Origin: Planctomycetota bacterium
GTDB lineage: Bacteria; Planctomycetota; UBA8108; SXIK01
Direction: 5' to 3'
Length of the DNA stretch: 64,000 nucleotides
Assembly (NCBI GenBank): GCA_965223265.1
Contig: OZ244999.1
Span: 2,272,001-2,336,000, forward strand
Shown here: in pieces, positions 1 to 64,000 of the stretch
How the letters are laid out: each line of letters starts with the position of its first letter
How positions within the stretch are numbered: the stretch's first letter is position 1
Program-made: the position numbers and the translations under genes
Notes under the pieces: model-generated
Databases searched by the model: none
What the model saw: only the letters and a program-made list of their open reading frames with translations
Told to the model about the DNA's origin: nothing

Positions 1-1
1 A

Positions 2-1930
2 GATCTGTGGGGACACTATGGGATTGCGCGTGAGTTTTCCTGTCTTTACCGCACGCCGCTGCAGCCGTTGTGTCTCAGCGAGGAGCTTTCGAATGCCTCT
101 GGCCAGAGTCAGGTCAACGTGCGCTTCGACGGCGACGATATCGGTGGCGCCGACGGTCTTTGCCGTCGATATTGTGGGCTCGAGATCGAGGGGGTCACGG
201 TGGGGCCTTCGCCTGCATGGCTCCAGAGCCGTCTTCTCGCCATCGGAAGTCGCCCGATCAACAACATTGTCGACGTCACCAACTACATTCTGTTTGAGCT
301 TGGCCAGCCGCTCCACGCGTTCGACACCGCGCTCGTCCGCGGTGGCGAGATCGTCGTGCGGCGCGCTGCGGCCGGTGAGAAGCTCGAGCTTCTTGACGAT
401 TCGACCGTAACTCTGGAGAAAACGGACCTGGTGATCGCGGACGGCAGCGTCGCCGTCGCACTCGCCGGCGTCATGGGAGGGGCTGGTACGGAGATCCGTG
501 ATGACACCACTCGGGTCTTTCTCGAGTGTGCCAACTTCTCACCAGTGCAAGTGCGCCGCACTGCGCGTCGACTGGGTAAGCAGACCGACTCCTCGATGCG
601 CTTTGAGAAGTCGCTCGACCCGGAGATGGTTCGCGACGCGATCTTACGCGCCGCACAATTGATCCTCGACATCTCGCCAGGGGCGCAGGTCGTCGGTCCA
701 CTCCAGGACGTGGGGTATGAACCGGCGCCTTCGATCGAGATCGAGTCGAGAGCGAAGTTCATCTCGAATCGTCTCGGCGCTGCGACGCCGGCAGCGAAGG
801 TGCGCGAAACTCTTGAGCAGCTGGGGTTCAAAGTGAAGGGGAAAACGGACGGGGCCTGGAACGTGACCGTGCCCTCTTGGCGCTCCACGAAGGACGTTTC
901 GATCCAAGAGGACCTCGTCGAAGAGGTCGGCAGGATTCACGGCTACGATTCGATCGAGGCGTTTGCGCCGCAGTGGGAGGTTGCTGCCCCGAATGGTAAC
1001 CCTCACCGCACCTTCGAGCGTAAGGCCAAGGAGTTCCTCGTTCAGTTTGCCTGTCTGCACGAGGTCTTCACGTATTCCATGGTCGGCGCAGCTCATTGCG
1101 AGCGCTTTGGCCTCGATCCAGATGCCCATCTGCGCCTGAAGAACCCGATGAGCGAGGACCTCGACCGCATGCGGCGAGAGATCGTTCCCCTCCACCTCGA
1201 GAAGGTTAAGGAGAACCAGCGCTACCAGCTAGAATTCGGGATGTTCGAGATCGGCCGTGTTTTCAGAAAGGCCGCAGCGCGTCTGCGCGATCCCGAGCTC
1301 CCTGAGGAGCTGAACCGACTGTGCGTCGTGTTGAGCTTTGAGAAGGAATCGAGCGCGAATTTCTACCACGCGCGTCATATCGCCCTGAGACTTCTTCGCT
1401 GGCTCGGTATCGGCGGTTGCGAAATGTGTCCACTGCCTCCCGCTCGAGACGTCGCGAAGTGGGTGCACCCCGAGGTCGCGGGACGCCTCGTCACCGCGGG
1501 CGCGTCGGACGGCGAAGAGTGGGGCGTCGTGTATCGGGTTCATCCCGAGACGATGCGGGCGCTCAAGCTGAAAGGCGACGTCGTCGCCATCGATCTTGCC
1601 TTCGACGCGCTCTACGAGCGTGGACCGCGCTGCGCAATCGATTACGTCCCGCCACAGCGATATCCGACGGTGCCGTTTGACGTTGCGGTTGTCGCTGAGC
1701 TCCGCACTCCGGTGCGAGAGATCCGTACCGTCATCGAGCAGGCGGCCGGTGGCGCGCTGCTTGAAGTCGAAGTCTTGAGCGTGTACGACGAGCTTGGCGA
1801 CGGGAAGAAATCCGTGGCGTTTCACCTCGTTTTTGGCTCGCCCGAGCGCACATTGTCCGGAGACGAGGTCTCTGCGCTCCAGCAGCGAGTCATTGGCTTG
1901 CTGCAGGAACGCGGGTTTAACCTACGCTGA
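2..1930 (+). CDS. pheT: Phenylalanine-tRNA ligase beta subunit (5' end outside window)
   Basis: Frame is open from nt 2 (DLWGHYGIARE). Contains B3/B4 motif 'RPINNIVDVTNYILFELGQPLHAFD', B5 'VPSWR..DVSIQEDLVEEVGRIHGYD' and C-terminal FDX-ACB 'GKKSVAF...RTLS'. Confidence 0.96.
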   Translation, partial: DLWGHYGIAREFSCLYRTPLQPLCLSEELSNASGQSQVNVRFDGDDIGGADGLCRRYCGLEIEGVTVGPSPAWLQSRLLAIGSRPINNIVDVTNYILFELGQPLHAFDTALVRGGEIVVRRAAAGEKLELLDDSTVTLEKTDLVIADGSVAVALAGVMGGAGTEIRDDTTRVFLECANFSPVQVRRTARRLGKQTDSSMRFEKSLDPEMVRDAILRAAQLILDISPGAQVVGPLQDVGYEPAPSIEIESRAKFISNRLGAATPAAKVRETLEQLGFKVKGKTDGAWNVTVPSWRSTKDVSIQEDLVEEVGRIHGYDSIEAFAPQWEVAAPNGNPHRTFERKAKEFLVQFACLHEVFTYSMVGAAHCERFGLDPDAHLRLKNPMSEDLDRMRREIVPLHLEKVKENQRYQLEFGMFEIGRVFRKAAARLRDPELPEELNRLCVVLSFEKESSANFYHARHIALRLLRWLGIGGCEMCPLPPARDVAKWVHPEVAGRLVTAGASDGEEWGVVYRVHPETMRALKLKGDVVAIDLAFDALYERGPRCAIDYVPPQRYPTVPFDVAVVAELRTPVREIRTVIEQAAGGALLEVEVLSVYDELGDGKKSVAFHLVFGSPERTLSGDEVSALQQRVIGLLQERGFNLR

Positions 1931-1938
1931 GCGTTAGC

Positions 1939-1962
1939 GATCGCAAGCGATCGCTTGCGATC
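1939..1962. terminator. Perfect 24-bp palindrome after pheT (possible terminator or protein-binding site)
   Basis: GATCGCAAGCGA|TCGCTTGCGATC, 8 nt after the pheT stop; no U-tract. Confidence 0.4.
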
Positions 1963-2122
1963 TGCGTCGCCGTGCGCAGGGTGTTCGATGCGAGTCGGGC
2001 GGTGCCGCGGAAATGCTGATGTAACACTGTCGGCGCGTGATACAATCAGCGCGCTTCTAACCTCGAGGCCGAGGGAGCTTGTGAGGAGAATGGACGTGAG
2101 GTGAGAATAGAGGAGGCTTGTC

Positions 2123-3400
2123 GTGAAGGGAGTAGCCACACTCTGCTTAGGTTTAATTCTCGGTGGCTTGGGTTTGTGGGTGATTCAGAGCTTCAGCTCT
2201 TCGGCTACGAGCGACCGTCCACGAGATCAAGTCGCGACTCCTGAGCTCGTCGCGTCGCCGACCGAGGTTGCCTCGAAGGAGTCGCTGGACGCGCCCGCAG
2301 CTCCGGGCTTGACGGCAGTGGATGAGGGCCCCGCGGCAGCGGACTACGTGCCGCCGATGCGGCCGATTCCGAGCCAAGATGCGACCGCCCGATCGACGTT
2401 TGCGCCGGGCATACCGGAAACTGTGGACGCCGTCGTCCAGCCCGCGACGCAGCCGCTGGGGGACAAACTCCGCGGCGAGCGAGATCTTGCGGTGGCGACC
2501 TTCGACGCCGGCGAGCGAGGCGTGGGCGAGCGGCTCCTACGGGAGGTCTATACGGTCTACAAGAGTCGTGGTGACCTTGACTTGACGCCGGAGGTGTCGC
2601 GTTTGTTGGACGTCGAGGACGACTTTTCGTCGCGCCTTGAATACACCGGTTATCTCGCCGAGCGGTCCCCCGGACCCGAAGTCTTCGAGCGCCAAATCGG
2701 CCGCGCCAGACGCCTGTTGGCCACTCAGAGTAGCGACTTGGAGCACTTGGTGAGCGTGTGGAACGAGCTGTCGCTCGCGTACGAGGTGGCCTCCAATCGT
2801 GCGCAGCGTCTTATGGCGCTGACCGATCTTGAACCGTTCGTCGACAAGCACATTCTGTCCGGCAGAAAGTCACCGCTGTTACACTCGCATCTTGTTCGTA
2901 GCGGTGAACACTTGTCAGGGATTGCCAAGAAGGTGCGTGTGCCCATCGATTCGCTCAGACGACTGAATGCGCTGAGGTCCGACACGATTCGTGTCGATCA
3001 GGTTCTTCGGTACCTGCCTGGAGCTGTTCGAGTCCACATCGACAAGAGCGATTATCGTCTGTGGCTGACCGTGAACGATCGTTTTCTCTTGGAGAAACCC
3101 GTCGGGCTTGGCAAAGAGGGGAGGACGCCGACCGGCGAGTTCAGCGTCGACGTCAAGGAGAAGGATCCGAAATGGTGGCGACCGGGGGAAGCGCCGATCC
3201 CAGCTGGAGACCCGCGCAATATTCTTGGCACGCGCTGGCTTGGGTTTGCGGCGTCCGACGGCCTTGGAATCCATGGCACCGACGATCCTAACTCGATCGG
3301 TCAACAAATGTCAGCCGGTTGCGTCCGTTTGAAGAACCCCGACATCGAGTTGGTGTTCGATTTCGTCCCCTATAGGTGCCAGGTTGTGATTCGCGACTGA
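2123..3400 (+). CDS. L,D-transpeptidase (YkuD family) with LysM domain and N-terminal membrane anchor
   Basis: LysM 'HLVRSGEHLSGIAKK...LRRLNAL'; catalytic 'GIHGT...SIGQQMSAGCVRL'; GGAGG SD upstream. Confidence 0.9.
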   Translation: MKGVATLCLGLILGGLGLWVIQSFSSSATSDRPRDQVATPELVASPTEVASKESLDAPAAPGLTAVDEGPAAADYVPPMRPIPSQDATARSTFAPGIPETVDAVVQPATQPLGDKLRGERDLAVATFDAGERGVGERLLREVYTVYKSRGDLDLTPEVSRLLDVEDDFSSRLEYTGYLAERSPGPEVFERQIGRARRLLATQSSDLEHLVSVWNELSLAYEVASNRAQRLMALTDLEPFVDKHILSGRKSPLLHSHLVRSGEHLSGIAKKVRVPIDSLRRLNALRSDTIRVDQVLRYLPGAVRVHIDKSDYRLWLTVNDRFLLEKPVGLGKEGRTPTGEFSVDVKEKDPKWWRPGEAPIPAGDPRNILGTRWLGFAASDGLGIHGTDDPNSIGQQMSAGCVRLKNPDIELVFDFVPYRCQVVIRD

Positions 3401-3484
3401 TGGCGTCGCCGCAGCGGCCTGGTCGCAATTGGGCCTGGACGAAGACGGCGGCGATCGATAGGCGCTGCACTGGAGGACTTCCGC

Positions 3485-3838
3485 ATGTGGCGACCCGTTC
3501 GCTGGAGACTTAAGGCGTCGCTGCACGCAGTGATCCTTGGCGGCTGCCTGGCTGCGTGCGCGTGCTCTCAGTCCGCGACGCAAGCCGATTTTTCGGTTGG
3601 CATGTCGCGTCAGAATTTGCGTGGGCGGTTCGGTCAGCCGATACACGTGCAGGCGCTGACGAAGACGGACACGCACCTCTTTGGCGCCGTCGAGGATTTG
3701 TGGTCCCGCTTGCAGACCGGTGAGCGCGTCGAGATTTGGCAATACCGCGTCGAGGGTGGTGTCGTCGAACTGTACTTCGTCAACGGCAGCGACTCCGTCT
3801 CGGAACTGGCGTTCGTTGCCGAAGGCACCGTCTTTTGA
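3485..3838 (+). CDS. Small putative lipoprotein
   Basis: GGAGG SD; hydrophobic N-terminus with lipobox-like 'LAACAC'; SmpA/BamE-like 'GMSRQNLRGRFGQP...IWQY' pattern. Confidence 0.6.
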   Translation: MWRPVRWRLKASLHAVILGGCLAACACSQSATQADFSVGMSRQNLRGRFGQPIHVQALTKTDTHLFGAVEDLWSRLQTGERVEIWQYRVEGGVVELYFVNGSDSVSELAFVAEGTVF

Positions 3839-3955
3839 ATTCCCGCCTCTGAGTCTCCTCCCCTGAACTTCGAGGGAAGGTGAACTGGTCGAATCGTGCG
3901 CTCTACGGCCGCGGCAGACTCTGATCTGTTTTCCGCGATCGTGCCCCGCGTGCGG

Positions 3956-3961
3956 TAGAAT
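3956..3961 (+). promoter_or_regulatory. Putative -10 element (TAGAAT) of a leaderless transcript
   Basis: TAGAAT followed 7 nt later by ATG (3969), directly upstream of intron copy 1. Confidence 0.45.
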
Positions 3962-4534
3962 GGCCTGCATGGTGTGTCCTGACGAAACGGGCGATCCCGT
4001 TTCTCGCTGTGTCAAGCTTGCGGGTGAAAGTCCCGCCGCGGTAGGAGCCGGTGCGCCGCGTAGCAGGTACCGGGCGTGGGGAGAGATCCCTCCGTCTGAG
4101 CGGTATGTCAAAGCCCTCAGGGAGTCGTACGACTCCTGCGGAGGGGAGCAAAGCCGCGGGCCCGATGCGTAAGCGTGAACCCTGCAGCCTCGTGAGATAG
4201 ACAATCGAAAGGTGGAGTGGCCGAGTGTCACGACGAAGGCAACAGACTGTACCTGGGCAATCCATGTGGGTCGTAGTAGCCGCGTGCGGCGAGGCGGCCG
4301 TGATGGACACAACCGGAGGGGTACAGGACGCTCCCGGGGTATTGGGGAGGGCACGTGGTTACGGTTTGACACGGAACAGGAGAGGCCCTACCCGGCTGCC
4401 GACGTCGGGCGAAGGCGGCGCCTATAAGCCGATGGCGAAATGGCGTCGTGCGGGGAGGGAATCCGAGGGGTTCATAGTACCGCCGAGGCTGCGTAACAGC
4501 GGGGGAGGGAAGGGGCCCTGCTTTAGTCACGCCT

Positions 4535-5942
4535 CATAGATTGGGAGGTTAGCCGTAACCGATTATGGGATCGATGTCTACGGTCTCGAAGGCGTTCTTC
4601 GTTTGCGGATTCGTTCGTCCGGCTGTCGATCGCAAGAGGAGAAGAACGCGTTTGAGCATCGCGACAAGGGAGCGCGGCTTCGAGATGCAAGCTCGCCCGA
4701 CGTCCCTGAAGAATGTCCAGCTCAGGTCGGCGGCGATGAACGGTGCGGCATGCTTCCCTGTGTTTCGAAACGCTGAATAGAGTAGGAACCTTCGGACAAG
4801 CACGGCGAGCATGCTCGCCCAGACGAGTCCCTCGACGATGTGAGGATCCTTTGTCTGGAACTTCCGCAAGTTGGTGAACGACTTGCATTCTTTGAAAAAG
4901 AGCTCGATCTGCCAACGCAGTCTGTAGAGAGCCGCGACGATGCTCGGTGGAAACGCTCTAGGGCACAGCGTAGTCAACAGGTACACGTGGACGTCCTTGT
5001 GTCTCACATAGAAGATGACGAGCCGAAGGCAGTGGCCTTTCCCTTCGATAAGCAGATCGACGTTGCTCTTGGGAAGTTTCAGATCGCGAAGTTTCATCCC
5101 TTCCGTTGTGCGGTGCTTGAAGGGACCACGGTAGCACTTGCGGATCTTGGGATTGAACGCCTTGTGGCTCATGCGGCCGAGGAAATCCCCGCCCGCGGCT
5201 CTCACCCGAGCGGGATACTCGTAACTGGTGTACCCCTTGTCCCCCAGGATGAGTTTGCCGGCAACCTCTTCCGGCTCAGGAAGGAAGTCTCGCTCTGTTT
5301 CACTATCGGGCGCGACAGCCACCGCTACCGGTTGGCCGTCGTAGAGACTGTACGTGCAGTGCACTTCGATCGCTGCAGGGGAGATCTTCGTAAATCGTCC
5401 TGGGAAGTAATCGACGAGTGAATCATTTACCTCGAACGAGCTCCCGTCCTGCGCAACGATGTCTTCGAATCGCCGAAGATACCGTGATCTGCCGTGTCGA
5501 ATGGGATCGGACAACTCGCTCATGAACAAGGCCAGCGTCTTACGCATGAACTCCGGAAAGCCGGGAACTGAAAGGCGATCGTGGAACGGCTTGTAGGACA
5601 TCGACTCGCCCGTCAGATCGGTAAACAGTCTCAAGACTGCCGCGAGACTGTTTGTCGTTCCCGATCCCATCGCGGTCACGAACGTCCAGACCGCACGAAT
5701 AGGCGTGAACTTTCGCAGCCGCTCGAAGAAAACTGCTTCGGACGCGATCGTGTTGATGCTTTTTTCCGAGAGGACCCGTTTCAACGCAGACGCACACCGG
5801 ATAAAATCGTGGCTCATTGTTTGCCCTCCACTTCTTGTTTGGCGATGAGCTGTGGAGGGTTTTTTTACGCGAAAACCAGCGCCCCGTCGATGAATCGTCG
5901 TAAGTCATCGCCACGATGAGACTTACTAACATCCAATCTATG
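4535..5942 (-). mobile_element. IS4-family insertion sequence (1408 bp)
   Basis: Terminal IRs CATAGATTGGGAGGTTAG / CATAGATTGGATGTTAG; 10-bp TSD AGTCACGCCT (4525-4534 and 5943-5952). The empty site is visible in intron copy 2. Confidence 0.95.
4549..5817 (-). CDS. IS4-family DDE transposase
   Basis: 'AQDGSSF', 'LGDKGY' and the YREK signature 'LYRLRWQIELFFKECKS'. Confidence 0.95.
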   Translation of the reverse strand: MSHDFIRCASALKRVLSEKSINTIASEAVFFERLRKFTPIRAVWTFVTAMGSGTTNSLAAVLRLFTDLTGESMSYKPFHDRLSVPGFPEFMRKTLALFMSELSDPIRHGRSRYLRRFEDIVAQDGSSFEVNDSLVDYFPGRFTKISPAAIEVHCTYSLYDGQPVAVAVAPDSETERDFLPEPEEVAGKLILGDKGYTSYEYPARVRAAGGDFLGRMSHKAFNPKIRKCYRGPFKHRTTEGMKLRDLKLPKSNVDLLIEGKGHCLRLVIFYVRHKDVHVYLLTTLCPRAFPPSIVAALYRLRWQIELFFKECKSFTNLRKFQTKDPHIVEGLVWASMLAVLVRRFLLYSAFRNTGKHAAPFIAADLSWTFFRDVGRACISKPRSLVAMLKRVLLLLRSTAGRTNPQTKNAFETVDIDPIIGYG

Positions 5943-5976
5943 AGTCACGCCTGTGTGTGGAGGTAAGTACGAGGGC

Positions 5977-6066
5977 ATGACCTCCCACGAGCGCATCGTG
6001 AAAAAACTTGGCCTCCATCGTTTAGTCGGCACAATACGTTACCCGGGAGGTGTACACGCGCCATGA
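5977..6066 (+). pseudogene. Remnant of intron-encoded RT/maturase (29 codons) in domain IV, copy 1
   Basis: GGAGG SD, then MTSHERIVKKLGLHRLVGTIRYPGGVHAP*. Resembles an IEP start fused to an IEP C-terminus; ends just before domain V. Confidence 0.6.
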
Positions 6067-6175
6067 GAAGACTATCGGGGTAAGCCGTGTGCGGGAAATC
6101 CGCACGCACGGTTTGAAAGGGGGGCTCAGGAAACGGGTCCCGATTACTATGGGACACCGCGCCTGAGCCCTACCA

Positions 6176-6616
6176 ATGACAAAGAAGAAAGGGCGTCGTT
6201 TAGCTCTGGCACTTGGACTCGGGGCTGCGGTCATCGCTGCCGCAGTCGTCGCGTTCAACTGGCCACACGTGCGAGCCAAGTACATCCTTTGGAGCGAGTT
6301 CGAGCCCCTTGGAAAAAACTCGAAAGGCTACGACGAGTATCGACACCGACGCTCGGAGAGTGTTTTCATCTTGCTTCCGGGAGCCCTAGTAACGCCGCGA
6401 GAGGCGAAGTCCTTCATTGAACTACTTTTGGACTTAGGTGTTCCAGTCGAAGCGCCTTTGCAAGACGTAGAACTTCGACCATTTTTGATCGAAAAGGACA
6501 TTGTAGTGGCGCCTGAATACTACGTCGATGTTGATGATCTTTCGGATTTCCCAGAGGAACGTTCGAGCAGGCGCTCGCCAAGTTCGAGCTCTCCGCCCCG
6601 ACCGGGGCCGAATTAG
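6176..6616 (+). CDS. Membrane-anchored hypothetical protein, resembling a truncated N-terminal part of a SUMF1/FGE-sulfatase-domain protein
   Basis: N-terminal TM helix; 'GYDEYRHRRSESVFILLPG...VELRPFLIEK'. Start ATG is formed at the intron 3' junction; the spliced form reads ATG GTG ACA AAG. Confidence 0.55.
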   Translation: MTKKKGRRLALALGLGAAVIAAAVVAFNWPHVRAKYILWSEFEPLGKNSKGYDEYRHRRSESVFILLPGALVTPREAKSFIELLLDLGVPVEAPLQDVELRPFLIEKDIVVAPEYYVDVDDLSDFPEERSSRRSPSSSSPPRPGPN

Positions 6617-6787
6617 CTTACGCCCTGGAGTTTTCTCCAAACGAAGTTTCGAACGCATTCGGAATACCGGTCGATGGGATATTAAGACCGCTCCGCGGAG
6701 TCCGCCGCCTCTACCGGTAGACACCGTGCCAGAACGCCTCGATCACCCAAATCCTCTTGCCGTGAACAGCAGCATGGCGCACATCAT

Positions 6788-7571
6788 GTGTCCTGACGAA
6801 ACGGGCGATCCCGTTTCTCGCTGTGTCAAGCTTGCGGGTGAAAGTCCCGCCGCGGTAGGGGCCGGTGCACCGCGTAGCAGGTACCGGGCGTGGGGAGAGA
6901 TCCCTCCGTCTGAGCGGTATGTCAAAGCCCTCAGGGAGTCGTACGACTCCTGCGGAGGGGAGCAAAGCCGCGGGCCCGATGCGTAAGCGTGAACCCTGCA
7001 GCCTCGTGAGATAGACAATCGAAAGGTGGAGTGGCCGAGTGTCACGACGAAGGCAACAGACTGTACCTGGGCAATCCATGTGGGTCGTAGTAGCCGCGTG
7101 CGGCGAGGCGGCCGTGATGGACACAACCGGAGGGGTACAGGACGCTCCCGGGGTATCGGGGAGGGCACGTGGTTACGGTTTGACACGGAACAGGAGAGGC
7201 CCTACCCGGCTGCCGACGTCGGGCGAAGGCGGCGCCTATAAGCCGATGGCGAAATGGCGTCGTGCGGGGAGGGAATCCGAGGGGTTCATAGTACCGCCGA
7301 GGCTGCGTAACAGCGGGGGAGGGAAGGGGCCCTGCTTTAGTCACGCCTGTGTGTGGAGGTAAGTACGAGGGCATGACCTCCCACGAGCGCATCGTGAAAA
7401 AACTTGGCCTCCATCGTTTAGTCGGCACAATACGTTACCCGGGAGGTGTACACGAGTCATGAGAAGACTATCGGTAAGCCGTGTGCGGGAAATCCGCACG
7501 CACGGTTTGAAAGGGGGGCTCAGGAAACGGGTCCCGATTACTATGGGACACCGCGCCTGAGCCCTACCAAT
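6788..7571 (+). mobile_element. ORF-less group II intron, copy 2 (784 nt, intact)
   Basis: Nearly identical to copy 1 (a few substitutions and a 2-nt indel before DV). Domain V 7475-7509; ends ...CCCTACCAAT|G. Interrupts the ATG of the desulfurase gene (AT|G). Confidence 0.93.
7373..7462 (+). pseudogene. Remnant of intron-encoded RT/maturase (29 codons), copy 2
   Basis: MTSHERIVKKLGLHRLVGTIRYPGGVHES*, with GGAGG SD. Confidence 0.6.
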
Positions 7572-8772
7572 GGCGAAACGGAAGGACGATTCACCCCGCC
7601 GCATCTACTTGGATCACGCCGCGACGACACCGCTGCGTCCCGAGGTCGTGCGCGCGATGCAGCCTTTCGCTGCGCAGTGCTTTGGGAATCCAAGCTCGCT
7701 CCATCTGGAGGGACGGCAGGCGAAGGCGGCTCTCGAGGAGGCGCGCGCCGCGGTGGTTCACGCTTTGGGCGCGCATGAGTTCGATCTCGCGTTTGCATCG
7801 TGCGGCACCGAGGCGAATCATTCAGCCTTGATCGGCGCCGTCCTAGCAGCCAAAGGACGACTGGCGCGGCCACACGTGGTGACAACGGCGATCGAGCATG
7901 CCGCGGTGCTCGAGTTGCTTCCGCTCCTGGAGACGCTCGGCGCTGAGGTCACCCTCGTTCCATGCAGCGAGCAAGGCGTCGTTGAGGCGCGAGCGATCGA
8001 GGCCTTGGTGCGCCCGGAGACGAGCCTCGTCAGTGTGATGGCGGTCAACAACGAGACCGGAGTCATTCAAGACGTTTCAGCGATCGGCGCTGCGCTTCGG
8101 GCCCACGACTGCTTGGTCCACGTCGATGCGGTCCAGCACCTTGGCAAGCTGGAACTTGACCTGTCTACTTGGCCGGTGGATCTCGTCACTCTCTCCGCGC
8201 ACAAGATCTATGGACCGAAGGGCGGAGCGGCGCTCGTTGCGCGGCGCGGGATTCAGTGGGAACCGCTGCTCCGCGGCGGCGGGCAGGAGGGCGGCAAGCG
8301 TTCGGGCACGCCAAACGTTGCCGCGGCTGTCGGGTTTGCTCAGGCTGTAGAGCTCGCGCAGGCCGAGTGGGCATCGGAGGCGGAGCGCCAGAGGCAGCTT
8401 CGAGATCGGCTGGAAGCGGACATCCAGCGGCGCGTGCCGGAGGCGATCGTCAATGGCGGGCGTCAGCATCGGGTGGGCGGGCTTCTGAATGTGTCGTTTC
8501 CGTTCGTCGAAGGTGAGTCGCTCGTGCGCCGGCTCGATGCCCGCGGCGTTGCCGTGTCGACCGGAAGCGCCTGCAACATCGGAGCTCACAAGCCATCGCA
8601 TGTCCTTCGAGCGATGCAGAGATCGGCTGCGGAGGTTCGCGGATCGATCCGTTTTTCGCTTGGACGCGGGAGTACCGCTGACGATCTCGCGGCAGCGAGT
8701 CAGCTGCTCTTCGAGGAGCTTGAGGTGCTGCGCCGCATCGCACCGAGTGGCAGTGCGCTGCCGAGCACCTAA
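7570..8772 (+). CDS. iscS: Cysteine desulfurase (IscS/NifS family, class V PLP enzyme)
   Basis: 'IYLDHAATTP', 'GNPSSLH', 'HVDAVQ', PLP lysine 'SAHKIYGPKG', catalytic Cys 'STGSAC'. Confidence 0.93.
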   Translation: MAKRKDDSPRRIYLDHAATTPLRPEVVRAMQPFAAQCFGNPSSLHLEGRQAKAALEEARAAVVHALGAHEFDLAFASCGTEANHSALIGAVLAAKGRLARPHVVTTAIEHAAVLELLPLLETLGAEVTLVPCSEQGVVEARAIEALVRPETSLVSVMAVNNETGVIQDVSAIGAALRAHDCLVHVDAVQHLGKLELDLSTWPVDLVTLSAHKIYGPKGGAALVARRGIQWEPLLRGGGQEGGKRSGTPNVAAAVGFAQAVELAQAEWASEAERQRQLRDRLEADIQRRVPEAIVNGGRQHRVGGLLNVSFPFVEGESLVRRLDARGVAVSTGSACNIGAHKPSHVLRAMQRSAAEVRGSIRFSLGRGSTADDLAAASQLLFEELEVLRRIAPSGSALPST

Positions 8773-8791
8773 CGCGCATTTTCGAATCGTC

Positions 8792-8835
8792 AAGAGGCCA
8801 GTTTCCTCGGCCGAATGACTTTTTCAGGCGGGCTG
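8792..8835 (+). repeat. Right-end remnant of the MITE-like element at 58308-58466
   Basis: AAGAGGCCAGTTTCCTCGGCCGAATGACTTTTTCAGGCGGGCTG vs AAGAGGCCGGTTTCTCAGCCGAATGACTTTTTCAACGGGCTG. Confidence 0.7.
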
Positions 8836-9138
8836 CTAGCTTCGAGTTGGCCACTTCGCATCGGGCCTGGGAGCGCCAAGAGCGTCGAGGCTGCCAGCGC
8901 CAAACGATCAAGCCTGACACTTGCGACGGGCGAGCGCGTCTCGTGGGACTGATAACTCTACGCCCGGGAGGGACGGCGTCGCTGGCGCGACTTTGTCAGC
9001 ACAGCGCGGGGGGTGTACGCCGAAGACAGGCTGAAGGACGGCGTCGACGGGAACGAGCTTCGAGGTGGGTGCCTGGTACGCATCGCTCTCGAGCCTCTCT
9101 CGTCGCACCGGCTCAGACGACTGCACCATGGATAGCTC

Positions 9139-10359
9139 GTGATGGTTGGTTCACCGCTGAAGGTCGCCGCTGTGTTCGGAACGCGGCCCGAGACGATCAA
9201 GATGTTTCCGGTCGTTCGCTCCTTGGAGGAGGCTCCAGAACTGGAGCCTCTCGTCGTACTCACGGGGCAGCACCGCGAGATGGTTGACGAAATCCTTGAG
9301 CCGCTGGGGCTGCAACCGACGCGCGATCTGGAGGTCATGCAGCCGGGTCAGTCGCTGAACGAGGTCGTCGCTCGCCTCCTGCCACTTCTTGACGAATGCT
9401 ACGCCGAACTAAGGCCGGACACTGTCCTTGTTCAAGGGGACACGTCGAGCGCGCTGGCCGCAGCACTTGCAGCTTTTCATCGGCAGATACCGGTCGCCCA
9501 CCTCGAAGCTGGTCTGCGCAGCTTCGACCGCGCCCACCCGTTTCCTGAAGAAGCGAACCGGCGCATGATTACTTCGCTCGCGTCACTTCACTTCGCGCCG
9601 ACGCCGACGAGCTCTGAGAACTTGCGTCGTGAGGGGGTTCCCGCTGATGACATCGTCGTCACAGGCAACACTTGCATCGATGGGCTTCAGGTTGCTCTCG
9701 AGCGTTGTGGAGACAAACCAAAGGCGGCAGATTTCGGCGAACCGCTTGTTTTGGTGACGCTGCACCGGCGAGAGAGTTGGTATTCGGGTGACAGCGGATC
9801 TTCGCCGCTCGAACGCGCGCTCGGGGCGATCGCGGGCGTGGCAAGATCGCGGCCCACGACGCGCTTTGTTCTTCCCGTCCACCGGAATCCGCGGGTGACG
9901 CAGATCGTGCATCGAGTTTTGGGCGAGTCGCCGAATGTGGAGCTTGTGGCGCCGCTACCGTATTTCGCATTCGTCGATCTCCTGAGCAGCGCCGCCGTCG
10001 TTGTTACTGACTCGGGTGGCATCCAGGAGGAAGCGCCGTCACTCGGAGTTCCTGTGGTCGTCGTGCGCGAGACGACAGAACGACCCGAAGGCTTACTGGT
10101 CGGCACGAATCATCTCGCCGGGCTTGATCCTCATCGCGTCGCGACTCTGCTCACGTCACTTCTTGACGACCGGAATCCCTGGGACGGAGAGCTGAGGTCG
10201 AGTCCGTTCGGGGATGGTCATGCCAGTGAACGAGTCCGAGCTGGGCTGCTTCACTTTTTCGACCGCGGGCCGAAGCCTTCTGACTTCTCGCCTGCAGAGG
10301 TGGAGTCGATCGGAGCGACACGAGAGCCGTTGCCTGCGGAGGGCTCTCCTCGCTACTGA
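9139..10359 (+). CDS. wecB: UDP-N-acetylglucosamine 2-epimerase (non-hydrolysing)
   Basis: 'FGTRPETIKM', 'TGQHREM', 'VQGDT', 'HLEAGLRS', 'PFPEE.NR', 'TDSGGIQEEAP', 'TERPE'. Confidence 0.95.
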   Translation: MMVGSPLKVAAVFGTRPETIKMFPVVRSLEEAPELEPLVVLTGQHREMVDEILEPLGLQPTRDLEVMQPGQSLNEVVARLLPLLDECYAELRPDTVLVQGDTSSALAAALAAFHRQIPVAHLEAGLRSFDRAHPFPEEANRRMITSLASLHFAPTPTSSENLRREGVPADDIVVTGNTCIDGLQVALERCGDKPKAADFGEPLVLVTLHRRESWYSGDSGSSPLERALGAIAGVARSRPTTRFVLPVHRNPRVTQIVHRVLGESPNVELVAPLPYFAFVDLLSSAAVVVTDSGGIQEEAPSLGVPVVVVRETTERPEGLLVGTNHLAGLDPHRVATLLTSLLDDRNPWDGELRSSPFGDGHASERVRAGLLHFFDRGPKPSDFSPAEVESIGATREPLPAEGSPRY

Positions 10360-10581
10360 ACGGGTCGCGAGTTGGGCCAGCGATTCGGCGCTTGGTGGCC
10401 GTGTACAGCGTGCTGATTTGGCTTGCGGCGCGCATTGGGAGACCAGACAATTCAGGCGCGGCGCTCGGAGCGTTATGCCACCCGCGGCGATTCCTCGTGA
10501 AATCGCTGGCAGCGGTGCGCGGCGCGACTTGCATGCGATCGGCGTTCTCGTGGTAGACGTCAGCTAGCGGAGGTAGACGAC

Positions 10582-13500
10582 ATGCCGATGCAGCGAACCG
10601 CGCTCGTGGTGTGGCTCGTGGTGTGTGGTGGCGGTTCGGACTGGTGCCGTGCAGCCGATTGCAACGCCAATGGGGTAGATGACCAGAGCGACCTGAGCAG
10701 TGAGTTTAGTGTCGACTGCAACCTCAACGGCATCCCTGATGACTGCGAAGTAGCACCGGTGCCGTTTCATGCACTCACGAGCGTGCCGTTCGATGAAAGC
10801 GCGCTTGGAGTTCTGGACGTCGTGGCGTCCGACGTGAACGGCGACAACATCATCGATTTGGTGACCGTTCAGCGCGGGACTCTGTCGCTTAGGCTCGGTC
10901 AGGAGGGGATGCGAGTCGAGAACTACGGCAGTCAGGAGTTCGAGGTTTCGTCGACTGCGTTTCATGCGCAGCTCGGAGACTTCAACTCCGACTCGAACAC
11001 CGATCTGGCGGTCTTTGATAGCTCTTCCGTACAGGTTTTCTCTGGCGATGGAGTCGGTGGGTTGCTACCGGGAGAGTCCATCGTGATCGGAGCGGAGCTT
11101 GGTTCGGGCGCCATAGGGGACATGAATGGTGATGCGCGGAGCGACGTGGTCGCGACTCTGCGCGGCGAAGGCGCTTTGGCGGTCTCTCTGAGCTCAGGAG
11201 CGGGTTTGGGCGTGCCGACGATCTACGCGAGTGGAGGCGATCTTCGCGGTCTCGCGCTCATTGACTTCGATGATGATGGTGCCCTCGACGTTGTCAGCGT
11301 CGACCGGGCTGCCGCCGTGATGGTGTTCCACCGGGGAGACGGCACGGGGCGCTTGGAGGCGGCTGGGCAGCAGCCACTTGCGTTCGAACGACCCGAGCGT
11401 CTTTTGGTCGCCGACGTCGACGGCGACGGTACGGACGATCTGCTCGCGGCAGGCCGACCCGGTGTCGAAGTCTTTCACCGTCAGGGCCCGGGACACTTCG
11501 TTTCCGCCGGGCTGCTTGTGGCCGACATGCAGAACAACACGGGAGTCACCACTCTCGATTACGACGGCGACGGCGACTTGGACCTCGTGGGCTCGTTCGT
11601 CCAGCCCCTTGCTGTCGGTGTGTTTGCAAACCGCGGCGACGGGACGTTCAACGCCGGGGTCCGTACTAACTTTGAAGGGAGGGTCTTTAGCGTTGAAAGT
11701 GCCGACATCGACTCTGATGAGCGCGTCGATGTTCTGCTTCTGTTCTTCGGGCAACCCATTGTGACGGTGCTGTGGAACGACGCCAGCCGCGACACCGGCT
11801 TGTCGTTCGATCCACCGATTGAGTATTCCACCGATGGCGATCCACACACTGTGACGATCGGTGACTTTGACGGCGACGCTGATCTGGATATTCTCACTGG
11901 AAACCAAGACGAGGGCTTGACGCTTCTTCGAGGGCGAGGAGATGGCACGTTCGAACCTCTCGCGGCGCAAGATCGTTACACGCGTGCGAACTACTTTTTT
12001 CTCGCGTCTGACGATTTTGATAGCGACGGCGACCTTGACATCGTAGGTGTTCCACGCAGTGGCATTGGTGTCGGGGTGGGGGCAGGCGAGGAGGGAACTC
12101 TTTTCTACGTCACGAATCAAGGCAACGGCTTGCTTGATCCACCGGTTCAGTTCGCCGTTGGCGCGAATCCGTTTCATATCGGGTTAGGGGATCTCGACGG
12201 GGACTTGAGAACCGATTTGGTAACGTCAAACGTTGCTGGAAACTCGATCTCCGTCCTCCGCAACCAGGGAGCGGGTCTGTTCGGTGAGCGGCAGGACATC
12301 AGCGTTGGCAACGGTCCAGTTGCGGCGGCGGTGGCTGATTTCGACCTGGACGGAATCGCCGATATTGTTGTTGCCAACGAAAACGCGGCTGAACTGTCGA
12401 TCATTCGTGGCCTCGGGGAGAATACCTACAGCGCCGCGCTCGCCCTGCCGCTACCGAGCGCACCCCGTTACGTTGAGGTCGCCGACTTCGATCAAGACGG
12501 ATACGTCGACGTCGTTGTCGCAAACAATGTGTCGAGCGTAACAACCGTCTGGAACGTCCTCGGGTCTCTTGTCCTCGGTGGCACGCATCCGGTGCATGAG
12601 CCGCCGTACTCGCTTTTGACGACGGATCTCAACGCTGACGGGTTGGCGGACCTCGTCACCGTATCTGAGGAGGGCAACAGCATGTCTATGCTGGTCAATG
12701 CCCAAACCCGCGAGTTCACGCTCAGCCGGATCTTCCCGATCGGCGCTGGACCAAGGTTTGCAGCCGCAGGGGATCTCGACGGCAATGGATTGAACGACGT
12801 CATCGGCGCGAATCGGAACGGACGCGACATCACCGTATTTCTAAACCGTTCGGCGTCGCGGCGAACGGTGGAGTTTCTAGAGCGGCTCTGTACGACGTCG
12901 GAGTTCTTCTCGTTGACGGTGCCGTCTCGTCGCGCCGTGCGTGTTGGTAAGTATATCTCCCCGGCCCGTGAGGATCCGGAGCTTCTGCCGACGATTTTTC
13001 AAAACGTAGCGCTGTTCGATCTCCACGAAGATTTTCTCGCGCAGGTGTTTCCCGATCGTTTTGGGGATGTGGTCAGCGATCGGGAGCTTTACAACGAACT
13101 GGTCGGTCGACGTGCGACTCGAGACTACTTTGTTGGCTCCATCTCGCTGCACGTAACCAGCGACGGCCCACTCTACGCCTTTTCGGTCTTCGCCGACACC
13201 GGCTTCGACTTTCGTGAGGAGTTGACGCAAGCAGAGGTGGAGAGCGTCTTCGCAACACTGAGCGAAAAGTTCCATCTGGGACCGTTGGCGTACCAACCGG
13301 CAGGGCAGACGGCTCGAGAGGCTGCAGCCGAATGGAACGGCGTACCGTTTCGGATCTTTGAATCAGACGGCGGCAGCGGATTCACATTTGAGCCCTACAC
13401 GATCGCGGTCGGCTACGGTCGTGTCCGTCTGTTCGACTTGGAGGCGTTCGAGGCGGCGAACCGAAGTGGACGGTTCACCTTTCAGGACATCCTGATTGTC

Positions 13501-16014
13501 GACCAAGCGCCGAGAGATGTGGAAGGCGTTGTCGGCGGTGTCATCACTGGGCAAGTTCAAGGCGAACTCAGTCATATTGCCGTGCGGACGGCGCGTCGTG
13601 GAACTCCGAATGCATTCGTCGACGGCGCGGTCGAACGATTCCGCGAGCTCGAAGGCGAGCTTGTGCGACTCGAGGTCACGGCTTCCGATTTCGCGGTGCA
13701 GGTCGTTGAGGCGGCGGAGGCTGAGGATTTCTGGTCTTTGCGTCGTCCGTCGCTCGCCGCCGATCCGGCCATCGACGCGGAATACGCGGCGCTCGACTCC
13801 TTGCGCGAGTTGGATCTTTCTGCTGCAGCGGTACCGGTGTCTCGATTCGGCGGGAAAGCGACCAATTTCGCGCGTCTGCAGCGCGTCTTGACAGGAGAAT
13901 TGGCGCGCTACGGAGAGGAGGGTTTCGCGGTCCCGATTCGGCACTACGTCGAGTTCATGCGGTCAAACACTCGCACCGTGGCAGGCCGAGAGGTGACCTA
14001 CGAGAGGTTTCTTCTCGACCTTTTCGGCTCGCCGGATTTCATCACCGATTCCGAAGCTCGATTCTCGGCTCTCGACGAGTTCCGAGATCATGCGCGTGCA
14101 AACGGTACCGTGGATGTGGAGCTGACTGCGGCGCTCGCTGAGCAGATCGTGGGAGTGTTCGGTGATTCGACCACGATGGTGCGCTTCCGATCGTCGTCGA
14201 ACGTCGAGGATCAGCTCGAGTTCAACGGCGCCGGCCTCTACGAGTCGACTTCCGTCTGCGCGCGAGACTCGATCGATACTGTCGTCCGGCAAGGCTCCCA
14301 CTGTGACCCGACGCGGACAAACGAGCGAACGATCGAGCGCGCCCTCAAGAAAGTGTGGACGAGCCTCTGGACGTTCCGAGCTTATGAGGAACGCAACTTC
14401 TTCCAGATCCCGCAAGATCTGGCAGGGATGGGCATTCTCGTCAGTCGCGCGTTTCTCGACGAAGCGGCGAACGGTGTCGCGTTCACCGGCAACCCGTCGA
14501 ACATAGACGACAAGAGATTCGTTGTCGCCGCGCAGATCGGCGAGGCGAGCGTCGTGAGTCCGGAGCCCGGCGAGCTCGTCGAAAGGAATCTCCTGGAACT
14601 TGCCGACGGGGAGGTCGTCCGAGTCATACGTAGCCGCCGCTCTTCGCTGGTTGAACCAGGCGAGCATGTACTTTCCGACGCTTTGCTGCGGGAGCTTGGT
14701 GGCCTCATGTGGCGCATCGAACGGGCGTTCCCACTCAGCTTGGAGGGGTACGATCCGCAGCAGGTGCTGCTCGATTTTGAGTTCAAGGTCGAATCCGACG
14801 GCTCGCTGGCCGTCAAGCAGGTACGACCGTTTTTGATCGCCTCGACAACTCCTCGAAAGCCGACCTTCGAACTTGAGATTCCCGCGGGAGCGGTAGCCTG
14901 CGCGGTGTTCAAGAAGGAACGAGATGGGCGTCCGCCAGCGGTCGAGTATGAGTTCAAGGCGACGGTGCGCTTCGTGCCAGGCACTCTCTTGCTCCCAGCG
15001 GGCCAAGGAGCGTTTGCGGCTGACGTTTTCGCGGAAGTCGTCTTCGGGCCTGCGATGGAGGTTGCGGCGCCACTTGAACCTGGGCGCTTCGAGGTGCAAG
15101 AGATCGGTGACGGGACCGAGACGATCTATCGTTTCAGCTTCCGGCAGGAGTTCGGGTTGTCGACTGGCGAGAAGTTCGCCCTGACTCTCTCGAACCTGAA
15201 CTATCGCGGCCGCGGCGAAGTACCGCTTGAACGTTCGCGGCTGATCGATGAAGACTTTTTCACCCTTGATCTCGAGCTCCTCGGGAGTCTTGACGGCGTC
15301 CCGGTGATGGGGTTCTCCTCGTGTCGCTACCCGACGTTGCCGCTTTTCGAGATTGTCGTGACGACGGAAGACGGCACACGCATTACGCTGACGGAGCGTT
15401 TTCTCGAAGAGCTGAGCGACTTCGAATCGGCGCCGGCAGCTCTCGTAGCCGCCGAGGTGAAGATCGGAGGCGACCATCGCAGCGTGACGGATTATTTTCG
15501 CCTAGTTTACAGTGCGCAGAGACACAATCAGGACGTCCGCTACTGGGTCGTGTTCGACTCTCTCGTGGACGCTGCAGGTTTGTCGCGGCCAGTGCACGCG
15601 GTCGAGGTGGAAGCACCCGACGACGTGCGCCCTGGCGAAGTGCCGGAGGAAGCGATTGTTTCGTACCTCGACGAGAACTTCGATGTCATCGCCCGTCCGC
15701 GGGTGCTCTCGTTCACGAAAGTACCGATTGATACAGCTGCGTCCGATTTTAGGCGTGGCGACAGCGACGAAAGCGGGACAGTCGATCTGAGTGATGCCCT
15801 TCACATTCTCAATTTTCTTTTTCGCCGTGGATCGAATCCCAACTGTTTGAAAAGCGCGGACGCCAACGATGACGGACGTCTCAACGTGACCGACGGTGTG
15901 GCTGTCCTGCGTCACCTTTTCGCCGCGGGAGCTTCACTTCCCGCACCGACGGACTGCGGCGGCGACAACACCTCAGACGACCTCAGCTGCGTAACGTACG
16001 GCAGCTGTCCTTGA
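10582..16014 (+). CDS. Secreted FG-GAP/VCBS repeat + PEP-utiliser His domain + PEP/pyruvate-binding ATP-grasp + dockerin-like protein (paralog 1)
   Basis: Signal peptide; 'DCNANG...DCNLNGIPDDCE'; many 'GDxDGDGxxD' repeats; 'GELSHIAVRTARRGTPN'; 'FGGKATN', 'RFRSSSNVED...GAGLYES', 'KKVWTSLW', 'DFEFK...VKQVRP'; C-terminal 'RRGDSDESGTVDLSDA...ADANDDGRLNVTDG'. Confidence 0.85.
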   Translation: MPMQRTALVVWLVVCGGGSDWCRAADCNANGVDDQSDLSSEFSVDCNLNGIPDDCEVAPVPFHALTSVPFDESALGVLDVVASDVNGDNIIDLVTVQRGTLSLRLGQEGMRVENYGSQEFEVSSTAFHAQLGDFNSDSNTDLAVFDSSSVQVFSGDGVGGLLPGESIVIGAELGSGAIGDMNGDARSDVVATLRGEGALAVSLSSGAGLGVPTIYASGGDLRGLALIDFDDDGALDVVSVDRAAAVMVFHRGDGTGRLEAAGQQPLAFERPERLLVADVDGDGTDDLLAAGRPGVEVFHRQGPGHFVSAGLLVADMQNNTGVTTLDYDGDGDLDLVGSFVQPLAVGVFANRGDGTFNAGVRTNFEGRVFSVESADIDSDERVDVLLLFFGQPIVTVLWNDASRDTGLSFDPPIEYSTDGDPHTVTIGDFDGDADLDILTGNQDEGLTLLRGRGDGTFEPLAAQDRYTRANYFFLASDDFDSDGDLDIVGVPRSGIGVGVGAGEEGTLFYVTNQGNGLLDPPVQFAVGANPFHIGLGDLDGDLRTDLVTSNVAGNSISVLRNQGAGLFGERQDISVGNGPVAAAVADFDLDGIADIVVANENAAELSIIRGLGENTYSAALALPLPSAPRYVEVADFDQDGYVDVVVANNVSSVTTVWNVLGSLVLGGTHPVHEPPYSLLTTDLNADGLADLVTVSEEGNSMSMLVNAQTREFTLSRIFPIGAGPRFAAAGDLDGNGLNDVIGANRNGRDITVFLNRSASRRTVEFLERLCTTSEFFSLTVPSRRAVRVGKYISPAREDPELLPTIFQNVALFDLHEDFLAQVFPDRFGDVVSDRELYNELVGRRATRDYFVGSISLHVTSDGPLYAFSVFADTGFDFREELTQAEVESVFATLSEKFHLGPLAYQPAGQTAREAAAEWNGVPFRIFESDGGSGFTFEPYTIAVGYGRVRLFDLEAFEAANRSGRFTFQDILIVDQAPRDVEGVVGGVITGQVQGELSHIAVRTARRGTPNAFVDGAVERFRELEGELVRLEVTASDFAVQVVEAAEAEDFWSLRRPSLAADPAIDAEYAALDSLRELDLSAAAVPVSRFGGKATNFARLQRVLTGELARYGEEGFAVPIRHYVEFMRSNTRTVAGREVTYERFLLDLFGSPDFITDSEARFSALDEFRDHARANGTVDVELTAALAEQIVGVFGDSTTMVRFRSSSNVEDQLEFNGAGLYESTSVCARDSIDTVVRQGSHCDPTRTNERTIERALKKVWTSLWTFRAYEERNFFQIPQDLAGMGILVSRAFLDEAANGVAFTGNPSNIDDKRFVVAAQIGEASVVSPEPGELVERNLLELADGEVVRVIRSRRSSLVEPGEHVLSDALLRELGGLMWRIERAFPLSLEGYDPQQVLLDFEFKVESDGSLAVKQVRPFLIASTTPRKPTFELEIPAGAVACAVFKKERDGRPPAVEYEFKATVRFVPGTLLLPAGQGAFAADVFAEVVFGPAMEVAAPLEPGRFEVQEIGDGTETIYRFSFRQEFGLSTGEKFALTLSNLNYRGRGEVPLERSRLIDEDFFTLDLELLGSLDGVPVMGFSSCRYPTLPLFEIVVTTEDGTRITLTERFLEELSDFESAPAALVAAEVKIGGDHRSVTDYFRLVYSAQRHNQDVRYWVVFDSLVDAAGLSRPVHAVEVEAPDDVRPGEVPEEAIVSYLDENFDVIARPRVLSFTKVPIDTAASDFRRGDSDESGTVDLSDALHILNFLFRRGSNPNCLKSADANDDGRLNVTDGVAVLRHLFAAGASLPAPTDCGGDNTSDDLSCVTYGSCP

Positions 16015-16037
16015 GGGTGGACGCTGGACGTCGTCGT

Positions 16038-16952
16038 TCACTGGTAGCCTTGATAGATCGTGACGCCTTTGCGTGCTGCATCGACAAGGCATTCCGTGAC
16101 GCGGCGAGCTGAAACCATATAGACAGACACGCCGTGGAATCGCCACTGCATCAGCTCCTGCGGCGACATGAGTCTTTGGAGCACGTCCATACGGCGCGGT
16201 GGCGTCGCTTCGGTCCCGGCTTTCAGCGTGTAGACGTGCTCGGCGCCATCGGTGTCGAGGATCTTAACCGACCTGCCGGGTAAAGAAGCATCCCCGAGAA
16301 CTCCGGGAACCGGAAACTCCTCGCCTAGTAGGCCTTCCGCTGTGTGTACTTGCGTCAGGCTACGAAAGTACTCGGTGCCAATCCCGACGATCACGGCGTC
16401 TTCCTCAGCCATGATTCCAAACGGCGTGCCCTCGCCGCAGTTCGTGTCGACGAGGTGATGGTCGCGGGTGAGGCGTTCGGCCGCCGGGCCCGAAGCGAGC
16501 ACGCTGTGGGTGGGATGGAGGCTCCGCTTGACGCCTTTGTGTCGCCTAAAGATTTCTGTCAGGAGCCCCATCTCGGATGGTGTCCGACGCGCATCAAAAA
16601 CCGGGTCGTCCATCGCCAGAACCCTTCCGTAGGAGAATCCTGGCATGGCGAGCGTGCGATCAGCTCCGCAGAGATCCTGGAGCGCACGGAGTAGATCGAA
16701 CGGACCTTGTTCGTACATCGGGAGTAGGTCGTTGTACGATGAGTGGACCATTAGAATGCTCCACTCTCTGCCCGCCAGCCGTTGCTCGAGTTCGCCGATC
16801 AGGTCGGCTGCCGTGAATGTGCCGTGGAGCCGTCGTATGATCGGCGCGAAACGGTGTTTGAGTGCGAGGATGTCGCTTTTGAGCTTCGTGCGTTTCTCTT
16901 GCGGCAACACCTGCCTGAGCGTGTGGTAGATCAAACGACGCACGACGTTCAC
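16038..16952 (-). CDS. AAC(3)/YokD-family acyltransferase
   Basis: 'ILMVHSS', 'TPSEMGLLTEIFR', 'RSLHPTHSV', 'GTPF', 'TQVHTAE'; GTGA overlap with the upstream fkbH-like gene. Confidence 0.85.
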   Translation of the reverse strand: MNVVRRLIYHTLRQVLPQEKRTKLKSDILALKHRFAPIIRRLHGTFTAADLIGELEQRLAGREWSILMVHSSYNDLLPMYEQGPFDLLRALQDLCGADRTLAMPGFSYGRVLAMDDPVFDARRTPSEMGLLTEIFRRHKGVKRSLHPTHSVLASGPAAERLTRDHHLVDTNCGEGTPFGIMAEEDAVIVGIGTEYFRSLTQVHTAEGLLGEEFPVPGVLGDASLPGRSVKILDTDGAEHVYTLKAGTEATPPRRMDVLQRLMSPQELMQWRFHGVSVYMVSARRVTECLVDAARKGVTIYQGYQ

Positions 16953-18628
16953 CCCTCCGATGCAGTCGTGAACGCGATCGCATTAGGCGCCGGGTATGCT
17001 GCATCGGTTTCCCAAGAAAATGTGCGGCCATCGCTACTATTGAATCCCGAGGTTTCGAGAAACCTGAGGCATGGGCGGTTCTTCTCGGTTTCTCGGTAGA
17101 CCGCAACGACCTTCTTGGCGTTCGCTTCGCGCGCAAACGAGACGGCCTCGTGCAGCATCGCGTTCTCCACGGTCCGGCCCATAACCCTGCACGATAGGAT
17201 GAAATCGACGACGTGCGCGACGTGGTCGCGCAACTCGACGCTGAGAATTCCAGTCAAGCCGTAGTCGCCGAACTTGTCAGAGACTCTAAAAGCCCACATC
17301 CGGCGGTTCGACTGGCTTTTCCACTCCGTCAACTCTGACTCGGTCATTCTTCGCGTCGACAAGTTCATTTGGTTCGTCTTATTGAGCAGCTGTGCGATGC
17401 GTGGGATATTCTCTGTCGTCGTCGACTCGATCGTCACAGAGATGTTGAGCGACTCGATCCACTCAGACACCGATGGCAGCTTCGCCTTCAATGCTTGTCG
17501 CTCTTGCTCCGTCGCGTACATCGTTGCGCGTGAGCGGTCTTCCTCAGTTAGGAGCGGTGGTGGGAAACAGTTGAGCTCTTCCAGCTTCGAGGAGTAAAGC
17601 AGTGGGCTGCTGGGCCAATCTGGGACGAGCACCTCTGGCAGTGCCTCGCGTACGCGCTCCCGTTGGCCGGGATCGTCGTCGATGAACACGGCGGACTGTA
17701 AACCGAGATTGAGTGACTCGGCGATCTCGCAGAGGTTTCTGGCCTTGTCCTCCCAGTTGATGCGCCAGGCGGAGAAATCGTCCCGACGAAGAATCATCTC
17801 GGGATGGCGGTCGATCGCCTGCAGAGCCGTTGGCTCCTCGTTCCTGCTGACGATCGCGAGCAGAACTCCCTTGTTCTTCAATGCCTTCAGCGATTGTTGG
17901 AAGCGAACAAACGCTTCACCCACGGCATCGTGCCCGCCGAGTGCTAGCGACTCCCAGCCGATGTCACCGACGACGCCACCCCAGAGAGTGTTGTCCAGGT
18001 CGACTACCACCAGCTTGCGATGGTTTCCGAGCAAGCCCTTGAGAATGTTTTTGATCTCGAGCGCGGCATGTTGAAACACGGCGACCGAATAGGGGATTTT
18101 CGATAGGAACCAGTGGGACGGGCTGAATGCCCGCACCCCGGACATGCTGACCCAGCGTTCCGCGTTGACGACATAGAAGTGGCGCTTTTCTGCCAGGTTC
18201 GCCGCCAGACGTAGGTTCATTTGCATGAGAACGTTCGAGCGTCCGAGGCCGGGGGTCATGTCGGCGAGTCCCCACCCCTGGTGGGACGGAGATTCGACCC
18301 AGGTGGGAACGATGACGCACGGCGAAGGGATCTGAAGAAGTGCAGCACAGTACGCATCAACTTCCCCAAGAAGCTTGTCGATCGGCACGTTCTCGAAGGC
18401 GAGAAACCGGCCAAACGATTCGATCACCTCGGACGCCTGCGTCCAAACGACCGTCGCGAATGGGTTGTCTTGCCAATGCGGTGCGTTACGATCCGCGATC
18501 GACGCAATGACGTTGCCGAACGGTGCCGAGTCGACTTCCACTCGCGGCGCATCGTTCTCCTTCGTCAACAGCGCGGCGAAGTTCGCCGGGTTGAAGCTCG
18601 AGATCAAGAGAACTCTGCGCTTCTCCAC
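16949..18628 (-). CDS. FkbH-like HAD-IIIC glyceryl-transferase/phosphatase with C-terminal GNAT-like domain
   Basis: 'VVDLDNTLWGGVVG', 'INWEDKA.NL', 'VFIDD', 'QLLNKTNQMNL', 'DKFGDYG', 'LSCRVMGR'. Start chosen at GTG 18628 with SD. Confidence 0.93.
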   Translation of the reverse strand: MEKRRVLLISSFNPANFAALLTKENDAPRVEVDSAPFGNVIASIADRNAPHWQDNPFATVVWTQASEVIESFGRFLAFENVPIDKLLGEVDAYCAALLQIPSPCVIVPTWVESPSHQGWGLADMTPGLGRSNVLMQMNLRLAANLAEKRHFYVVNAERWVSMSGVRAFSPSHWFLSKIPYSVAVFQHAALEIKNILKGLLGNHRKLVVVDLDNTLWGGVVGDIGWESLALGGHDAVGEAFVRFQQSLKALKNKGVLLAIVSRNEEPTALQAIDRHPEMILRRDDFSAWRINWEDKARNLCEIAESLNLGLQSAVFIDDDPGQRERVREALPEVLVPDWPSSPLLYSSKLEELNCFPPPLLTEEDRSRATMYATEQERQALKAKLPSVSEWIESLNISVTIESTTTENIPRIAQLLNKTNQMNLSTRRMTESELTEWKSQSNRRMWAFRVSDKFGDYGLTGILSVELRDHVAHVVDFILSCRVMGRTVENAMLHEAVSFAREANAKKVVAVYRETEKNRPCLRFLETSGFNSSDGRTFSWETDAAYPAPNAIAFTTASEG

Positions 18629-18820
18629 CGAATCGTTGCTCCACCGGTTCCGCCGCCGCCGAATTGAAGGAAACGTGCGTACGTTCGACAAGGATCCGAA
18701 TGATAGCAGAGGAGTCTGAGACGGTCAAGAAACCCAGAACTGGCGCCTCGATAGGATGACTTGGGTGAACTGTTCGTTCTCTCCGGTGCACCTCAATCTC
18801 CGTTGAGCCTCACCCGTTCG

Positions 18821-18848
18821 TTGACAGCATCTGTGAGGTCGATAGAAT
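18821..18848 (+). promoter_or_regulatory. Sigma70-type promoter upstream of the ACP gene
   Basis: TTGACA-N16-TAGAAT. Confidence 0.65.
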
Positions 18849-18901
18849 CGTGCGGTCGGTGTCGAGGGGCGGGATCTCGAAGCGCCACGAGGTAGGATTC
18901 C

Positions 18902-19210
18902 ATGCCAGCGGTTGACCGGAGCCGGCTTCTTGACGTCGTCTACGACGCGATTGACGAGGTGAACTCGCTCCGCGAGGCTTCACAACAGATTGAGAAGAGC
19001 GAAAACGTTCGGCTCTATGGGCAGGCCGGTGCGTTGGATTCGCTGGCGCTCGTCAACTTAGTCGTTGCGCTTGAGCAGGGAATTGACGACGCATTTGGGG
19101 TCGGCGTGTCTCTCGTCACCGAGGAGACGATGTCGCCGACAGAAAGTCCGTTTCGTACGGTGAAGCAGCTCGTCGACTATCTCGAGCCCTTGATCAGTGG
19201 CGCCTCATGA
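18902..19210 (+). CDS. Acyl carrier protein
   Basis: Acidic 102-aa protein with phosphopantetheine-site motif 'GALDSLALVNLVVALE' and 'FRTVKQLVDY'. Confidence 0.85.
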   Translation: MPAVDRSRLLDVVYDAIDEVNSLREASQQIEKSENVRLYGQAGALDSLALVNLVVALEQGIDDAFGVGVSLVTEETMSPTESPFRTVKQLVDYLEPLISGAS

Positions 19211-19261
19211 CGGCGGCTCTCCATTCGCCGAAGTGACCTGGCGGTCTCGCCGGTGTTTTGT

Positions 19262-22200
19262 TTATTCGTCGAACAGAGTGAGTTGCGTAAACTGCGGCTG
19301 CGGTTTAGGGCGGTGCCGCGACGATGTCGCGACAAGAAGCTGCGGGTTGATCGTTTCCACGAACGGCGTGCGCGCGAGTCGGCGCACCTTACCTTGCCAG
19401 CGGCGCTGCGCTGCATGGGTGAGCAAAAGACGCTTTTCGGCACGGGTCATGCCGACGAAAAACAGACGTTGTTCTTCGATGAGATTCTCCGTGCTCGCGT
19501 CTCCATCGAAGCGAATGGGTAGGACGCCATCTTCGCAGCCGACGATGAAAACGATCGGGAACTCCAGACCCTTGGCAGCGTGCAGCGTCAAAAGCGAGAC
19601 CGCTTCGGCGCGAGGATCCCAGAGGTCCACGTCGACGCCAAGCTGGACGTCACTCACGAACTGTTCGACCTGATGGCTGCGCTCGGCGACCTGTAACAGG
19701 GGATCGAGGTACTCCTTGATCGTCGGGTCGTCCTGTTGCACCAGTGTTGCTACTTCAGTGATGTATTCCCGGACCGAGAGATCGCTGCGCCGCTCAAGCG
19801 GTGTGGCGGCGATGTGCGCGAGGAGTGTCTCCACGGCTGGGACTGCGGCGAGGCGCTCGTGAGAGCGCTGCTGAAAAGGCATGCCGGAGCGATGGAGGGC
19901 TTTGGCGATGACGTCTGCCTGTTTTTGCGTTCGGTAGAGAACCGCGAAGTCGCAGAAGGCGAGTGAGCTTCTGTCTTCGCCGGCTGTGACGCGGCCGCTG
20001 TCCATCGAAAAGAACGTCGAACCGCCGATCATGCGCTCGATCGAATGAACGACAAACTCAGCCTCCGCCCGATCGGAGGCGCAGGCCCGCACCTCGATGT
20101 GCGGAAAACCGTCGGTGACGCTGGTCAGCGAGCGGTCGGCCACCAGGCTGACCGGTGCGATCATTTGCATGGAGGCATCGACGATCGCACGTGAAGAGCG
20201 GTAGTTCGTCGTCAGCGAAACCTCACGCGCCGATGGGAAGTCTTTCTTGAATGACTGAAAGAATCGTACGTCGCCACCGCGAAAACGGTAGATCGCTTGG
20301 TCAGGGTCGCCGATGACGCAGATGTTGCCGTCGCTGGGTGCCAGTTGGCGAATGAGGCGATACTGCAAGATGTCGACGTCTTGATACTCGTCGACAGAAA
20401 TCCAGCGAAAACGTTCGCGGTATGCGGCTGCGAGATCAGGGCAGTCGTCAAATAGTTCGACCGGCAGTACGACCAGATCGTCGAAGTCGACGCAGCCGGT
20501 TTCGCGCAGCTCGGCGTCGTACTGCTGCGTGAGCGCCTCGAGAACATCCGTGGTTATCGCTGCGCCAGACCTTTGAAGGTTTCGATCGTCGGCACGTTCT
20601 TTGTGTTGGCCGCCGCGTTTAAACCGTGAGAGCGTGCGCAGGAGCTGTTCGAGCTTGCGCTTCCCCCGCAACTGAGCGCCGACACCGAGCGTGCGGGCGG
20701 ACTTCTTCGCTGCTTCGAGTTGCTCAGCGGTCGTGGCGATGCGAATGGGGCATTTCACACCGACACGTGCGCCGTGCTCTTCGAGGACAGATCGACCGAA
20801 GGCGTGAAACGTCGCGACGACGATGCGGCGTGCAGCAGCTCCGAGTGTCTGCCGCAGGCGACGGCGCATTTCCTCTGCGGCTCGGTTCGTGAAGGTGATG
20901 GCCAGACAGCTTTCCGGTCGAGCTTCACCTCGTTGAACGAGGCGCACGAGTCGCTGCGTCAATGTACGGGTCTTGCCGCTGCCGGGGCCAGCAACGATGA
21001 TGACGGGCCCGCTGGTTAGGTTCACGGCCAGAGTCTGCTCGGCGTCGAGTTCATCGTTCGGCTCGCTGCTGGCCGCCGTGGATGCAGCGGATGCATCGCC
21101 GCTGTGGATGACCGGCTTTTCCTGCAAGGCGGCGTCAGTTCTCTTCGCTGGCGTCGCTTCTGCGGCTGCTGCCGCTGCCGGCCGTTTCGATGTCGTCTGG
21201 TCCGGCAGGGCGAACAGGAGCCCGCCTTCTCTGCGGCGAGCTAGCTCCTCCGGATCGAATAGGCGGATGGTGCCGTACTGGCCGTCGAATCCGGGTTCAC
21301 GGATGACGTCGCCTTCGCGCATGCGGCGGAGGGCCTCAGCGACCAAGGGCGATCCTGCACCTTCGACTTCCTCGAGCGGAACGTCTTCCAAAATTGACAG
21401 CTCCGGTCCAAGGCGCGAGACCAGGTGGGCGTAGCGGGTTTGCACGGCTTTGCTCTTCGGTCCTACCCCTTGGACCTCGGAGATCACTTCTTCTAAGGGC
21501 ACGAAACTTCTGAATGGGGAATCGTCGTCGGTGCGAAAACTTTCGTCGCGGTCAGCCAGCTCGCTGATGCGGCGCATGACGCCCAGTGTCAGCGGCTGAC
21601 CACACTCCGGGCAGCGGTCGTCACACTCGCGAGACTCTTCGGGGGTCAAGCAGACGCCACACTTGCGGTGTCCATCGAGGTGGTACTTTCCCTCCTCAGC
21701 GAAAAACTCGACGGTGCCGCCATAGTCCTCCCGCGTCTCGAGCGCGCGCCGCATGGCCCAGTAGTCGAGATCCGTCTCAAAGCGACACGCCTCGCGGCCG
21801 ATCTTTGGTGGCGAGTGGGCATCCGAGTTCGACACCAAGGTGTAACGATCAAGCATCGATAGCCGGCGATTCATCGGCGGATCGGAGGAGAGGCCGGTTT
21901 CCACAGCGAAGATCTCTCCGGCGAGATCGCCGTAGCAGTGCTCGATGGAGTCGAACCCTGACTTCGAGCCGAGGGCTGCGAACCATGGTGTCCAGATGTG
22001 TGCTGGAATCAGGTAGCACCCTTCACCCGACTCGAGCGTGATTTCGAGGAGATCACGAGAGTCGAGTCCTAGGATTGGCCGTCCATCGGAAGCGAGGTTG
22101 CCGATGCGTCCGAGCGCGCGATTGAACCGGCGCACCGATTCGAGATCCGGAGCATAGATCAGGTGATGGACTTTGCGGGTGGCGTCGTCCTTTTTGTAGA

Positions 22201-22489
22201 TCGTCGAGATCTCAACCTCGAGCAAGAAGCGCGTCGGCGGCGCGGCGGGACCGTCGAGCCAGCTGTCGACCAGCGCCTCGAGCTCGGGCGTCAGCCGGAA
22301 CAGACCCGGCTCAGCGGCAACGAGTTTGGTTTCGATCTCGCTGAGCCACTCCGGATGGGTGAAGTCGCCGGTGCCGAGAACGGTGACGCCTTTCTTGCGC
22401 GCCCAGAAGGACATGTGCTCCAGATCGAGGTCACGGCTAGTTGCGCGTGAATACTTCGAATGCACGTGAAGATCGGCATAGAAGCCCAT
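19262..22489 (-). CDS. PHP/endonuclease-Q-like domain fused to UvrD/REP SF1 helicase
   Basis: N-terminal 'ADLHVHSKYSRATS', 'GTGDFTHP', 'SNSDAHS', Zn finger 'GKYH.DGHRKC...CPECG'; helicase 'AGPGSGKT', 'VDEYQD', 'GDPDQAIYRFRG', 'NYRS', 'TLHAAKGLEF', 'RLFFVGMTRA'. Confidence 0.93.
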   Translation of the reverse strand: MGFYADLHVHSKYSRATSRDLDLEHMSFWARKKGVTVLGTGDFTHPEWLSEIETKLVAAEPGLFRLTPELEALVDSWLDGPAAPPTRFLLEVEISTIYKKDDATRKVHHLIYAPDLESVRRFNRALGRIGNLASDGRPILGLDSRDLLEITLESGEGCYLIPAHIWTPWFAALGSKSGFDSIEHCYGDLAGEIFAVETGLSSDPPMNRRLSMLDRYTLVSNSDAHSPPKIGREACRFETDLDYWAMRRALETREDYGGTVEFFAEEGKYHLDGHRKCGVCLTPEESRECDDRCPECGQPLTLGVMRRISELADRDESFRTDDDSPFRSFVPLEEVISEVQGVGPKSKAVQTRYAHLVSRLGPELSILEDVPLEEVEGAGSPLVAEALRRMREGDVIREPGFDGQYGTIRLFDPEELARRREGGLLFALPDQTTSKRPAAAAAAEATPAKRTDAALQEKPVIHSGDASAASTAASSEPNDELDAEQTLAVNLTSGPVIIVAGPGSGKTRTLTQRLVRLVQRGEARPESCLAITFTNRAAEEMRRRLRQTLGAAARRIVVATFHAFGRSVLEEHGARVGVKCPIRIATTAEQLEAAKKSARTLGVGAQLRGKRKLEQLLRTLSRFKRGGQHKERADDRNLQRSGAAITTDVLEALTQQYDAELRETGCVDFDDLVVLPVELFDDCPDLAAAYRERFRWISVDEYQDVDILQYRLIRQLAPSDGNICVIGDPDQAIYRFRGGDVRFFQSFKKDFPSAREVSLTTNYRSSRAIVDASMQMIAPVSLVADRSLTSVTDGFPHIEVRACASDRAEAEFVVHSIERMIGGSTFFSMDSGRVTAGEDRSSLAFCDFAVLYRTQKQADVIAKALHRSGMPFQQRSHERLAAVPAVETLLAHIAATPLERRSDLSVREYITEVATLVQQDDPTIKEYLDPLLQVAERSHQVEQFVSDVQLGVDVDLWDPRAEAVSLLTLHAAKGLEFPIVFIVGCEDGVLPIRFDGDASTENLIEEQRLFFVGMTRAEKRLLLTHAAQRRWQGKVRRLARTPFVETINPQLLVATSSRHRPKPQPQFTQLTLFDE

Positions 22490-23005
22490 CGGAGCCTCCG
22501 GACGGATTCTCGGATCGAACCGGCGCGATAGATTGATCAGGACACGGCTTGTTCAGAATGCGGGGGACTGCGAGAGTTACGTGGATCGCGTGGCCGCGCC
22601 ATCGCGACGAGTCTCAATGCGCACGAGGATGTCCGCGAGCTGCGCGATAACCCGGCGCGAGTCACGCAGGTGCTCGTCAGACGTTGTGTGTGCACGAGAA
22701 GCGCCGCAAGCACAAGGAACCACCATGAACCACCTGAGGCTTCTCTCTGCGCGGCATTGTGTTCCAACGCGGCGGTGATGTCCATGCCTGATTTTTCGCG
22801 GGAATCGTATCGACGCGCGATCACCGTCGACCTCTCTCTGTTCTTACCTGTAGCGCGGTGGTCCCGCGACTCGAATCCTGGACCTCAAGTCGTGAGGCCG
22901 TCTGGGTTTTGGGGTGCACGCCGGAGCTATTTGATGGATCATGGCTCGCTCCGACGCCAAGCTCAGCGTGGCGCGGAGGGTCGGTGCATCTGTGGAGGTT
23001 TCCTT

Positions 23006-24952
23006 ATGGCACGGACGAACCGAGGCGACGAGGAGCGCGGCGATTGGCGTGGCGCCTACGGGCGCGTCGCAGCGTGGATTGCGTTGGCTTCTCTGATTGG
23101 TGGCATTGCTTCGCTGCTAGCTTTTCCGTGGGGGTCGCTAGCGACGAGGCTTTTTCTTCCCGCGGCCCTCTTTGGTGAAGCTGCAATCGTCGCCGTCCTT
23201 GGCGTCGCCTTGAGCGTGAGCGGGGGGCGTCGCGGCGCTCTCATTGCCAACCTCGTGCTTGTTGTGGTCATTGTTCTCACGGTCGCTTCTGGGGTGTCCC
23301 GGCTGGCTCAGGGATGGGGACTGAGAGGTGGTGCTCCACTCGACTGGCGCGGAAGGGTTGTGCTGCCCGATGATTACGAGCACCCCGACGCAGGCTTGTT
23401 GGACGTGAGCGTGAGCTACGAGTGGTTTGGCCGGGGACTCAGGTATAGCCATGGTTACATAGATGAGAACGGAGTCTTCGTGATACCGCCCCAGTTCGAT
23501 GTCGCGGGGGCCTTTAATGACGGCGTCGCCGTGGTCTCTGTGGACGATGAATACGGCGTGATTGATGCGAGTGGGACGTGGTTCGTTCTCCCAGGCTACA
23601 CGTCTTGCCTGTGGCGTTTTCGTAACCATCGTCTCGGGGTCGAAGCTCTATCCGGGCTCTGGGGATTTGTCGACCCCAACGGAGTTGAGGTCATCGCGCC
23701 TCGGTTCGACGAAGTTAGACACTTTTACGAAAATTATGCCGCCGTGCGGATCGGCGACCTGTGGGGATACGTAGATCAAAGCGGAGAGATGATCGAGCCT
23801 CAGTTCGACGAGGCTCAGTATTTTGCCGGAGGTCTCGCCGCTGTGCGAACCGGCGACCTGTGGGGATACGTAGACCGACACGGGGAGTACGCGATTCCGC
23901 CGCGTTTTGGCGAAGCATGGCCTCTTTCCGATGATCGAGCCGCGGTGAACGTCGGTGGCTTCACTTCTGCGATGCTCGAGTGTCGCGGTGGCGCCTGGGG
24001 CTACGTCGACAACGAGGGAAAGTTGGCGATCCCCCCGAGATTTCCGAGCCCGAGCTGGTTCGATGCGGGGGTCGCCAAGGTCGAACTCGGCGCGCACGAG
24101 TTTCGAATCAACAAGCAGGGAGGCATCGTCGGCACGCGGGCGCCGGCGGGTGACGAACGATGGACGCCTCGTTTCACGGCGGGTCAGCGCCGTGAGTTTA
24201 TGCTGTCACAAGAGGTCATTACACAAGGGATCGATTCAGAAACCGTTGTGATGGCAGACCGAGACATTGAAGTGACGGTGCGAGAGGTCAAATCTGAGGG
24301 TGCCGCCATCGATTGGCGCGCTGGGACTCTCGATATGGTCGACGGCGACCGACAGGATATCCCGAAATGGTTTCGCCTTGATGAAGACTTTCAGTACCGC
24401 GTTCGCACCGATGCGAGTGGCTGTCCCCAAAGGCTGGAGAATCTCGTCGCGTATCAGAAGGTCGTAGCACCCACCAACGGAAAGGGGCATGAAGACGAAG
24501 CGGGCGAGGCGGATTTGACGACGAACGGTACGTCTGAAGGAGGGTCTCTCGGCATTTCACCAGATTTTCTCGAGGCTTTCGCACTGCGCGATATGTCGAT
24601 TCTCTTTGGGGCCTGTGCCGTGCCAGCGATCGCAGCGGAGTCGAAGCCTCGGCGCGAGTTGGTGTGGCTGCCTCGTTTTGGCGCGTTCGAAACGGAGACA
24701 AATCTTCAAGTACTTTTGCCGGCGTCGGACGAGGACGTTGTCGTCGTGCACCGTTGGCAGCAGGGGCAGCCCGCCGGAAGATCTGGCGCCGAGGAGAGGT
24801 CGCGCGTGACTGATAGACTCTTCGTGCAGACGATCTACGAGATTGACCCTGCTAGCGGTTGGCCACGAGACGTCACGTACGAATCGACCGTGCGCCTTGG
24901 AGACGATGTGCAGTATTTGCGAATGATCTTCGAAGCCGTCACTGACGATTAG
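23006..24952 (+). CDS. WG-repeat membrane protein
   Basis: GGAGG SD before ATG 23006; three N-terminal TM helices; repeats 'WGYVDxxGxxxIxPxFDxAxxF'. Confidence 0.85.
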   Translation: MARTNRGDEERGDWRGAYGRVAAWIALASLIGGIASLLAFPWGSLATRLFLPAALFGEAAIVAVLGVALSVSGGRRGALIANLVLVVVIVLTVASGVSRLAQGWGLRGGAPLDWRGRVVLPDDYEHPDAGLLDVSVSYEWFGRGLRYSHGYIDENGVFVIPPQFDVAGAFNDGVAVVSVDDEYGVIDASGTWFVLPGYTSCLWRFRNHRLGVEALSGLWGFVDPNGVEVIAPRFDEVRHFYENYAAVRIGDLWGYVDQSGEMIEPQFDEAQYFAGGLAAVRTGDLWGYVDRHGEYAIPPRFGEAWPLSDDRAAVNVGGFTSAMLECRGGAWGYVDNEGKLAIPPRFPSPSWFDAGVAKVELGAHEFRINKQGGIVGTRAPAGDERWTPRFTAGQRREFMLSQEVITQGIDSETVVMADRDIEVTVREVKSEGAAIDWRAGTLDMVDGDRQDIPKWFRLDEDFQYRVRTDASGCPQRLENLVAYQKVVAPTNGKGHEDEAGEADLTTNGTSEGGSLGISPDFLEAFALRDMSILFGACAVPAIAAESKPRRELVWLPRFGAFETETNLQVLLPASDEDVVVVHRWQQGQPAGRSGAEERSRVTDRLFVQTIYEIDPASGWPRDVTYESTVRLGDDVQYLRMIFEAVTDD

Positions 24953-25096
24953 ACCGCGCGTTCTTCGGCCGGCGTACCGCCTCTCCGGACTCCGCTCAGT
25001 TGTGTGTGCGCGGCGCACCGAACTTGAGGGTTTGCGCCGCACCTCGAATCTCTGTAGCATGGGCGCCTTCTTTCCCACCGTGAGCACGAGTGCGCC

Positions 25097-25450
25097 ATGC
25101 CTGACAACGCCCCAAGCGCCGACTCCGCTGACCGCCCAGCGCCGCAGCCGCGCGAGGTCGAGATCAGCGCCTCTCTGGCGCGCTATTGGCGGTCGAACGT
25201 TCTGACGATGGCGTTTCTGCTTGTGATCTGGGCGGCCGCGGGGCTCGGCTGCGGCGTCCTCTTCGCTGACCGGTTGAACGCCTACAAGATCGGCGGCTAT
25301 CCGCTCGGCTTTTGGTTCGCACAGCAGGGCTCGATCATCGTCTTCGTGCTCATCATTTTGATTTACGCCATTGCCCTCAACCGGCTCGACGCCAAACACC
25401 ACCGCGAAATCGAGGCGATCAAAGCAAGGCGCGGCGAGGGGCGATCATGA
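25097..25450 (+). CDS. DUF4212-type small subunit of a solute:sodium symporter
   Basis: 'YWRSN', 'GYPLGFWFAQQGSI'; ATGA overlap with the symporter gene. Confidence 0.9.
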   Translation: MPDNAPSADSADRPAPQPREVEISASLARYWRSNVLTMAFLLVIWAAAGLGCGVLFADRLNAYKIGGYPLGFWFAQQGSIIVFVLIILIYAIALNRLDAKHHREIEAIKARRGEGRS

Positions 25451-27303
25451 GCGTTCGTGCGTGGACATTCATCTTCGTCGGCATCACGTTCGGGCTTTAC
25501 CTCGTGATCGCCTGGCTCAGCCGCGTGCGCGACACCAAGGGCTTCTACGTTGCCGGCCGCGGCGTCCCGGCCGCAGCCAACGGCATGGCGACGGCGGCGG
25601 ACTGGATGAGCGCAGCCTCGTTCATCTCCATGGCCGGGCTCATCAGCTTCATGGGCTACGCCGGGGGCATGTATCTCATGGGCTGGACGGGGGGCTACGT
25701 CTTGCTCGCGCTTCTCCTCGCGCCGTACCTACGCAAGTTCGGTCACTTCACCGTGCCGGACTTCATCGGTGACCGCTACGCATCGGATATGGCGCGTGCC
25801 GTCGCCGTCGTCTCGGCGCTCTTCGTCAGCTTCACGTACGTGGCGGGGCAGATGCGCGGCGTCGGTGTCGTCTTCTCTCGTTTCCTCGAGGTCGACATCA
25901 ATGTCGGCGTCATGATCGGCATGGGCATCGTTTTCATCTACGCCACGCTCGGCGGCATGAAGGGCATCACCTGGACGCAGGTAGCGCAGTATTGGGTGCT
26001 GATCACGGCCTTCCTGATTCCCGCCATCGCCATCAGCATTCGCCTCACCGGCCAGGCGTTACCACAGGTCGGACTTGGCTCGGAGCTGCAGGCTGGAGGG
26101 TACCTGCTCGAGAAGCTGAACCAGATCCACGCTGATCTTGGTTTTTCGAGTTACACCGCGGCGTTCGAAGGCAAGTGGGATAAGGCCAACGTTTTCTTCG
26201 TGACGCTCGCCCTGATGGCTGGCACGGCAGGCTTGCCGCACGTGATCGTGCGTTTCTACACGGTGAAGAACGTGCGCGCGGCGCGCTCGTCGGCCTTCTG
26301 GGCACTGTTCTTCATTTCGCTTCTCTACCTCACGGCGCCTGCCACGGCGGCATTTGCGCGCTACTACATGATCGACTCTCTGCAGGGGAAGGTCGCCTCA
26401 GAGCTTCCGAACTGGTTTCGCAGTTGGGAAAAGACAGGACTGATCCTTTGGCTCGACGACGGGGACGGCAAGCTGCGCTACTCGGCCGGAGATGACAACG
26501 AGGTGTTCAGCTTCAACGCCGGGAAGGTTCGCGAGAGCGCCGGCGAAGCCGTGCCGCATGCGACGATCGCCGCGAATCACCAGGCATGGATCTCCACAGC
26601 CGGCCGTGAGGGGGAGGACTGGCGGCCGCGGCTGCGTCAAGCGGGGCTTTCTGGGCCGGACCGCGACATCATCGTCTTGGCGACCCCTGAAATGGCGGAC
26701 CTTGCCGCGTGGATCATCGCGCTGGTCGCGGCCGGCGGACTGGCTGCGGCGCTGTCGACAGCGTCGGGGCTATTGTTGGTGATCTCATCCGCTGTGGCAC
26801 ACGATGTCTACGCGCGCATGGTCAACCCGGATGCGAACGAGAAGAACAGGCTTCTTGTCGGGCGAGCGGTGATCGGAGTTGCCGTCGTCGTCGCGGGCCT
26901 CTTCGGCATCTTTCCACCGGGATTTGTCAGCGAAGTCGTAGCCTTCGCGTTCGGCCTTGCCGCGGCATCTTTTTTTCCCGCGATCGTTCTCGGCATCTTC
27001 TCCAAAAGAGTGGGCACGATCCCCGCCGTTGCCGGAATGGTCGTTGGGCTAGCGTTCACCAGCTACTACATCGTGAGTGTCGTCTACGCGGAGATGGAGC
27101 CGTGGACCTTCGGAATGTTCGAGCGCGGCATCAGCGCACAAGGGATCGGCTCGATCGGGATGCTCCTCAACTTCGTCGTCACGTTAGCGCTGACGCCGTT
27201 CTTCCCAGCCCCCAGCGCGAAGGTACAGGAGCTCGTCGATCTCGTGCGCGAGCCCGAAGGCGACGCGCCTGCCGTCGACATTGACTCTGCGCCCGAGCAC
27301 TAA
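25447..27303 (+). CDS. Sodium:solute symporter (ActP-like cation/acetate family)
   Basis: 'FYVAGRG', 'NGMATAADWMSAASF', 'LGGMKGITWTQVAQY', 'GTAGLPHVIVRFY', 'AAALSTASGLL'. Confidence 0.93.
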   Translation: MSVRAWTFIFVGITFGLYLVIAWLSRVRDTKGFYVAGRGVPAAANGMATAADWMSAASFISMAGLISFMGYAGGMYLMGWTGGYVLLALLLAPYLRKFGHFTVPDFIGDRYASDMARAVAVVSALFVSFTYVAGQMRGVGVVFSRFLEVDINVGVMIGMGIVFIYATLGGMKGITWTQVAQYWVLITAFLIPAIAISIRLTGQALPQVGLGSELQAGGYLLEKLNQIHADLGFSSYTAAFEGKWDKANVFFVTLALMAGTAGLPHVIVRFYTVKNVRAARSSAFWALFFISLLYLTAPATAAFARYYMIDSLQGKVASELPNWFRSWEKTGLILWLDDGDGKLRYSAGDDNEVFSFNAGKVRESAGEAVPHATIAANHQAWISTAGREGEDWRPRLRQAGLSGPDRDIIVLATPEMADLAAWIIALVAAGGLAAALSTASGLLLVISSAVAHDVYARMVNPDANEKNRLLVGRAVIGVAVVVAGLFGIFPPGFVSEVVAFAFGLAAASFFPAIVLGIFSKRVGTIPAVAGMVVGLAFTSYYIVSVVYAEMEPWTFGMFERGISAQGIGSIGMLLNFVVTLALTPFFPAPSAKVQELVDLVREPEGDAPAVDIDSAPEH

Positions 27304-27480
27304 CCCGGTCTTCTCATGAGATTCCGTCGCGAGGCGCCGTAGGTTGGGGCCTGGCAAGGAAGAGTGATCGATCCGACCGGAGGCGTGGTTCCTCCACATC
27401 GAGGATCGGATCGATTACTCTGACGCAGTCCAGGGCTCATCATGCGGTGCCGCAGCAGAAATCTCATGAGAAGACCGAGT
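27303..27480. repeat. MITE-like palindromic intergenic element
   Basis: 21-bp terminal IR ACCCGGTCTTCTCATGAGATT / AATCTCATGAGAAGACCGAGT (1 mismatch); nested internal stem GAGTGATCGATCCGA...TCGGATCGATTACTC. Confidence 0.7.
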
Positions 27481-27562
27481 CAACGCCGGGTCCGCCGCGC
27501 GACGTGTCTTCTGTCCCACCTCGCGGCTCGGGAGCTCACGCGTCAGGTCGTCTCGGCGCAGG

Positions 27563-28552
27563 TCACCGCGCTGCCGCCCGGGCGTACGCCTCTTCGATGA
27601 CGACGTTCACCTGGCGCCCGTCCTCGCCGTCGACACCTGGCCGTCTGCCAGCGAGGATCGCATCAACGAAATCGTCAATCTGCGGCGCGTTCAAGTTGCC
27701 CGGGGGTGGAAGGTGTTCGAGACGCAGTCCCGCTGCGCTTTCGATCGTGAGGTCGCCGTCGTTCAGACGCCCAACGCGCAGCGAGCCGTGTCGACCGACC
27801 ACGAGGAAATCGTCCAGGTCGGCACGCGTACCGAAGAAACAGTGGAGTGTGCCGTGCGCACCGCTGGCAAAGCGCACGTTGAGCGACGCGGTGTCTTCTG
27901 CTTCGATCGGAGCGGAGAGCGTTGCGGTCTGTGCGTCAACGCTGACGATGGGACCGAAGAGATGCTGAAAGAGATGGATGCGATGGCTGCCGATATCCAT
28001 CAGCGAACCGCCGCCGCCTTCGCCGACGATGCCGCGCCAGGCGCGGGCGTCGCCTGGATCCAAACCGAACGCGTTGGACGTGTTCGTGGTGACCGCCAGT
28101 GGTTGACCGATCTCACCGGCGACGAGGAGCTCCGACATGCGCGCGACGACGGGGTAGAACCGCCGGTAGTACGCCACGGCGAGCTTCACGCCGCTCCGAC
28201 GACACGCGTCGATGATTTCGTCACACTCCGCGACGTTCATCCCCATGGGCTTCTCGAGAAGAACGTGTTTGCCGCGCTCCGCCGCGCAGATCGCCTGGGT
28301 GCGATGGAGATAGGTCGGCGTCGCGACATAAACGGCGTCGACGGTGTCGAGACGGCAGAGATCGGAGGCGTCTTCGACGCCCTGCGGCACAGAGAACTCA
28401 CGACAGAACTCCGCCAGCGCTGCCGCGTCGCGCCGGCACGCAGCCACCACACGGCACCGCGGGTGCGATGCGATCGCTGCGGCGACGCGCTTTTTGACGA
28501 CGTCCCCGCAGCCGATGATTCCCCAGCGGATGAATTCCTGTCGTTGATTCAT
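27563..28552 (-). CDS. Gfo/Idh/MocA family oxidoreductase
   Basis: 'WGIIGCG', 'VYVATP', 'KHVLLEKPM', 'GGGSLMDIGSH'. Confidence 0.93.
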   Translation of the reverse strand: MNQRQEFIRWGIIGCGDVVKKRVAAAIASHPRCRVVAACRRDAAALAEFCREFSVPQGVEDASDLCRLDTVDAVYVATPTYLHRTQAICAAERGKHVLLEKPMGMNVAECDEIIDACRRSGVKLAVAYYRRFYPVVARMSELLVAGEIGQPLAVTTNTSNAFGLDPGDARAWRGIVGEGGGGSLMDIGSHRIHLFQHLFGPIVSVDAQTATLSAPIEAEDTASLNVRFASGAHGTLHCFFGTRADLDDFLVVGRHGSLRVGRLNDGDLTIESAAGLRLEHLPPPGNLNAPQIDDFVDAILAGRRPGVDGEDGRQVNVVIEEAYARAAAR

Positions 28553-28582
28553 ACGATGGCGACGTGCGGCCCGATGGGGCTG

Positions 28583-29551
28583 TTAGGCCAGCCAGGCTTT
28601 GTGCAGATCATCGAGCCCCGCGCTCTTCGGATCGCCCGCGTGCAGGACGACGCGGTAACGGAGCCGCAGCTCCTTGCCTCGCTGCAGGTGCCAAGGCTTT
28701 TCGAGATAGTTGAACGGCGACGGCGAGAGATGCCCGTACTCCCGAGTGAACCAGGGGCAAGGCGCCCATGGATTCTCCGGGTGATCGAAGATCGCGATGC
28801 CCTCGACAACGTCTGGGCGCTGCGCCCGGCGACCAAAGTAACCGCACCACGCGGCCGGTTTTCCGTAGGTCCCTTTGGCGCCGATTCCACCTTCCGAGTT
28901 GATCAGCGTGCCGCCATACATCGGTGCGATGTCGGGCGCACAGCGCATGGCGAAGAGCGAGTGCTTGGCCCTCTTGATCGTGATGTCTTGACGGGCGAAG
29001 AGTCGCAGGTCGACATCGACCACGTGGATGCGGTCATTCACGATGCGAAACGTCAACTCGCGTTCGTCCCGCAGCGGCGACGGCGCGGCGGGCCGGATCC
29101 ACTCGCAGTCGTTGCGGAGGGTTGCGTGCCGTGGAGAAGACCCGGTCACCTCGAGTCGCGTCGAGCGGATTTGCCCTTCCTCGAGCGGTCCGTCACTCCA
29201 GTAGTTGCCGCCATTGAGGGGGTCACAGCCGAGCCAGACGCCGCGGTGGTGTGGGTAGGGAAGCGACGACTCGCTCGTCAGCGGCAAGCCGCTCACCGGT
29301 CCACAAAGGGGATGGAGATATGGATACTTCTGGGCGGGGCTGGCGCGGTAAGCCGCCGTCGTGACGTTGTTCCAGCGCAGCAGCAGTTGGCCGCCGTTGA
29401 GGTAGGCGCTCAGGTTTTCCGACTCGGGCACTGGCGCGGTGTAATCCCGTGCCGCCGCGGAGTGCGGACGCACGTTGCTGAGAGTCCAAACAGCCGTCGT
29501 AGCGAGAGCGCCTTTGAGCAAGGATCGTCGCGCAATGGGTCGTTTCTCCAT
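28583..29551 (-). CDS. Tat-exported DUF6807/'PmoA-like' family protein
   Basis: GGAGG SD; twin-arginine 'ARRSLLK'; 'KYPYLHPL', 'YPHHRGVW', 'FDHPENP', 'WFTREYG'. Confidence 0.8.
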   Translation of the reverse strand: MEKRPIARRSLLKGALATTAVWTLSNVRPHSAAARDYTAPVPESENLSAYLNGGQLLLRWNNVTTAAYRASPAQKYPYLHPLCGPVSGLPLTSESSLPYPHHRGVWLGCDPLNGGNYWSDGPLEEGQIRSTRLEVTGSSPRHATLRNDCEWIRPAAPSPLRDERELTFRIVNDRIHVVDVDLRLFARQDITIKRAKHSLFAMRCAPDIAPMYGGTLINSEGGIGAKGTYGKPAAWCGYFGRRAQRPDVVEGIAIFDHPENPWAPCPWFTREYGHLSPSPFNYLEKPWHLQRGKELRLRYRVVLHAGDPKSAGLDDLHKAWLA

Positions 29552-30041
29552 CGTTTGGACCTCCGTCCGTTCTGTCGGTGTTCGCGTCCGAAAGAGAGCG
29601 TCGTCCTGTACCGCCGGGGCGACAGTTTCGTTCGCGGTGCGTTTCGTTTGATTGCTGGGCAACATTCTACACCAACCGCAGTGCACGTCGATCGGCTGCA
29701 CTCAACAAGGACGCTTGAGGGCGAGCGAGTGATGAAGACGCGAGCGCAGTCGGGTCTGGAGCACAAGTACCGGGCCCAAGCACTTGGATTTCGCTATCGT
29801 TTCGAAACAGGCTAGTTCGCCACCAGCAAACCCTTGACAGCGGGGGGCGATCTATAGAGGCTGGTCCTGTTCTGTCTTCGGGGAGACGCTTGCGAATCCC
29901 CGTAAGCGCTTTTGTGATCGTCAGTTCGCGCGATCGTGACGCAGGTGATCGAGGCTGGGGCGGCCGGGGAGCGGTAGATTTTCTGAGGGGCGCAAGGTCT
30001 TGGCGCTGGCGCGGGCGGACAGCGGCACGAAATAGGAGACA

Positions 30042-31142
30042 ATGAAACCACTACTTGTTTTCGGCGCCCGCCCGAACTTCATGAAGATCGCCCCTGTCTA
30101 TCGGGAGATGAAGGGGCGACAGCAGGTCGAGCCGCTTCTGATTCACACCGGTCAGCACTTCGACCGCGAGATGTCAGAGAGTTTTATCGAGGCGTTGTCA
30201 CTGCCGTCACCGGACTACCACTTGGCCGTCGCGGGTGGTTCGCAAGCGTTTCAGATCGCCGAGGTGATGAAGAAGCTCGAGCCGATCATTGAAACGGAGA
30301 CCCCTGATGTAACGGTCGTCGTCGGGGACGTCAACGCAACCATCGCCGCCGCGTTAGTGTCCTCGACGCATTCGGTACCTGTCGCCCACGTCGAGGCCGG
30401 GCTGCGCAGTCGTGACTGGGCCATGCCGGAGGAGCGCAACCGTCTCGTGACCGATCGACTGTCAGCCTATCTTCTGACACCGTCGCCGGACGCCGACGAG
30501 AATCTGCGCGCGGAAGGTTTCCACCCATCGAGGATTTTTCGCGTCGGCAACGTCATGATCGACTCACTCGACGCAATTCAGAAGACGCTGCCGCACGAGG
30601 ACGTGCTCAGGAGGTTTCAGGTAGAGCCCCACACTTACGCGCTCACGACGCTTCATCGACCGAGCAACGTCGACAACGTTGAGACACTCACCGGGATACT
30701 GGACGCTCTGAGCGACGTGAACGAGCAAGTGCCGATCCTGTTTCCCATTCATCCTCGCACACGCAAGTCGATCGAGAACTTTGGGCTCCAAGAACGCTGC
30801 CGGAATTTCCGGCAGTTGCCGCCGCTCAGCTATCCCGAGTTCGTTTCTCTCATGACGCATGCGACGATGGTATTAACGGATTCCGGGGGAATTCAGGAAG
30901 AGGCGATCGTCCTGGGGGTACCCTGCATCACTTTGCGTGAGAACACCGAACGGCCGATTACGGTCGAGCTCGGCGGCAATCGTTTGGTTGGCATCGACCC
31001 AGACAAGATCCGGCACGCGGCCAGCGAAGTCCTCGCGGGAGCACGGCCCAAGCCGATACGGCCTGAATTGTGGGATGGTCGAGCTGCGGGGCGCATCGTC
31101 GATGTGCTGCAGAACGAATCGCCGTCGGAGATCATGTCGTGA
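30042..31142 (+). CDS. wecB: UDP-N-acetylglucosamine 2-epimerase (second paralog)
   Basis: 'GARPNFMKIAP', 'HTGQH', 'VGDVN', 'HVEAGLRS', 'MPEE.NR', 'TDSGGIQEE', 'NTERP'. Confidence 0.93.
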   Translation: MKPLLVFGARPNFMKIAPVYREMKGRQQVEPLLIHTGQHFDREMSESFIEALSLPSPDYHLAVAGGSQAFQIAEVMKKLEPIIETETPDVTVVVGDVNATIAAALVSSTHSVPVAHVEAGLRSRDWAMPEERNRLVTDRLSAYLLTPSPDADENLRAEGFHPSRIFRVGNVMIDSLDAIQKTLPHEDVLRRFQVEPHTYALTTLHRPSNVDNVETLTGILDALSDVNEQVPILFPIHPRTRKSIENFGLQERCRNFRQLPPLSYPEFVSLMTHATMVLTDSGGIQEEAIVLGVPCITLRENTERPITVELGGNRLVGIDPDKIRHAASEVLAGARPKPIRPELWDGRAAGRIVDVLQNESPSEIMS

Positions 31143-32002
31143 CCTTCACGTCCCGGACGCCGAGTCCGGAGTCGAATCCGCCGACTGTTGCATCTGTGCC
31201 GGTTCGGAACCTTTTCGATGTCCCTGTCCATGCCGCAACGATGGAGCAGGCACTTTCAATCTGTGAGGAGAGCGTCGCGAATCGCAAGAAGTTGATGATC
31301 GGTGTCGTCAACGCAGCGAAGATCGTCAACATGCGGAAGGATCCACTGCTGCGGCAGTCGGTTGTCGAGTCGGACGTTGTTTTTGCTGACGGCATGTCCA
31401 TCGTGGTGGCAAGTCGCCTTCTTGGTCAGTCACTTCCCGAGCGCGTCACTGGTATCGATCTGTTCGAGCGGCTCCTGAAGCTCGCCGACGAGCGTGGCTA
31501 CGGGGTCTATTTTCTCGGTGCCAAGCACGAAGTTCTTGACGAAGTCGTAGCCCGCGTGCGAGCGACGTACCCCGGCGTCCGCATTGCCGGTAGTCGCGAC
31601 GGATACTTTTCCGAAGACGAGTCAGACAACGTCGCCGCGGCCATCAGCGCGACGCGCCCTGACATGCTGTTCGTCGCCATGAGTCCACCGAAGAAGGAGA
31701 TTTTCCTCGGTCGTTACGGGACCGAGATGGACGTGTCGCTGTGCCATGGCGTCGGCGGTTCGTTTGATGTGTTCGCCGGCAAAACCAAGCGTGCCCCGGC
31801 CTTCTTCCAAAAGCTCTGTCTCGAATGGCTGTACCGCATCATCCAAGAGCCGAAGCGTATGTGGCGACGCTACCTTGTGACGAATTCCGTGTTCATGGGG
31901 CTCTTCGTGCGTGCGTTTTGCCACCGGTGGTTCTGGCCACGGCGCCGAGGCGAAGTGGTTGGGCCGACAGACGACTTTGGTGAGTCGGATGCCAAGTCAT
32001 AG
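31139..32002 (+). CDS. WecB/TagA/CpsF (WecG-type, GT26) glycosyltransferase
   Basis: 'ADGMSIV', 'ERVTGIDL', 'GSRDGYF', 'GVGGSFDV.AG..KRAP', 'LEWLYR..QEP.R.WRRY'; GTGA overlap with wecB. Confidence 0.93.
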   Translation: MTFTSRTPSPESNPPTVASVPVRNLFDVPVHAATMEQALSICEESVANRKKLMIGVVNAAKIVNMRKDPLLRQSVVESDVVFADGMSIVVASRLLGQSLPERVTGIDLFERLLKLADERGYGVYFLGAKHEVLDEVVARVRATYPGVRIAGSRDGYFSEDESDNVAAAISATRPDMLFVAMSPPKKEIFLGRYGTEMDVSLCHGVGGSFDVFAGKTKRAPAFFQKLCLEWLYRIIQEPKRMWRRYLVTNSVFMGLFVRAFCHRWFWPRRRGEVVGPTDDFGESDAKS

Positions 32003-33170
32003 TCCCTCCGTCGGCGCCGATCCCTCGTTCGACGGCATCATCTGTATGGGGGGCGGTGATTGGTGGTATCACAACCGCGGCCACTATGACATGCGCATGA
32101 TGACGGAACTGAGTGCGCGCCTACCGGTTCTCTACGTCAACTCGATCGGTGTGCGAATTCCTCGTTTGACGGAAGGCCGCATGTTTTTCACGCGCGTGCG
32201 TCGAAAGCTCAAGAGCCTCCGGCGGGGGTTCCGACAGGTGAACGAGCGATTCGCGGTGTTCACGCCGTTCGCTGTTCCCGGTAGATTGGGCGTCGCTGTG
32301 TCTCGGCGTTTGCTCGCGAGTCAGGTCGCACGAGCCGGCCGCAGGATTGGGATTCGGCGACCCCTCGTGTGGGTGACATGTCCGCCAGGAGCCGAAGTCG
32401 TCCGGCGGTTGAACCCTCCGGCCGTTGTTTACCAGCGGACCGATCGCTGGGAGGCGTTCCCGAGCGCCGACGCCGAGCAGATCAAGCGCTACGATGCATT
32501 CCTGAAATCTAGAGCGGACGTGACGCTTTATTGTTCGACGCTGCTGTTCGAAGAGGAGGCTGATCAGTGCCGACACGGTCTCTACCTCGATCACGGTGTC
32601 GATTTCGACCGTTTCGCCGCTGCCGGGCGCGCTGAGAATGGTGCGCCGAGCGACGTCGATGCCCTGCCGCGGCCGCGCGTCGGTTTTATCGGCGGCATTG
32701 ACGATCACACGTTTGACCCGCCGCTCTTCGCGAACGTCGCCCAGGAACTCTCTGACGTACAGTTCTTTCTTGTGGGCGCTTGCTCGCTTCCCGAGGGCTG
32801 GTGCGAGCTGCCGAATGTGCATCTCCTCGGTCAGAGACCGTATGAGGATGTCCCTCAGTACATGGCTGCCGCTGACGTGCTGATCATGCCATGGAATCAG
32901 AGTGAGTGGATCCAGGCCTGTAACCCCGTGAAGCTCAAAGAGTACCTCGCGGTCGCGCGGCCGATCGTCACGACGAGTTTTTACGAACTGCGGAACTACG
33001 ACGGCCTCGTCAGCGTTGCACGAGATGCCGGAGAATTCGCGCAGGCGATCCGCGCTGGGCTAGCGTCGCGCATCGATCCGGAGCTTCAGCGTCGTCGTGT
33101 GGAGAAGGAAACTTGGTCGGCCAAGTGCGATCGTCTGCTGGACTTTTTTACGTCTGCGAACTTGACGTAG
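31989..33170 (+). CDS. Glycosyltransferase (GT4-like, TuaH-like)
   Basis: 'HGVDFDRF', 'PRVGFIG', 'NVHLLGQRPY', 'NPVKLKEYLA..RPIV'. Confidence 0.88.
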   Translation: MPSHSPSVGADPSFDGIICMGGGDWWYHNRGHYDMRMMTELSARLPVLYVNSIGVRIPRLTEGRMFFTRVRRKLKSLRRGFRQVNERFAVFTPFAVPGRLGVAVSRRLLASQVARAGRRIGIRRPLVWVTCPPGAEVVRRLNPPAVVYQRTDRWEAFPSADAEQIKRYDAFLKSRADVTLYCSTLLFEEEADQCRHGLYLDHGVDFDRFAAAGRAENGAPSDVDALPRPRVGFIGGIDDHTFDPPLFANVAQELSDVQFFLVGACSLPEGWCELPNVHLLGQRPYEDVPQYMAAADVLIMPWNQSEWIQACNPVKLKEYLAVARPIVTTSFYELRNYDGLVSVARDAGEFAQAIRAGLASRIDPELQRRRVEKETWSAKCDRLLDFFTSANLT

Positions 33171-33422
33171 TTTTCTTGGCTGTAGGCCCAGATATTGCGC
33201 CGGTCGACAGTGCTGCGTCCAAACACCAACAAAGACCAGCAATCGATGGGCGAGTTCGCTGCGGAGACGGGGTATGGACGCAGCGCGTCCGTGTGAAGAG
33301 GAGGAGTTTTGGGGCCGAGGCGACTTCTGAGAAGGTGCGATTCCGCGTGCACGAGTCGCGACCATGCCTTACGATTGGCGTGGATTCGTGGTTCACTGGG
33401 AGTAAACCGGGACTATTTCACC

Positions 33423-36400
33423 ATGTTTTTTAGAAGTTCGCGTCGACAGCGACTCGCCGTGGCAATTCTGCTTACGGCGGTGTTCTCGTTTTTGGCTCAG
33501 CCTCCGGCGTGTCTTGCGCAGGGGCTTGTGATCTCAGAATTCATGGCTGCCAACGACATCGCCCTCTTCGACTCCGACGGCGACTCGTCGGACTGGGTCG
33601 AGGTCACCAACACGACGAATGCGCCGCTTGACCTTGATGGCTGGTCGCTTTCCGACAATCCTCAGCAGCTCAGGAAGTGGGTGTTTCCGCCGCTCGAACT
33701 CGCCGCGCGTGAGTCTCTTGTCGTTTTCGCCTCGTCGAAAGATCGACGCGCTCCGGGCAGTGAGCTGCACACGAATTTTAGGCTGAGCGGCGGCGGTGAG
33801 TTTCTGGCGCTTGTCGAGCCCAACGGCTCGACGATCGCGACTGAGTTTCGCCCGGAGTACCCGCAGCAGTTCGCGCACGCGTCTTACGGTTTTCCGATGC
33901 AGGTGGACGCAGTCGAGGCGCTCGGCAGTGGGCAGCTGTCCTACTTTGTGCCGCCGAACGACGACCTTGGAGCGTCGTGGATCGACGTCGGGTTCGATGA
34001 CACCGGATGGTCGAGCGGTGCGTTTCCTCTCGGGTTTGATTCAAAGGACACGCCGACGTTGGTGGTGAACACGGACGTCGGCGCCGAGATGCTCGAGGCG
34101 TCTGCGACGGCCTACGTTCGAATTCGTTTTGACGTCTCGGATCCAGCAGGACTCGACGCGTTGATTTTGAACATCAAATTCGACGATGGGTTTGTCGCGT
34201 ATCTGAATGGCCAGGAGGTTGCGCGGCGTCACGCGCCGCTCGAGCCCACAGCGGACGGTGCTGCCACGACAGAGGCGGCCGAGAACTCAGCGCTCTTCTT
34301 TGAACCGATCGATATCTCGACGTCGATCGGAAGCCTCCAGGCCAGCGGCAACGTCCTGGCGCTGTATGCGCTCAATCGCAGCCTGGCGAATCCTGACTTT
34401 TTCATCGACGCGGAACTGCATGGGCTGCGACTTCTCGGCGTTGACACGAGTACACCACGGTACTTTGAGCATCCGACACCTGGATGGCCGAACTCGAGTG
34501 GTGCTCCTGGTGTCGTTACAGAGCCACAGTTCTCCCATGTTGGTGCGGCGATTTCTGAACCGTTTTTCTTGGAAATCACAGCCGGCGATGGCGATCTCAT
34601 TCGGTTCACGACGGATCGAACCGAACCCACAGAGCTCTCCCCGCTCTACGAGGGACCGATTCGTATCGATGCGAGTATGGAGGTGAGGGCAAGGGCATTC
34701 GTCGCGGGCATGGTCCCGAGCCGGACAGTCCGAGAGGTGTTCGCCATGCTCGACGCAGACCTCGTCGACTTCAGCTCGGACCTACCGATCGTTGTTTTTA
34801 GCTCGTTCAGTGGACGGATCGAGCCGGTCGAGCCTGGAGACGGCCATCTGTTTATCTTCGAGCGTAGCGGCGATGGGAGGACGCGCTTGACACAACCGAC
34901 GGAGTTCGCGGGCGCTGGATTCATGCGGTCGCGGGGATCGAGTACCGCGCTGCATCCGAAGAAGTCGTGGCGGCTCGAGATCCGTGATGGGCGCGGCAAC
35001 GACCTGAACACTCCTGTTCTCGGCATGCCGGCTGAATCCGATTGGATTCTTTACGGTGCTCATCAGATTGATCCGTCGCTGATGCGCAACGCCTTCATGT
35101 ACGAGCTCAGCAATCAGATGGGACGGTATGCCGTGCGTGGACGTTTCTGCGAGGTGTTTCTGACCACGGTCACCAAAGATGTTGAACGTGCTGACTACGT
35201 CGGCGTTTACTCTTTTTTTGAGAAGGTGAAGCGGGATCCGGAGCGGATCGATATCGAGGCGTTGCGCGTCGATCACAACACCGAACCCGAAGTGAGCGGT
35301 GGGTACATCTTGAAGTTCGATCGCGGCGGCCCAGACGATCGACAGATCGACGCCGGGGGCGCGTCGCCTCTCGTCGTCTACCCGGAATCCGACGTGGTCA
35401 CGGATGCCCAGATTGATTGGATCACCGCATACATCGACTCGTTTGCCGCGTCATTCGATCTCCCTGGTTCGTTGGATCCCAGCTTGCCGGTTTTGCAAAA
35501 GCCCTACGCCGACTTCATCGATGTGGGCTCGTGGATCGATCACCACCTCTTGCAGGAGCTTTCGCGGAATTCCGACGCGCTGTCGCTGAGTACGTTCTTC
35601 TACAAAGACCGAGGCGGCAAGATGGTGAAAGGGCCGATCTGGGACTTTGATCGAGCTGTCGGGGCAGCGAGCACAGGAACATCGGTTCCGGAAGGATGGC
35701 AGTGCAATTTCGCTCACTCGTGGTGGGGGCAGATGTTTCGAGATCCTCTCTTTTGGCAGACCTACAAGGAGCGTTACCTTGAGCTGCGTACGAGTTCGTG
35801 GCGAACGGCGAATTTCGCTGCGATCCTAGACCAGTTCGAAACGGAAGTGGCCGAGGCCCAAGCGCGCAATTTCGACCATTGGGGGCACGAAGTGATCGAC
35901 CACGGATCGTGGGCTGGCGAAATCGAGTACTTGCGTGGGTGGCTTGCTGACCGCACTGCGTGGATGGACGCGCAGTTCATTTCGGCGCCGGTGTTCAGCA
36001 CTCCGCCCGGCCTCGTCGCCGCCGGAACCGAGGTGAACATCACGGTTGATGATAGTCTGCCGGGATTGAACTGCGAAGAGTTTCGCGACATCGTCTTGCC
36101 GCAGCAAGGGGAAGTTTATTACACGACGAACGGAGCCGATCCGCGTGGTGCCGACTTCGCGCCAGACCCGAGCGCTGTGCTTTACACGGGTGAGCCGCTG
36201 CAGGTCAACGACGATACACTTTTCCGCGCCCGGACCCTGGACGGCGGCGGCTGGAGCCGTCTTGCCGAAGCTGGCTACGTCACGTCGCTAGCGCCGCTCG
36301 TCGTCACCGAGGTGATGTACAACCCGGCGGTTAAGCCCGAGGACAATTTTGGTGCCAGCAATTTTGAGTTCGTCGAACTACAGAACGTCGGCGACGTACC

Positions 36401-37082
36401 GGTATCGCTCGTCGGAGTCGAACTCGCCGCGGTGGGTGTGACGTTTGACGGAATGGATGTGTTCGGTGGCGAGTTGTTGACCTTGGCGCCCGGAGGGTAC
36501 GTGGTCGTTGTCCGTAATGTTGAAGCCTTCACCGCGCGCTACGGCAGCGATGGGATCAGGATCGGCAGTACCTTTGCCGCCGGAAAGACGCTGTCGAACT
36601 CCGAGCAAGAGCTGGCGGTGACCGGGGCGTTTGGCGAGGACTTACTTCGCTTTCGCTACTTGGACGATTGGCAACCCACAACGGACGGCGGCGGCTATTC
36701 GTTAGTGATTCTCGATCCCACCGCGCCGCGAGAGAGCTGGGCCGACGGATCCAGTTGGCGAGCGAGCAGCAGTATCGACGGTTCTCCAGGCCGGGCCGAT
36801 CCGGTGCCGGACAGCCTGCAGCTTCCCGCCGACATCAATCAAGACCGCAAGCTTGATCTCTCCGACCCGATTGCGCTTCTCGCGCATCTGTTCCGGGGCA
36901 TCCAGAGCCGGCCATGCGCGACGGATGAGGCCAACGACTTGCTCAACGACTCCAACGGCGACAGCACGGTCGATCTTGCCGATGCGACCTACACGCTGCT
37001 GCATTTGTTTGCGTCCGGACCACCGCCGACGCTCGGCAGTGGGTGCGTGCCAATCGAGGGCTGCCCGTCTCTATGTGAGTGA
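33423..37082 (+). CDS. Secreted CotH kinase protein with lamin-tail domains, beta-sandwich insert, Fn3-associated/chitobiase-like domains and dockerin
   Basis: Signal peptide; LTD 'VISEFMAAN...DWVE', 'HTNFRLS'; CotH 'RGSST...PKKSWRLE', 'DWIL', 'MRNAFMY', 'GPIWDFDR'; C-terminal 'DINQDRKLDLSDPI'. Confidence 0.88.
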   Translation: MFFRSSRRQRLAVAILLTAVFSFLAQPPACLAQGLVISEFMAANDIALFDSDGDSSDWVEVTNTTNAPLDLDGWSLSDNPQQLRKWVFPPLELAARESLVVFASSKDRRAPGSELHTNFRLSGGGEFLALVEPNGSTIATEFRPEYPQQFAHASYGFPMQVDAVEALGSGQLSYFVPPNDDLGASWIDVGFDDTGWSSGAFPLGFDSKDTPTLVVNTDVGAEMLEASATAYVRIRFDVSDPAGLDALILNIKFDDGFVAYLNGQEVARRHAPLEPTADGAATTEAAENSALFFEPIDISTSIGSLQASGNVLALYALNRSLANPDFFIDAELHGLRLLGVDTSTPRYFEHPTPGWPNSSGAPGVVTEPQFSHVGAAISEPFFLEITAGDGDLIRFTTDRTEPTELSPLYEGPIRIDASMEVRARAFVAGMVPSRTVREVFAMLDADLVDFSSDLPIVVFSSFSGRIEPVEPGDGHLFIFERSGDGRTRLTQPTEFAGAGFMRSRGSSTALHPKKSWRLEIRDGRGNDLNTPVLGMPAESDWILYGAHQIDPSLMRNAFMYELSNQMGRYAVRGRFCEVFLTTVTKDVERADYVGVYSFFEKVKRDPERIDIEALRVDHNTEPEVSGGYILKFDRGGPDDRQIDAGGASPLVVYPESDVVTDAQIDWITAYIDSFAASFDLPGSLDPSLPVLQKPYADFIDVGSWIDHHLLQELSRNSDALSLSTFFYKDRGGKMVKGPIWDFDRAVGAASTGTSVPEGWQCNFAHSWWGQMFRDPLFWQTYKERYLELRTSSWRTANFAAILDQFETEVAEAQARNFDHWGHEVIDHGSWAGEIEYLRGWLADRTAWMDAQFISAPVFSTPPGLVAAGTEVNITVDDSLPGLNCEEFRDIVLPQQGEVYYTTNGADPRGADFAPDPSAVLYTGEPLQVNDDTLFRARTLDGGGWSRLAEAGYVTSLAPLVVTEVMYNPAVKPEDNFGASNFEFVELQNVGDVPVSLVGVELAAVGVTFDGMDVFGGELLTLAPGGYVVVVRNVEAFTARYGSDGIRIGSTFAAGKTLSNSEQELAVTGAFGEDLLRFRYLDDWQPTTDGGGYSLVILDPTAPRESWADGSSWRASSSIDGSPGRADPVPDSLQLPADINQDRKLDLSDPIALLAHLFRGIQSRPCATDEANDLLNDSNGDSTVDLADATYTLLHLFASGPPPTLGSGCVPIEGCPSLCE

Positions 37083-37094
37083 AAGACTGTTTAG

Positions 37095-40000
37095 GTGGAC
37101 TCGATGATGCGTAACCAGGTAGCCGCACTTTTTGTCTTGACGTTGTTCGCGTTGAGCGCGTTCCTTCATGAAGAGCTCCGCGCGGCCGACTGTAATGGTA
37201 ACTTCGTCGAAGATGCCAACGACATCGCGTCCGGCGACAGCCTGGACTGTAACGTCAACAGCGTGCCGGATGAGTGCGAAGGAGCGCCTCCTACGTTCGA
37301 TTCGGCGACGTCGTTGATCGCCCCGGGCGTCGGCTCGGATTCGGTGATTGCTGACTTCGACGGCGACGAGCGACCCGATCTTATGCTCGGATTCCGCGGT
37401 GGTTTCTCTGTTCGACTCAGCAGCACGGGTGGCGATTTTGTCGACCGTGAGGACGTCGTCTACGAGGCCGGCGGGCCGACACGCCGCAGTTGGCGAAGCG
37501 GAGACATCGACGGTGACGGTGATTTGGATCTGGTGACGATCGATTTCGCCGGTTTGCTCTTCTACTTCAACGATGGTGGCGGGGCTTTCAACGAATCGCG
37601 ATCGATCGCCAGCGACGGCGTCGGGCGGTTCGTCGTCGTCGACTTGAATGCGGACGCGGTGGCGGACATCGTCGCGGCCTTCCCGCGGCAGAACATCGTC
37701 GGCGTTTTTACGGCGCTCGGCGGCGGTGACTTTTCCGCGCGGGTCGACCATGCCGTCGGTGACAACCCTGTGGCCATCGTCGCTGGCGAGTTCGATGGTG
37801 TGGCTGGTGCCGACGTTGGCGTGCTCAGCACCGATGCGCGTGTGGTGACGATCTTCGCCAACGACGGCGCTGGCCGGTTGGTGGCTTCGGCCTCGGTTCC
37901 GGTCGCAAGGGACCCGACAGATGTCTTCGTGGCGGAGGATTTCAACGGTGATGGGTTCACCGACTTCGTCGTCGGTAGGAATTCGTTCGCACTTCTCTTC
38001 GAGAATGATGGCGCTGGCGGTTTTGTCGTGCCGCCCCAGGAGCTGACCTCCGACGCGGAGACAGTCGTCGCGATGGGCGCCGGCGACACCGACGGTGATG
38101 GTGACATCGACCTCGTCGCGCGCTTCGTCGAGCCGTCTCGGGAAGTGCAGTTTTATCTCAACCAAGGTGACGGCGTATTCAATCGAGGCCTGTCGGTGAA
38201 TCTTGTGGCTTCGACGACCTCGATTCGCGTTCAGGATCTCAGTGGAGACTCCGTGAGCGATGTGGTGATGGTCGGCTCTACGGTCAAAGAAGTGGTGGTC
38301 CTTTGGAACTCGCAGGATGAGACTCGCTTGCCTTTGTTGACTCCCCAAACCTACGAGGTTCTCGGGGAGCCCCACACGGCCGACCTAGGTGACATGGATG
38401 GCGACGGTGACCTCGATATCGTCACCGGAAACAACAACGACAACACGATCTCGGTCCTCTTGAACCAAGGCGACGGTACGTTTGTGCCGCGGCTAGATCG
38501 ACTTTCGCTGCAGTCGTTCTCGCTCGCATTGGCCGACCTAAACGGCGACGGTGCGCTCGATATCGCATCGGTAAACGCTGCACAGGCTGTTCATATCTTC
38601 TTGAACGACGGAACGTCGACAATGGGTGAGCCGGAGAAATATATCGTCGGTAGCAATGCCTTTCACATTCTTGTCGACGATCTGAACGGCGACGGCTCGG
38701 GTGACGTGGTGACGACGAATCGCGGCAGCAGTTCGATCTCTCTTCTCATGAATGCCGGCGATGGCACATTTTCCGATCGGAATGACTATCCTGTTGGTAG
38801 CGATCCGCGCGCTGCGGTTGCGGCGGATCTCGATCGCGACGGTTCCGTGGACATCGCGGTCGCCAGTCATGGCGCCGGCGCCGTCTATCGTCTTCTCAAC
38901 GACGGAAGCGGAGCTTTGGGAGTCGCGGAACAGTTTCCGATCGCCGATCGACCGAACTTCATCGCCGCCGGTGATTTTGACAACGACGGACATGTCGATC
39001 TGCTCACGGGGAGTGAACTCGGGTCCAGCGTCAATCCGCTCTGGAACGTCGGGGATGGAAGTGCCAACTTCGAGGTTGGCGCACGCGTCCGAACGAATAA
39101 CTCACCCTACTCGCTGACCACGGCCGACTACAACGAAGACGGGTTCGTCGACGTTGTCAGTGTTGCCGAGGTCGCCGATCGCGACGGGAACAGCAGTGTG
39201 GCTCTGATGCTGAACCGCGGCGATCGTGGCTTCAAGGCGCCGCTGAGCTTGCGCGCCGGCGTCGGGCCGCGTTACGTGCTCTCGGGAGACATCGACGCTG
39301 ACGGCGACATCGACATCATCAGCGCCAATCGATTGTCGCAGGACGTCACCGTCTTTCTCAGCGGTGTTGCGGAGAGTGCGACCGTCACGCATTTGAGCGA
39401 AGTCTGCACAGAGTCTGACTATTTCAGTATTTCATTGCCGACGAGTCGCAGCACGAACCGTCGTCGCATTGGCAAGTACGTCGCACCGTCACGCGATGGT
39501 GAGGGGTTGCTTGGCCCTCTGTTTCAAAACGCGAACACGTTCGAGTTGCACGAGGAGTTTCTCGGGACGGTATTCCCCGAGGAGTTTGGTTTTGTGCTGG
39601 AGGACCCGGCGGCGTACGACGACCTTGTGGGCCGGCGCGCAACGCGAGACTACTACGTCGGGACGCTGGATCTCCGCCAGCGTCCTGAGGGTTTTCTCTA
39701 CACGTTCAACATTTTCGCGGACACGGGTTTTGACAGCCGCGAGACGCTGAGCCAAGAGGAAGTGGGTTCGGTGTTCGAGCGTTTGAGCGCGTCTTTTTCG
39801 CTGCGTCCACTGGCGTACGCCCCTGAGACGCAGCTGGCAAAGGCAGCTGCAGAGGAGTGGGAGTCGGCACCGTTTCCGATTTTCTTTGACGACTCCCGTC
39901 CAGCGTTCGACTACGAGGCTTACACGCTGTCTGTGGGCTACGGTCGAGTGCGTTTGCTGACGCTGGAGGAGTTTTCGGAGCTGAACTCAGCGGGCCGTTT

Positions 40001-42581
40001 CACGTTTCAGGACATTTTGGTGATCGACGAGTCGCCTGCAGATATCGAAGGTGTGGTGGGCGGTGTGATCACGGGCACGATTCAGGGCGAGCTGAGCCAC
40101 GTGGCGATCCGCACGGCGCGGCGCGGGACCCCGAACGCTTTTGTAGCGAACGCTCGCGAGGAGTTTTCGCAGTACGCCGGTGAGCTGGTGCGCCTGGAGG
40201 TGTTCCCGGGAGAGCACTTTGTGACGGTGGTGGACGCATCGGAAGCGGAGGAGTTTTGGTCTCAGAACCGCCGGGAGCTGTCGAGCGACCCTGAGATCGA
40301 CACGGAGTACCGCGGTTTTGACGATCTTTTTGAGCTGGACGTGGAGGCTTTCGGTGGTCGCCCTGAGTCTCGCTACGGTGGCAAGGCGTCGAACTTCGCG
40401 CGTCTGCAGCGGGTGCTGACAGGCGAGCTGTCGCAGTATGTGGAGTCCGGTTTTGCGATCCCGGCGTCGTACTACACGGAGTTTATGAGCACGAACGAGG
40501 TAGAGCTTGGCGGGCGGAGTCTGACGTACGAAGAGTGGCTGTTTGAGCTTTTGTCGGACCCGTCGATCGAGAGCGACTCTCAGGCTCGCTTTGAAGCCCT
40601 GGAGGAGTTTCGCTCGTTTGTGCGTGCGAACGGCGCAGTGGATAGCGAACTGGTGTCGCTCCTGGCGTCGCGGATCGAGAGCGTTTTCGGCGATGTTCGG
40701 CGTATGGTGCGGTTTCGCTCGTCGTCGAACGTAGAGGACGCCCTGGAGTTCAACGGTGCGGGCCTTTATGAGTCGACGTCTGTGTGCGCTCAGGACACGC
40801 TGGATCCAGCGAGCCCGGACAGCTCTCACTGCGATGCGAGCCGCAGCAATGAGCGGACGATTGAGCGTGCGCTGAAGAAGGTTTGGGCGAGCCTGTGGAC
40901 GTTCCGGGCGCATGAGGAGCGGACGTTTTACCAGATTGACCCGTCGCGCGCGGCGATGGGTATTTTGGTGTCGCGAGCGTTTTTGGACGAGTTGGCGAAC
41001 GGAGTGGCGTTCACAGGGAATCCACGCGACGTGGGCGACAAGCGCTACGTGGTGACGGCGCAGGCGGGTGAGGCGAGCGTAGTGAGCCCTGAGCCTGGTA
41101 CGACGGTAGAGCGCAGCGTTCTGGAGCTTGACGAGAGCGGTGAGGTGGTGCGGGTGATCCGCAGCCGCGCGTCGTCGCTTGTGGAGCCTGGTGAAGTGGT
41201 GCTGAGCGAGGAGAAGCTTCGCGAGCTTGGCTCCCTGATGTGGCATGTGGATCAGAGGCTGCCGCTGGACCTTGAGGGTCACGCGCGCGAGGAGGTGATC
41301 CTGGACTTTGAGTTCAAGGTGGAGCCTGACGGTTCGTTGGCTGTGAAGCAGGTGCGTCCTTTTTTGATCCCGAGCGCGTCGATCCAGACGCCGACGTTTT
41401 CGCTGGAGGTTCCGGCCGGTACGCGGGTGTGCGGAGTGTTTTCGGCTGAGCGTGTGAACCGTGAGCCTCGTGTGGAGTATGAGACGAAGAGCGTTGTGGA
41501 GCTGCGGGCGGGAGTGTACGAGCTGGCGACGTCAGGCGGAGTGATCGAGGCGGACTTGATCGAATCGCTACGCTTTGGCTCGGAGCGCTCGCTAGCGCAG
41601 CCGCTGGGCCCCGGGCGCTTCACTGTGACGCCGATCCCCGAGGAGGGTAGCCGGACGAACTACCGCTTCAGCTACGAGCAGGAGTTCGAGCTGGCAGCGG
41701 ATGGGAGCACGTACGCCGGGGGGCGTCTTTTGGTGCAGATTCTGCAGCTGGACTACCTCGGTCGCGGTGAGGTGGCGCTGGACGGCGCGAAGGTGCTGGA
41801 CGATGAGTTTTTGACGTTCGATCTGGTGATGGGGGCCTCAGTGGACGGTGAGCCTCTGGTGGGCTACTCCTCGTGCAGTTACCGTGAGCTACCTCGCTGG
41901 GAGCTGTCGGTGGATCTTGGCGGTGGTTCGCGGGTGGATCTGGTGGAGCGGTTTTTGCCGTCAGAGAACCTGGCGGCGACAGGCCCCGCGAGCTTGGTGG
42001 AGGCGGTGGTGGAGCTTGGTGGAGTGCGCCAATCGACGCGCGACTACTGGCGCCTGGTGTACACGGCGCGTCGTCACAACCTGGATGCTCGCTACTGGGT
42101 GGAGCTGGATCCGTTGGTGGAGGTTGAGGTGCAGGGCGAGCCGCGGGCGGTTCGGGTGGTGGAGCTTTTGGCGCCGGAGCCGCCGATCGGTGAGGATGTG
42201 GACGTGGGCTCGGCGCGGGTGCGTTACCTCGATGAGAACCTGGAGGTGCTCGTGGACCGGGGAGTGGTTGGCTTCGCGAAGTCGGAGCGGGAGGTGGAGC
42301 CCGGAGAGCGCTTTGTGCGCGGCGACGTGGAGGGCGACGGTCGAGTGGATGTGAGCGACGCGATCGCGCTGCTCAGTTATCTGTTCAAGCGCGGTGCGGT
42401 GCCGAGCTGTCAGAAGGCGGCCGACGCCGACGACAGCGGTCGCCTGAACGTCAGCGACGCGGTGACAGTGCTGCTGTCGCTCTTTGCCGGCACCGGGCCG
42501 CTGCCGCCGCCGGCGAGCGTTTGCGGCGAAGACCCTACCAGCGACGCCCTCTCGTGTGAGACGTTTGCCCTGTGCGAGTAA
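37095..42581 (+). CDS. Secreted FG-GAP + His-swivel + dikinase ATP-grasp + dockerin protein (paralog 2)
   Basis: Same architecture as 10582-16014: 'GELSHVAIRTARRGTPN', 'YGGKASN', 'RFRSSSNVED', 'KQVRP', 'RGDVEGDGRVDVSDA'. True start may be ATG 37104 or 37107. Confidence 0.85.
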   Translation: MDSMMRNQVAALFVLTLFALSAFLHEELRAADCNGNFVEDANDIASGDSLDCNVNSVPDECEGAPPTFDSATSLIAPGVGSDSVIADFDGDERPDLMLGFRGGFSVRLSSTGGDFVDREDVVYEAGGPTRRSWRSGDIDGDGDLDLVTIDFAGLLFYFNDGGGAFNESRSIASDGVGRFVVVDLNADAVADIVAAFPRQNIVGVFTALGGGDFSARVDHAVGDNPVAIVAGEFDGVAGADVGVLSTDARVVTIFANDGAGRLVASASVPVARDPTDVFVAEDFNGDGFTDFVVGRNSFALLFENDGAGGFVVPPQELTSDAETVVAMGAGDTDGDGDIDLVARFVEPSREVQFYLNQGDGVFNRGLSVNLVASTTSIRVQDLSGDSVSDVVMVGSTVKEVVVLWNSQDETRLPLLTPQTYEVLGEPHTADLGDMDGDGDLDIVTGNNNDNTISVLLNQGDGTFVPRLDRLSLQSFSLALADLNGDGALDIASVNAAQAVHIFLNDGTSTMGEPEKYIVGSNAFHILVDDLNGDGSGDVVTTNRGSSSISLLMNAGDGTFSDRNDYPVGSDPRAAVAADLDRDGSVDIAVASHGAGAVYRLLNDGSGALGVAEQFPIADRPNFIAAGDFDNDGHVDLLTGSELGSSVNPLWNVGDGSANFEVGARVRTNNSPYSLTTADYNEDGFVDVVSVAEVADRDGNSSVALMLNRGDRGFKAPLSLRAGVGPRYVLSGDIDADGDIDIISANRLSQDVTVFLSGVAESATVTHLSEVCTESDYFSISLPTSRSTNRRRIGKYVAPSRDGEGLLGPLFQNANTFELHEEFLGTVFPEEFGFVLEDPAAYDDLVGRRATRDYYVGTLDLRQRPEGFLYTFNIFADTGFDSRETLSQEEVGSVFERLSASFSLRPLAYAPETQLAKAAAEEWESAPFPIFFDDSRPAFDYEAYTLSVGYGRVRLLTLEEFSELNSAGRFTFQDILVIDESPADIEGVVGGVITGTIQGELSHVAIRTARRGTPNAFVANAREEFSQYAGELVRLEVFPGEHFVTVVDASEAEEFWSQNRRELSSDPEIDTEYRGFDDLFELDVEAFGGRPESRYGGKASNFARLQRVLTGELSQYVESGFAIPASYYTEFMSTNEVELGGRSLTYEEWLFELLSDPSIESDSQARFEALEEFRSFVRANGAVDSELVSLLASRIESVFGDVRRMVRFRSSSNVEDALEFNGAGLYESTSVCAQDTLDPASPDSSHCDASRSNERTIERALKKVWASLWTFRAHEERTFYQIDPSRAAMGILVSRAFLDELANGVAFTGNPRDVGDKRYVVTAQAGEASVVSPEPGTTVERSVLELDESGEVVRVIRSRASSLVEPGEVVLSEEKLRELGSLMWHVDQRLPLDLEGHAREEVILDFEFKVEPDGSLAVKQVRPFLIPSASIQTPTFSLEVPAGTRVCGVFSAERVNREPRVEYETKSVVELRAGVYELATSGGVIEADLIESLRFGSERSLAQPLGPGRFTVTPIPEEGSRTNYRFSYEQEFELAADGSTYAGGRLLVQILQLDYLGRGEVALDGAKVLDDEFLTFDLVMGASVDGEPLVGYSSCSYRELPRWELSVDLGGGSRVDLVERFLPSENLAATGPASLVEAVVELGGVRQSTRDYWRLVYTARRHNLDARYWVELDPLVEVEVQGEPRAVRVVELLAPEPPIGEDVDVGSARVRYLDENLEVLVDRGVVGFAKSEREVEPGERFVRGDVEGDGRVDVSDAIALLSYLFKRGAVPSCQKAADADDSGRLNVSDAVTVLLSLFAGTGPLPPPASVCGEDPTSDALSCETFALCE
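39405..42581 (+). repeat. 3177-bp near-identical direct repeat, copy A (3' module of paralog 2)
   Basis: Matches 45386-48562 at a constant offset of 5981 with no net indel; only scattered, clustered substitutions. Confidence 0.95.
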
Positions 42582-42705
42582 TTCCGAGGAACACGGGGGC
42601 GGTGTGAACGAGACTACCGTTCCTGCGACGCACTCCGATTCCCGCACGTCGCCAGATAGCCGGCAGGCGCTCACTCTGCCTGTAGCGCGTGACGCGCAAC
42701 TGTCC

Positions 42706-43002
42706 GAGGCTGTGAAGTTTTTGGAGCCTGCCAGCGTAACTCATGGTCACGCTCCACGGTCCACGGTCAGTTCACGTCCGGAACGGCACACGGCGTGTGC
42801 CTGCTACTATCAAGACGTCGCCACCACGATCTTCAAAGTAGCAGGCACACGCCGTGTGCCGTTCCGGCATTGAGCGCCAAGCGTGACCGTGAATGTGACC
42901 GTGAATTACGTTCGAGCGCCCCAAGAACTTCACAGCCTCGCCGTGTGCCATCCGAGGAGGACCGTGGGTTACGACGGCACGTTCAAAAAACTCACAACCT
43001 CT
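42706..43002. repeat. Composite palindromic element: MITE-like ~42-bp arms enclosing a GTAG-REP pair
   Basis: Left arm CGAGGCTGTGAAGTTTTTGGAGCCTGCCAGCGTAACTCATGGT (42706-42747) has inverted counterparts at ~42898-42940 and 42961-43002. Confidence 0.7.
42778..42867. repeat. Inverted pair of GTAG-type REP sequences
   Basis: Perfect 31-bp IR: CCGGAACGGCACACGGCGTGTGCCTGCTACT (42778-42808) / AGTAGCAGGCACACGCCGTGTGCCGTTCCGG (42837-42867); each unit is GTAG plus an internal hairpin. Confidence 0.85.
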
Positions 43003-43084
43003 CTCGATGTCGCTCTTGCCATGAACGGCGTGTCACCTGAGAATTGTGACGTGAATTTTCTGCATCACCCCAAGAGTTAGTGAG

Positions 43085-46000
43085 ATGACCCGCAAAGGAC
43101 CGATTGTTTGGATTCTCGCCGGCCTGCTTGGTTTGGGCCTTGGTGCGCCTGTGCGCGCAGTCGACTGTAATGGCAACGGGCTCGAGGACGCCGAAGATCT
43201 TTCGGCGCAGACGAGTGAGGACTGTAACGACAACGCGATCCCAGATGAATGCGAAGGCCCGCCGCTCGTTTTTAGTTCGACGCTGCGGCTGGAGGTCGAC
43301 AACGTCGCGCGGCAGATCATGCCGGGCGATTTCGACCTGGACGGACGGCAGGATTTCGCCGTCGGCACGTCGCGGTCGCTTGTTCTCAAGCTCAACGATG
43401 GTAGCGGCACAGCGGAAAACTACCCGGAAACCATCGTCAGCGTCGACAGTCTTGGCCTCAGAGCCTGGGCGCACGGCCATTTCGACGCGGACGACAGCAC
43501 CGATTTCGTCGCCCTGGACACACAAGGACCGTGGGTGCTCCTCGGCGACGGAGTTGGGGGAGTCCAGGCGCCGCTCAGGTTGGAGCAGGCGAGCGGAGGC
43601 AACCAACTGGCCTGCGGCGACCTTTCGGGCGACGGTGTCGACGATCTGGTCATCGTCACCAGTCGCCCGCAGGCACTGGTCACCGTCCTCGTGGCGGCGG
43701 GCGACGGAAGTTTTGGCCCCGCCGCAAGTCTCCTCGATGGACTGGGGCCAACGGCGGTCGGGCTTGGAGACCTCGACGGCGACGGTGCGCTCGATCTCGC
43801 TGTCCTGCACCGATCCCTCGCAGCTGTCTCTGTCGTCATCAACGACGGCGCGGGCACGCTCGTACCGGCCGCGCCGCTGACGATTGGCGGCGACAACCCT
43901 GAGACGCTTGCTGTGGTCGACGTCGACGCCGACGGTCTTGCGGATCTCGCCGTCGGCGATCGCGTCGGTTTCCGCCTCTATCTCAATCAGGGTGGCACCT
44001 TCAGCGATGCCATTGACCTGGTACACGCCGGCGCGGAGACTTCCGCGCTGACAGCTGGCGACTTGAACGGCGACGGCAACGTCGATCTTGTCGGCGCACT
44101 CCGCGTTCCGCGGAGCGTCGCTATCTTCACCGGCACAGGAGATGGTCGCTTCAACAGCGGTTTTGGACCGAGCCTCGATACCTCCAGTGTGGGCCTCGCG
44201 GTCGCAGACGTTGACAGCGACGCGGCGATGGACGTCATCACCATTCCGTTCGGCCTCAAGCGCGTCACAGCATTTCGAAACGACGTTCAGAGCCGCTCAC
44301 TGACGGTCGACCTGGGCTCGCCCATCACGTACGTCGCCGAAGGCAGACCTCACACCGGGGAGGCGCTGGACTTCGACGGTGACGGCGACGTGGACGTCGT
44401 CACCGGCAATAGCTTCGACCAGACGATTTCCGTGTTGAGGAACCAGGGTGACGGTACCTTTGTCGCTACCGCCCTGCGGTTGTCAGTGACCGCCTTTTCG
44501 GTTGCTGCGGGTGATTACGACAGCGACGGCGACGCCGACCTGGGTGTCGTCGGACATGGAAATCGGATTATCCTTTTTGAAAACAACGGCAACGCTGAGT
44601 TCGACATGGCGGGCGGGATCCCGCTGGGACAAACGGCGTTTCACGTTGCCGCCGCCGACGTGACGGGAGATGGCCGCGTCGAGTTCATAGCAGCGCTTCG
44701 CGGCGGTGACGCGGTCGCTATCGCTCAGAACACAGGTGGCGGCTCGTTTGGTCAGACGAAGCGGTTTGTTGTCGGGCGTGCGCCACGTGCTGTCGCAGCT
44801 GGCGATTTCGACGGTGACGGCCTTGTCGACATCGTGACGGCAAACGAGAATTCAGCGGACCTGTCGGTGCTTTTCAACGACGGCGTTGACGGTGAAACGG
44901 TGGAGTTTCTCTCGCCTCTACAGGTCCCGCTGGCGTCAAGCCCCTTCTTCGTCGCTGCTGGAGACGTCGACGACGACGGTCATGTCGACATCATCGCTTC
45001 GAGCGAGGTGGGTCGAACCGTTTCGGTGCTGTGGAGCGATGGCGCTGGTGGGTTCTTACCGCCGGCGACTTGGGATCTCGTGCACCAGCCCTACTCGCAC
45101 ATCGCGGTGGACCTCACCGCTGATGGGCTCCTTGAGATCATCAGCGTCGCCGAGATTTCCGACCGCACCGAGAGCACGACTGTTGTGCTTGAGAACCTCA
45201 GTGGTCGCACATTCGGACCGTCGAAGCGATTCCGCGTCGGCTCGGGGCCTCGATTCGTCGTTGCGGCAGACTTCGACGATGACGAATCTCTCGACCTCAT
45301 GAGCCTCAACCGAGGCTCGAGCGATGTGACGGTGCTCCTCAACGAGTCGCGCCCGTCCTCCGAGCTCGACTTCCTCGAGACAGTTTGCACAGAGTCTGAC
45401 TATTTCAGCATTTCATTGCCAACGAGTCGTAGGACGAGTCGTCGTCGCATTGGCAAGTACGTCGCACCGGCACGCGATGGTGAGGGGTTGCTTGGCCCAC
45501 TGTTTCAAAACGCGAACACGTTCGAGCTGCACGAGGAGTTTCTCGGGACGGTATTCCCGGAGGAGTTTGGTTTTGTTCTGGAGGACCCGGCGGCCTACGA
45601 CGACCTGGTGGGGCGCCGCGCAACGCGTGACTACTACGTCGGGACGCTGGATCTCCGGCAGCGCCCAGAAGGTTTTCTCTACACGTTCAACATTTTCGCG
45701 GACACGGGTTTTGACAGCCGCGAGACGCTGAGCCAAGAGGAAGTGGGTTCGGTGTTCGAGCGTTTGAGCGCGTCTTTTTCGCTGCGTCCACTGGCGTACG
45801 CCCCTGAGACGCAGCTGGCAAAGGCAGCTGCAGAGGAGTGGGAGTCGGCACCGTTTCCGATTTTCTTTGACGACTCCCGTCCAGCGTTCGACTACGAGGC
45901 TTACACGCTGTCTGTGGGCTACGGTCGAGTGCGTTTGCTGACGCTGGAGGAGTTTTCGGAGCTGAACTCAGTGGGCCGTTTCACGTTTCAGGACATTTTG

Positions 46001-48562
46001 GTGATCGACGAGTCGCCTGCAGATATCGAAGGTGTGGTGGGCGGTGTGATCACGGGAACGATTCAGGGCGAGCTGAGCCACGTGGCGATCCGCACGGCGC
46101 GGCGCGGGACCCCGAACGCTTTTGTAGCGAACGCTCGCGAGGAGTTTTCGCAGTACGCCGGTGAGCTGGTGCGCCTGGAGGTGTTCCCGGGAGAGCACTT
46201 TGTGACGGTGGTGGACGCATCGGAAGCGGAGGAGTTTTGGTCTCAGAACCGCCGGGAGCTGTCGAGCGACCCTGAGATCGACACGGAGTACCGCGGTTTT
46301 GACGATCTTTTTGAGCTGGACGTGGAGGCTTTCGGTGGTCGCCCTGAGTCTCGCTACGGTGGCAAGGCGTCGAACTTCGCGCGTCTGCAGCGGGTGCTGA
46401 CAGGCGAGCTGTCGCAGTATGTGGAGTCCGGTTTTGCGATCCCGGCGTCGTACTACACGGAGTTTATGAGCACGAACGAGGTAGAGCTTGGCGGGCGGAG
46501 TCTGACGTACGAAGAGTGGCTGTTTGAGCTTTTGTCGGACCCGGCGATCGAGAGCGACTCTCAGGCTCGCTTTGAAGCCCTGGAGGAGTTTCGCTCGTTT
46601 GTGCGAGCGAACGGGGTAGTGGATAGCGAACTGGTGTCGCTCCTGGCGTCGCGGATCGAGAGCGTGTTCGGAGATGTTCGACGTATGGTGCGTTTTCGCT
46701 CTTCGTCGAACGTAGAGGACGCCCTGGAGTTCAACGGTGCGGGTCTTTATGAGTCGACGTCTGTGTGCGCTCAGGACACGCTGGATCCAGCGAGTCCGGA
46801 GAGCTCTCACTGCGATGCGAGCCGCAGCAATGAGCGGACGATTGAGCGTGCGCTGAAGAAGGTTTGGGCGAGCCTTTGGACGTTCCGGGCGCATGAGGAG
46901 CGGACGTTTTACCAGATTGACCCGTCGCGCGCGGCGATGGGTATTTTGGTGTCGCGTGCGTTTTTGGACGAGTTGGCGAACGGCGTGGCGTTCACTGGGA
47001 ATCCCCGCGATGTGGGGGACAAGCGCTACGTGGTGACGGCGCAGGCGGGTGAGGCGAGCGTAGTGAGCCCTGAGCCTGGTACGACGGTAGAGCGCAGCGT
47101 TCTGGAGCTTGACGAGAGCGGTGAGGTGGTGCGGGTGATCCGCAGCCGCGCGTCGTCGCTTGTGGAGCCTGGTGAAGTGGTGCTGAGCGAGGAGAAGCTT
47201 CGCGAGCTTGGCTCCCTGATGTGGCATGTGGATCAGAGGCTGCCGCTGGACCTTGAGGGTCACGCGCGCGAGGAGGTGATCCTGGACTTTGAGTTCAAGG
47301 TGGAGCCTGACGGTTCGTTGGCTGTGAAGCAGGTGCGTCCTTTTTTGATCCCGAGCGCGTCGATCCAGACGCCGACGTTTTCGCTGGAGGTTCCGGCCGG
47401 TACGCGGGTGTGCGGAGTGTTTTCCGCTGAGCGTGTGAACCGTGAGCCTCGTGTGGAGTATGAGACGAAGAGCGTTGTGGAGCTGCGGGCGGGAGTGTAC
47501 GAGCTGGCGACGTCAGGCGGAGTGATCGAGGCGGACTTGATCGAATCGCTACGCTTTGGCTCGGAGCGCTCGCTAGCGCAGCCGCTGGGCCCTGGGCGCT
47601 TCACTGTGACGCCGATCCCCGAGGAGGGTAGCCGGACGAACTACCGCTTCAGCTACGAGCAGGAGTTCGAGCTGGCAGCGGATGGGAGCACGTACGCCGG
47701 GGGGCGTCTTTTGGTGCAGATTCTGCAGCTGGACTACCTCGGTCGCGGTGAGGTGGCGCTGGACGGCGCGAAGGTGCTGGACGATGAGTTTTTGACGTTC
47801 GATCTGGTGATGGGGGCCTCAGTGGACGGTGAGCCTCTGGTAGGCTACTCCTCGTGCAGTTACCGTGAGCTACCTCGCTGGGAGCTGTCGGTGGATCTTG
47901 GCGGTGGTTCGCGGGTGGATCTGGTGGAGCGGTTTTTGCCGTCAGAGAACCTAGCGGCGACAGGCCCCGCGAGCTTGGTGGAGGCGGTGGTGGAGCTTGG
48001 TGGAGTGCGCCAATCGACGCGCGACTACTGGCGCCTGGTGTACACGGCGCGTCGTCACAACCTGGATGCTCGCTACTGGGTGGAGCTGGATCCGTTGGTG
48101 GAGGTTGAGGTGCAGGGCGAGCCGCGGGCGGTTCGGGTGGTGGAGCTTTTGGCGCCGGAGCCGCCGATCGGTGAGGATGTGGACGTGGGTTCTGCGCGGG
48201 TGCGGTACCTCGATGAGAACCTGGAGGTGCTCGTGGACCGGGGAGTGGTTGGCTTCGCGAAGTCGGAGCGGGAGGTGGAGCCCGGAGAGCGCTTTGTGCG
48301 CGGCGACGTGGAGGGTGACGGTCGAGTGGACGTGAGCGACGCGATCGCGCTGCTCAGTTATCTGTTCAAGCGCGGTGCGGCGCCGAGCTGTCAGAAGGCG
48401 GCCGACGCCGACGACAGCGGTCGCCTGAACGTCAGCGACGCGGTGACAGTGCTGCTGTCGCTCTTTGCCGGCACCGGGCCGCTGCCGCCGCCGGCGAGCG
48501 TTTGCGGCGAAGACCCTACCAGCGACGCCCTCTCGTGTGAGACGTTTGCCCTTTGTGAATAG
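43085..48562 (+). CDS. Secreted FG-GAP + His-swivel + dikinase ATP-grasp + dockerin protein (paralog 3)
   Basis: Signal peptide 'MTRKGPIVWILAGLLGLGLGAPVRA'; divergent FG-GAP region; C-terminal ~1058 aa almost identical to paralog 2. Confidence 0.85.
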   Translation: MTRKGPIVWILAGLLGLGLGAPVRAVDCNGNGLEDAEDLSAQTSEDCNDNAIPDECEGPPLVFSSTLRLEVDNVARQIMPGDFDLDGRQDFAVGTSRSLVLKLNDGSGTAENYPETIVSVDSLGLRAWAHGHFDADDSTDFVALDTQGPWVLLGDGVGGVQAPLRLEQASGGNQLACGDLSGDGVDDLVIVTSRPQALVTVLVAAGDGSFGPAASLLDGLGPTAVGLGDLDGDGALDLAVLHRSLAAVSVVINDGAGTLVPAAPLTIGGDNPETLAVVDVDADGLADLAVGDRVGFRLYLNQGGTFSDAIDLVHAGAETSALTAGDLNGDGNVDLVGALRVPRSVAIFTGTGDGRFNSGFGPSLDTSSVGLAVADVDSDAAMDVITIPFGLKRVTAFRNDVQSRSLTVDLGSPITYVAEGRPHTGEALDFDGDGDVDVVTGNSFDQTISVLRNQGDGTFVATALRLSVTAFSVAAGDYDSDGDADLGVVGHGNRIILFENNGNAEFDMAGGIPLGQTAFHVAAADVTGDGRVEFIAALRGGDAVAIAQNTGGGSFGQTKRFVVGRAPRAVAAGDFDGDGLVDIVTANENSADLSVLFNDGVDGETVEFLSPLQVPLASSPFFVAAGDVDDDGHVDIIASSEVGRTVSVLWSDGAGGFLPPATWDLVHQPYSHIAVDLTADGLLEIISVAEISDRTESTTVVLENLSGRTFGPSKRFRVGSGPRFVVAADFDDDESLDLMSLNRGSSDVTVLLNESRPSSELDFLETVCTESDYFSISLPTSRRTSRRRIGKYVAPARDGEGLLGPLFQNANTFELHEEFLGTVFPEEFGFVLEDPAAYDDLVGRRATRDYYVGTLDLRQRPEGFLYTFNIFADTGFDSRETLSQEEVGSVFERLSASFSLRPLAYAPETQLAKAAAEEWESAPFPIFFDDSRPAFDYEAYTLSVGYGRVRLLTLEEFSELNSVGRFTFQDILVIDESPADIEGVVGGVITGTIQGELSHVAIRTARRGTPNAFVANAREEFSQYAGELVRLEVFPGEHFVTVVDASEAEEFWSQNRRELSSDPEIDTEYRGFDDLFELDVEAFGGRPESRYGGKASNFARLQRVLTGELSQYVESGFAIPASYYTEFMSTNEVELGGRSLTYEEWLFELLSDPAIESDSQARFEALEEFRSFVRANGVVDSELVSLLASRIESVFGDVRRMVRFRSSSNVEDALEFNGAGLYESTSVCAQDTLDPASPESSHCDASRSNERTIERALKKVWASLWTFRAHEERTFYQIDPSRAAMGILVSRAFLDELANGVAFTGNPRDVGDKRYVVTAQAGEASVVSPEPGTTVERSVLELDESGEVVRVIRSRASSLVEPGEVVLSEEKLRELGSLMWHVDQRLPLDLEGHAREEVILDFEFKVEPDGSLAVKQVRPFLIPSASIQTPTFSLEVPAGTRVCGVFSAERVNREPRVEYETKSVVELRAGVYELATSGGVIEADLIESLRFGSERSLAQPLGPGRFTVTPIPEEGSRTNYRFSYEQEFELAADGSTYAGGRLLVQILQLDYLGRGEVALDGAKVLDDEFLTFDLVMGASVDGEPLVGYSSCSYRELPRWELSVDLGGGSRVDLVERFLPSENLAATGPASLVEAVVELGGVRQSTRDYWRLVYTARRHNLDARYWVELDPLVEVEVQGEPRAVRVVELLAPEPPIGEDVDVGSARVRYLDENLEVLVDRGVVGFAKSEREVEPGERFVRGDVEGDGRVDVSDAIALLSYLFKRGAAPSCQKAADADDSGRLNVSDAVTVLLSLFAGTGPLPPPASVCGEDPTSDALSCETFALCE
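45386..48562 (+). repeat. 3177-bp near-identical direct repeat, copy B (3' module of paralog 3)
   Basis: See 39405-42581. Confidence 0.95.
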
Positions 48563-48849
48563 TGGATGGGGGCCGTCTTCGCTGCTGCTGATGCTGACCG
48601 ATTCCTTCATGTGCTAGGGAAATGGCAGGTAGCGTGGGAACGGTGCGTTCAATCCGTGGGATCTGAGTTGCCTAGGCACGTCTTTCTCGATACGATAAAA
48701 CGTTCATGTCGGGTGCGAGTGGGTTTGTTGGGTCACCTCCTCCTGAATTCTGTTCGCCGCTAGCTCTCTGTCTCAAGCTGGCTTTCGACCTAAGGCAGAC
48801 AGACGGAGGAGTGATAGGTTTTTTTCTCGGTTCTGATGGGAGGGTTGGT

Positions 48850-51465
48850 ATGTCTAAGAGACAACCACTGATGCTCTGCTTGGCTCTTTTAGCCGTCACC
48901 ACGGCGCCGGTTGGCTTTGGTCAGGTCACGAACGTTTTCGACGATTTTTCGACTGATCCGTTTGAAGAGGGTAATCCGCGCTGGGGACGGAACCAGTCGG
49001 ACCCCCACACGGCGGCCTGGATCCCACCGGAGGCGCCTCTTTGCGTCGGGACGCTCCCGGACTTGACTGAGATTTTCTCACCGTACTTCGAGTGCGGCAA
49101 TGATCAGCAGCCGGCACCCAATAACTTTCCGTGCTCGATCTACAGCGAAGCCAACATCGAGGACATCGGCGAGGTCCCCGCGAACTTCGGATTCGTCGCG
49201 CTCAACTCCGGTAAAGATCAGCGTTCGAATATCTACCAGCGCGAGCGCGTCACCATCGCCGACGTCCAGGTCCGCATGATCCTCGAAGCCTCGGGTGGTT
49301 GCCGATTCGACAACCCCGCGGACGGCTTCGGCGTCACGCTCGTTGAGCTGCAAAACGAGCCGCTCCTCGGCGACGGTGGTGGTAGTAACGGCGTCACGGG
49401 CTATGTCTGCCCGGAAGGCCAGGGCTGTCACGAAAACGACGGTAACAACGACGGCGTCCTTGACGGTGGTCAGCAGATTATCTTCGAAGCCGACGTCAAC
49501 GGTGGTAACGCGGGCGACGCCCGAAGTGCCACGCGCGAAGACCACGTCGGTATCTACTACGTCCCGCAGGGTGCCCCCGGTGGGAACGTCCCGCCGCCGC
49601 CAAACGGCCCGACGATCCTCATGCCCGAGGGCGTGCTCCTCCACAGTCGTACGAACATTATCGATGCGCAGGCTGACTACGTGCCGAACCGCTTCGAGAT
49701 CACGGCTTTTCTGAAGGGACAGACCGCGGCGATCGAGCTTGACTTGCTCGACCAGAACATCGACTTCGGCCGCGTCGCCCAGGTGACCTTCGACGGCCTG
49801 TCGTCGTTCGAGGGTTACGTCGTTGCCGCGGGCGCCACCGGTGGCCGTGACGCGGCGAACTACCTGCACGAAATCGAGATCAGCGCCATCGAGGGCGAGT
49901 GCGACGTCATTCCGGCGCCGGCAGCCTTCACGCACCGCTTCACTGGTCTGCAGGACGACGAGTGTGGTGACTTCGTTCCCGGTCAGAACATTGGTGTCAA
50001 CGTCGACATCGCGAATCTGCGCGACATCGGTGCGTGCCCGATCGACACGACGGTTGTGCGCGACACGCTGCCGCTTGGGTTCACCGTCGCCGGATCGCCC
50101 AGCCAGAACGGTGTCATCATTCCTGCCGCGGATCCGGACGTTGACCGCACCGCCGTTGAATGGACACTGACGCCGGCGCAGATCAACGCTGGCGTCGCCC
50201 TCAACTACACCGCAACCGCAAACTTCCCGGATGCGGAAGAGACCGAGTTCGAGTTCAACCTGACCTACTCCGAGCTTGCTGTCAGCGACGCCCGCGCCGA
50301 CGTGGACATCCTGTCGCCGGTTGGCGGTTTCGATCCGTTCTGCGGCGGAATCACTTGCTGGAACATCCTCGGGCCGTTCCGCAATCCGTTCTGCGATCCC
50401 TCTTGCATCGAGGAAGACGGCGCCGTGCCGTCGCGTTTCCTTCAAGCTGATTGGGCGGTCGCGGACCAAGACAATGACGGCACGGCCGAGTCCGGCGTCG
50501 CCGATCTTGTCTGGCGTCCGGGCCTTCCCGTCAACATCGTCTTCAACGACGATCTCGCTCGCACGGGCGATGACCTGCTCAGTGATGCGTTCTCACCGTC
50601 GCCGGGTCTGCACCCGACGCCGCTCGAGACGACCCTCAACGGCGGTGGTAGTGCCCCGGAAGTGTTCGAGCACACCAATGGTGACAGTCTCATCAACTTC
50701 CAGAGCGAAGTCTTTGGTGGCGTGAACCTCGGCAGTTTCGCCTACGCGCAGTGCTACGTCGAGTCCGACGCCACGCGCGAAGTGTTCGTCAAAGCCGGTG
50801 CCTCGAAGAACTTCTTCGTCGAGCTCAACGGTCGCACGATCATTCAGCGCAACAACTGCCTCGGCATCACCAGCTGCCGCGCCCGGACGTCCGCTTGTAG
50901 CGGCGCTCGGAACCCGGAGAAGTCGGTGGTCCCGGCGGACGTCGATGATCCGAACACCGACATTGACGAGCGCGAGCCGATCACGCTGATCCAGGGTATC
51001 AACACGCTGCTGGTCGGCGTCCACAACGAGGACGACGTCTTCAGCGGCAAGTGGGACTTCTGGATTCGATTCCAAGACAGTGCCGACAACGGTGGTGGCG
51101 CCCTGCCGATCACTGAAGGGCTGACGATTCGTTTGACGCCTGGTGGAACCAACGAAGTCGGTCTTGTTCCTGGTGACTACAACAGTGACGGCGGCCGCGA
51201 CATCTCCGACCCGATCGCGCATCTCAACTTCCAGTTCGGTGGTTTTGAGCTCGATCCGTGTTACGTCGTTGCAGGGACCAATCCTCCCGTCCTCCGGGAC
51301 ACGGGAGTGGCGATCCTCGACTACAACGGCGACGGTAGTGTCGACATCTCCGATCCGATCGGCGATCTCAACTTCCAGTTCGGTGGCACGGGTGTGCCGC
51401 ACGTTCTTGGCGACGTCTGCCGCGTCTTCGATGACGAAGGCTGCATCGAGATCTGTACACCGTAA
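48850..51465 (+). CDS. Secreted acidic, Cys-rich surface protein with L-lectin/ConA-like and beta-sandwich domains and a dockerin-like C-terminus
   Basis: Signal peptide; 'PADGFGVTLV...GYVVAAGATGG' (legume-lectin-like); 'WNILGPF...YAQCYV...LIQGINTLLV'; 'GDYNSDGGRDISDPI...DYNGDGSVDISDPI'; strongly C-ending codons. Confidence 0.75.
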   Translation: MSKRQPLMLCLALLAVTTAPVGFGQVTNVFDDFSTDPFEEGNPRWGRNQSDPHTAAWIPPEAPLCVGTLPDLTEIFSPYFECGNDQQPAPNNFPCSIYSEANIEDIGEVPANFGFVALNSGKDQRSNIYQRERVTIADVQVRMILEASGGCRFDNPADGFGVTLVELQNEPLLGDGGGSNGVTGYVCPEGQGCHENDGNNDGVLDGGQQIIFEADVNGGNAGDARSATREDHVGIYYVPQGAPGGNVPPPPNGPTILMPEGVLLHSRTNIIDAQADYVPNRFEITAFLKGQTAAIELDLLDQNIDFGRVAQVTFDGLSSFEGYVVAAGATGGRDAANYLHEIEISAIEGECDVIPAPAAFTHRFTGLQDDECGDFVPGQNIGVNVDIANLRDIGACPIDTTVVRDTLPLGFTVAGSPSQNGVIIPAADPDVDRTAVEWTLTPAQINAGVALNYTATANFPDAEETEFEFNLTYSELAVSDARADVDILSPVGGFDPFCGGITCWNILGPFRNPFCDPSCIEEDGAVPSRFLQADWAVADQDNDGTAESGVADLVWRPGLPVNIVFNDDLARTGDDLLSDAFSPSPGLHPTPLETTLNGGGSAPEVFEHTNGDSLINFQSEVFGGVNLGSFAYAQCYVESDATREVFVKAGASKNFFVELNGRTIIQRNNCLGITSCRARTSACSGARNPEKSVVPADVDDPNTDIDEREPITLIQGINTLLVGVHNEDDVFSGKWDFWIRFQDSADNGGGALPITEGLTIRLTPGGTNEVGLVPGDYNSDGGRDISDPIAHLNFQFGGFELDPCYVVAGTNPPVLRDTGVAILDYNGDGSVDISDPIGDLNFQFGGTGVPHVLGDVCRVFDDEGCIEICTP

Positions 51466-51490
51466 GCTCGGGTTGACCTGAGCCACGGCT

Positions 51491-51554
51491 GAGAATCGAT
51501 TTCGATTCTCGAACACCCGAGTGGGTCCTAAGGGCTCACTCGGGTGTTTTCTTT
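51491..51554 (+). terminator. Rho-independent terminator (tandem hairpins)
   Basis: GAGAATCGA-TT-TCGATTCTC, then AACACCCGAGTGGGTCC-TAA-GGGCTCACTCGGGTGTT followed by TTCTTT. Confidence 0.8.
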
Positions 51555-51776
51555 GAGCCTTTGACGTCGTCGCCCCCGACGGCGAGCCCCCACGTCGACA
51601 CCGCTCTCCACGTCGGAGGATTCCCTTGGTACGATGGAGGGGCGAGGTTCTCTTCGATCGTGTTGGACATCGGGGAGTCCCGCTGTCGAGGTGGACGCCA
51701 GATGGCGCCGGTGAGAGAGATGTTTCGAGTTCTTCAGCATTCGTTTCGACGTGTCTTTGGTCCCTCGGGCGCGCCC

Positions 51777-54700
51777 ATGAGTGTGGCGCGTCAGCGGCTT
51801 TCTGAGGCGTTTCTCCTTGCTGCGCTGATGATCGGGCTTTCGACGCCGCTAACGTCGCAGGTCATCATCAACGAAGCTCTCGCGGTCAACGCGGCGACGA
51901 TCCTCGACGAGGAGCTGCAAAGCTCCGACTGGGTCGAGCTGGTGAATCGCGGCAGCACGCCCGTGAACCTGGCCGGATACGGGCTTTCGGACGATGTGCG
52001 TGAGCCGATGAAGTGGGAGTTTCCGCCGCTGGAGCTCTCTCCGCAGGAGTACCTGGTCGTTTGGTGCTCGGGAGAGGATCGCGTCCTCCCGATTTCGCCC
52101 GCCGCCGTTGTCGAGGGCCGCGTTCCCTTTGTGCCGACCCTAGTGACGCGCGAGGCTGAGTGGAGTTACCTGGTGGGGGACGCCGGCGCGGAAAACTTGG
52201 AGCTTCCAGCTGGGTGGACCGATCTCGAATTCGACGACGCAGGCTGGCCGACCGGGCAGCCTGGGTTCGGATTCGGCGATGACGACGACACGACGGTGCT
52301 GCCAGAAAACATCGGGGCGGTTCTCCTCCGCCACCGCTTTCGCCTGAGCGGCGATGATTTAGCGACGGGTACGCTGTTTCTACAGGCCGACTTCGACGAT
52401 GGATTCGTCGCCTATCTCAACGGCGTTGAGATCCTACGCGTCAACGTCGACGAGGGCGCTCTCGATTTCGCCAGCAAGGCCTCGCGCGGTCATGAGGCTG
52501 GCGAGCCAGAGCGTTTTGCTCTCGGCGAATGGTTAAGTCTGCTCCAACAAGGGGACAACATTCTGGCGATGGTTCTCCTCAACTTGAGGGTCGACAACAA
52601 CGATCTTTCGCTCATTCCAGAGCTGGGTGAGTCCGCCTTCGTGGCCCACACGAACTTTCGGCTCTCGAGTAGCGGCGAGACTGTTGTGCTGACCGCCCCG
52701 GACGGCACGCCAGCGAGCTCGTTGACGTTGCCTTCACCGCAGGTGCGTGACCGTTCGTACGGGCGAACGTCTCCGAGCGCCGAGAGCGGCATGTATTTTC
52801 TACAGCCGACACCCGGTGCGCCGAACGACTCGCTCGCTTCCACCACCCCGATCGCCAGCGAGCCGCTGATTGAACCCGCAGGCGGTCGGCAGACGGCAGC
52901 GGTGACCGTGAGCGTCTCGGCTGAAGGTTTTCCCTTCGACCAGGTCGAAGTGCGCTACACCCTCGATGGCTCCGTCCCCACGGCGGAGAGCCCGCTCTAT
53001 ACGGCACCGTTCGTTGTCGATGGCGATGCGAGCGTCCGCGCGGCAGTGTTCCGGGCGGCAGAGCGCATCAGCGAGGTGGCGACGCGCGGCTATTTCTTCA
53101 CGGCGGACCGCTTTGCTCTACCGATCTTTTCCATCGCCATGGCACCCGAGCGTTTCGAAGCGGTTCATGCCAGCGGTGCGGGCGAGACGCCCATCCATCT
53201 AGAGATCCTGGCACCGTCGGGAGAGATCGTCGCCTCGACCGGGGCCGGAATGCGTCTCCACGGCGGCGCGGGCCGCGGTGGCGATTTGAACATCAAGAAG
53301 TCGTATCGTCTGAATTTTCGTTCGCGCCACGGCGATGGTGTGCTGCAAGCACCGGTCGTGCTCGACACTCCTGTCGACGAATTCGATAAGCTCGTCCTCA
53401 GGGCGAACTTCAATGACGCATTCCGCAACGGCCCCCGAGCTTCACTCATCCGCGATCAGGTCATTCGTGATGTGCATGGCGAAATGGGCGGTGTCTATTC
53501 GCATGGCGGGTGGTTCAGCCTCCTCGTCAACATGGAATACCGCGGCATCTACAACGTTGTCGAGCGCATGGATCGGAAGTTCCTAGCGTCGTACTTTCCA
53601 GGCGAGGGCGAGAATTGGTACGTCATGAAGACCGGTGAAACCCCTCTCGACGGTGGCAACGAAGCGGTGGATGCTTGGAGGGAAATGAAGGAGTTTTTCG
53701 AGACTTCAGACTTCACCGATGACGCCTCGCTGGAGGCTGCGGATCGCGTCATCGACCTCCACGACTACACGCGGTATATGATCGTCAACATCTGGGCGCA
53801 GAACCAAGACTGGCCACAGAACAACTGGTACGCGGCGCGGCCGTCGCGTTTTGACGGTCGCTGGATCTTCATGTGCTGGGACGCCGAGTGGGGACTCGGC
53901 TACAACCCGCAAGGTTGGAGCTCCGACACGCTCGAGCATGTGTTCGAGCGCGAAGGCGCGCCGGTTGCCATTCCTTTGGTAGCCCTCATGGACAATTCGT
54001 CGTACCAGCGGTTCTTCTTCGCCGAAGTCGAGCGTTACCTCGAAGGTCCACTGCGAGCCGAGAACGTCCTCGCGCATATCTCCCGGGCAGGAGATTTCGT
54101 CGCGCTCGACATCGCTCACGAGACGACGCTACCGGGGCCGTCCGGCGACTTTGACGTCGCGACCTGGGAAGCGAGCCTTGCCGAGGTGGAAGAGTTCGCC
54201 ATCGAGCGTGGCGCGCGATTTCGTAACATTATGGCTGCCTCCCAGGCGTTTACGTTTGCGCGCGTGACCAACGCGCGTCCTGAGGAGATCAGTCCCGAGG
54301 GGCCAGGATTTGAGGTGTTGCTCGCCGGGCGAAACCTCAGCGTGGAGACGCGCATTCTTTTCAACGAACTGCTATCACCGCGTGTCGAGCTGGATAATTC
54401 CCGTCGCATGCGAGCAGTTTTGCCCTACGACCTGCGCGTCGAGGGCGAGCCTGAGATCACCGTCGAGGATCCCGTCTCGGGGGTTTACGCGGCGCGCGGT
54501 CTCCTGCGGGTGACGTTTCCACGGCCGCAGCCGACGAGCCTCACTCCGGCGCATGGCACGCCTGAGGGCGGCGACCGCATCGTCATCAGCGGCAGCGGCT
54601 TCGTTTCGGGCGCCCGAGTAGAATTTGGCGGCGTCGCAGCAGCGTCCGTCGATGTCATCGACGGTTCGACCTTGAGCGTCGTCACGCCTCCGGGTAGCGG

Positions 54701-55064
54701 TGTGGTCGATGTGCGCGTCGTCAACACTCGCCCTGGGGAACTACCAGGAGAGATGACGCTCGACTACACCTACACGCCGGCGAGCGGCGGGTTTCGGCGT
54801 GGTGATGGCAACGTCGATGGTGCGATCAACATCACGGACGCCATCGCGACGCTGCGGTTCCTTTTCGCCAGCCTCGCGAACCTACCGTGCGAGGACGCGC
54901 TCGATGCCGACGATTCCGGAAGGGTCGAGGTGTCTGACGCGATCCACGTCCTGAACTATCTGTTCCGCGCCGGCAGCCCGCCGCCCGAGCCGCCGATCGA
55001 CAACTGCGGCGACGATCCGACCCCGGACGCGCTGCGCTGCGACTTGGGTGTCAGCTGTTTCTGA
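51777..55064 (+). CDS. Secreted CotH kinase protein with split lamin-tail domain, Fn3-associated domain, IPT/TIG and dockerin
   Basis: Signal peptide; 'VIINEALAVN...DWVEL'; CotH 'RLHGGAGR...KKSYRLNFR', 'IRDQV', 'YRGIYNVVER', 'NQDWPQNNW', 'WDAEWG'; IPT 'P..G...GGDRIVISGSGF'; dockerin 'RRGDGNVDGAINITDA'. Start uncertain. Confidence 0.87.
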   Translation: MSVARQRLSEAFLLAALMIGLSTPLTSQVIINEALAVNAATILDEELQSSDWVELVNRGSTPVNLAGYGLSDDVREPMKWEFPPLELSPQEYLVVWCSGEDRVLPISPAAVVEGRVPFVPTLVTREAEWSYLVGDAGAENLELPAGWTDLEFDDAGWPTGQPGFGFGDDDDTTVLPENIGAVLLRHRFRLSGDDLATGTLFLQADFDDGFVAYLNGVEILRVNVDEGALDFASKASRGHEAGEPERFALGEWLSLLQQGDNILAMVLLNLRVDNNDLSLIPELGESAFVAHTNFRLSSSGETVVLTAPDGTPASSLTLPSPQVRDRSYGRTSPSAESGMYFLQPTPGAPNDSLASTTPIASEPLIEPAGGRQTAAVTVSVSAEGFPFDQVEVRYTLDGSVPTAESPLYTAPFVVDGDASVRAAVFRAAERISEVATRGYFFTADRFALPIFSIAMAPERFEAVHASGAGETPIHLEILAPSGEIVASTGAGMRLHGGAGRGGDLNIKKSYRLNFRSRHGDGVLQAPVVLDTPVDEFDKLVLRANFNDAFRNGPRASLIRDQVIRDVHGEMGGVYSHGGWFSLLVNMEYRGIYNVVERMDRKFLASYFPGEGENWYVMKTGETPLDGGNEAVDAWREMKEFFETSDFTDDASLEAADRVIDLHDYTRYMIVNIWAQNQDWPQNNWYAARPSRFDGRWIFMCWDAEWGLGYNPQGWSSDTLEHVFEREGAPVAIPLVALMDNSSYQRFFFAEVERYLEGPLRAENVLAHISRAGDFVALDIAHETTLPGPSGDFDVATWEASLAEVEEFAIERGARFRNIMAASQAFTFARVTNARPEEISPEGPGFEVLLAGRNLSVETRILFNELLSPRVELDNSRRMRAVLPYDLRVEGEPEITVEDPVSGVYAARGLLRVTFPRPQPTSLTPAHGTPEGGDRIVISGSGFVSGARVEFGGVAAASVDVIDGSTLSVVTPPGSGVVDVRVVNTRPGELPGEMTLDYTYTPASGGFRRGDGNVDGAINITDAIATLRFLFASLANLPCEDALDADDSGRVEVSDAIHVLNYLFRAGSPPPEPPIDNCGDDPTPDALRCDLGVSCF

Positions 55065-55104
55065 GCGAGCTCGGGGGCAAGAGGTGGAGACTGGGGCAGA
55101 GGCG

Positions 55105-55260
55105 GATACAGATACAGATACAGATACAGATACAGAGTCAGAGTCAAAGACGGAGACGGATACAGAGTCGGAGTCAGAAGCAGAGTTCTGGTACTCCCAC
55201 GCCCACGCAAACGCAAACGCCCACGCAAACGCCCACGCAAACGCCCACGCAAACGCAAAC
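55105..55260 (+). repeat. Hexamer microsatellite array: (GATACA)5 plus GAGTCA/GAGACG variants, then ~10 CACGCC/CACGCA/AACGCA/AACGCC units
   Basis: Read directly: GATACA x5 at 55105-55134; (C/A)ACGC(C/A) units at 55198-55260. Confidence 0.92.
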
Positions 55261-55490
55261 CGGCGCGGCAGCGGCGATCGACCCGAAGGCAGAGAAGAGC
55301 TGTGCTGCTCTGGGCGTGCGTGCGGCGGCGGTTTTGTCGATCGTAACCGAAGCCGAGACGGCCTCAAGGGTGCCCTCGCTGCGCTCGGCGCTTCGCGCCC
55401 TTGACCCCGTCTCGGCTTCGGCCAGCGGGAGTGAAACGCCGCCGCGGCGGGCGTCGGCGACAGGTCACTGGGCCGTTACCGGAGGCACAC

Positions 55491-55814
55491 ATGGGCTTTC
55501 TTGCTCTGGATCACACTTTTGGCATCGTCCGTCAGCTGCGTCCCCTTGTCTCGAGCATCCGTCGTCACGACTCGAAGCTTGCAGCTCAGCTGCGCGATGC
55601 CGGATCGTCGGTGGCACTCAACCTTGGCGAGGGCAATCGGCGTCAGGGTCGTGACCGCGGACATCTTTGGCGCGTTGCTTCGGGCAGCGCCGAAGAGGTG
55701 CGCACGGCGCTCAAGGTTGCTGCAGCGTGGGGCTACATCGATCAAGCTGAGGCTGCCGCAGTGCTCGCGGATATCGATGCGCTGCAGGCGATGCTTTGGA
55801 AGCTCACTCGCTGA
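55491..55814 (+). CDS. Four-helix-bundle protein (23S rRNA IVS protein / Avd-like family)
   Basis: GGAGG SD at 55481; 107 aa with 'LAAQLRDAGSSVALNLGEG...R..LWRVASGSAEEV...L..A...GYI'. Confidence 0.9.
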   Translation: MGFLALDHTFGIVRQLRPLVSSIRRHDSKLAAQLRDAGSSVALNLGEGNRRQGRDRGHLWRVASGSAEEVRTALKVAAAWGYIDQAEAAAVLADIDALQAMLWKLTR

Positions 55815-55863
55815 CGCGGGAACCCTGGCCCGCCGTGCCGTTTGGCGCGGCGGGTTTTGGCGA

Positions 55864-55973
55864 GGAGTCAGAAGCGAATACAGATCCGGAGACCGCCCAC
55901 ATCCACGCTCGCAAGACCGGACGGCACGCGGCGCGTGCCGTCTACTTTGGGAGACGCCCACGCAAACGCAAAC
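55864..55973 (+). repeat. Downstream degenerate copy of the upstream repeat block plus a hairpin
   Basis: GGAGTCAGAAGC (55864; also 55170) and ACGCCCACGCAAACGCAAAC (55954; also 55199); hairpin GACGGCACGCG-G-CGCGTGCCGTC (55920-55942). Confidence 0.8.
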
Positions 55974-56041
55974 GGCGCCGTCACGGATCCTGGCTTCGAC
56001 TCAGCCCATCGTCTGCCGCTGATGCCAACAGTCTCAGAGGC

Positions 56042-56983
56042 CTACTCGAACCAGGCCACGAAGAGCGTTGCCGTACCGTCGGCCTGTGTGATCTCGATCT
56101 CTTGTGGAGGCGGCACTTTGAGCCCTGCCACCGGTGGATGCCAGAATTCAAGGGTGTACGTCCCAAGGGGCACGTTCGGAATGTACACTTGGCCCTTCTC
56201 GTTACTGATGCCCCAGGCGGGGTGCTCCATCACGCAGGCGTACGTTCGTTCCCAAGGGTGCTTGCTGCAAGTGATTTCGACACCGATCTGGGGCTCTTGA
56301 AACCATTTCTCCTTGAAGACGCCAAGCCGCTCCATCTTCGGGAGTTCGACGGTCGCCGGGCGGCCATCGACGATGTTGACGATGTGGGAGAACGAGTCGG
56401 CGTTGAGCAGGCGCAAGTCTTGCCCGATGTGGATCCCGAATGTTGGCGGCGAGAAAACGCACTGGTGAACGTCAAGTAGGACGGGGTCGGAAGGCGGCGC
56501 TGGGAAGGCGAAGTCACTGAGGTCTGAGGCGCGAATGTACACGAAGACGTTGCTCAGTGTTTCCCGGACGCCTAGAGTCACCTGACTGTTCGCGAGGGCC
56601 TCTTCGCCACTGTTCGCCTTGACGCACTCAGGGCTCGACGAGATGTCGACCTTCGCCAGTTCGTTGATTCTTTGGATCGCTGCGGGCTTGATCTTGATGA
56701 CGCCCTTGAGCCAACCGGTTTGATCCAAGACGTGATCGCGGCGCGTCAGCGGCCAGCCGCGCTTCTTCGTCGTTGCATCGCCTTCGGTCTCATTTGCGTC
56801 GTCAGAGACCGTCGTGGCGGTTTGTGCCTTTGTCTCGTCCCCGGCGACGGGCTTCGCAGCAGTTGCCGCGCCAGCCGTCGAGTCGCTCGTTTTGGTCGAT
56901 CCGGCGCGGTCACAGCCGATCGGCCAAAGCGCGGCGGCAGCCCAACAAAAACCCACGATCACCCATCGGCGCTGCAAGGTCAT
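56042..56983 (-). CDS. Lipoprotein with cupredoxin-like / carboxypeptidase-regulatory-like domains
   Basis: AGGAG SD; lipobox-like 'WPIGC'; 'CVFSP', 'LNADSFSHIVN', 'CSKHPWE', 'GTYTLEFWHP'. Confidence 0.75.
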   Translation of the reverse strand: MTLQRRWVIVGFCWAAAALWPIGCDRAGSTKTSDSTAGAATAAKPVAGDETKAQTATTVSDDANETEGDATTKKRGWPLTRRDHVLDQTGWLKGVIKIKPAAIQRINELAKVDISSSPECVKANSGEEALANSQVTLGVRETLSNVFVYIRASDLSDFAFPAPPSDPVLLDVHQCVFSPPTFGIHIGQDLRLLNADSFSHIVNIVDGRPATVELPKMERLGVFKEKWFQEPQIGVEITCSKHPWERTYACVMEHPAWGISNEKGQVYIPNVPLGTYTLEFWHPPVAGLKVPPPQEIEITQADGTATLFVAWFE

Positions 56984-57218
56984 TTCGTCGTCTCCTGTAG
57001 ATTCGTCAAAGGTTTCCATTTTATGGGTCGGGCGGCGCGTTGAAACCGCGATTTGACTGAGAAACGGGCGGCTGGGCTGGCGCGACAGGATTCCCCGGAC
57101 GACCGAATGGTGCGCCCGTTCGATTTGCGACCTGCCGAGGTGCGCAGGAGTGCTTCCGGGCACAGGGATTTCTCTTAGAGGGGCCTTCTGCGCCATGCGC
57201 AGCTCTCTTTGCGTCCAG

Positions 57219-58223
57219 TCACGACGAAGGCGATGACGGCGGAGGTTTCGTGCCGAGCGCGGCGACGAGCTCTGCCGCCGCGTGCGCTAAGATTTTGCTT
57301 TTTCGCGTTTCGTTCGGTTCGCAGTACGCGAAAAGAGCTAACGCGATCGGCCCGTCGTCGGTGTAGACGATTCCAACATCGGCCTTCACGCGCCAAGTGC
57401 CACCGCTCTTATGCGCGACGATGACGTCAGGGGAGAGGTGCCTGGGAATGACGGTTCGGTCGGCGGTTAGTCGCATGAGATCGAGAATCGATCTGGACGC
57501 TTCCGCGCTGACGACCTCGCCGGCATGGAGTTTTGCGAGCAGCTGCCCCATCTCGCGCGGTGTCGCGACATTCCCGTCTGTACTGCGGTCAGCGAAACCG
57601 CGTGGTACGAGGGTGCCGGCACGGGCGCGAGCCGTCAGCTGTGCGTCGAGCTCCGCCGACGCGGTGTCGGCGCCGACATCCATCATGCCGTAGTGCATTG
57701 CCGTGACGTTTGCCGACACAGTTGTCCGCTGGAGGCCTAGGTTTCGGAGAGACTGAGTCACTGACGCCGCGTCGAGCGTCTCCATGAGGGTGTCGGTGGC
57801 GACGTTGTCGCTGAAGATCATCATCAGGCGGCTGAGGTCGCTGACTGACAGTTCCGCATCGGTGCTGAGGTGTTTGAGGACGCCCGTACCGTGGCGCGAC
57901 GCGGCCCGCGACACTCGACGGCGCTCGGCCAGAGTGAGCTCGCCTGCGTGGACGCGCCGGTGTAGCTCGACGAGTACGGCGAGCTTGAAGACGCTCGCAG
58001 TTGGGAAAAGTTCATCAGCATGCCGAGCGAAGGTGGCGCCGGTGCGCAGGTTGCGCGCATAGATGCCGACATCGCCGCGAAAACCATGGAGCAGCACCTC
58101 GATGCGATTCTCGATTGCTGGGGCACGCATCGACGTCGCTGTGCAGCTCGCCGCGCAGAGCATCGTCACGAGGCTGCAGGCCAAAAGGCGCGTTGTCTTC
58201 ACGGCGCGATTCTCTGCTTCCAC
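57219..58223 (-). CDS. Serine hydrolase, class A beta-lactamase-like (Beta-lactamase2 family)
   Basis: SxxK 'ASVFK', 'SDNVATD', 'TPREM', 'AHKSG', 'DVGIV'. Confidence 0.88.
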   Translation of the reverse strand: MEAENRAVKTTRLLACSLVTMLCAASCTATSMRAPAIENRIEVLLHGFRGDVGIYARNLRTGATFARHADELFPTASVFKLAVLVELHRRVHAGELTLAERRRVSRAASRHGTGVLKHLSTDAELSVSDLSRLMMIFSDNVATDTLMETLDAASVTQSLRNLGLQRTTVSANVTAMHYGMMDVGADTASAELDAQLTARARAGTLVPRGFADRSTDGNVATPREMGQLLAKLHAGEVVSAEASRSILDLMRLTADRTVIPRHLSPDVIVAHKSGGTWRVKADVGIVYTDDGPIALALFAYCEPNETRKSKILAHAAAELVAALGTKPPPSSPSS

Positions 58224-58307
58224 CGCAGCACGGCTGCTTCGCCGCTCTCCGGTATGACCATCCCTCCCTGTCTCGCCAACCCGCGCGATCTCATCATCTC
58301 GTCATAA

Positions 58308-58466
58308 CAGCCTGTTGAAAAAGTGCTTCGAGCTGAAAACTGGTCGCTTCGCGTCCAGATCGGCCGCGGCGAACGCAGGTAATCTCCGAGATTTTCGAGG
58401 CTCGCCGCGGCTGATCTGGGCGTGAAGAGGCCGGTTTCTCAGCCGAATGACTTTTTCAACGGGCTG
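58308..58466. mobile_element. MITE-like non-autonomous element (159 bp), palindromic along its length
   Basis: TIR CAGCCTGTTGAAAAAGT / ACTTTTTCAACGGGCTG; internal stem CCAGATCGGCCGCGGCGA...TCGCCGCGGCTGATCTGG; partial second copy at 8792-8835. Confidence 0.75.
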
Positions 58467-58478
58467 ATAAGCGACGTT

Positions 58479-59975
58479 TCATTCAACGGACGATTCCGCA
58501 GCCCGTCGGCCGCGGAGGCGCACGACGTCAAAGCGCCCCGTGTCGTCGAAGCTGCCGACGCCGATCTCGCCGTGAAGAAATGTGTAGTCGACTGTGTGCA
58601 TCACCGGGTGAACCATGTCGTCGAAGTAGACGTCGATCGTGCCGTGCTCCACGTCGCGCGCAACGCGCACGCGATGCCAGCCGTCGTCCCAGTCCGTGCC
58701 GTCCGTGCGACGGCGCGCGATGCTGACGCGTGCAGAATCGTTCACGAGGAAGATCGAATTGGCATGGGCGTCCGCTTTCTTTCCGAGATGCACATAGTAG
58801 AACCGCGTCGGACCTTGGTAGCCGAAGAAGAGGCAGAGGTCGCGGTGGCCGTAGTCGGGTGTGGTCGACTGGACGCGTACATCGAAGACGAAATCGCTGA
58901 CGTCGACGCCTTCGAGGCGCGAGTAGTTGAAGGGCGAGCGTACTTTGGTTTCGTAGTCACTGCGCTTTTTGATGAGTGCGTACACGGTGTTAGCGCCTTC
59001 CTTCTCGATCCGCCAGGCGCTGTCGTCGGTTGGCCTCCACCCACCCGCGCCGCTTGAGAAGTCGTCGGCGTAGAGAAGCGGCAGCTCGGAGCCTTTGAGG
59101 TAGGCGTCGAAGAAGCGAAAGGTTTCATGGGTCGTGCGTCGACGCTCCATCCCCCGCCAGCCGTGACCGCGGCCAGCAAGGATGTTCAGCTCGTTCGGGA
59201 CCCGCGCAGCAGCGAACGCTTCGTGCAACACGTAAGCCTGCTCGACCGGTACGATGCCGTCGGTCGTGCCGTGAAACGTCAGCGTTGGGGCATCTCCGGG
59301 GGTTACGAGCGTGAGCGGAGAAGCGGCAGCGTGTTCCGCCTGTTTTGCATCGACAGGGCCGCCGATGAACGTCGTGATGATGCCGCGGGCACGTTCGCCG
59401 TAGTTTGCCGCGGCGAGGTCTGTCGGACCGAAGAAGTTGACCACCGCCTGGACGCGTGCTTCGGCGTGCTCGGCGCCATTCGGGAAGCCGCCGAGCATGA
59501 GTGAAAGGTGGCCGCCTGCCGAGTGACCGGCGGCGCCGATGCGCTCGGGGTCGATCCCGTACGTCGAAGCATTCTCGCGTAGCCAGATGAGTGCGGCGCG
59601 CACGTCCTCCCACTGCGCTGGCCACGTGAACTGCGGTGCTAGGCGATACGTCACCGTTGCCGCGACGTAGCCGCGGCGGGCTGCTGCTCGTACAAGTCGA
59701 GACTGCGCCTGTCGCGTCCCAGCTTGCCAGCCGCCGCCGTGAATGAAGAGAATCGCCGGTCTCCCGCTGCGACCTGAGCGCAAGGTTGGCCAGGCTATGT
59801 CGAGATGCAGATCGGTGTCGCCGACTGTCCTATAGAGCACGTTTTCCTGGATCGTGATGTCGACGCAGTTGTTGACGTCGGACGGGTGAGGATCTTCGGC
59901 GGTGCCTGGGACGGGCAGCAGCAGTGACGTGGCGATGCAGAAGAGGCGTCCGATGGACTGCGCGGTGATTCTCAT
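58479..59975 (-). CDS. Secreted alpha/beta hydrolase (esterase) fused to a ConA/laminin-G-like domain
   Basis: 'IHGGGW', 'YRLAP', nucleophile 'GHSAGGHL', 'HGTTDGIVP', 'GRGHG'; C-terminal 'WHRVRV.RD...G.IGVGSFDD'. Confidence 0.88.
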   Translation of the reverse strand: MRITAQSIGRLFCIATSLLLPVPGTAEDPHPSDVNNCVDITIQENVLYRTVGDTDLHLDIAWPTLRSGRSGRPAILFIHGGGWQAGTRQAQSRLVRAAARRGYVAATVTYRLAPQFTWPAQWEDVRAALIWLRENASTYGIDPERIGAAGHSAGGHLSLMLGGFPNGAEHAEARVQAVVNFFGPTDLAAANYGERARGIITTFIGGPVDAKQAEHAAASPLTLVTPGDAPTLTFHGTTDGIVPVEQAYVLHEAFAAARVPNELNILAGRGHGWRGMERRRTTHETFRFFDAYLKGSELPLLYADDFSSGAGGWRPTDDSAWRIEKEGANTVYALIKKRSDYETKVRSPFNYSRLEGVDVSDFVFDVRVQSTTPDYGHRDLCLFFGYQGPTRFYYVHLGKKADAHANSIFLVNDSARVSIARRRTDGTDWDDGWHRVRVARDVEHGTIDVYFDDMVHPVMHTVDYTFLHGEIGVGSFDDTGRFDVVRLRGRRAAESSVE

Positions 59976-60149
59976 CCGTGGTAGCTCCTGAGCAGTGTCG
60001 TTGATCGGCGGGTGGATTCGACCGTATGAGCAGCGGGCGGGCATCCTTGCCGGCGTTTCATCGTGCCTTCGCTGCACCTCTGTTGCGAGCGATTTTCGGG
60101 CGACGTGTGCTGGACGCTGGGGCGCCTCGCCCAAGTTCTCCCGCAGCAA

Positions 60150-61172
60150 CTAACGGGGCCACTCGGCACTGTAGCGCAGGCCAAGGTTGACGATGCGCTG
60201 GATGAGAGGTGCGTACTCAATGCCGGCGGCCTCTGCCGCCGAGGCGAACTCGTCGCCGAAGGCGAGGTCAGGGTTAGGGTTGGGCTCGAGAAGATAGATC
60301 TTTCCTTCAGCCGACAAGCGGAAGTCCATTCGCGCGTACCCATTGAGCCCCAGAATGCGATAAATGCGCTTGCAGGTCTTTGCGAGACGCGTCTCCAAAT
60401 CAGCGGGGAGCTTTTCGGCGCGACCGGTCTTGATGCCGCCGCGCTCCTGATACTCTTGATCCCACTTCACTTTAGCTGTAGCGATGGGAAGTGTACCTTC
60501 TGGGAGGTTCTCAAAAGTCATCTCCCACACTGGAAATGTTTCGAGGCGGTGGTTGCCGAGTACCCCAACGTAGAGCTCACGCCCTTCGATGTATTCCTCG
60601 GCGACGGCGCCCGTCTGCACGTGTTCGTGCACGAAGCGGACGCGTTCTTCCAGCTTTTCGTCACTATGGACGATCGACGCTTGTGCGATGGCGACGGATC
60701 CATGGCCGCTGGCCGCCTTGACGATCAGAGGAAACGAGAGGCGTTTGGGACGCTTGACCTTGCGGCCGATCGGAAACGAAGCGAACTCAGGCGACCGAAT
60801 GCGATGGAAGCGGAGGATCTTCTTCATCATGAGCTTGTCGTCAGACAAGAGAAGACTCGAGGGATTGCAGCCGGTGAACGGTTGCCGAGCGAGCTGCAGG
60901 TAGCCAAGGAGGAACGGAACGTAGAGGCCTTCGCCACGAAACTCTTCAAGCAAGTTAAAGACGATGTGAGGCTTCCACTCCCGGGCCACCGCGCGTATTC
61001 CGGCTACCTCCTCGACTCCGCCCATCGTTTGGACTTCGTGCCCGAGCTCCTCAAGAGCACTGATGACATCGTACTCAGTCTTCCAAGGCGCGATTTCCTT
61101 GTCGGACAGAGCGCTGATGTCCGTTGGAATTGCTACGTCCTGATGCGTCAGGACGAGGACCCGAAGTTTCAC
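60150..61172 (-). CDS. D-Ala-D-Ala ligase-like ATP-grasp enzyme
   Basis: 'VFNLLE', 'PFTGC', 'DK..MKK', 'FPLIVK', 'EEYIEGRELYVG', 'YARMDFR', 'LEPNPNP'. Confidence 0.88.
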   Translation of the reverse strand: MKLRVLVLTHQDVAIPTDISALSDKEIAPWKTEYDVISALEELGHEVQTMGGVEEVAGIRAVAREWKPHIVFNLLEEFRGEGLYVPFLLGYLQLARQPFTGCNPSSLLLSDDKLMMKKILRFHRIRSPEFASFPIGRKVKRPKRLSFPLIVKAASGHGSVAIAQASIVHSDEKLEERVRFVHEHVQTGAVAEEYIEGRELYVGVLGNHRLETFPVWEMTFENLPEGTLPIATAKVKWDQEYQERGGIKTGRAEKLPADLETRLAKTCKRIYRILGLNGYARMDFRLSAEGKIYLLEPNPNPDLAFGDEFASAAEAAGIEYAPLIQRIVNLGLRYSAEWPR

Positions 61173-61228
61173 ACTTCCTCCACCGTAGCCACCGCGTCCA
61201 CCAATCTACAAGATTCGAAGCAGCGAGT

Positions 61229-62290
61229 TTACATCGTGACTCGATGATCTTTGCTGTGCAGATAGTTCATCGTCTGCATCGTGAGAAAAATCGCCGCCTC
61301 GAGTTTGAGGTTGTCCTCCTGGCCGGAGACGCGCAGGTCGAGCTCGCGAGAGCGCGCGATCATATCTTTCAGCACCATATTGATGGTGTAGGCGTACTCC
61401 CCAGTCCAGCGTGCGATACGTTTACGAAGTTCCGGCGCGAGTCGTCGCAAAAATGAGGCTGCCGGTCTGCCGCGCGGGTTTTTCGTGCTACCGACGAACA
61501 AACGCCGCAGATGGGCGTCGTAGAAGTCCGGGTAGTCCGAACCGTAGCGCTCTTGTTTCTCCCGATAGTGCTCTCGCAGTGTCGTCGTCAGGCGATCGAT
61601 GGGTTCCACTCTGGCTTTCGAGCGTTTCGGTGGCGTTTTCCCGCCGATCTCCTCCATCAAACGGTCGACGTACTCGAGCTTCTTCACTGCTGGCCAATGA
61701 TGATAGCGCTTGCGCCAGTTGGACCCCGGTCTTAGCCAAACGGCGAAGGTTTCCGCGAAGTCTTCACAGGGGTGGCTCTGAGCGTACCACCAGTCAAGAT
61801 GGAGAACGTAGTCGCGGCTGAATGGCTGTGGTCGATAGTACTCGGGGTAGGGCTGAGACGCTGAGCCGAACTGTTCACGCCAATTCTTGCGGCGGCTGAG
61901 GCGATAGGCGGTCTCGTAGGCATGGCCGGCTTCGTGGCGAAGGAGCTGCATGCACCACTTTTTCGTGCCGCCTTCGATTTCGAACATCTGTCGATCCTCT
62001 AGTCGCATCAGGCGGGGATGCGTCAGATAGAAAGGCATTGCGATGCCCGGGATATCGTCTGGAGCGAACCATTCACTGGAGAGCCAACAGCGTGGTCGGA
62101 ACGACAGACCAGCGCCCGCGAGTTCCGCGTAGAGCTCTTCGACGCGCGACTCAAGCGCGGTCCCTTCGATGCGCACGCCGAGGTCACACAGTCGCAGGTC
62201 GAGGAGCTCCTCGTCCGACAGACGTACCCAAGCCGGCTCGCGGCTTGAGGCGCGGCGCCGTGAACGCGGCTGCGTCGTCAAGTTTTCCAC
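61229..62290 (-). CDS. Putative zinc-binding metallopeptidase (zincin)
   Basis: HExxH 'LRHEAGHA', 'YAQSHPCEDFAETFAVWL'. Confidence 0.88.
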   Translation of the reverse strand: MENLTTQPRSRRRASSREPAWVRLSDEELLDLRLCDLGVRIEGTALESRVEELYAELAGAGLSFRPRCWLSSEWFAPDDIPGIAMPFYLTHPRLMRLEDRQMFEIEGGTKKWCMQLLRHEAGHAYETAYRLSRRKNWREQFGSASQPYPEYYRPQPFSRDYVLHLDWWYAQSHPCEDFAETFAVWLRPGSNWRKRYHHWPAVKKLEYVDRLMEEIGGKTPPKRSKARVEPIDRLTTTLREHYREKQERYGSDYPDFYDAHLRRLFVGSTKNPRGRPAASFLRRLAPELRKRIARWTGEYAYTINMVLKDMIARSRELDLRVSGQEDNLKLEAAIFLTMQTMNYLHSKDHRVTM

Positions 62291-62593
62291 GTGTCGTTCC
62301 TTCGCATTCTCGTCACGGAGTTCACCTGGCGGACGCTAGACGGTGAAGCCGCCGCAGGATGATTTGCGATCACCGACACCCGCGGTCGGGTGAGCAGCGT
62401 GTGCTCGCCATCGGCGTTGCCGCACGATTGTAGCGAAAACAGGGAGCGACGTCACCTGCGTGGGGAATGACACGGGAATCCAAAGTCGCAGTCACCAGGG
62501 AGGTCGCCGAACTTCGTCGTGCATCGCATGAGCACGCGACTTCGCGCCATCGAGGGCTCCGGGCGGAGGCGTTTCGCAGGCCGACCCGTGACT

Positions 62594-64000
62594 TTAGGCG
62601 TCGTTGCCAGAGCTGGTCGATGCGCTGCCGCGTCGCCTGTGGATGGTCAGGGCGGCGAGGATGAGCACGCCCGTGGCGAATACGAAGATCCAGCCAGGGC
62701 CGCTCCAATGTTCGGGCTCGGGACGCCCCCAGAACTCGAAGTTGAGACGAAAGTACACGGCCGCAGAGAGAATCAGTGCCCAGCGCGTGAAGGTGACGCC
62801 CGGTTGTCCTTTCTGTCCGCGGCGCGCGAAGAAGATCGCAGCTGCGAGCATGATCAGCACTGGGAAAACGAAGTAGTATTCCCATGCCTTCGCAGCGAGG
62901 AGGAAGGTGGTCTCAGGGTTGTCGAGGTCGCCGCGGGCCCGCAGCGTTTTGCCGGCAATCGGGATGGCGAGGAGCGGGAGTGCCAGCAGATACGGAAAGT
63001 AGCGGCCACCGAGGATGAAGACGAGCGGCAGCGCACCGACGGCGAGAACGGGATCCGTGAACTGAAGATCCATGCGGACGAGCGCTAGGATGTAGACAAT
63101 CGCCACAAGCCACTCGACTGCCGATGGGATCGAAGGGGCGTCGGGTTCCGTTGGGGCGTCGGTGTCGAGCGGAGCAATCAACCGGCGGTTGAGCCACAGC
63201 CCGACTCCCATGCCAAAGCCCAAGACGAGCCCAAAGGTCGTCTCCATCATGTTCCACCAGTTGCCCACTTTGACGAAGATGCCTTCGTGGAAGGGTTTGA
63301 ATCCCCACTGGCGCGCTGCCTGGACGCTTTGTCCGATCGTGAACCCGAGTCCGCCGGAGATGAAGCCGACGATCGTCATGTTGCGCGCCAGACGATCCTT
63401 CTTAAACCAGCCCAGGTAGACGAAGAGAGTGCTCAGGGCCAGGAGGAGACCGCCCCAGCTCTCGCGGCGCGGTTTCATGTCGACTTTGTCGGGTTCCCAC
63501 TTCCAGTGATCGGAAAAGTAAATCGCTGGCAGTTCACGACTCTCTCCAGCGAACGGACGAAACGGTTCGTTGAGAAGGAAGCGCCCAAGAAAATAACACA
63601 CGACCAGAGCGACCATGACTCCAAGAACCTCGAGCGGCCGGTACTTCTTGCCGCTCAGGCCGATGCCGAGGAAAGCGCCAGCGAATCCGATCCAAATGCC
63701 TCCCTTGATGAAAAGGCCGACCATGCCCCATCGCAGGGCCTTCCAATTACCGTTGAGTTCGTAGTCGTGCGTCAGTCCGACGGTTTGCCCATAGGTCATC
63801 GAGCCGCCAAAACTAAACGCGAGTGCGGTCAGTGCGACGGCGCGCGCTGCATTCAGTGACGTCGCGCGCGGGCAGGAGAGAAACACGAGAACGAGCCCGA
63901 CCAGAACGCCCGGAACCATCGCCCCCGTCTCGTGTCCGTACTGGCCACGAATTCCCCAGCCCAAGCCTCCAGCTAAAGATGCCAGTAGGGCAGTACCAAA
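62594..64000 (-). CDS. Polytopic membrane protein of unknown function (5' end outside window)
   Basis: Frame is open to the window edge; 'GWGIRGQYGHETGAM', 'GGSMTYGQT', 'WWNMME'; many TM helices. Confidence 0.8.
   Translation of the reverse strand, partial: FGTALLASLAGGLGWGIRGQYGHETGAMVPGVLVGLVLVFLSCPRATSLNAARAVALTALAFSFGGSMTYGQTVGLTHDYELNGNWKALRWGMVGLFIKGGIWIGFAGAFLGIGLSGKKYRPLEVLGVMVALVVCYFLGRFLLNEPFRPFAGESRELPAIYFSDHWKWEPDKVDMKPRRESWGGLLLALSTLFVYLGWFKKDRLARNMTIVGFISGGLGFTIGQSVQAARQWGFKPFHEGIFVKVGNWWNMMETTFGLVLGFGMGVGLWLNRRLIAPLDTDAPTEPDAPSIPSAVEWLVAIVYILALVRMDLQFTDPVLAVGALPLVFILGGRYFPYLLALPLLAIPIAGKTLRARGDLDNPETTFLLAAKAWEYYFVFPVLIMLAAAIFFARRGQKGQPGVTFTRWALILSAAVYFRLNFEFWGRPEPEHWSGPGWIFVFATGVLILAALTIHRRRGSASTSSGNDA

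What the first reader, a model, noticed from the sequence alone, without database searches (positions are those of the whole stretch)
3956..7572. Two ORF-less group II introns that both sit in a start codon and re-create an ATG at their 3' end
Seen: removing 6788-7571 gives CACATC-ATG-GCG-AAA, the desulfurase start codon split as AT|G. Removing 3974-6177 gives ATG-GTG-ACA-AAG, with GTG split as GT|G in frame with an ATG 3 nt upstream. Both introns end ...CTACCAAT|G, so the downstream ORF has an in-frame ATG whether or not splicing occurs. The two host genes are unrelated neighbours. Known: a specialised lineage of bacterial group II introns (Avi.groEL relatives) inserts at or near start/stop codons. 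Inference: this is a non-autonomous, start-codon-homing intron family, mobilised in trans, that never breaks a reading frame but separates the gene from its promoter. No SD precedes the junction ATG, so expression of the cysteine desulfurase could depend on splicing.
Basis: partly seen in the sequence, partly recalled or inferred. Interest (0 to 1): 0.85.

Follow-up and report, generated by a model that had tools for sequence, protein, structure and literature searches.

The report
Introns parked behind leaderless start codons
The two elements are decayed, protein-less copies of a widespread and apparently undescribed kind of self-splicing intron that sits right after the start codon of genes lacking a leader sequence, ends in its own ATG, and in intact relatives has its enzyme gene in frame with the host gene's start codon.

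Summary
Both elements are real group II introns (Rfam D1-D4 and D5 hits) and 99% identical. Copy 1 carries a 1,408-bp IS. Both lack the reverse transcriptase and 7 nt of the exon-binding (EBS1) hairpin. They belong to a lineage found in 81 of 120 loci from a D5-pattern scan of one genome per species. Eighty of the 81 end ...CCNATG or ...CCNGTG directly in front of codon 2 of a host gene.

Of 36 recovered 5' junctions, 35 have ATG or GTG immediately before the intron. Also 35 of 36 have a TAnnnT -10-like hexamer 5-8 nt upstream, against 1.5% of control ATGs. This is the signature of leaderless genes.

Base pairing covers only the last 4 exon nt (NAUG) and the first nt of codon 2 (34 of 36 Watson-Crick). 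In 22 of 32 intact relatives the RT frame runs open from the host ATG through the ribozyme, and 770 database protein clusters match that extension.

The RT has no endonuclease domain, and there is no large 5' insertion and no IBS2, so this is not the Avi.groEL clade.

By the lineage's rule copy 1 spans 3972-6178. Copy 2 has an aberrant 5' junction. Expression could not be tested.

The parts
3956..3961 (+). TAGAAT, a -10-like hexamer 7 nt upstream of the start codon in front of copy 1
   Evidence: sequence. The same geometry occurs in 35 of 36 lineage 5' junctions against 1.5% of control ATGs. The simple two-hexamer sigma-70 scan did not call it, as there is no -35 match.
3969..3971 (+). ATG start codon of host gene X. 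It is the last 3 nt of the 5' exon and lies within the 4-nt IBS1 CATG (3968-3971).
   Evidence: An intron-free paralogue has TAGAATGGCTGGCATG|TCA.
3972..6178 (+). Intron copy 1 in the lineage register: GTGTGTCC...CCCTACCAATG, 2,207 nt, or 789 nt without the IS and one duplication copy
   Evidence: Rfam hits. Relatives start GTGYG directly after the start codon. The 3' exon start is fixed by EBS3-IBS3 covariation.
4220..4239 (+). Remnant of the EBS1 hairpin. Seven nt (CCGNTCA in relatives) are missing between 4225 and 4226. The same deletion is in copy 2.
   Evidence: comparison with G003, L070, L114, L085 and others. EBS1 is defined.
4342..4343 (+). EBS3 (T at 4342, pairs with A 6179). The neighbouring base 4343 is T here and C in copy 2 (7157).
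4535..5942 (-). IS element inside intron domain IV: inverted repeats CATAGATTGG, 10-bp target duplication at 4525-4534 and 5943-5952, DDE_Tnp_1 transposase ORF at 4549-5817
   Evidence: There are 4 full-length copies at 99.9-100% identity in the genome.
6080..6150 (+). Domain V and start of domain VI of copy 1
   Evidence: RF00029, 45.8 bits.
6176..6178 (+). Intron-terminal ATG of copy 1, in frame with gene X codon 2
6179..6720 (+). Body of host gene X, a membrane-anchored protein with no Pfam hit. Longer relatives carry a conserved C-terminal domain that I recall as formylglycine-generating-enzyme-like; I ran no family search on them. A frameshift lies near 6515-6550 and the stop is TAG at 6718-6720.
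   Evidence: tblastn switches frame between 6514 and 6550.
6786..6788 (+). ATG at the aberrant 5' junction of copy 2. No TAnnnT lies 5-8 nt upstream.
6789..7572 (+). Intron copy 2, starting TGTCC. It lacks the first 3 nt (GTG) of copy 1.
7373..7462 (+). 29-codon remnant of the RT gene: the conserved internal start (EGM) fused to the C-terminus (GLHRLVGTIRYPGG)
   Evidence: compared with relatives.
7570..8772 (+). Class-V aminotransferase (cysteine desulfurase-like) gene. Its ATG at 7570-7572 is the last 3 nt of copy 2.
   Evidence: Pfam Aminotran_5, 4.5e-70, residues 12-373. Orthologues start at the equivalent position.

Best explanation
The window holds two recent (99% identical), RT-less, partly degenerate copies of a distinct lineage of bacterial group II introns.

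Shown by sequence statistics for the lineage:
- The intron lies directly after the ATG or GTG start codon of a host gene. That start codon itself lies 6-7 nt downstream of a TAnnnT -10 hexamer, which is the published signature of a leaderless gene.
- The intron ends in AUG (rarely GUG), so the start codon is present on both sides.
- Exon recognition by base pairing is limited to a 4-nt IBS1 (NAUG, paired with a CAUG loop) plus IBS3, the first base of codon 2. There is no IBS2.
- The RT is endonuclease-less.
- In most intact members the RT frame is continuous and free of stops from the host start codon through ribozyme domains I-III.

Inferred:
- Transcription starts at the A of the host ATG.
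- Ribosomes that load on this 5'-terminal AUG read through the ribozyme into the RT.
- Splicing then rebuilds the leaderless host mRNA.
- The intron's own AUG keeps an in-frame start in front of the host ORF in unspliced RNA.

In this window, copy 1 (3972-6178) is a canonical insertion at leaderless gene X. It has since been hit by an IS, and gene X is now frameshifted. Copy 2 has a canonical 3' junction at the native start position of the desulfurase gene, which is leaderless in relatives. Its 5' junction is imprecise: 3 intron nt are missing and there is no -10 box. Both copies lack half of the EBS1 hairpin. Copy 2 was therefore most likely made from a copy-1-type RNA with an RT supplied in trans, possibly by incomplete reverse splicing.
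For: - Intron identity.
- Copy comparison: 5 substitutions, a 2-nt indel and 3 nt at the 5' end.
Of these, 81 have the ...YYRCC-N-(A/G)TG type of D6 end: 75 ATG, 5 GTG and 1 neither (L017).
- Downstream ORF: at least 100 aa in 59 of 71 decidable cases, against 35% for all ATGs in the same loci.
- True N-termini: 10 of 10 host proteins have Pfam domains starting at residues 6-28.
- 5' junctions (n=36): ATG 30, GTG 5, ATT 1. TAnnnT lies at spacing 5-8 in 35 of 36, against 79 of 5,106 control ATGs.
- EBS3-IBS3: 34 of 36 Watson-Crick plus 1 G.U. Shuffles gave a mean of 10.9 and a maximum of 19.
- EBS1: pairs at positions -4 to -1 in 32, 34, 34 and 32 of 34, with covariation at -4.
- IBS2: no column pairs with positions -5 to -16.
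- RT frame: among 32 intact members, the RT is in the host-ATG frame in 25, and that frame is open from the ATG to the RT in 22. Stops over that stretch total 17, 164 and 180 in frames 0, 1 and 2.
- Database support: 770 protein clusters match the 200-aa extension, and 4 of the 6 that I read begin MVRRD or MVRPE.
- RT domains: RVT_1+GIIM only.
- Desulfurase orthologues: 6 of 7 have TAnnnT 6-8 nt before their ATG.
- Published basis: TANNNT about 12 bp upstream of the start marks leaderless genes (PMC3160421, passages).
- Within-genome spread: 7 sets of identical D5-D6 tails sit at different genes.
Against: - No transcript data. The transcription start, splicing and translation of the long frame are therefore all inferred.
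- The simple sigma-70 scan, which requires a -35 as well, calls no promoter at either junction.
- A conserved internal GGAGG...AUG (the EGM motif) lies just before the RT domain. The RT may therefore be made conventionally, and the open upstream frame may serve another purpose.
- Copy 2 breaks two lineage rules: no -10 box and a truncated 5' end.
- The subgroup closest to the window's introns (L070, L114, L085) has stops in frame 0.
- Exceptions exist. L017 ends CCAGGA. G025 ends CCAAAG. L122 has no -10 box. One database protein shows an insertion after an internal Met of a glycoside hydrolase (P0002).
- My sample is defined by one D5 sequence, and Michel et al. 2007 could not be read.
Confidence: 0.75

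Rival explanations
1. One reading: the introns belong to the specialised Avi.groEL (IIB1) lineage that inserts in start or stop codons, split the codons as AT|G and GT|G, and desulfurase expression depends on splicing.
For: Association with start codons is real. That clade is described as inserting within or next to initiation or termination codons (PMC12584367, Introduction). Variants whose first intron base is T (TCGCG in G003, L009, L043, L065, L085 and L110; TTGCG in L114) would have a canonical G1 only if the splice site lay inside the codon (xT|G). For copy 2, AT|GTGTC...AAT|G gives canonical GU...AY ends.
Against: The defining features of that clade were tested and not met. The RT has no endonuclease domain. 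The best solved-structure matches are class IIC-type RTs. The 5' end lies only 44-95 nt from the D1 core, so there is no 300-700-nt insertion. No IBS2 was found. The hosts span many phyla. blastn found no similarity to any E. coli genome. EBS3 covaries with the base after ...AATG, not with its G. Copy 1 begins with a canonical GTGTG directly after the ATG.
Confidence: 0.07
2. The TAnnnT hexamers are not host promoters but part of the DNA target read by the intron RNP, so the host genes need not be leaderless.
For: The hexamer sits in the region where other group II introns read IBS2 or where the RT contacts the distal 5' exon. TAGAAT recurs often. No -35 element is evident at copy 1.
Against: No intron column covaries with, or is complementary to, positions -5 to -16. 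Spacing varies from 5 to 8 nt, as it does for transcription start selection. Intron-free genes show the same geometry: 6 of 7 desulfurase orthologues and the gene X paralogue. The genome as a whole shows a TAnnnT peak at spacing 6 (63 against about 20 background). The position matches the published leaderless signature (PMC3160421).
Confidence: 0.12
3. The arrangement intron - gene X - intron - desulfurase arose by DNA recombination or duplication between intron copies rather than by retromobility. The odd 5' junction of copy 2 is then an illegitimate recombination joint.
For: In G003 and G007 the gene upstream of the desulfurase is the homologue of window ORF 3485-3838, which here precedes copy 1 (read by eye from the upstream sequences printed, not tested by a search). 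By synteny the promoter in front of copy 1 could therefore be the desulfurase's own. Copy 2's 5' flank has no promoter, and 3 intron nt are missing. The copies lie only 610 bp apart in the same orientation.
Against: Both 3' junctions are exact lineage-type junctions at codon 2 of two different genes. EBS3 (U) can pair with both first bases: A by Watson-Crick and G by wobble. The 5' flank of copy 1 closely resembles the promoter of the intron-free gene X paralogue. Imprecise 5' junctions with precise 3' junctions are what retrohoming of linear intron RNA is reported to give (PMC3280974; I saw only the start of its abstract, and the rest is recalled).
Confidence: 0.3
4. The stop-free frame from the host ATG through domains I-III is not used to make the RT. 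It is either a by-product of G+C-rich conserved RNA, or it is kept so that ribosomes loaded at the 5' AUG keep translating, which would protect the nascent intron from transcription termination or decay. The RT itself would start at the internal EGM codon.
For: A conserved GGAGG...AUG lies 15-20 codons before the RT0 motif. G+C is 61-72%. Some members have the RT in another frame while frame 0 stays open (L060, L084, L100).
Against: Frames 1 and 2 of the same stretch carry 164 and 180 stops against 17 in frame 0. All length differences among the 25 in-frame members are multiples of 3. In 770 protein clusters the predicted protein includes this extension.
Confidence: 0.3

Closest known systems
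Avi.groEL / EcKTE56.groEL clade of IIB1 introns (Michel et al. 2007, as described in Gomes et al. 2025, PMC12584367)
   Same: Bacterial group II introns tied to initiation or termination codons of host genes. The codon is preserved after insertion (there UAA becomes UAG; here ATG is present on both sides). A variable element lies in the 5' strand at the base of domain I.
   Different: That clade has a CL1 RT with an endonuclease domain, canonical EBS2 and EBS2a, a 300-700-nt subdomain Ia, and proteobacterial hosts. Here the RT is endonuclease-less, there is no IBS2, the variable hairpin is only about 20-60 nt, at least ten phyla are represented, a leaderless promoter context is seen, and the RT frame is fused to the host ATG. 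The original 2007 paper was not readable.
Group IIC introns (terminator- and attC-targeting)
   Same: Very short exon pairing (IBS1 of a few nt plus IBS3, no EBS2), an endonuclease-less RT, and a target defined mainly by a structural or functional DNA feature rather than by sequence (PMC12584367 Introduction; PMC3753933 passages). The best solved-structure matches of this lineage's RT are IIC RTs (7uim 3.8e-63, 6ar1 1.2e-57).
   Different: IIC introns insert after terminator hairpins or attC sites, outside genes. Here the site is the promoter-proximal start codon. The D1-D4 region matches RF02003, and the intron is full-sized with a long D6.
Mitochondrial group II introns whose ORF is fused in frame to the upstream exon (phase-0 insertions)
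   Same: The intron ORF is continuous with the upstream exon through domains I-III, so the protein is initiated at the host gene's start (PMC8393795 passage; the yeast aI1/aI2 example is recalled, not looked up).
   Different: Those are organellar introns placed deep inside genes. Here the upstream exon is nothing but the start codon, in bacteria. My searches found no bacterial case described.
ORF-less bacterial group II introns served in trans by a related RT (Trichodesmium dnaN/RIR, Thermosynechococcus)
   Same: RT-less derivatives that retain the ribozyme and sit in host genes (PMC12584367 Introduction; PMC2882425, listing only).
   Different: In those systems a closely related RT-encoding intron is present in the same genome. 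Here the only RTs belong to another family: 41% identity, and no DNA similarity.

Membership tests
Group II intron (ribozyme) | Domain V with catalytic AGC and a conserved D1-D4 core | tested here: met
   RF00029 at 45.8 bits (cut-off 40) and RF02003 at 75.4 and 73.7 bits (cut-off 49) in both copies.
Group II intron (ribozyme) | 5' GUGYG and a D6 with a bulged A 7-8 nt from the 3' end | tested here: inconclusive
   Copy 1 starts GTGTG at 3972, and the bulged A in CCCU[A]CCAAUG is 7 nt from the end. Copy 2 lacks the first 3 nt. The 3' end is UG rather than AY if EBS3 covariation is followed.
Group II intron (mobile retroelement) | Intron-encoded RT/maturase in domain IV | tested here: not met
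   Only a 29-codon remnant is left. Intact relatives encode RVT_1+GIIM.
Avi.groEL-type specialised IIB1 clade | Insertion in or next to an initiation or termination codon | tested here: met
Avi.groEL-type specialised IIB1 clade | 5'-subterminal insertion of 300-700 nt (subdomain Ia) | tested here: not met
   The RF02003 match starts 44 nt from the 5' end. In relatives the distance is about 75-95 nt. ORF-less members are 818-983 nt in all.
Avi.groEL-type specialised IIB1 clade | CL1-lineage RT with a C-terminal endonuclease domain | tested here: not met
   4 of 4 RTs tested have RVT_1+GIIM only. The top PDB matches are IIC-type RTs. No formal RT phylogeny was made.
Avi.groEL-type specialised IIB1 clade | Canonical EBS2-IBS2 pairing | tested here: not met
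   No alignment column is complementary to exon positions -5 to -16 across 35 members.
Group IIC introns | Insertion downstream of a terminator hairpin or attC site | tested here: not met
   The 5' flanks are -10 hexamer plus start codon. No terminator-like site lies in front of either copy.
The lineage described here (start codon | GUGYG...CUACCAAUG | codon 2) | 3' end ...CCNAUG abutting codon 2, with EBS3 complementary to the next base | tested here: met
   Copy 1 gives U:A and copy 2 gives U.G wobble. Both end CCCTACCAATG.
The lineage described here | Start codon and a TAnnnT hexamer 5-8 nt upstream at the 5' junction | tested here: inconclusive
   Copy 1 meets it (TAGAAT-N7-ATG|GTGTG). Copy 2 has an ATG but no hexamer and a truncated intron end.
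The lineage described here | EBS1 hairpin CCG-N-U-CAUG-UC-R-CGG | tested here: not met
   Seven nt of it are deleted in both copies. It is intact in 34 relatives.

The most novel reading that the evidence does not exclude
A whole lineage of endonuclease-less group II introns has specialised on the first three transcribed bases of leaderless genes. With only about 5 nt of base pairing, it would find these sites through a promoter-linked DNA state, for example the single-stranded non-template strand of the open transcription complex. It would also borrow the host's promoter and 5'-terminal AUG to translate its own reverse transcriptase through the ribozyme. Intron expression, host-gene expression and splicing would then be coupled at one codon. 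This would be a fourth target specificity for bacterial group II introns and the first bacterial case of an exon-fused intron ORF.
Probability: 0.35. Interest if true: 0.9.

Novelty: new variant of a known kind. Interest (0 to 1): 0.85.

Why it matters
Reviews list three target specificities for bacterial group II introns: homing sites, terminators and attC (PMC4424553 passage). How the one known start/stop-codon clade finds its sites is stated to be unknown (PMC12584367).

The data here point to a separate, phylum-spanning lineage whose sites share a functional signature (-10 box, about 6-7 nt, start codon) rather than a sequence. This gives a directly testable model of how a retroelement can live inside essential genes such as tsaD, nadD, dnaX and scpA without destroying them.

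The lineage also offers bacterial counterparts of two organellar or eukaryote-like traits: an intron ORF fused to the upstream exon, and host-gene expression that is obligatorily coupled to splicing.

It affects annotation as well. Hundreds of database reverse transcriptases of about 626 aa apparently begin at a host gene's start codon, and in genomes that carry the intron the host genes appear to lack their promoter.

For this window itself the biology is more modest: two decaying copies, one pseudogenised host gene, and an intact desulfurase gene whose mode of expression is open.

Tried and rejected
1. First EBS assignment. I took the loops UCCAUG (about intron position 290) and GUGAUGG (about 327) as EBS2 and EBS1. 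I rejected this because the two segments pair with each other, with 5 compensatory changes between the window intron and G003. Lineage covariation places EBS1 elsewhere.

2. Target-site duplication of the start codon. Rejected, because the two triplets differ in L019, L026, L043 and L065 (GTG at the 5' side, ATG at the 3' side) and in L008 and L122 (ATG at the 5' side, GTG at the 3' side).

3. A compensatory EBS3 change between the copies. I first read the T/C difference (4343 versus 7157) as EBS3 itself. The alignment shows it is the neighbouring base, and EBS3 is U in both copies. I have withdrawn that reading.

4. Reverse splicing into the 5' end of leaderless mRNA as the targeting route. 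This is weakened because exon position -4, which would not be in such an RNA, covaries with EBS1.

5. Similarity to E. coli introns. megablast with the whole L082 locus found nothing and was a wasted call. blastn with the 2,073-nt intron also found nothing.

6. My first RT0 regular expression failed and was replaced by tblastn. My D1 motif and 5'-end expressions missed many loci. 5' junctions were therefore recovered for only 36 of 83: 81 scan loci plus copy 1 and G003. Most of the rest lack upstream sequence on their contig.

7. Rows dropped or reassigned. L027, L076 and L096 matched my 3' expression by chance and belong to the other two lineages. L017 is a lineage member that ends CCAGGA and counts as the one exception. 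Three loci were too short. W1 and L112 carry insertions and were left out of the frame counts (32 of 34 used).

8. No RNA holder was listed for the window stretch.

9. Literature. Searches found no description of group II introns at leaderless starts or with an RT fused to a host start codon. Michel et al. 2007 is not held. Supplementary files, for example Figure S1 of PMC12584367, were not opened and may list initiation-codon members of the IIB1 clade.

11. Steps not taken: no structure prediction, complex prediction, covariance model or metagenome scan was run.

Full report
WHAT IS IN THE WINDOW. Rfam finds a group II D1-D4 core (RF02003; 4018-4172 and 6832-6986; 75.4 and 73.7 bits) and a domain V (RF00029; 6080-6150 and 7474-7544; 45.8 bits) twice on the + strand. 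The two elements align from ...TGTGTCCTGACG to ...CCCTACCAATG. They are the only copies in the 9.18-Mb single-contig genome (blastn).

Copy 1 is interrupted in domain IV by a 1,408-bp IS. It spans 4535-5942, has a 10-bp duplication AGTCACGCCT, and encodes a 422-aa DDE_Tnp_1 transposase on the minus strand. The genome holds four copies of it at 99.9-100% identity. Without the IS, the copies differ by 5 substitutions, a 2-nt indel, and 3 nt at the extreme 5' end.

Neither copy encodes an RT. A 29-codon remnant joins the conserved internal start (EGM) to the RT C-terminus (GLHRLVGTIRYPGG). The genome has five introns of another family, four of them with RT ORFs of 449-455 aa. They share no blastn similarity with the window introns, and their RT is 41% identical to that of the window introns' lineage.

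THE LINEAGE. A relative in a same-family genome (G003; 75% identity; ORF-less) again ends CTACCAATG. I then scanned one genome per species for the domain V sequence.
- Eighty-one loci have the same D6 end: 75 end in ATG, 5 end in GTG, and one (L017) ends CCAGGA.
- Eighteen and 16 loci belong to two other lineages, ending CCYCTAT or CTCTAC. Two are of another type and three are too short.
- Of the 31 loci my script sorted into the two other lineages, 29 have no ATG or GTG at the junction, which serves as a built-in control.

The ORF opened by the junction codon is at least 100 aa in 59 of 71 decidable cases, against 35% for all ATGs of the same loci. These are true N-termini: in 10 of 10 host proteins tested (TsaD, NadD-type, ScpA, ABC ATPases, SDR, MoaC, PIG-L, ADH, ECH) the Pfam domain starts at residues 6-28. 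Seven sets of identical D5-D6 tails occur at different genes, which shows spread within genomes.

THE 5' SIDE. I recovered 36 5' junctions, including copy 1 and G003. Directly before GTGYG (or TCGCG or TTGCG) stands ATG in 30, GTG in 5 and ATT in 1. In 35 of the 36 a TAnnnT hexamer lies 5-8 nt (mostly 6-7) upstream of that codon, against 79 of 5,106 (1.5%) of all ATGs in the same loci.

TANNNT about 12 bp upstream of the start codon is the published signature of leaderless genes (PMC3160421, passages). Intron-free genes show the same geometry: 6 of 7 desulfurase orthologues in relatives and the intron-free paralogue of gene X (TAGAATGGCTGGCATG|TCA). The genome as a whole shows a TAnnnT peak at spacing 6 (63 against about 20). 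I therefore read the hexamers as host promoters of leaderless genes. This is an inference, since no transcript ends were seen. The two-hexamer sigma-70 scan does not call these sites.

HOW THE EXONS ARE READ. Across 35 aligned members, the first base after ...AATG covaries with one intron position. It is Watson-Crick in 34 of 36 and G.U in one more, while shuffles give a mean of 10.9 and a maximum of 19. That position is EBS3, so the 3' exon begins at codon 2 and the intron ends in AUG.

A hairpin loop carrying CAUG pairs with the last four exon bases. Pairs form in 32, 34, 34 and 32 of 34 members, and position -4 covaries as C:G, G:C (four times) and U:A. No column pairs with positions -5 to -16, so there is no IBS2. 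Five base pairs cannot by themselves explain why 35 of 36 sites are promoter-proximal. Either something else guides insertion, or other insertions are lost. One insertion after an internal Met of a glycoside hydrolase does exist (P0002).

THE RT FRAME. I examined 34 full-length members and dropped W1 and L112 because they carry insertions, leaving 32.
- The RT is in the frame of the host start codon in 25.
- That frame has no stop from the ATG to the RT (about 500-590 nt of domains I-III) in 22.
- Stops over the stretch total 17, 164 and 180 in frames 0, 1 and 2.

Searching the 200-residue extension against 5.8 billion proteins gave 770 clusters at E of 1e-5 or better. Eighty-two of the 120 listed cover all 200 residues, most are about 626 aa with RVT_1+GIIM, and 4 of the 6 that I read begin MVRRD or MVRPE. 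The RT has no endonuclease domain, and its best solved-structure matches are IIC-type RTs.

A conserved GGAGG...AUG just before the RT means a conventional start is also possible. The open frame is shown. Its use is inferred.

BACK TO THE WINDOW. Copy 1 fits the rule exactly: TAGAAT (3956-3961), 7 nt, ATG (3969-3971) | GTGTGTCC...CCCTACCAATG (3972-6178) | ACA AAG.

Host gene X (6179-6720) has a frameshift near 6515-6550 relative to its paralogue.

Copy 2 ends at the native start position of the desulfurase. MAKRKDDSPRRIYLD compares with MPAAGTSPRRIYLD in G003. Upstream it reads CACATC ATG|TGTCC, so the first 3 intron nt are missing, or alternatively GG has become CA. No -10 hexamer is present.

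Both copies lack 7 nt of the EBS1 hairpin. EBS3 is U in both, pairing with A in copy 1 and wobbling with G in copy 2. Such a wobble is reported to support integration in the groEL intron (PMC12584367 passage).

The simplest history is as follows.
1. A lineage member inserted at gene X.
2. It lost its RT and part of EBS1.
3. Its RNA was copied once more into the leaderless desulfurase start with an RT supplied in trans. This gave a precise 3' junction and an imprecise 5' junction.
4. An IS then landed in copy 1.

A DNA-recombination origin is not excluded. The gene that precedes copy 1 here appears, by eye, to be the homologue of the desulfurase's upstream neighbour in G003 and G007. Whether either copy still splices, and how the intact desulfurase ORF is expressed, could not be tested.

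COMPARISON WITH WHAT IS KNOWN. The known start/stop-codon clade (Avi.groEL, EcKTE56.groEL) is IIB1 with EBS2, a CL1 RT with an endonuclease domain, a 300-700-nt subdomain Ia and proteobacterial hosts. How it colonises codons is stated to be unknown (PMC12584367, Introduction, Discussion and passages). Three of those defining features were tested here and not met.

In its short pairing and endonuclease-less RT the lineage works more like IIC introns. In its exon-fused ORF it resembles mitochondrial introns (PMC8393795 passage). A major review lists only three bacterial target specificities (PMC4424553 passage). Nine full-text searches found nothing on introns at leaderless starts. Michel et al. 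2007 and all supplements were not readable, so prior description cannot be excluded.

VERDICT. The finding leads to a widespread, apparently undescribed intron lineage with a new target type. The window's own copies are degenerate.

Noticed in passing
G000 contig C1: 1894791-1898657, 3515690-3517582, 4285371-4285647, 5912997-5914889, 3423946-3425833 (outside the window): There is a second group II intron family of 5 copies: four with RT ORFs of 449-455 aa, one carrying about 2 kb of extra sequence, and one reduced to about 280 nt. The shared sequence begins at ...CTCGAGTTTGGCG without an obvious GUGYG. It has a long insertion in D6 and ends CTCGACTCTAC(C). The 3' flanks are themselves similar over 100-270 nt at 86-95% identity, as if the target were the edge of a repeated element.
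   Followed up: partly
window 4535-5942: The IS (DDE_Tnp_1 transposase, 10-bp target duplication) is present in 4 copies at 99.9-100% identity, so it has been active recently. One copy landed in intron domain IV in antisense orientation.
   Followed up: partly
window 7544-7551 (and 6150-6157 in copy 1): The D6 loop of the window introns has 6 extra nt relative to G003. These create TACTAT, a TAnnnT hexamer about 25 nt upstream of the junction ATG. It could act as an outward-facing promoter for the host gene. This was not tested.
   Followed up: no
window 6176-6720 and G000:C1:2716673-2717014: Gene X belongs to a large paralogous family, with up to 22 hits in one relative genome. The members have an N-terminal membrane anchor. 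The longer relatives carry a conserved C-terminal domain that I recall as formylglycine-generating-enzyme-like, but I ran no family search on them. The window copy and its closest paralogue are short forms lacking that domain. In G001 a family member lies next to a desulfurase paralogue.
   Followed up: partly
L003 (G025:C46), minus strand about 1501-2425: A 3' fragment of a lineage-type intron ends CCTACCAAAG (ATG lost). It is preceded within about 780 nt by the D5-D6 of an intron of the CTCTAC type. This is either a nested or a tandem intron arrangement.
   Followed up: no
L009, L043, L065, L085, L110, L114 and L002 (G003): In seven lineage members the first intron base is T (TCGCG or TTGCG) instead of G. 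L043 and L065 are two copies at different genes of one genome, so these variants appear mobile. They may use the G of the start codon as intron base 1.
   Followed up: partly
P0002; L112: P0002 shows an insertion of this lineage after an internal Met codon of a glycoside-hydrolase family 2 gene, in frame. L112 carries an extra insertion of about 1.1 kb with a 264-aa membrane-protein-like ORF inside the intron.
   Followed up: no
L032, L056, L103, L106, L118: Several contigs begin only 2-6 nt upstream of the intron's 5' end, as if assemblies break at this junction. This is consistent with multi-copy introns.
   Followed up: no

Follow-up and report, generated by a model that had tools for sequence, protein, structure and literature searches.

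Can a bacterium carry out dikinase chemistry on the outside of its own cytoplasmic membrane? In the textbook view ATP-dependent phosphorylation ends at that membrane, and to our knowledge PPDK, PEP synthase, rifampin phosphotransferase (RPH), HpeHI and the glucan water dikinases (GWD/PWD) all act inside the cell or plastid. The question is raised by three large genes in a 64,000-nucleotide stretch of a Planctomycetota genome (termed the window in what follows). They belong to a family in which most members checked have N-termini resembling signal or lipoprotein peptides and the catalytic residues are fully conserved, a combination that goes against the textbook view. The reading that we put somewhat above even chances is that these are exported, dockerin-tagged, modular extracytoplasmic His-dikinases, aimed at their targets by exchangeable binders.

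Each gene consists of a variable FG-GAP propeller region of ~700 residues fused to a conserved module of ~980 residues (Table 1). The original prediction described three paralogs; the three open reading frames are real, but the count is wrong, with 35 full-length paralogs and one fragment in the 9.18-Mb genome. They occupy about 2% of its 9 Mb. A Pfam search finds 12 FG-GAP_3 stretches in P0001 and 11 each in P0002 and P0003 (200–205 bits), tandem repeats that predict an FG-GAP/VCBS beta-propeller in all three proteins. Dockerin_1 scores 24.9 bits in P0002, 42.0 in P0003 and 22.6 in P0001, the last slightly below the cut-off of 22.9; the dockerin profile also matches solved dockerins, as would be expected of a type I double Ca-loop module.

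Table 1. Features of the three window genes (positions are those of the window; aa, amino acids)
Feature	Position	Strand	Details
P0001 (paralog 1)	10582..16014	+	1810 aa ORF
P0001 signal peptide, Ca-loop motifs, propeller			predicted signal peptide; 2 DCN Ca-loop motifs; propeller region (FG-GAP) aa ~60-750, its limits carried over from the P0002 model
P0001 catalytic domains			N-domain aa ~760-930; His swivel domain ~935-1042; ATP-grasp ~1067-1422; limits carried over from the P0002 model by alignment on the invariant His
P0001 C-terminal domains			beta-rich C-domain aa ~1430-1720; dockerin aa 1726-1779; limits carried over likewise
P0001 His998 codon	13573..13575	+	predicted phospho-acceptor
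P0002 (paralog 2)	37095..42581	+	1828 aa; GTG start, ATG 3 codons downstream
P0002 FG-GAP propeller region	37272..39359	+	aa ~60-755; variable part
P0002 N-domain	39384..39896	+	module residues 10-180; alpha/beta
P0002 phospho-His swivel domain	39909..40232	+	module residues 185-292; His1002 codon 40098-40100
P0002 ATP-grasp nucleotide-binding domain	40305..41372	+	module residues 317-672
P0002 beta-rich C-domain	41394..42299	+	module residues 680-981; conserved C1446, C1594, H1661, N1662
P0002 dockerin	42321..42470	+	Pfam Dockerin_1, aa 1743-1792; Cys-rich tail after
P0003 (paralog 3)	43085..48562	+	1825 aa ORF
P0003 His999 codon	46079..46081	+	predicted phospho-acceptor
P0002/P0003 recombination or gene-conversion boundary	39300..39460	+	DNA identity climbs at the propeller/module junction, from ~45-60% to 98-100%

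PPDK_N (PF01326, cut-off 27 bits) scores 51.4, 62.0 and 61.6 bits in P0001, P0002 and P0003 and exceeds the cut-off in all 46 relatives scanned. A single-sequence search of solved structures returns only PEP synthase (E 0.076), and a profile search has PEP synthase as its best match (8a8e, E 1.4e-13), in an alignment that pairs the ATP-site motifs of the two. In P0002, where all the motifs of the original prediction occur, these are GGK with K1097, RFRSSSNVED with R1206, R1208, E1214 and D1215, and DFEFK...KQVRP with D1404, E1406, Q1419 and R1421; we take the individual ATP/Mg-site residues to correspond to particular PPDK residues. The GGK Lys, the RxRSS Arg pair and the E, Q and R of the Mg/ATP site are invariant in the alignment of relatives, as is the phospho-acceptor His (35/35 paralogs, 56/56 aligned relatives), whose codons in the window genes lie exactly where the original prediction had placed them.

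An AlphaFold2 model of the module (pLDDT 91.2, pTM 0.77) recovers both of the folds that had been proposed from motifs. Its ATP-grasp is closest to Listeria RPH (PDB 5HV1; Z 28.1, rmsd 2.5 A over 294 residues), followed by HpeI of HpeHI (PDB 9GOJ; Z 20.6) and PPDK (Z 13.5), with a Foldseek E value of 7.5e-16. The predicted swivel domain likewise finds its best match in the His domain of RPH (Z 11.3, rmsd 2.6 A over 100 residues), then in Enzyme I (Z 10.3) and the PPDK carrier domain (Z 7.6), and His1002 opens a short modelled helix (248–256 in module numbering). With a PPDK_N-type ATP-grasp, a His swivel domain and the ATP/Mg-site residues all recognised in sequence and model, we place the module in the superfamily of His-dependent dikinases and PEP-utilising enzymes (PPDK, PEP synthase, RPH, GWD). 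Dikinase activity (ATP to AMP and Pi through a phospho-His) would follow by analogy with the characterised members.

The degree of conservation bears on whether the module still works at all. The proteins might be adhesins or structural surface proteins whose dikinase module survives as an inactive relic or serves to sense nucleotides, as their adhesin-like propeller, dockerin and Ca-loop motifs and the scarcity of ATP outside cells would allow. We regard this as very improbable: 112 module positions are invariant among the 35 paralogs, every catalytic residue checked among them, the catalytic residues are invariant across phyla too, and no other parts of the proteins are as well conserved as the catalytic domains.

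The family departs from each dikinase type with which it was compared. It shares the motifs of the ATP site and the fold of the phospho-His carrier with PEP synthase and PPDK, but its domain order is permuted and it is without the PEP/pyruvate TIM barrel, as had been noted from the sequence: Pfam finds no barrel family in the three window proteins or the 46 relatives, and the model contains none. The PEP-utilizers family (PF00391) matches none of the 46 relatives and no paralog; it does match six other genes of the genome. Scores with the NCBIfam models PEP_synth (TIGR01418; 15.5–26.7, cut-off 739.75) and RPH (NF041857; 15.7–17.2, cut-off 999) lie far below threshold. The order in RPH is ATP-grasp, rifampin-binding domain, His, of which that of the family is a permutation, and no match to the rifampin-binding domain is reported for the module. 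An insert in the ATP-grasp, which PEP synthase is without, is specific to the family and carries the invariant Cys1231 and Cys1246.

The domain order had been likened to what glucan water dikinases show, and comparison of the module model with the GWD chain as given in PMC13553574 agrees: in GWD1/PWD of plants and algae (EC 2.7.9.4, 2.7.9.5), too, the order is binding modules, acceptor-side domain, His domain and ATP-grasp. In both, a short link joins the acceptor-side domain to the His domain, and in both a large binder would bring the enzyme to a polymer. GWD1_pHisD (PF22973) is the only Pfam His-domain model that responds, in 14 of 46 relatives at E<0.1, in five genome paralogs and, among the window proteins, in P0001 (19.1 bits), with all scores, the best of which is 24.4 bits, below the cut-off of 27. 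The resemblance nevertheless goes no further than layout; the domains that define GWD are absent. Pfam finds neither CBM45 nor CBM20 in the three window proteins or the 46 relatives, which have FG-GAP, LTD and other binders instead. Whereas the central domain of GWD has ~440 aa and is all-helical, with 20 helices (PMC13553574), the pre-His domain of the family has ~170 aa and is predicted to be mixed alpha/beta. The family also adds the beta-rich C-domain and the dockerin, and is bacterial and predicted to be exported, whereas GWD is plastidial or cytosolic.

Export is predicted from hydrophobicity, motifs resembling cleavage sites, Cys pairs and the types of domain present. All 35 genomic paralogs have a hydrophobic 10-residue N-terminal stretch (Kyte-Doolittle mean at least 2.08), which in the 33 long ones directly precedes a conserved A-x-DC(N/D) motif. 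Most short forms of the family bear lipoprotein-like or signal peptides: 43 of 54 short relatives pass a crude hydrophobicity rule, and 10 of 11 relatives of ~700 aa have a lipobox-like Cys, as judged by eye. The domains fused to the module are all of extracellular type (FG-GAP, dockerin, LTD, Lcl_C, BNR_2, CHB_HEX_C, beta-helix and TSP3). Starts are uncertain for several of the paralog ORFs, and the hydrophobic stretches could in principle be misread starts of cytoplasmic proteins. Such a reading is scarcely credible given a stretch before the A-x-DCN motif in all 33 long paralogs, lipobox-like signals in relatives from other phyla, conserved Cys pairs and partner domains exclusively of extracellular type. 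The site of action would probably be extracytoplasmic.

The propeller and the module evolve very differently. Median pairwise identity among the paralogs is 30% in the propeller, 56% in the His domain and 58% in the ATP-grasp. Within three tandem arrays, catalytic modules share about 98% identity but propellers only 34–41%, and the change comes at residues ~779–796, which is the domain junction; P0003, for example, is ~99% identical to P0002 from about residue 780 on, and the two propellers are 35% identical. Some relatives have LTD, Lcl_C, BNR_2 or beta-helix binders. These alignments and fusions show that binders are exchanged as modules, as had been proposed; we read the propeller region as the binder.

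By analogy with PPDK, PEP synthase, RPH, HpeHI and GWD, the ATP-grasp would bind ATP and its beta-phosphate would pass to the swivel His (His1002 in P0002), the gamma-phosphate going to water, with release of AMP and Pi. The His domain would then swing to the N-domain and transfer its phosphate to a hydroxyl of the substrate, which would be held at the N-domain after being brought near by the propeller. The substrate may be an extracellular macromolecule, with a glycan or other surface polymer the likeliest candidate. We advance only tentatively, and with more doubt than belief, the stronger proposal that these are the first extracytoplasmic His-dikinases, phosphorylating insoluble or surface polymers to open them to attack, in a GWD-like but extracellular manner. 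On this proposal bacteria of several phyla would export such an enzyme, the planctomycete making it in 35 versions that differ in their propellers, and ATP or some other phospho-donor would have to be available on the far side of the cytoplasmic membrane. ATP is not expected outside the cytoplasm, which counts against our preferred reading of extracytoplasmic dikinases.

The nearest solved ATP-grasp relatives, RPH and HpeI, use small molecules, which speaks against a polymer substrate. The family might accordingly comprise small-molecule dikinases like RPH and HpeHI, acting in the periplasm or at the surface on an antibiotic, a phenolic or another hydroxyl compound, with the C-domain as ligand pocket. 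The swivel mechanism is presumably the same, and HpeHI, described in PMC12167813 as a two-component, scavenging small-molecule dikinase, is divisible into subunits, which recalls the separate C-domain of the family. Both RPH and HpeHI are cytoplasmic, in contrast to the predicted export of the family. The likeness to RPH does not discriminate, because the ATP domain of GWD also aligns best with RPH (PMC13553574). Variation of the kind expected of specificity is moreover a feature of the 700-aa propeller rather than of the catalytic module, and the ATP problem is the same as for a polymer dikinase. We consider the small-molecule reading unlikely.

The two remaining domains of the module are less readily interpreted. 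The N-domain contains an invariant His (His819 in P0002, codon 39549) and conserved basic residues (R791, K794 and R851). Its best fold match, Stay-Green (7y5y, Z 4.3), is uninformative, this part being barely covered by the search, and its Atlas match, a Chlorophyta cluster of which 65% has GWD1_pHisD, scores 0.75, below the trusted level. Because no fold match is informative, its designation as a candidate acceptor-substrate site is a guess from position and conservation. The C-domain has no Pfam match in the 46 relatives and no Atlas match. Its model weakly resembles lipocalin-like barrels of pericyclases (7dmo, Z 7.6; 6kbc, Z 6.5), which would suit a ligand pocket for a small molecule, but these Z values fall within the range that the search tool calls common. 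In four of 79 related loci (L039, L046, L076 and L077) the C-domain is a stand-alone ORF. Those of L076 and L077 lie just downstream of the core and have lipobox-like N-termini, and their alignment with the C-domain has an hhalign probability of 99.4% (E 4e-21), which supports the view that the C-domain is a functional partner of the core.

Grouped at 50% identity, the family members found at E<=1e-30 form 869 clusters, from the PVC phyla (Omnitrophota included), Myxococcota and Chloroflexota, with forms as large as 3336 aa and 6419 aa. The best 120–150 matches listed per search are all family members. For the 2% of the planctomycete genome that the paralogs occupy, public records give only the names 'FG-GAP repeat protein', 'VCBS repeat protein', 'PEP/pyruvate-binding domain protein' or 'hypothetical'. 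A literature search on extracellular, secreted, periplasmic or bacterial dikinases found no paper, nor did we find a publication describing a propeller-dikinase family; as far as this search shows, the family has not been described before.

The nearest precedent concerns giant surface proteins of Omnitrophota, which a preprint (10.1101/2023.11.21.568195) discusses in a context of predation and among whose 20 most frequent domains it lists PPDK_N. Its 'Archaeovorins' resemble the present family in having PPDK_N within a very large protein of the PVC group with regions predicted to be extracellular. There PPDK_N is read as pyruvate/PEP interconversion, and the passages available describe no His-domain/ATP-grasp module, propeller fusions or propeller-dikinase family. 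Another reading is that the enzyme acts where ATP exists, in or against a prey or competitor cell or in a prey-containing compartment, with the propeller picking the target. The Omnitrophota proteins, the module's need for ATP, the presence of known predators (Myxococcota, Omnitrophota) among the family lineages and the combination of variable binder and constant enzyme, a layout typical of targeting proteins, are all consistent with this. Yet scans of the window proteins and relatives reveal no translocation or pore-forming domain, lipoprotein forms would be tethered to the producer's own membrane, and there is no sign that the source organism preys. Dockerins are a general tag in this genome, which has 109 dockerin matches and three cohesin matches over the cut-off, and the one here suggests that the protein is kept on its producer. 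We think action in another cell unlikely.

Those parts of the original prediction accessible to computation have passed, which lends partial support to its overall interpretation of the family as extracytoplasmic dikinases. If the activity is real, phosphorylation would join the bacterial ways of treating extracellular matter, and the family would provide a testable case for the origin of ATP outside the cytoplasm, a natural set of binder-enzyme fusions, and a bacterial enzyme with the GWD domain order to compare with eukaryotic starch dikinases.

Gene neighbourhoods were examined around the 35 paralogs and 79 related loci. Across phyla they contain no conserved neighbourhood pointing to a substrate, and no donor supply is evident at the locus. 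In the window, CotH kinase genes adjoin two of the paralogs, one directly upstream of P0002 and a second after a 919-aa ORF. The genome has 55 CotH matches; for 53 CotH sites, the link is not beyond chance within 3 kb (4/35 paralogs vs 2.2 expected, P 0.20) or 10 kb (9/35 vs 4.8 expected, P = 0.07). Near P0001, and again upstream of the second cluster, there are UDP-GlcNAc 2-epimerase genes, and among the neighbours of the 35 paralogs this family occurs in the window only. A phosphate-selective-porin-like gene (28.3 bits) follows a minimal form of the family in one related locus, and two more loci have homologues of it.

PPDK chemistry is reversible, and the family could run in the reverse direction or use a donor other than ATP. 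The N-domain would bind an energy-rich phospho-compound from which ATP is made from AMP, for phosphate scavenging or to supply the numerous CotH proteins and other extracytoplasmic kinases. The cluster of His, Arg and Lys in the N-domain would suit a phosphate group, and the porin-like genes and the 55 CotH matches also fit. But running the reaction backwards from a simple phosphoester is implausible on energetic grounds, a candidate donor is missing, the porin link is confined to three related loci and the proximity to CotH genes is not significant; we judge this reading improbable.

Clustering of the neighbours of the 79 related loci for a conserved operon yielded only lineage-local synteny, with genes for sugar-phosphate isomerase-like, esterase, aldo-keto reductase, thioredoxin-TPR and deacetylase proteins. 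Beside four Myxococcales forms a 400-aa lipoprotein is encoded, which has no relationship to the module (hhalign probability 0.3%). The neighbours of the 35 paralogs belong to ordinary planctomycete families, such as PSCyt2/PSD1, DUF1501 and sulfatase.

P0001, P0002 and P0003, the window's three giant proteins, are long propeller ORFs with a putative dikinase module, as the original prediction had it, and the finding is real and reaches well past the window. In Pfam searches, FG-GAP_3 matches 11-12 stretches per protein, the PPDK_N ATP-grasp model scores 51-62 bits in all three (cut-off 27), and C-terminal Dockerin_1 scores 22.6 bits in P0001 and 24.9 and 42.0 bits in the other two (cut-off 22.9). 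The His codons proposed at 13573, 40098 and 46079 are correct and the proposed ATP-grasp motifs are present. The absence of a pyruvate-binding barrel was borne out, no PEP/pyruvate barrel family being detected by Pfam in P0001-P0003 or 46 relatives. NCBIfam matches of the window proteins to PEP synthase, rifampin phosphotransferase (RPH) and PigC/RedH are faint and far under cut-offs.

Three paralogs had been noted, but there are more. With the module (P0002 residues 755-1735; module number plus 754 gives P0002 number) as query, tblastn located 36 places in the genome that contains the window, a single contig of 9,179,496 bases, 35 spanning the module and one fragment. ORF lengths are 1794-1902 aa for 33 of the 35, several paralogs forming tandem arrays, and ∼1070 aa, lacking the propeller, for two. 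Across 1.84 billion cluster representatives, all scanned with HMMER, 2529 match at E≤1e-3; 1942 of these reach ≤1e-10 and 869 reach ≤1e-30. The family takes forms of ∼1800 aa (with propeller), ∼1070 aa (module alone), ∼700 aa (module residues ∼10-670), ∼1400 aa, 3336 aa and 6419 aa. At least 567 stretches of species-representative genomes encode relatives; the 79 loci kept, nearly all from metagenome-assembled genomes, are by title mostly Planctomycetota, with Verrucomicrobiales, Omnitrophota, Kiritimatiellae, Myxococcota/Deltaproteobacteria and Chloroflexota. Among 301 sampled Planctomycetota genomes 23 match (4 via the dockerin end only), while the window's own order has full-length matches in all eight other genomes sampled. 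Public names are limited to 'FG-GAP-like repeat-containing', 'VCBS repeat-containing', 'PEP/pyruvate-binding domain-containing' and 'hypothetical'. A 374-aa ORF of the same genome has a dockerin match and, after it, no more of the module than the N-domain (query residues 13-177); it would be a remnant or else an N-domain protein in its own right.

Positions of the genes, domains and repeats discussed (C1, the window's own genome; L050, L062 and L071, related loci; identity, pairwise median among the 33 long paralogs)
Feature	Position	Strand	Remark	Identity
P0001	window 10582-16014	+	1810 aa
P0002	window 37095-42581	+	1828 aa
P0003	window 43085-48562	+	1825 aa
Propeller				30%
N-domain	module 10-180		mixed alpha/beta (model)	46%
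His domain	module 185-292		His first in helix 248-256 (model)	56%
ATP-grasp	module 317-672		(model)	58%
C-domain	module 680-981		beta-rich (model)	39%
Dockerin				55%
First array	window		P0002, P0003
Second array	4.62-4.64 Mb		three genes
Third array	8.27 Mb		two genes
Nested inverted repeats	window 42705-42940
374-aa ORF	C1:8070875-8071999	-
PEP-utilizers domain, 825-aa ORF	C1:2537600-2537812		103 bits
Paralog 11	C1:2538867-2544467
CotH kinase proteins	window 33309-37082; 51561-55064
919-aa ORF	window 48706-51465
UDP-GlcNAc 2-epimerase gene	window 9139-10359
UDP-GlcNAc 2-epimerase, then glycosyltransferases	window 30042-33170
Aminoglycoside 3-N-acetyltransferase family	window 16038-16952	-	family match only
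Class-A-type beta-lactamase family	window 57219-58223	-	family match only
DDE_Tnp_1 transposase gene	window 4549-5817	-
Porin-like genes	L071:9986-11086; L050:10203-11318; L062:2289-3758		∼370 aa (489 aa in L062); outer-membrane-type

The module was modelled with AlphaFold2 on a 56-sequence alignment (pLDDT 91.2, pTM 0.77), and both the swivel and the ATP-grasp fold that had been predicted were matched. The modelled ATP-grasp aligns with RPH (Z 28.1, rmsd 2.5 Å, 294 residues), HpeI (Z 20.6) and maize PPDK (Z 13.5); in Foldseek, RPH comes up with E 7.5e-16 and PEP synthase with 1.1e-10. In a second model, of module residues 1-305 (pLDDT 94.4), the His domain aligns with that of RPH (Z 11.3, rmsd 2.6 Å over 100 residues); further matches are a PEP-utiliser-like domain in a pyruvate kinase (Z 10.4), Enzyme I (Z 10.3) and the PPDK carrier domain (Z 7.6). 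The N-domain, barely tested in that search, has Stay-Green as its sole and uninformative match (Z 4.3), and the C-domain's matches, lipocalin-like barrels among other small beta domains, have Z 6.5-7.6, a range that is common by the tool's own scale. The C-domain is missing from the ∼700-aa forms. Just downstream of the core in L076 and L077 lies the gene of a lipoprotein homologous to the C-domain, aligned by hhalign over 261 columns (module residues 681-971) with probability 99.4% and E 4.3e-21, and a profile search of all ORFs found stand-alone C-domains in four of 79 loci (L039, L046, L076 and L077). Occurring fused or as a separate gene, depending on the genome, the C-domain appears to take part in the enzyme's function.

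The predicted phospho-acceptor His is invariant in 35/35 paralogs and in 56/56 aligned relatives of several phyla. Also invariant in all 56 (P0002 numbering) are G1095 and K1097 (GGK), R1206, R1208, S1209, E1214, D1215, E1406, K1408, K1418, Q1419 and R1421, and His819 of the N-domain. In a profile alignment GGK, RSS..ED and D.E...Q.RP pair with PEP synthase's own motifs, and presumably correspond to the named PPDK residues. We infer that the chemistry is that of His-dependent dikinases.

None of the known enzymes fits the whole. PEP synthase and PPDK were rejected for want of the barrel, and RPH and the two-component dikinase HpeHI for their permuted order; the latter two are also set apart as cytoplasmic small-molecule enzymes (PMC12167813). 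Glucan water dikinase (GWD) shares the layout of the module proteins, and its own ATP domain aligns best with RPH (PMC13553574). The sole His-domain model to respond was GWD1_pHisD, always under cut-off, in 14 of 46 relatives, five paralogs (among the window proteins P0001 alone, 19.1 bits against 27) and none of 14 control genomes. The classical PEP-utilizers model, which had been proposed as a check, hit none of the 46 relatives and no paralog, while finding six other genes in the same genome. GWD identity was nevertheless rejected: the family has no CBM45, an added C-domain and export signals, and its pre-His domain is 170-aa alpha/beta, against 440-aa helical in GWD (PMC13553574). An 825-aa ORF with the classical PEP-utilizers domain lies upstream of paralog 11, at a distance of ∼1 kb; a housekeeping role is likely for it, and its position there may be fortuitous.

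A secretion signal had been predicted, and all 35 paralogs have a signal-like N-terminus by hydrophobicity and motif context: behind the hydrophobic stretch the 33 long ones have A-x-DC(N/D)xNG, which resembles the surroundings of a cleavage site. Short relatives pass the same crude hydrophobicity rule in 43 of 54 cases, the failures being mostly truncated or of doubtful start, and by eye 10 of 11 ∼700-aa forms have a lipoprotein-like Cys directly behind the stretch. The module's fusion partners across the family are without exception domains of extracellular type: FG-GAP, dockerin (16/46 relatives), LTD (5/46), Lcl_C, BNR_2, CHB_HEX_C_1, Fn3_assoc, beta-helix, fn3 and TSP3. Dockerin serves as a tag throughout this genome: of 481 candidates 150 were scored, and at least 109 match at E≤1e-3; cohesin has three matches above cut-off. 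Cys1231 and Cys1246, invariant family-wide in a stretch left unaligned in PEP synthase, and Cys1446 and Cys1594, invariant among paralogs, would as conserved pairs fit an extracytoplasmic protein in an oxidising environment.

We lean, by a modest degree, towards an extracytoplasmic His-dikinase family with exchangeable binders; in the architecture and export our confidence is much higher. The ATP paradox is the chief argument against an extracytoplasmic dikinase and the chief reason for interest in one. As for PPDK_N in large surface proteins, the sole mention we found is in an Omnitrophota giant-gene preprint (10.1101/2023.11.21.568195), where it is among the top 20 commonest domains of giant genes (supplementary Figure S1 legend); the preprint debates the extracellular site of such regions and reads the domains as pyruvate/PEP interconversion.

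Three separate tandem arrays combine modules of 98-99% identity with propellers of 34-41%. Identity switches in all three at the domain junction (residues ∼779-796 in P0002 equivalents); between P0002 and P0003, DNA identity rises from ∼45-60% to 98-100% near 39,300-39,460. Simple duplication is ruled out as the origin by such near-saturated divergence adjoining near-identity, which points instead to module-limited recombination or gene conversion. The P0002-P0003 gap holds nested inverted repeats, the inner pair with 38-nt arms (95% complementary, 14 nt apart) and the outer with 46-nt arms. BLASTN finds 246 matching pieces genome-wide, which makes this a palindromic element, REP- or MITE-like, of dispersed occurrence.

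Neighbours of family genes vary from lineage to lineage. In three related loci a phosphate-selective-porin-like gene directly follows the ∼700-aa form, one copy scoring 28.3 bits on Porin_O_P (cut-off 20.9) and the others being 45% and 37% identical to it; this link is a lead only. CotH kinase genes flank the P0002/P0003 cluster on both sides, and the genome has 55 CotH matches. Taken over all 35 paralogs, closeness to CotH genes is not significant. These large CotH proteins carry LTD, CHB_HEX_C_1 and Fn3_assoc, which recur with the dikinase module in the 3336-aa relative; in CotH, a second type of ATP-using enzyme sits on scaffolds that look extracellular. The 919-aa ORF matches no Pfam family; its start resembles a signal peptide, and near its C-terminus two dockerin-like Ca-loop repeats can be made out by eye. 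Just upstream of the CotH-dikinase cluster, the second epimerase gene is followed by WecG/TagA-type and group-1 glycosyltransferase genes. The acetyltransferase-family gene adjoins P0001, and beta-lactamase-family and transposase genes also lie in the window.
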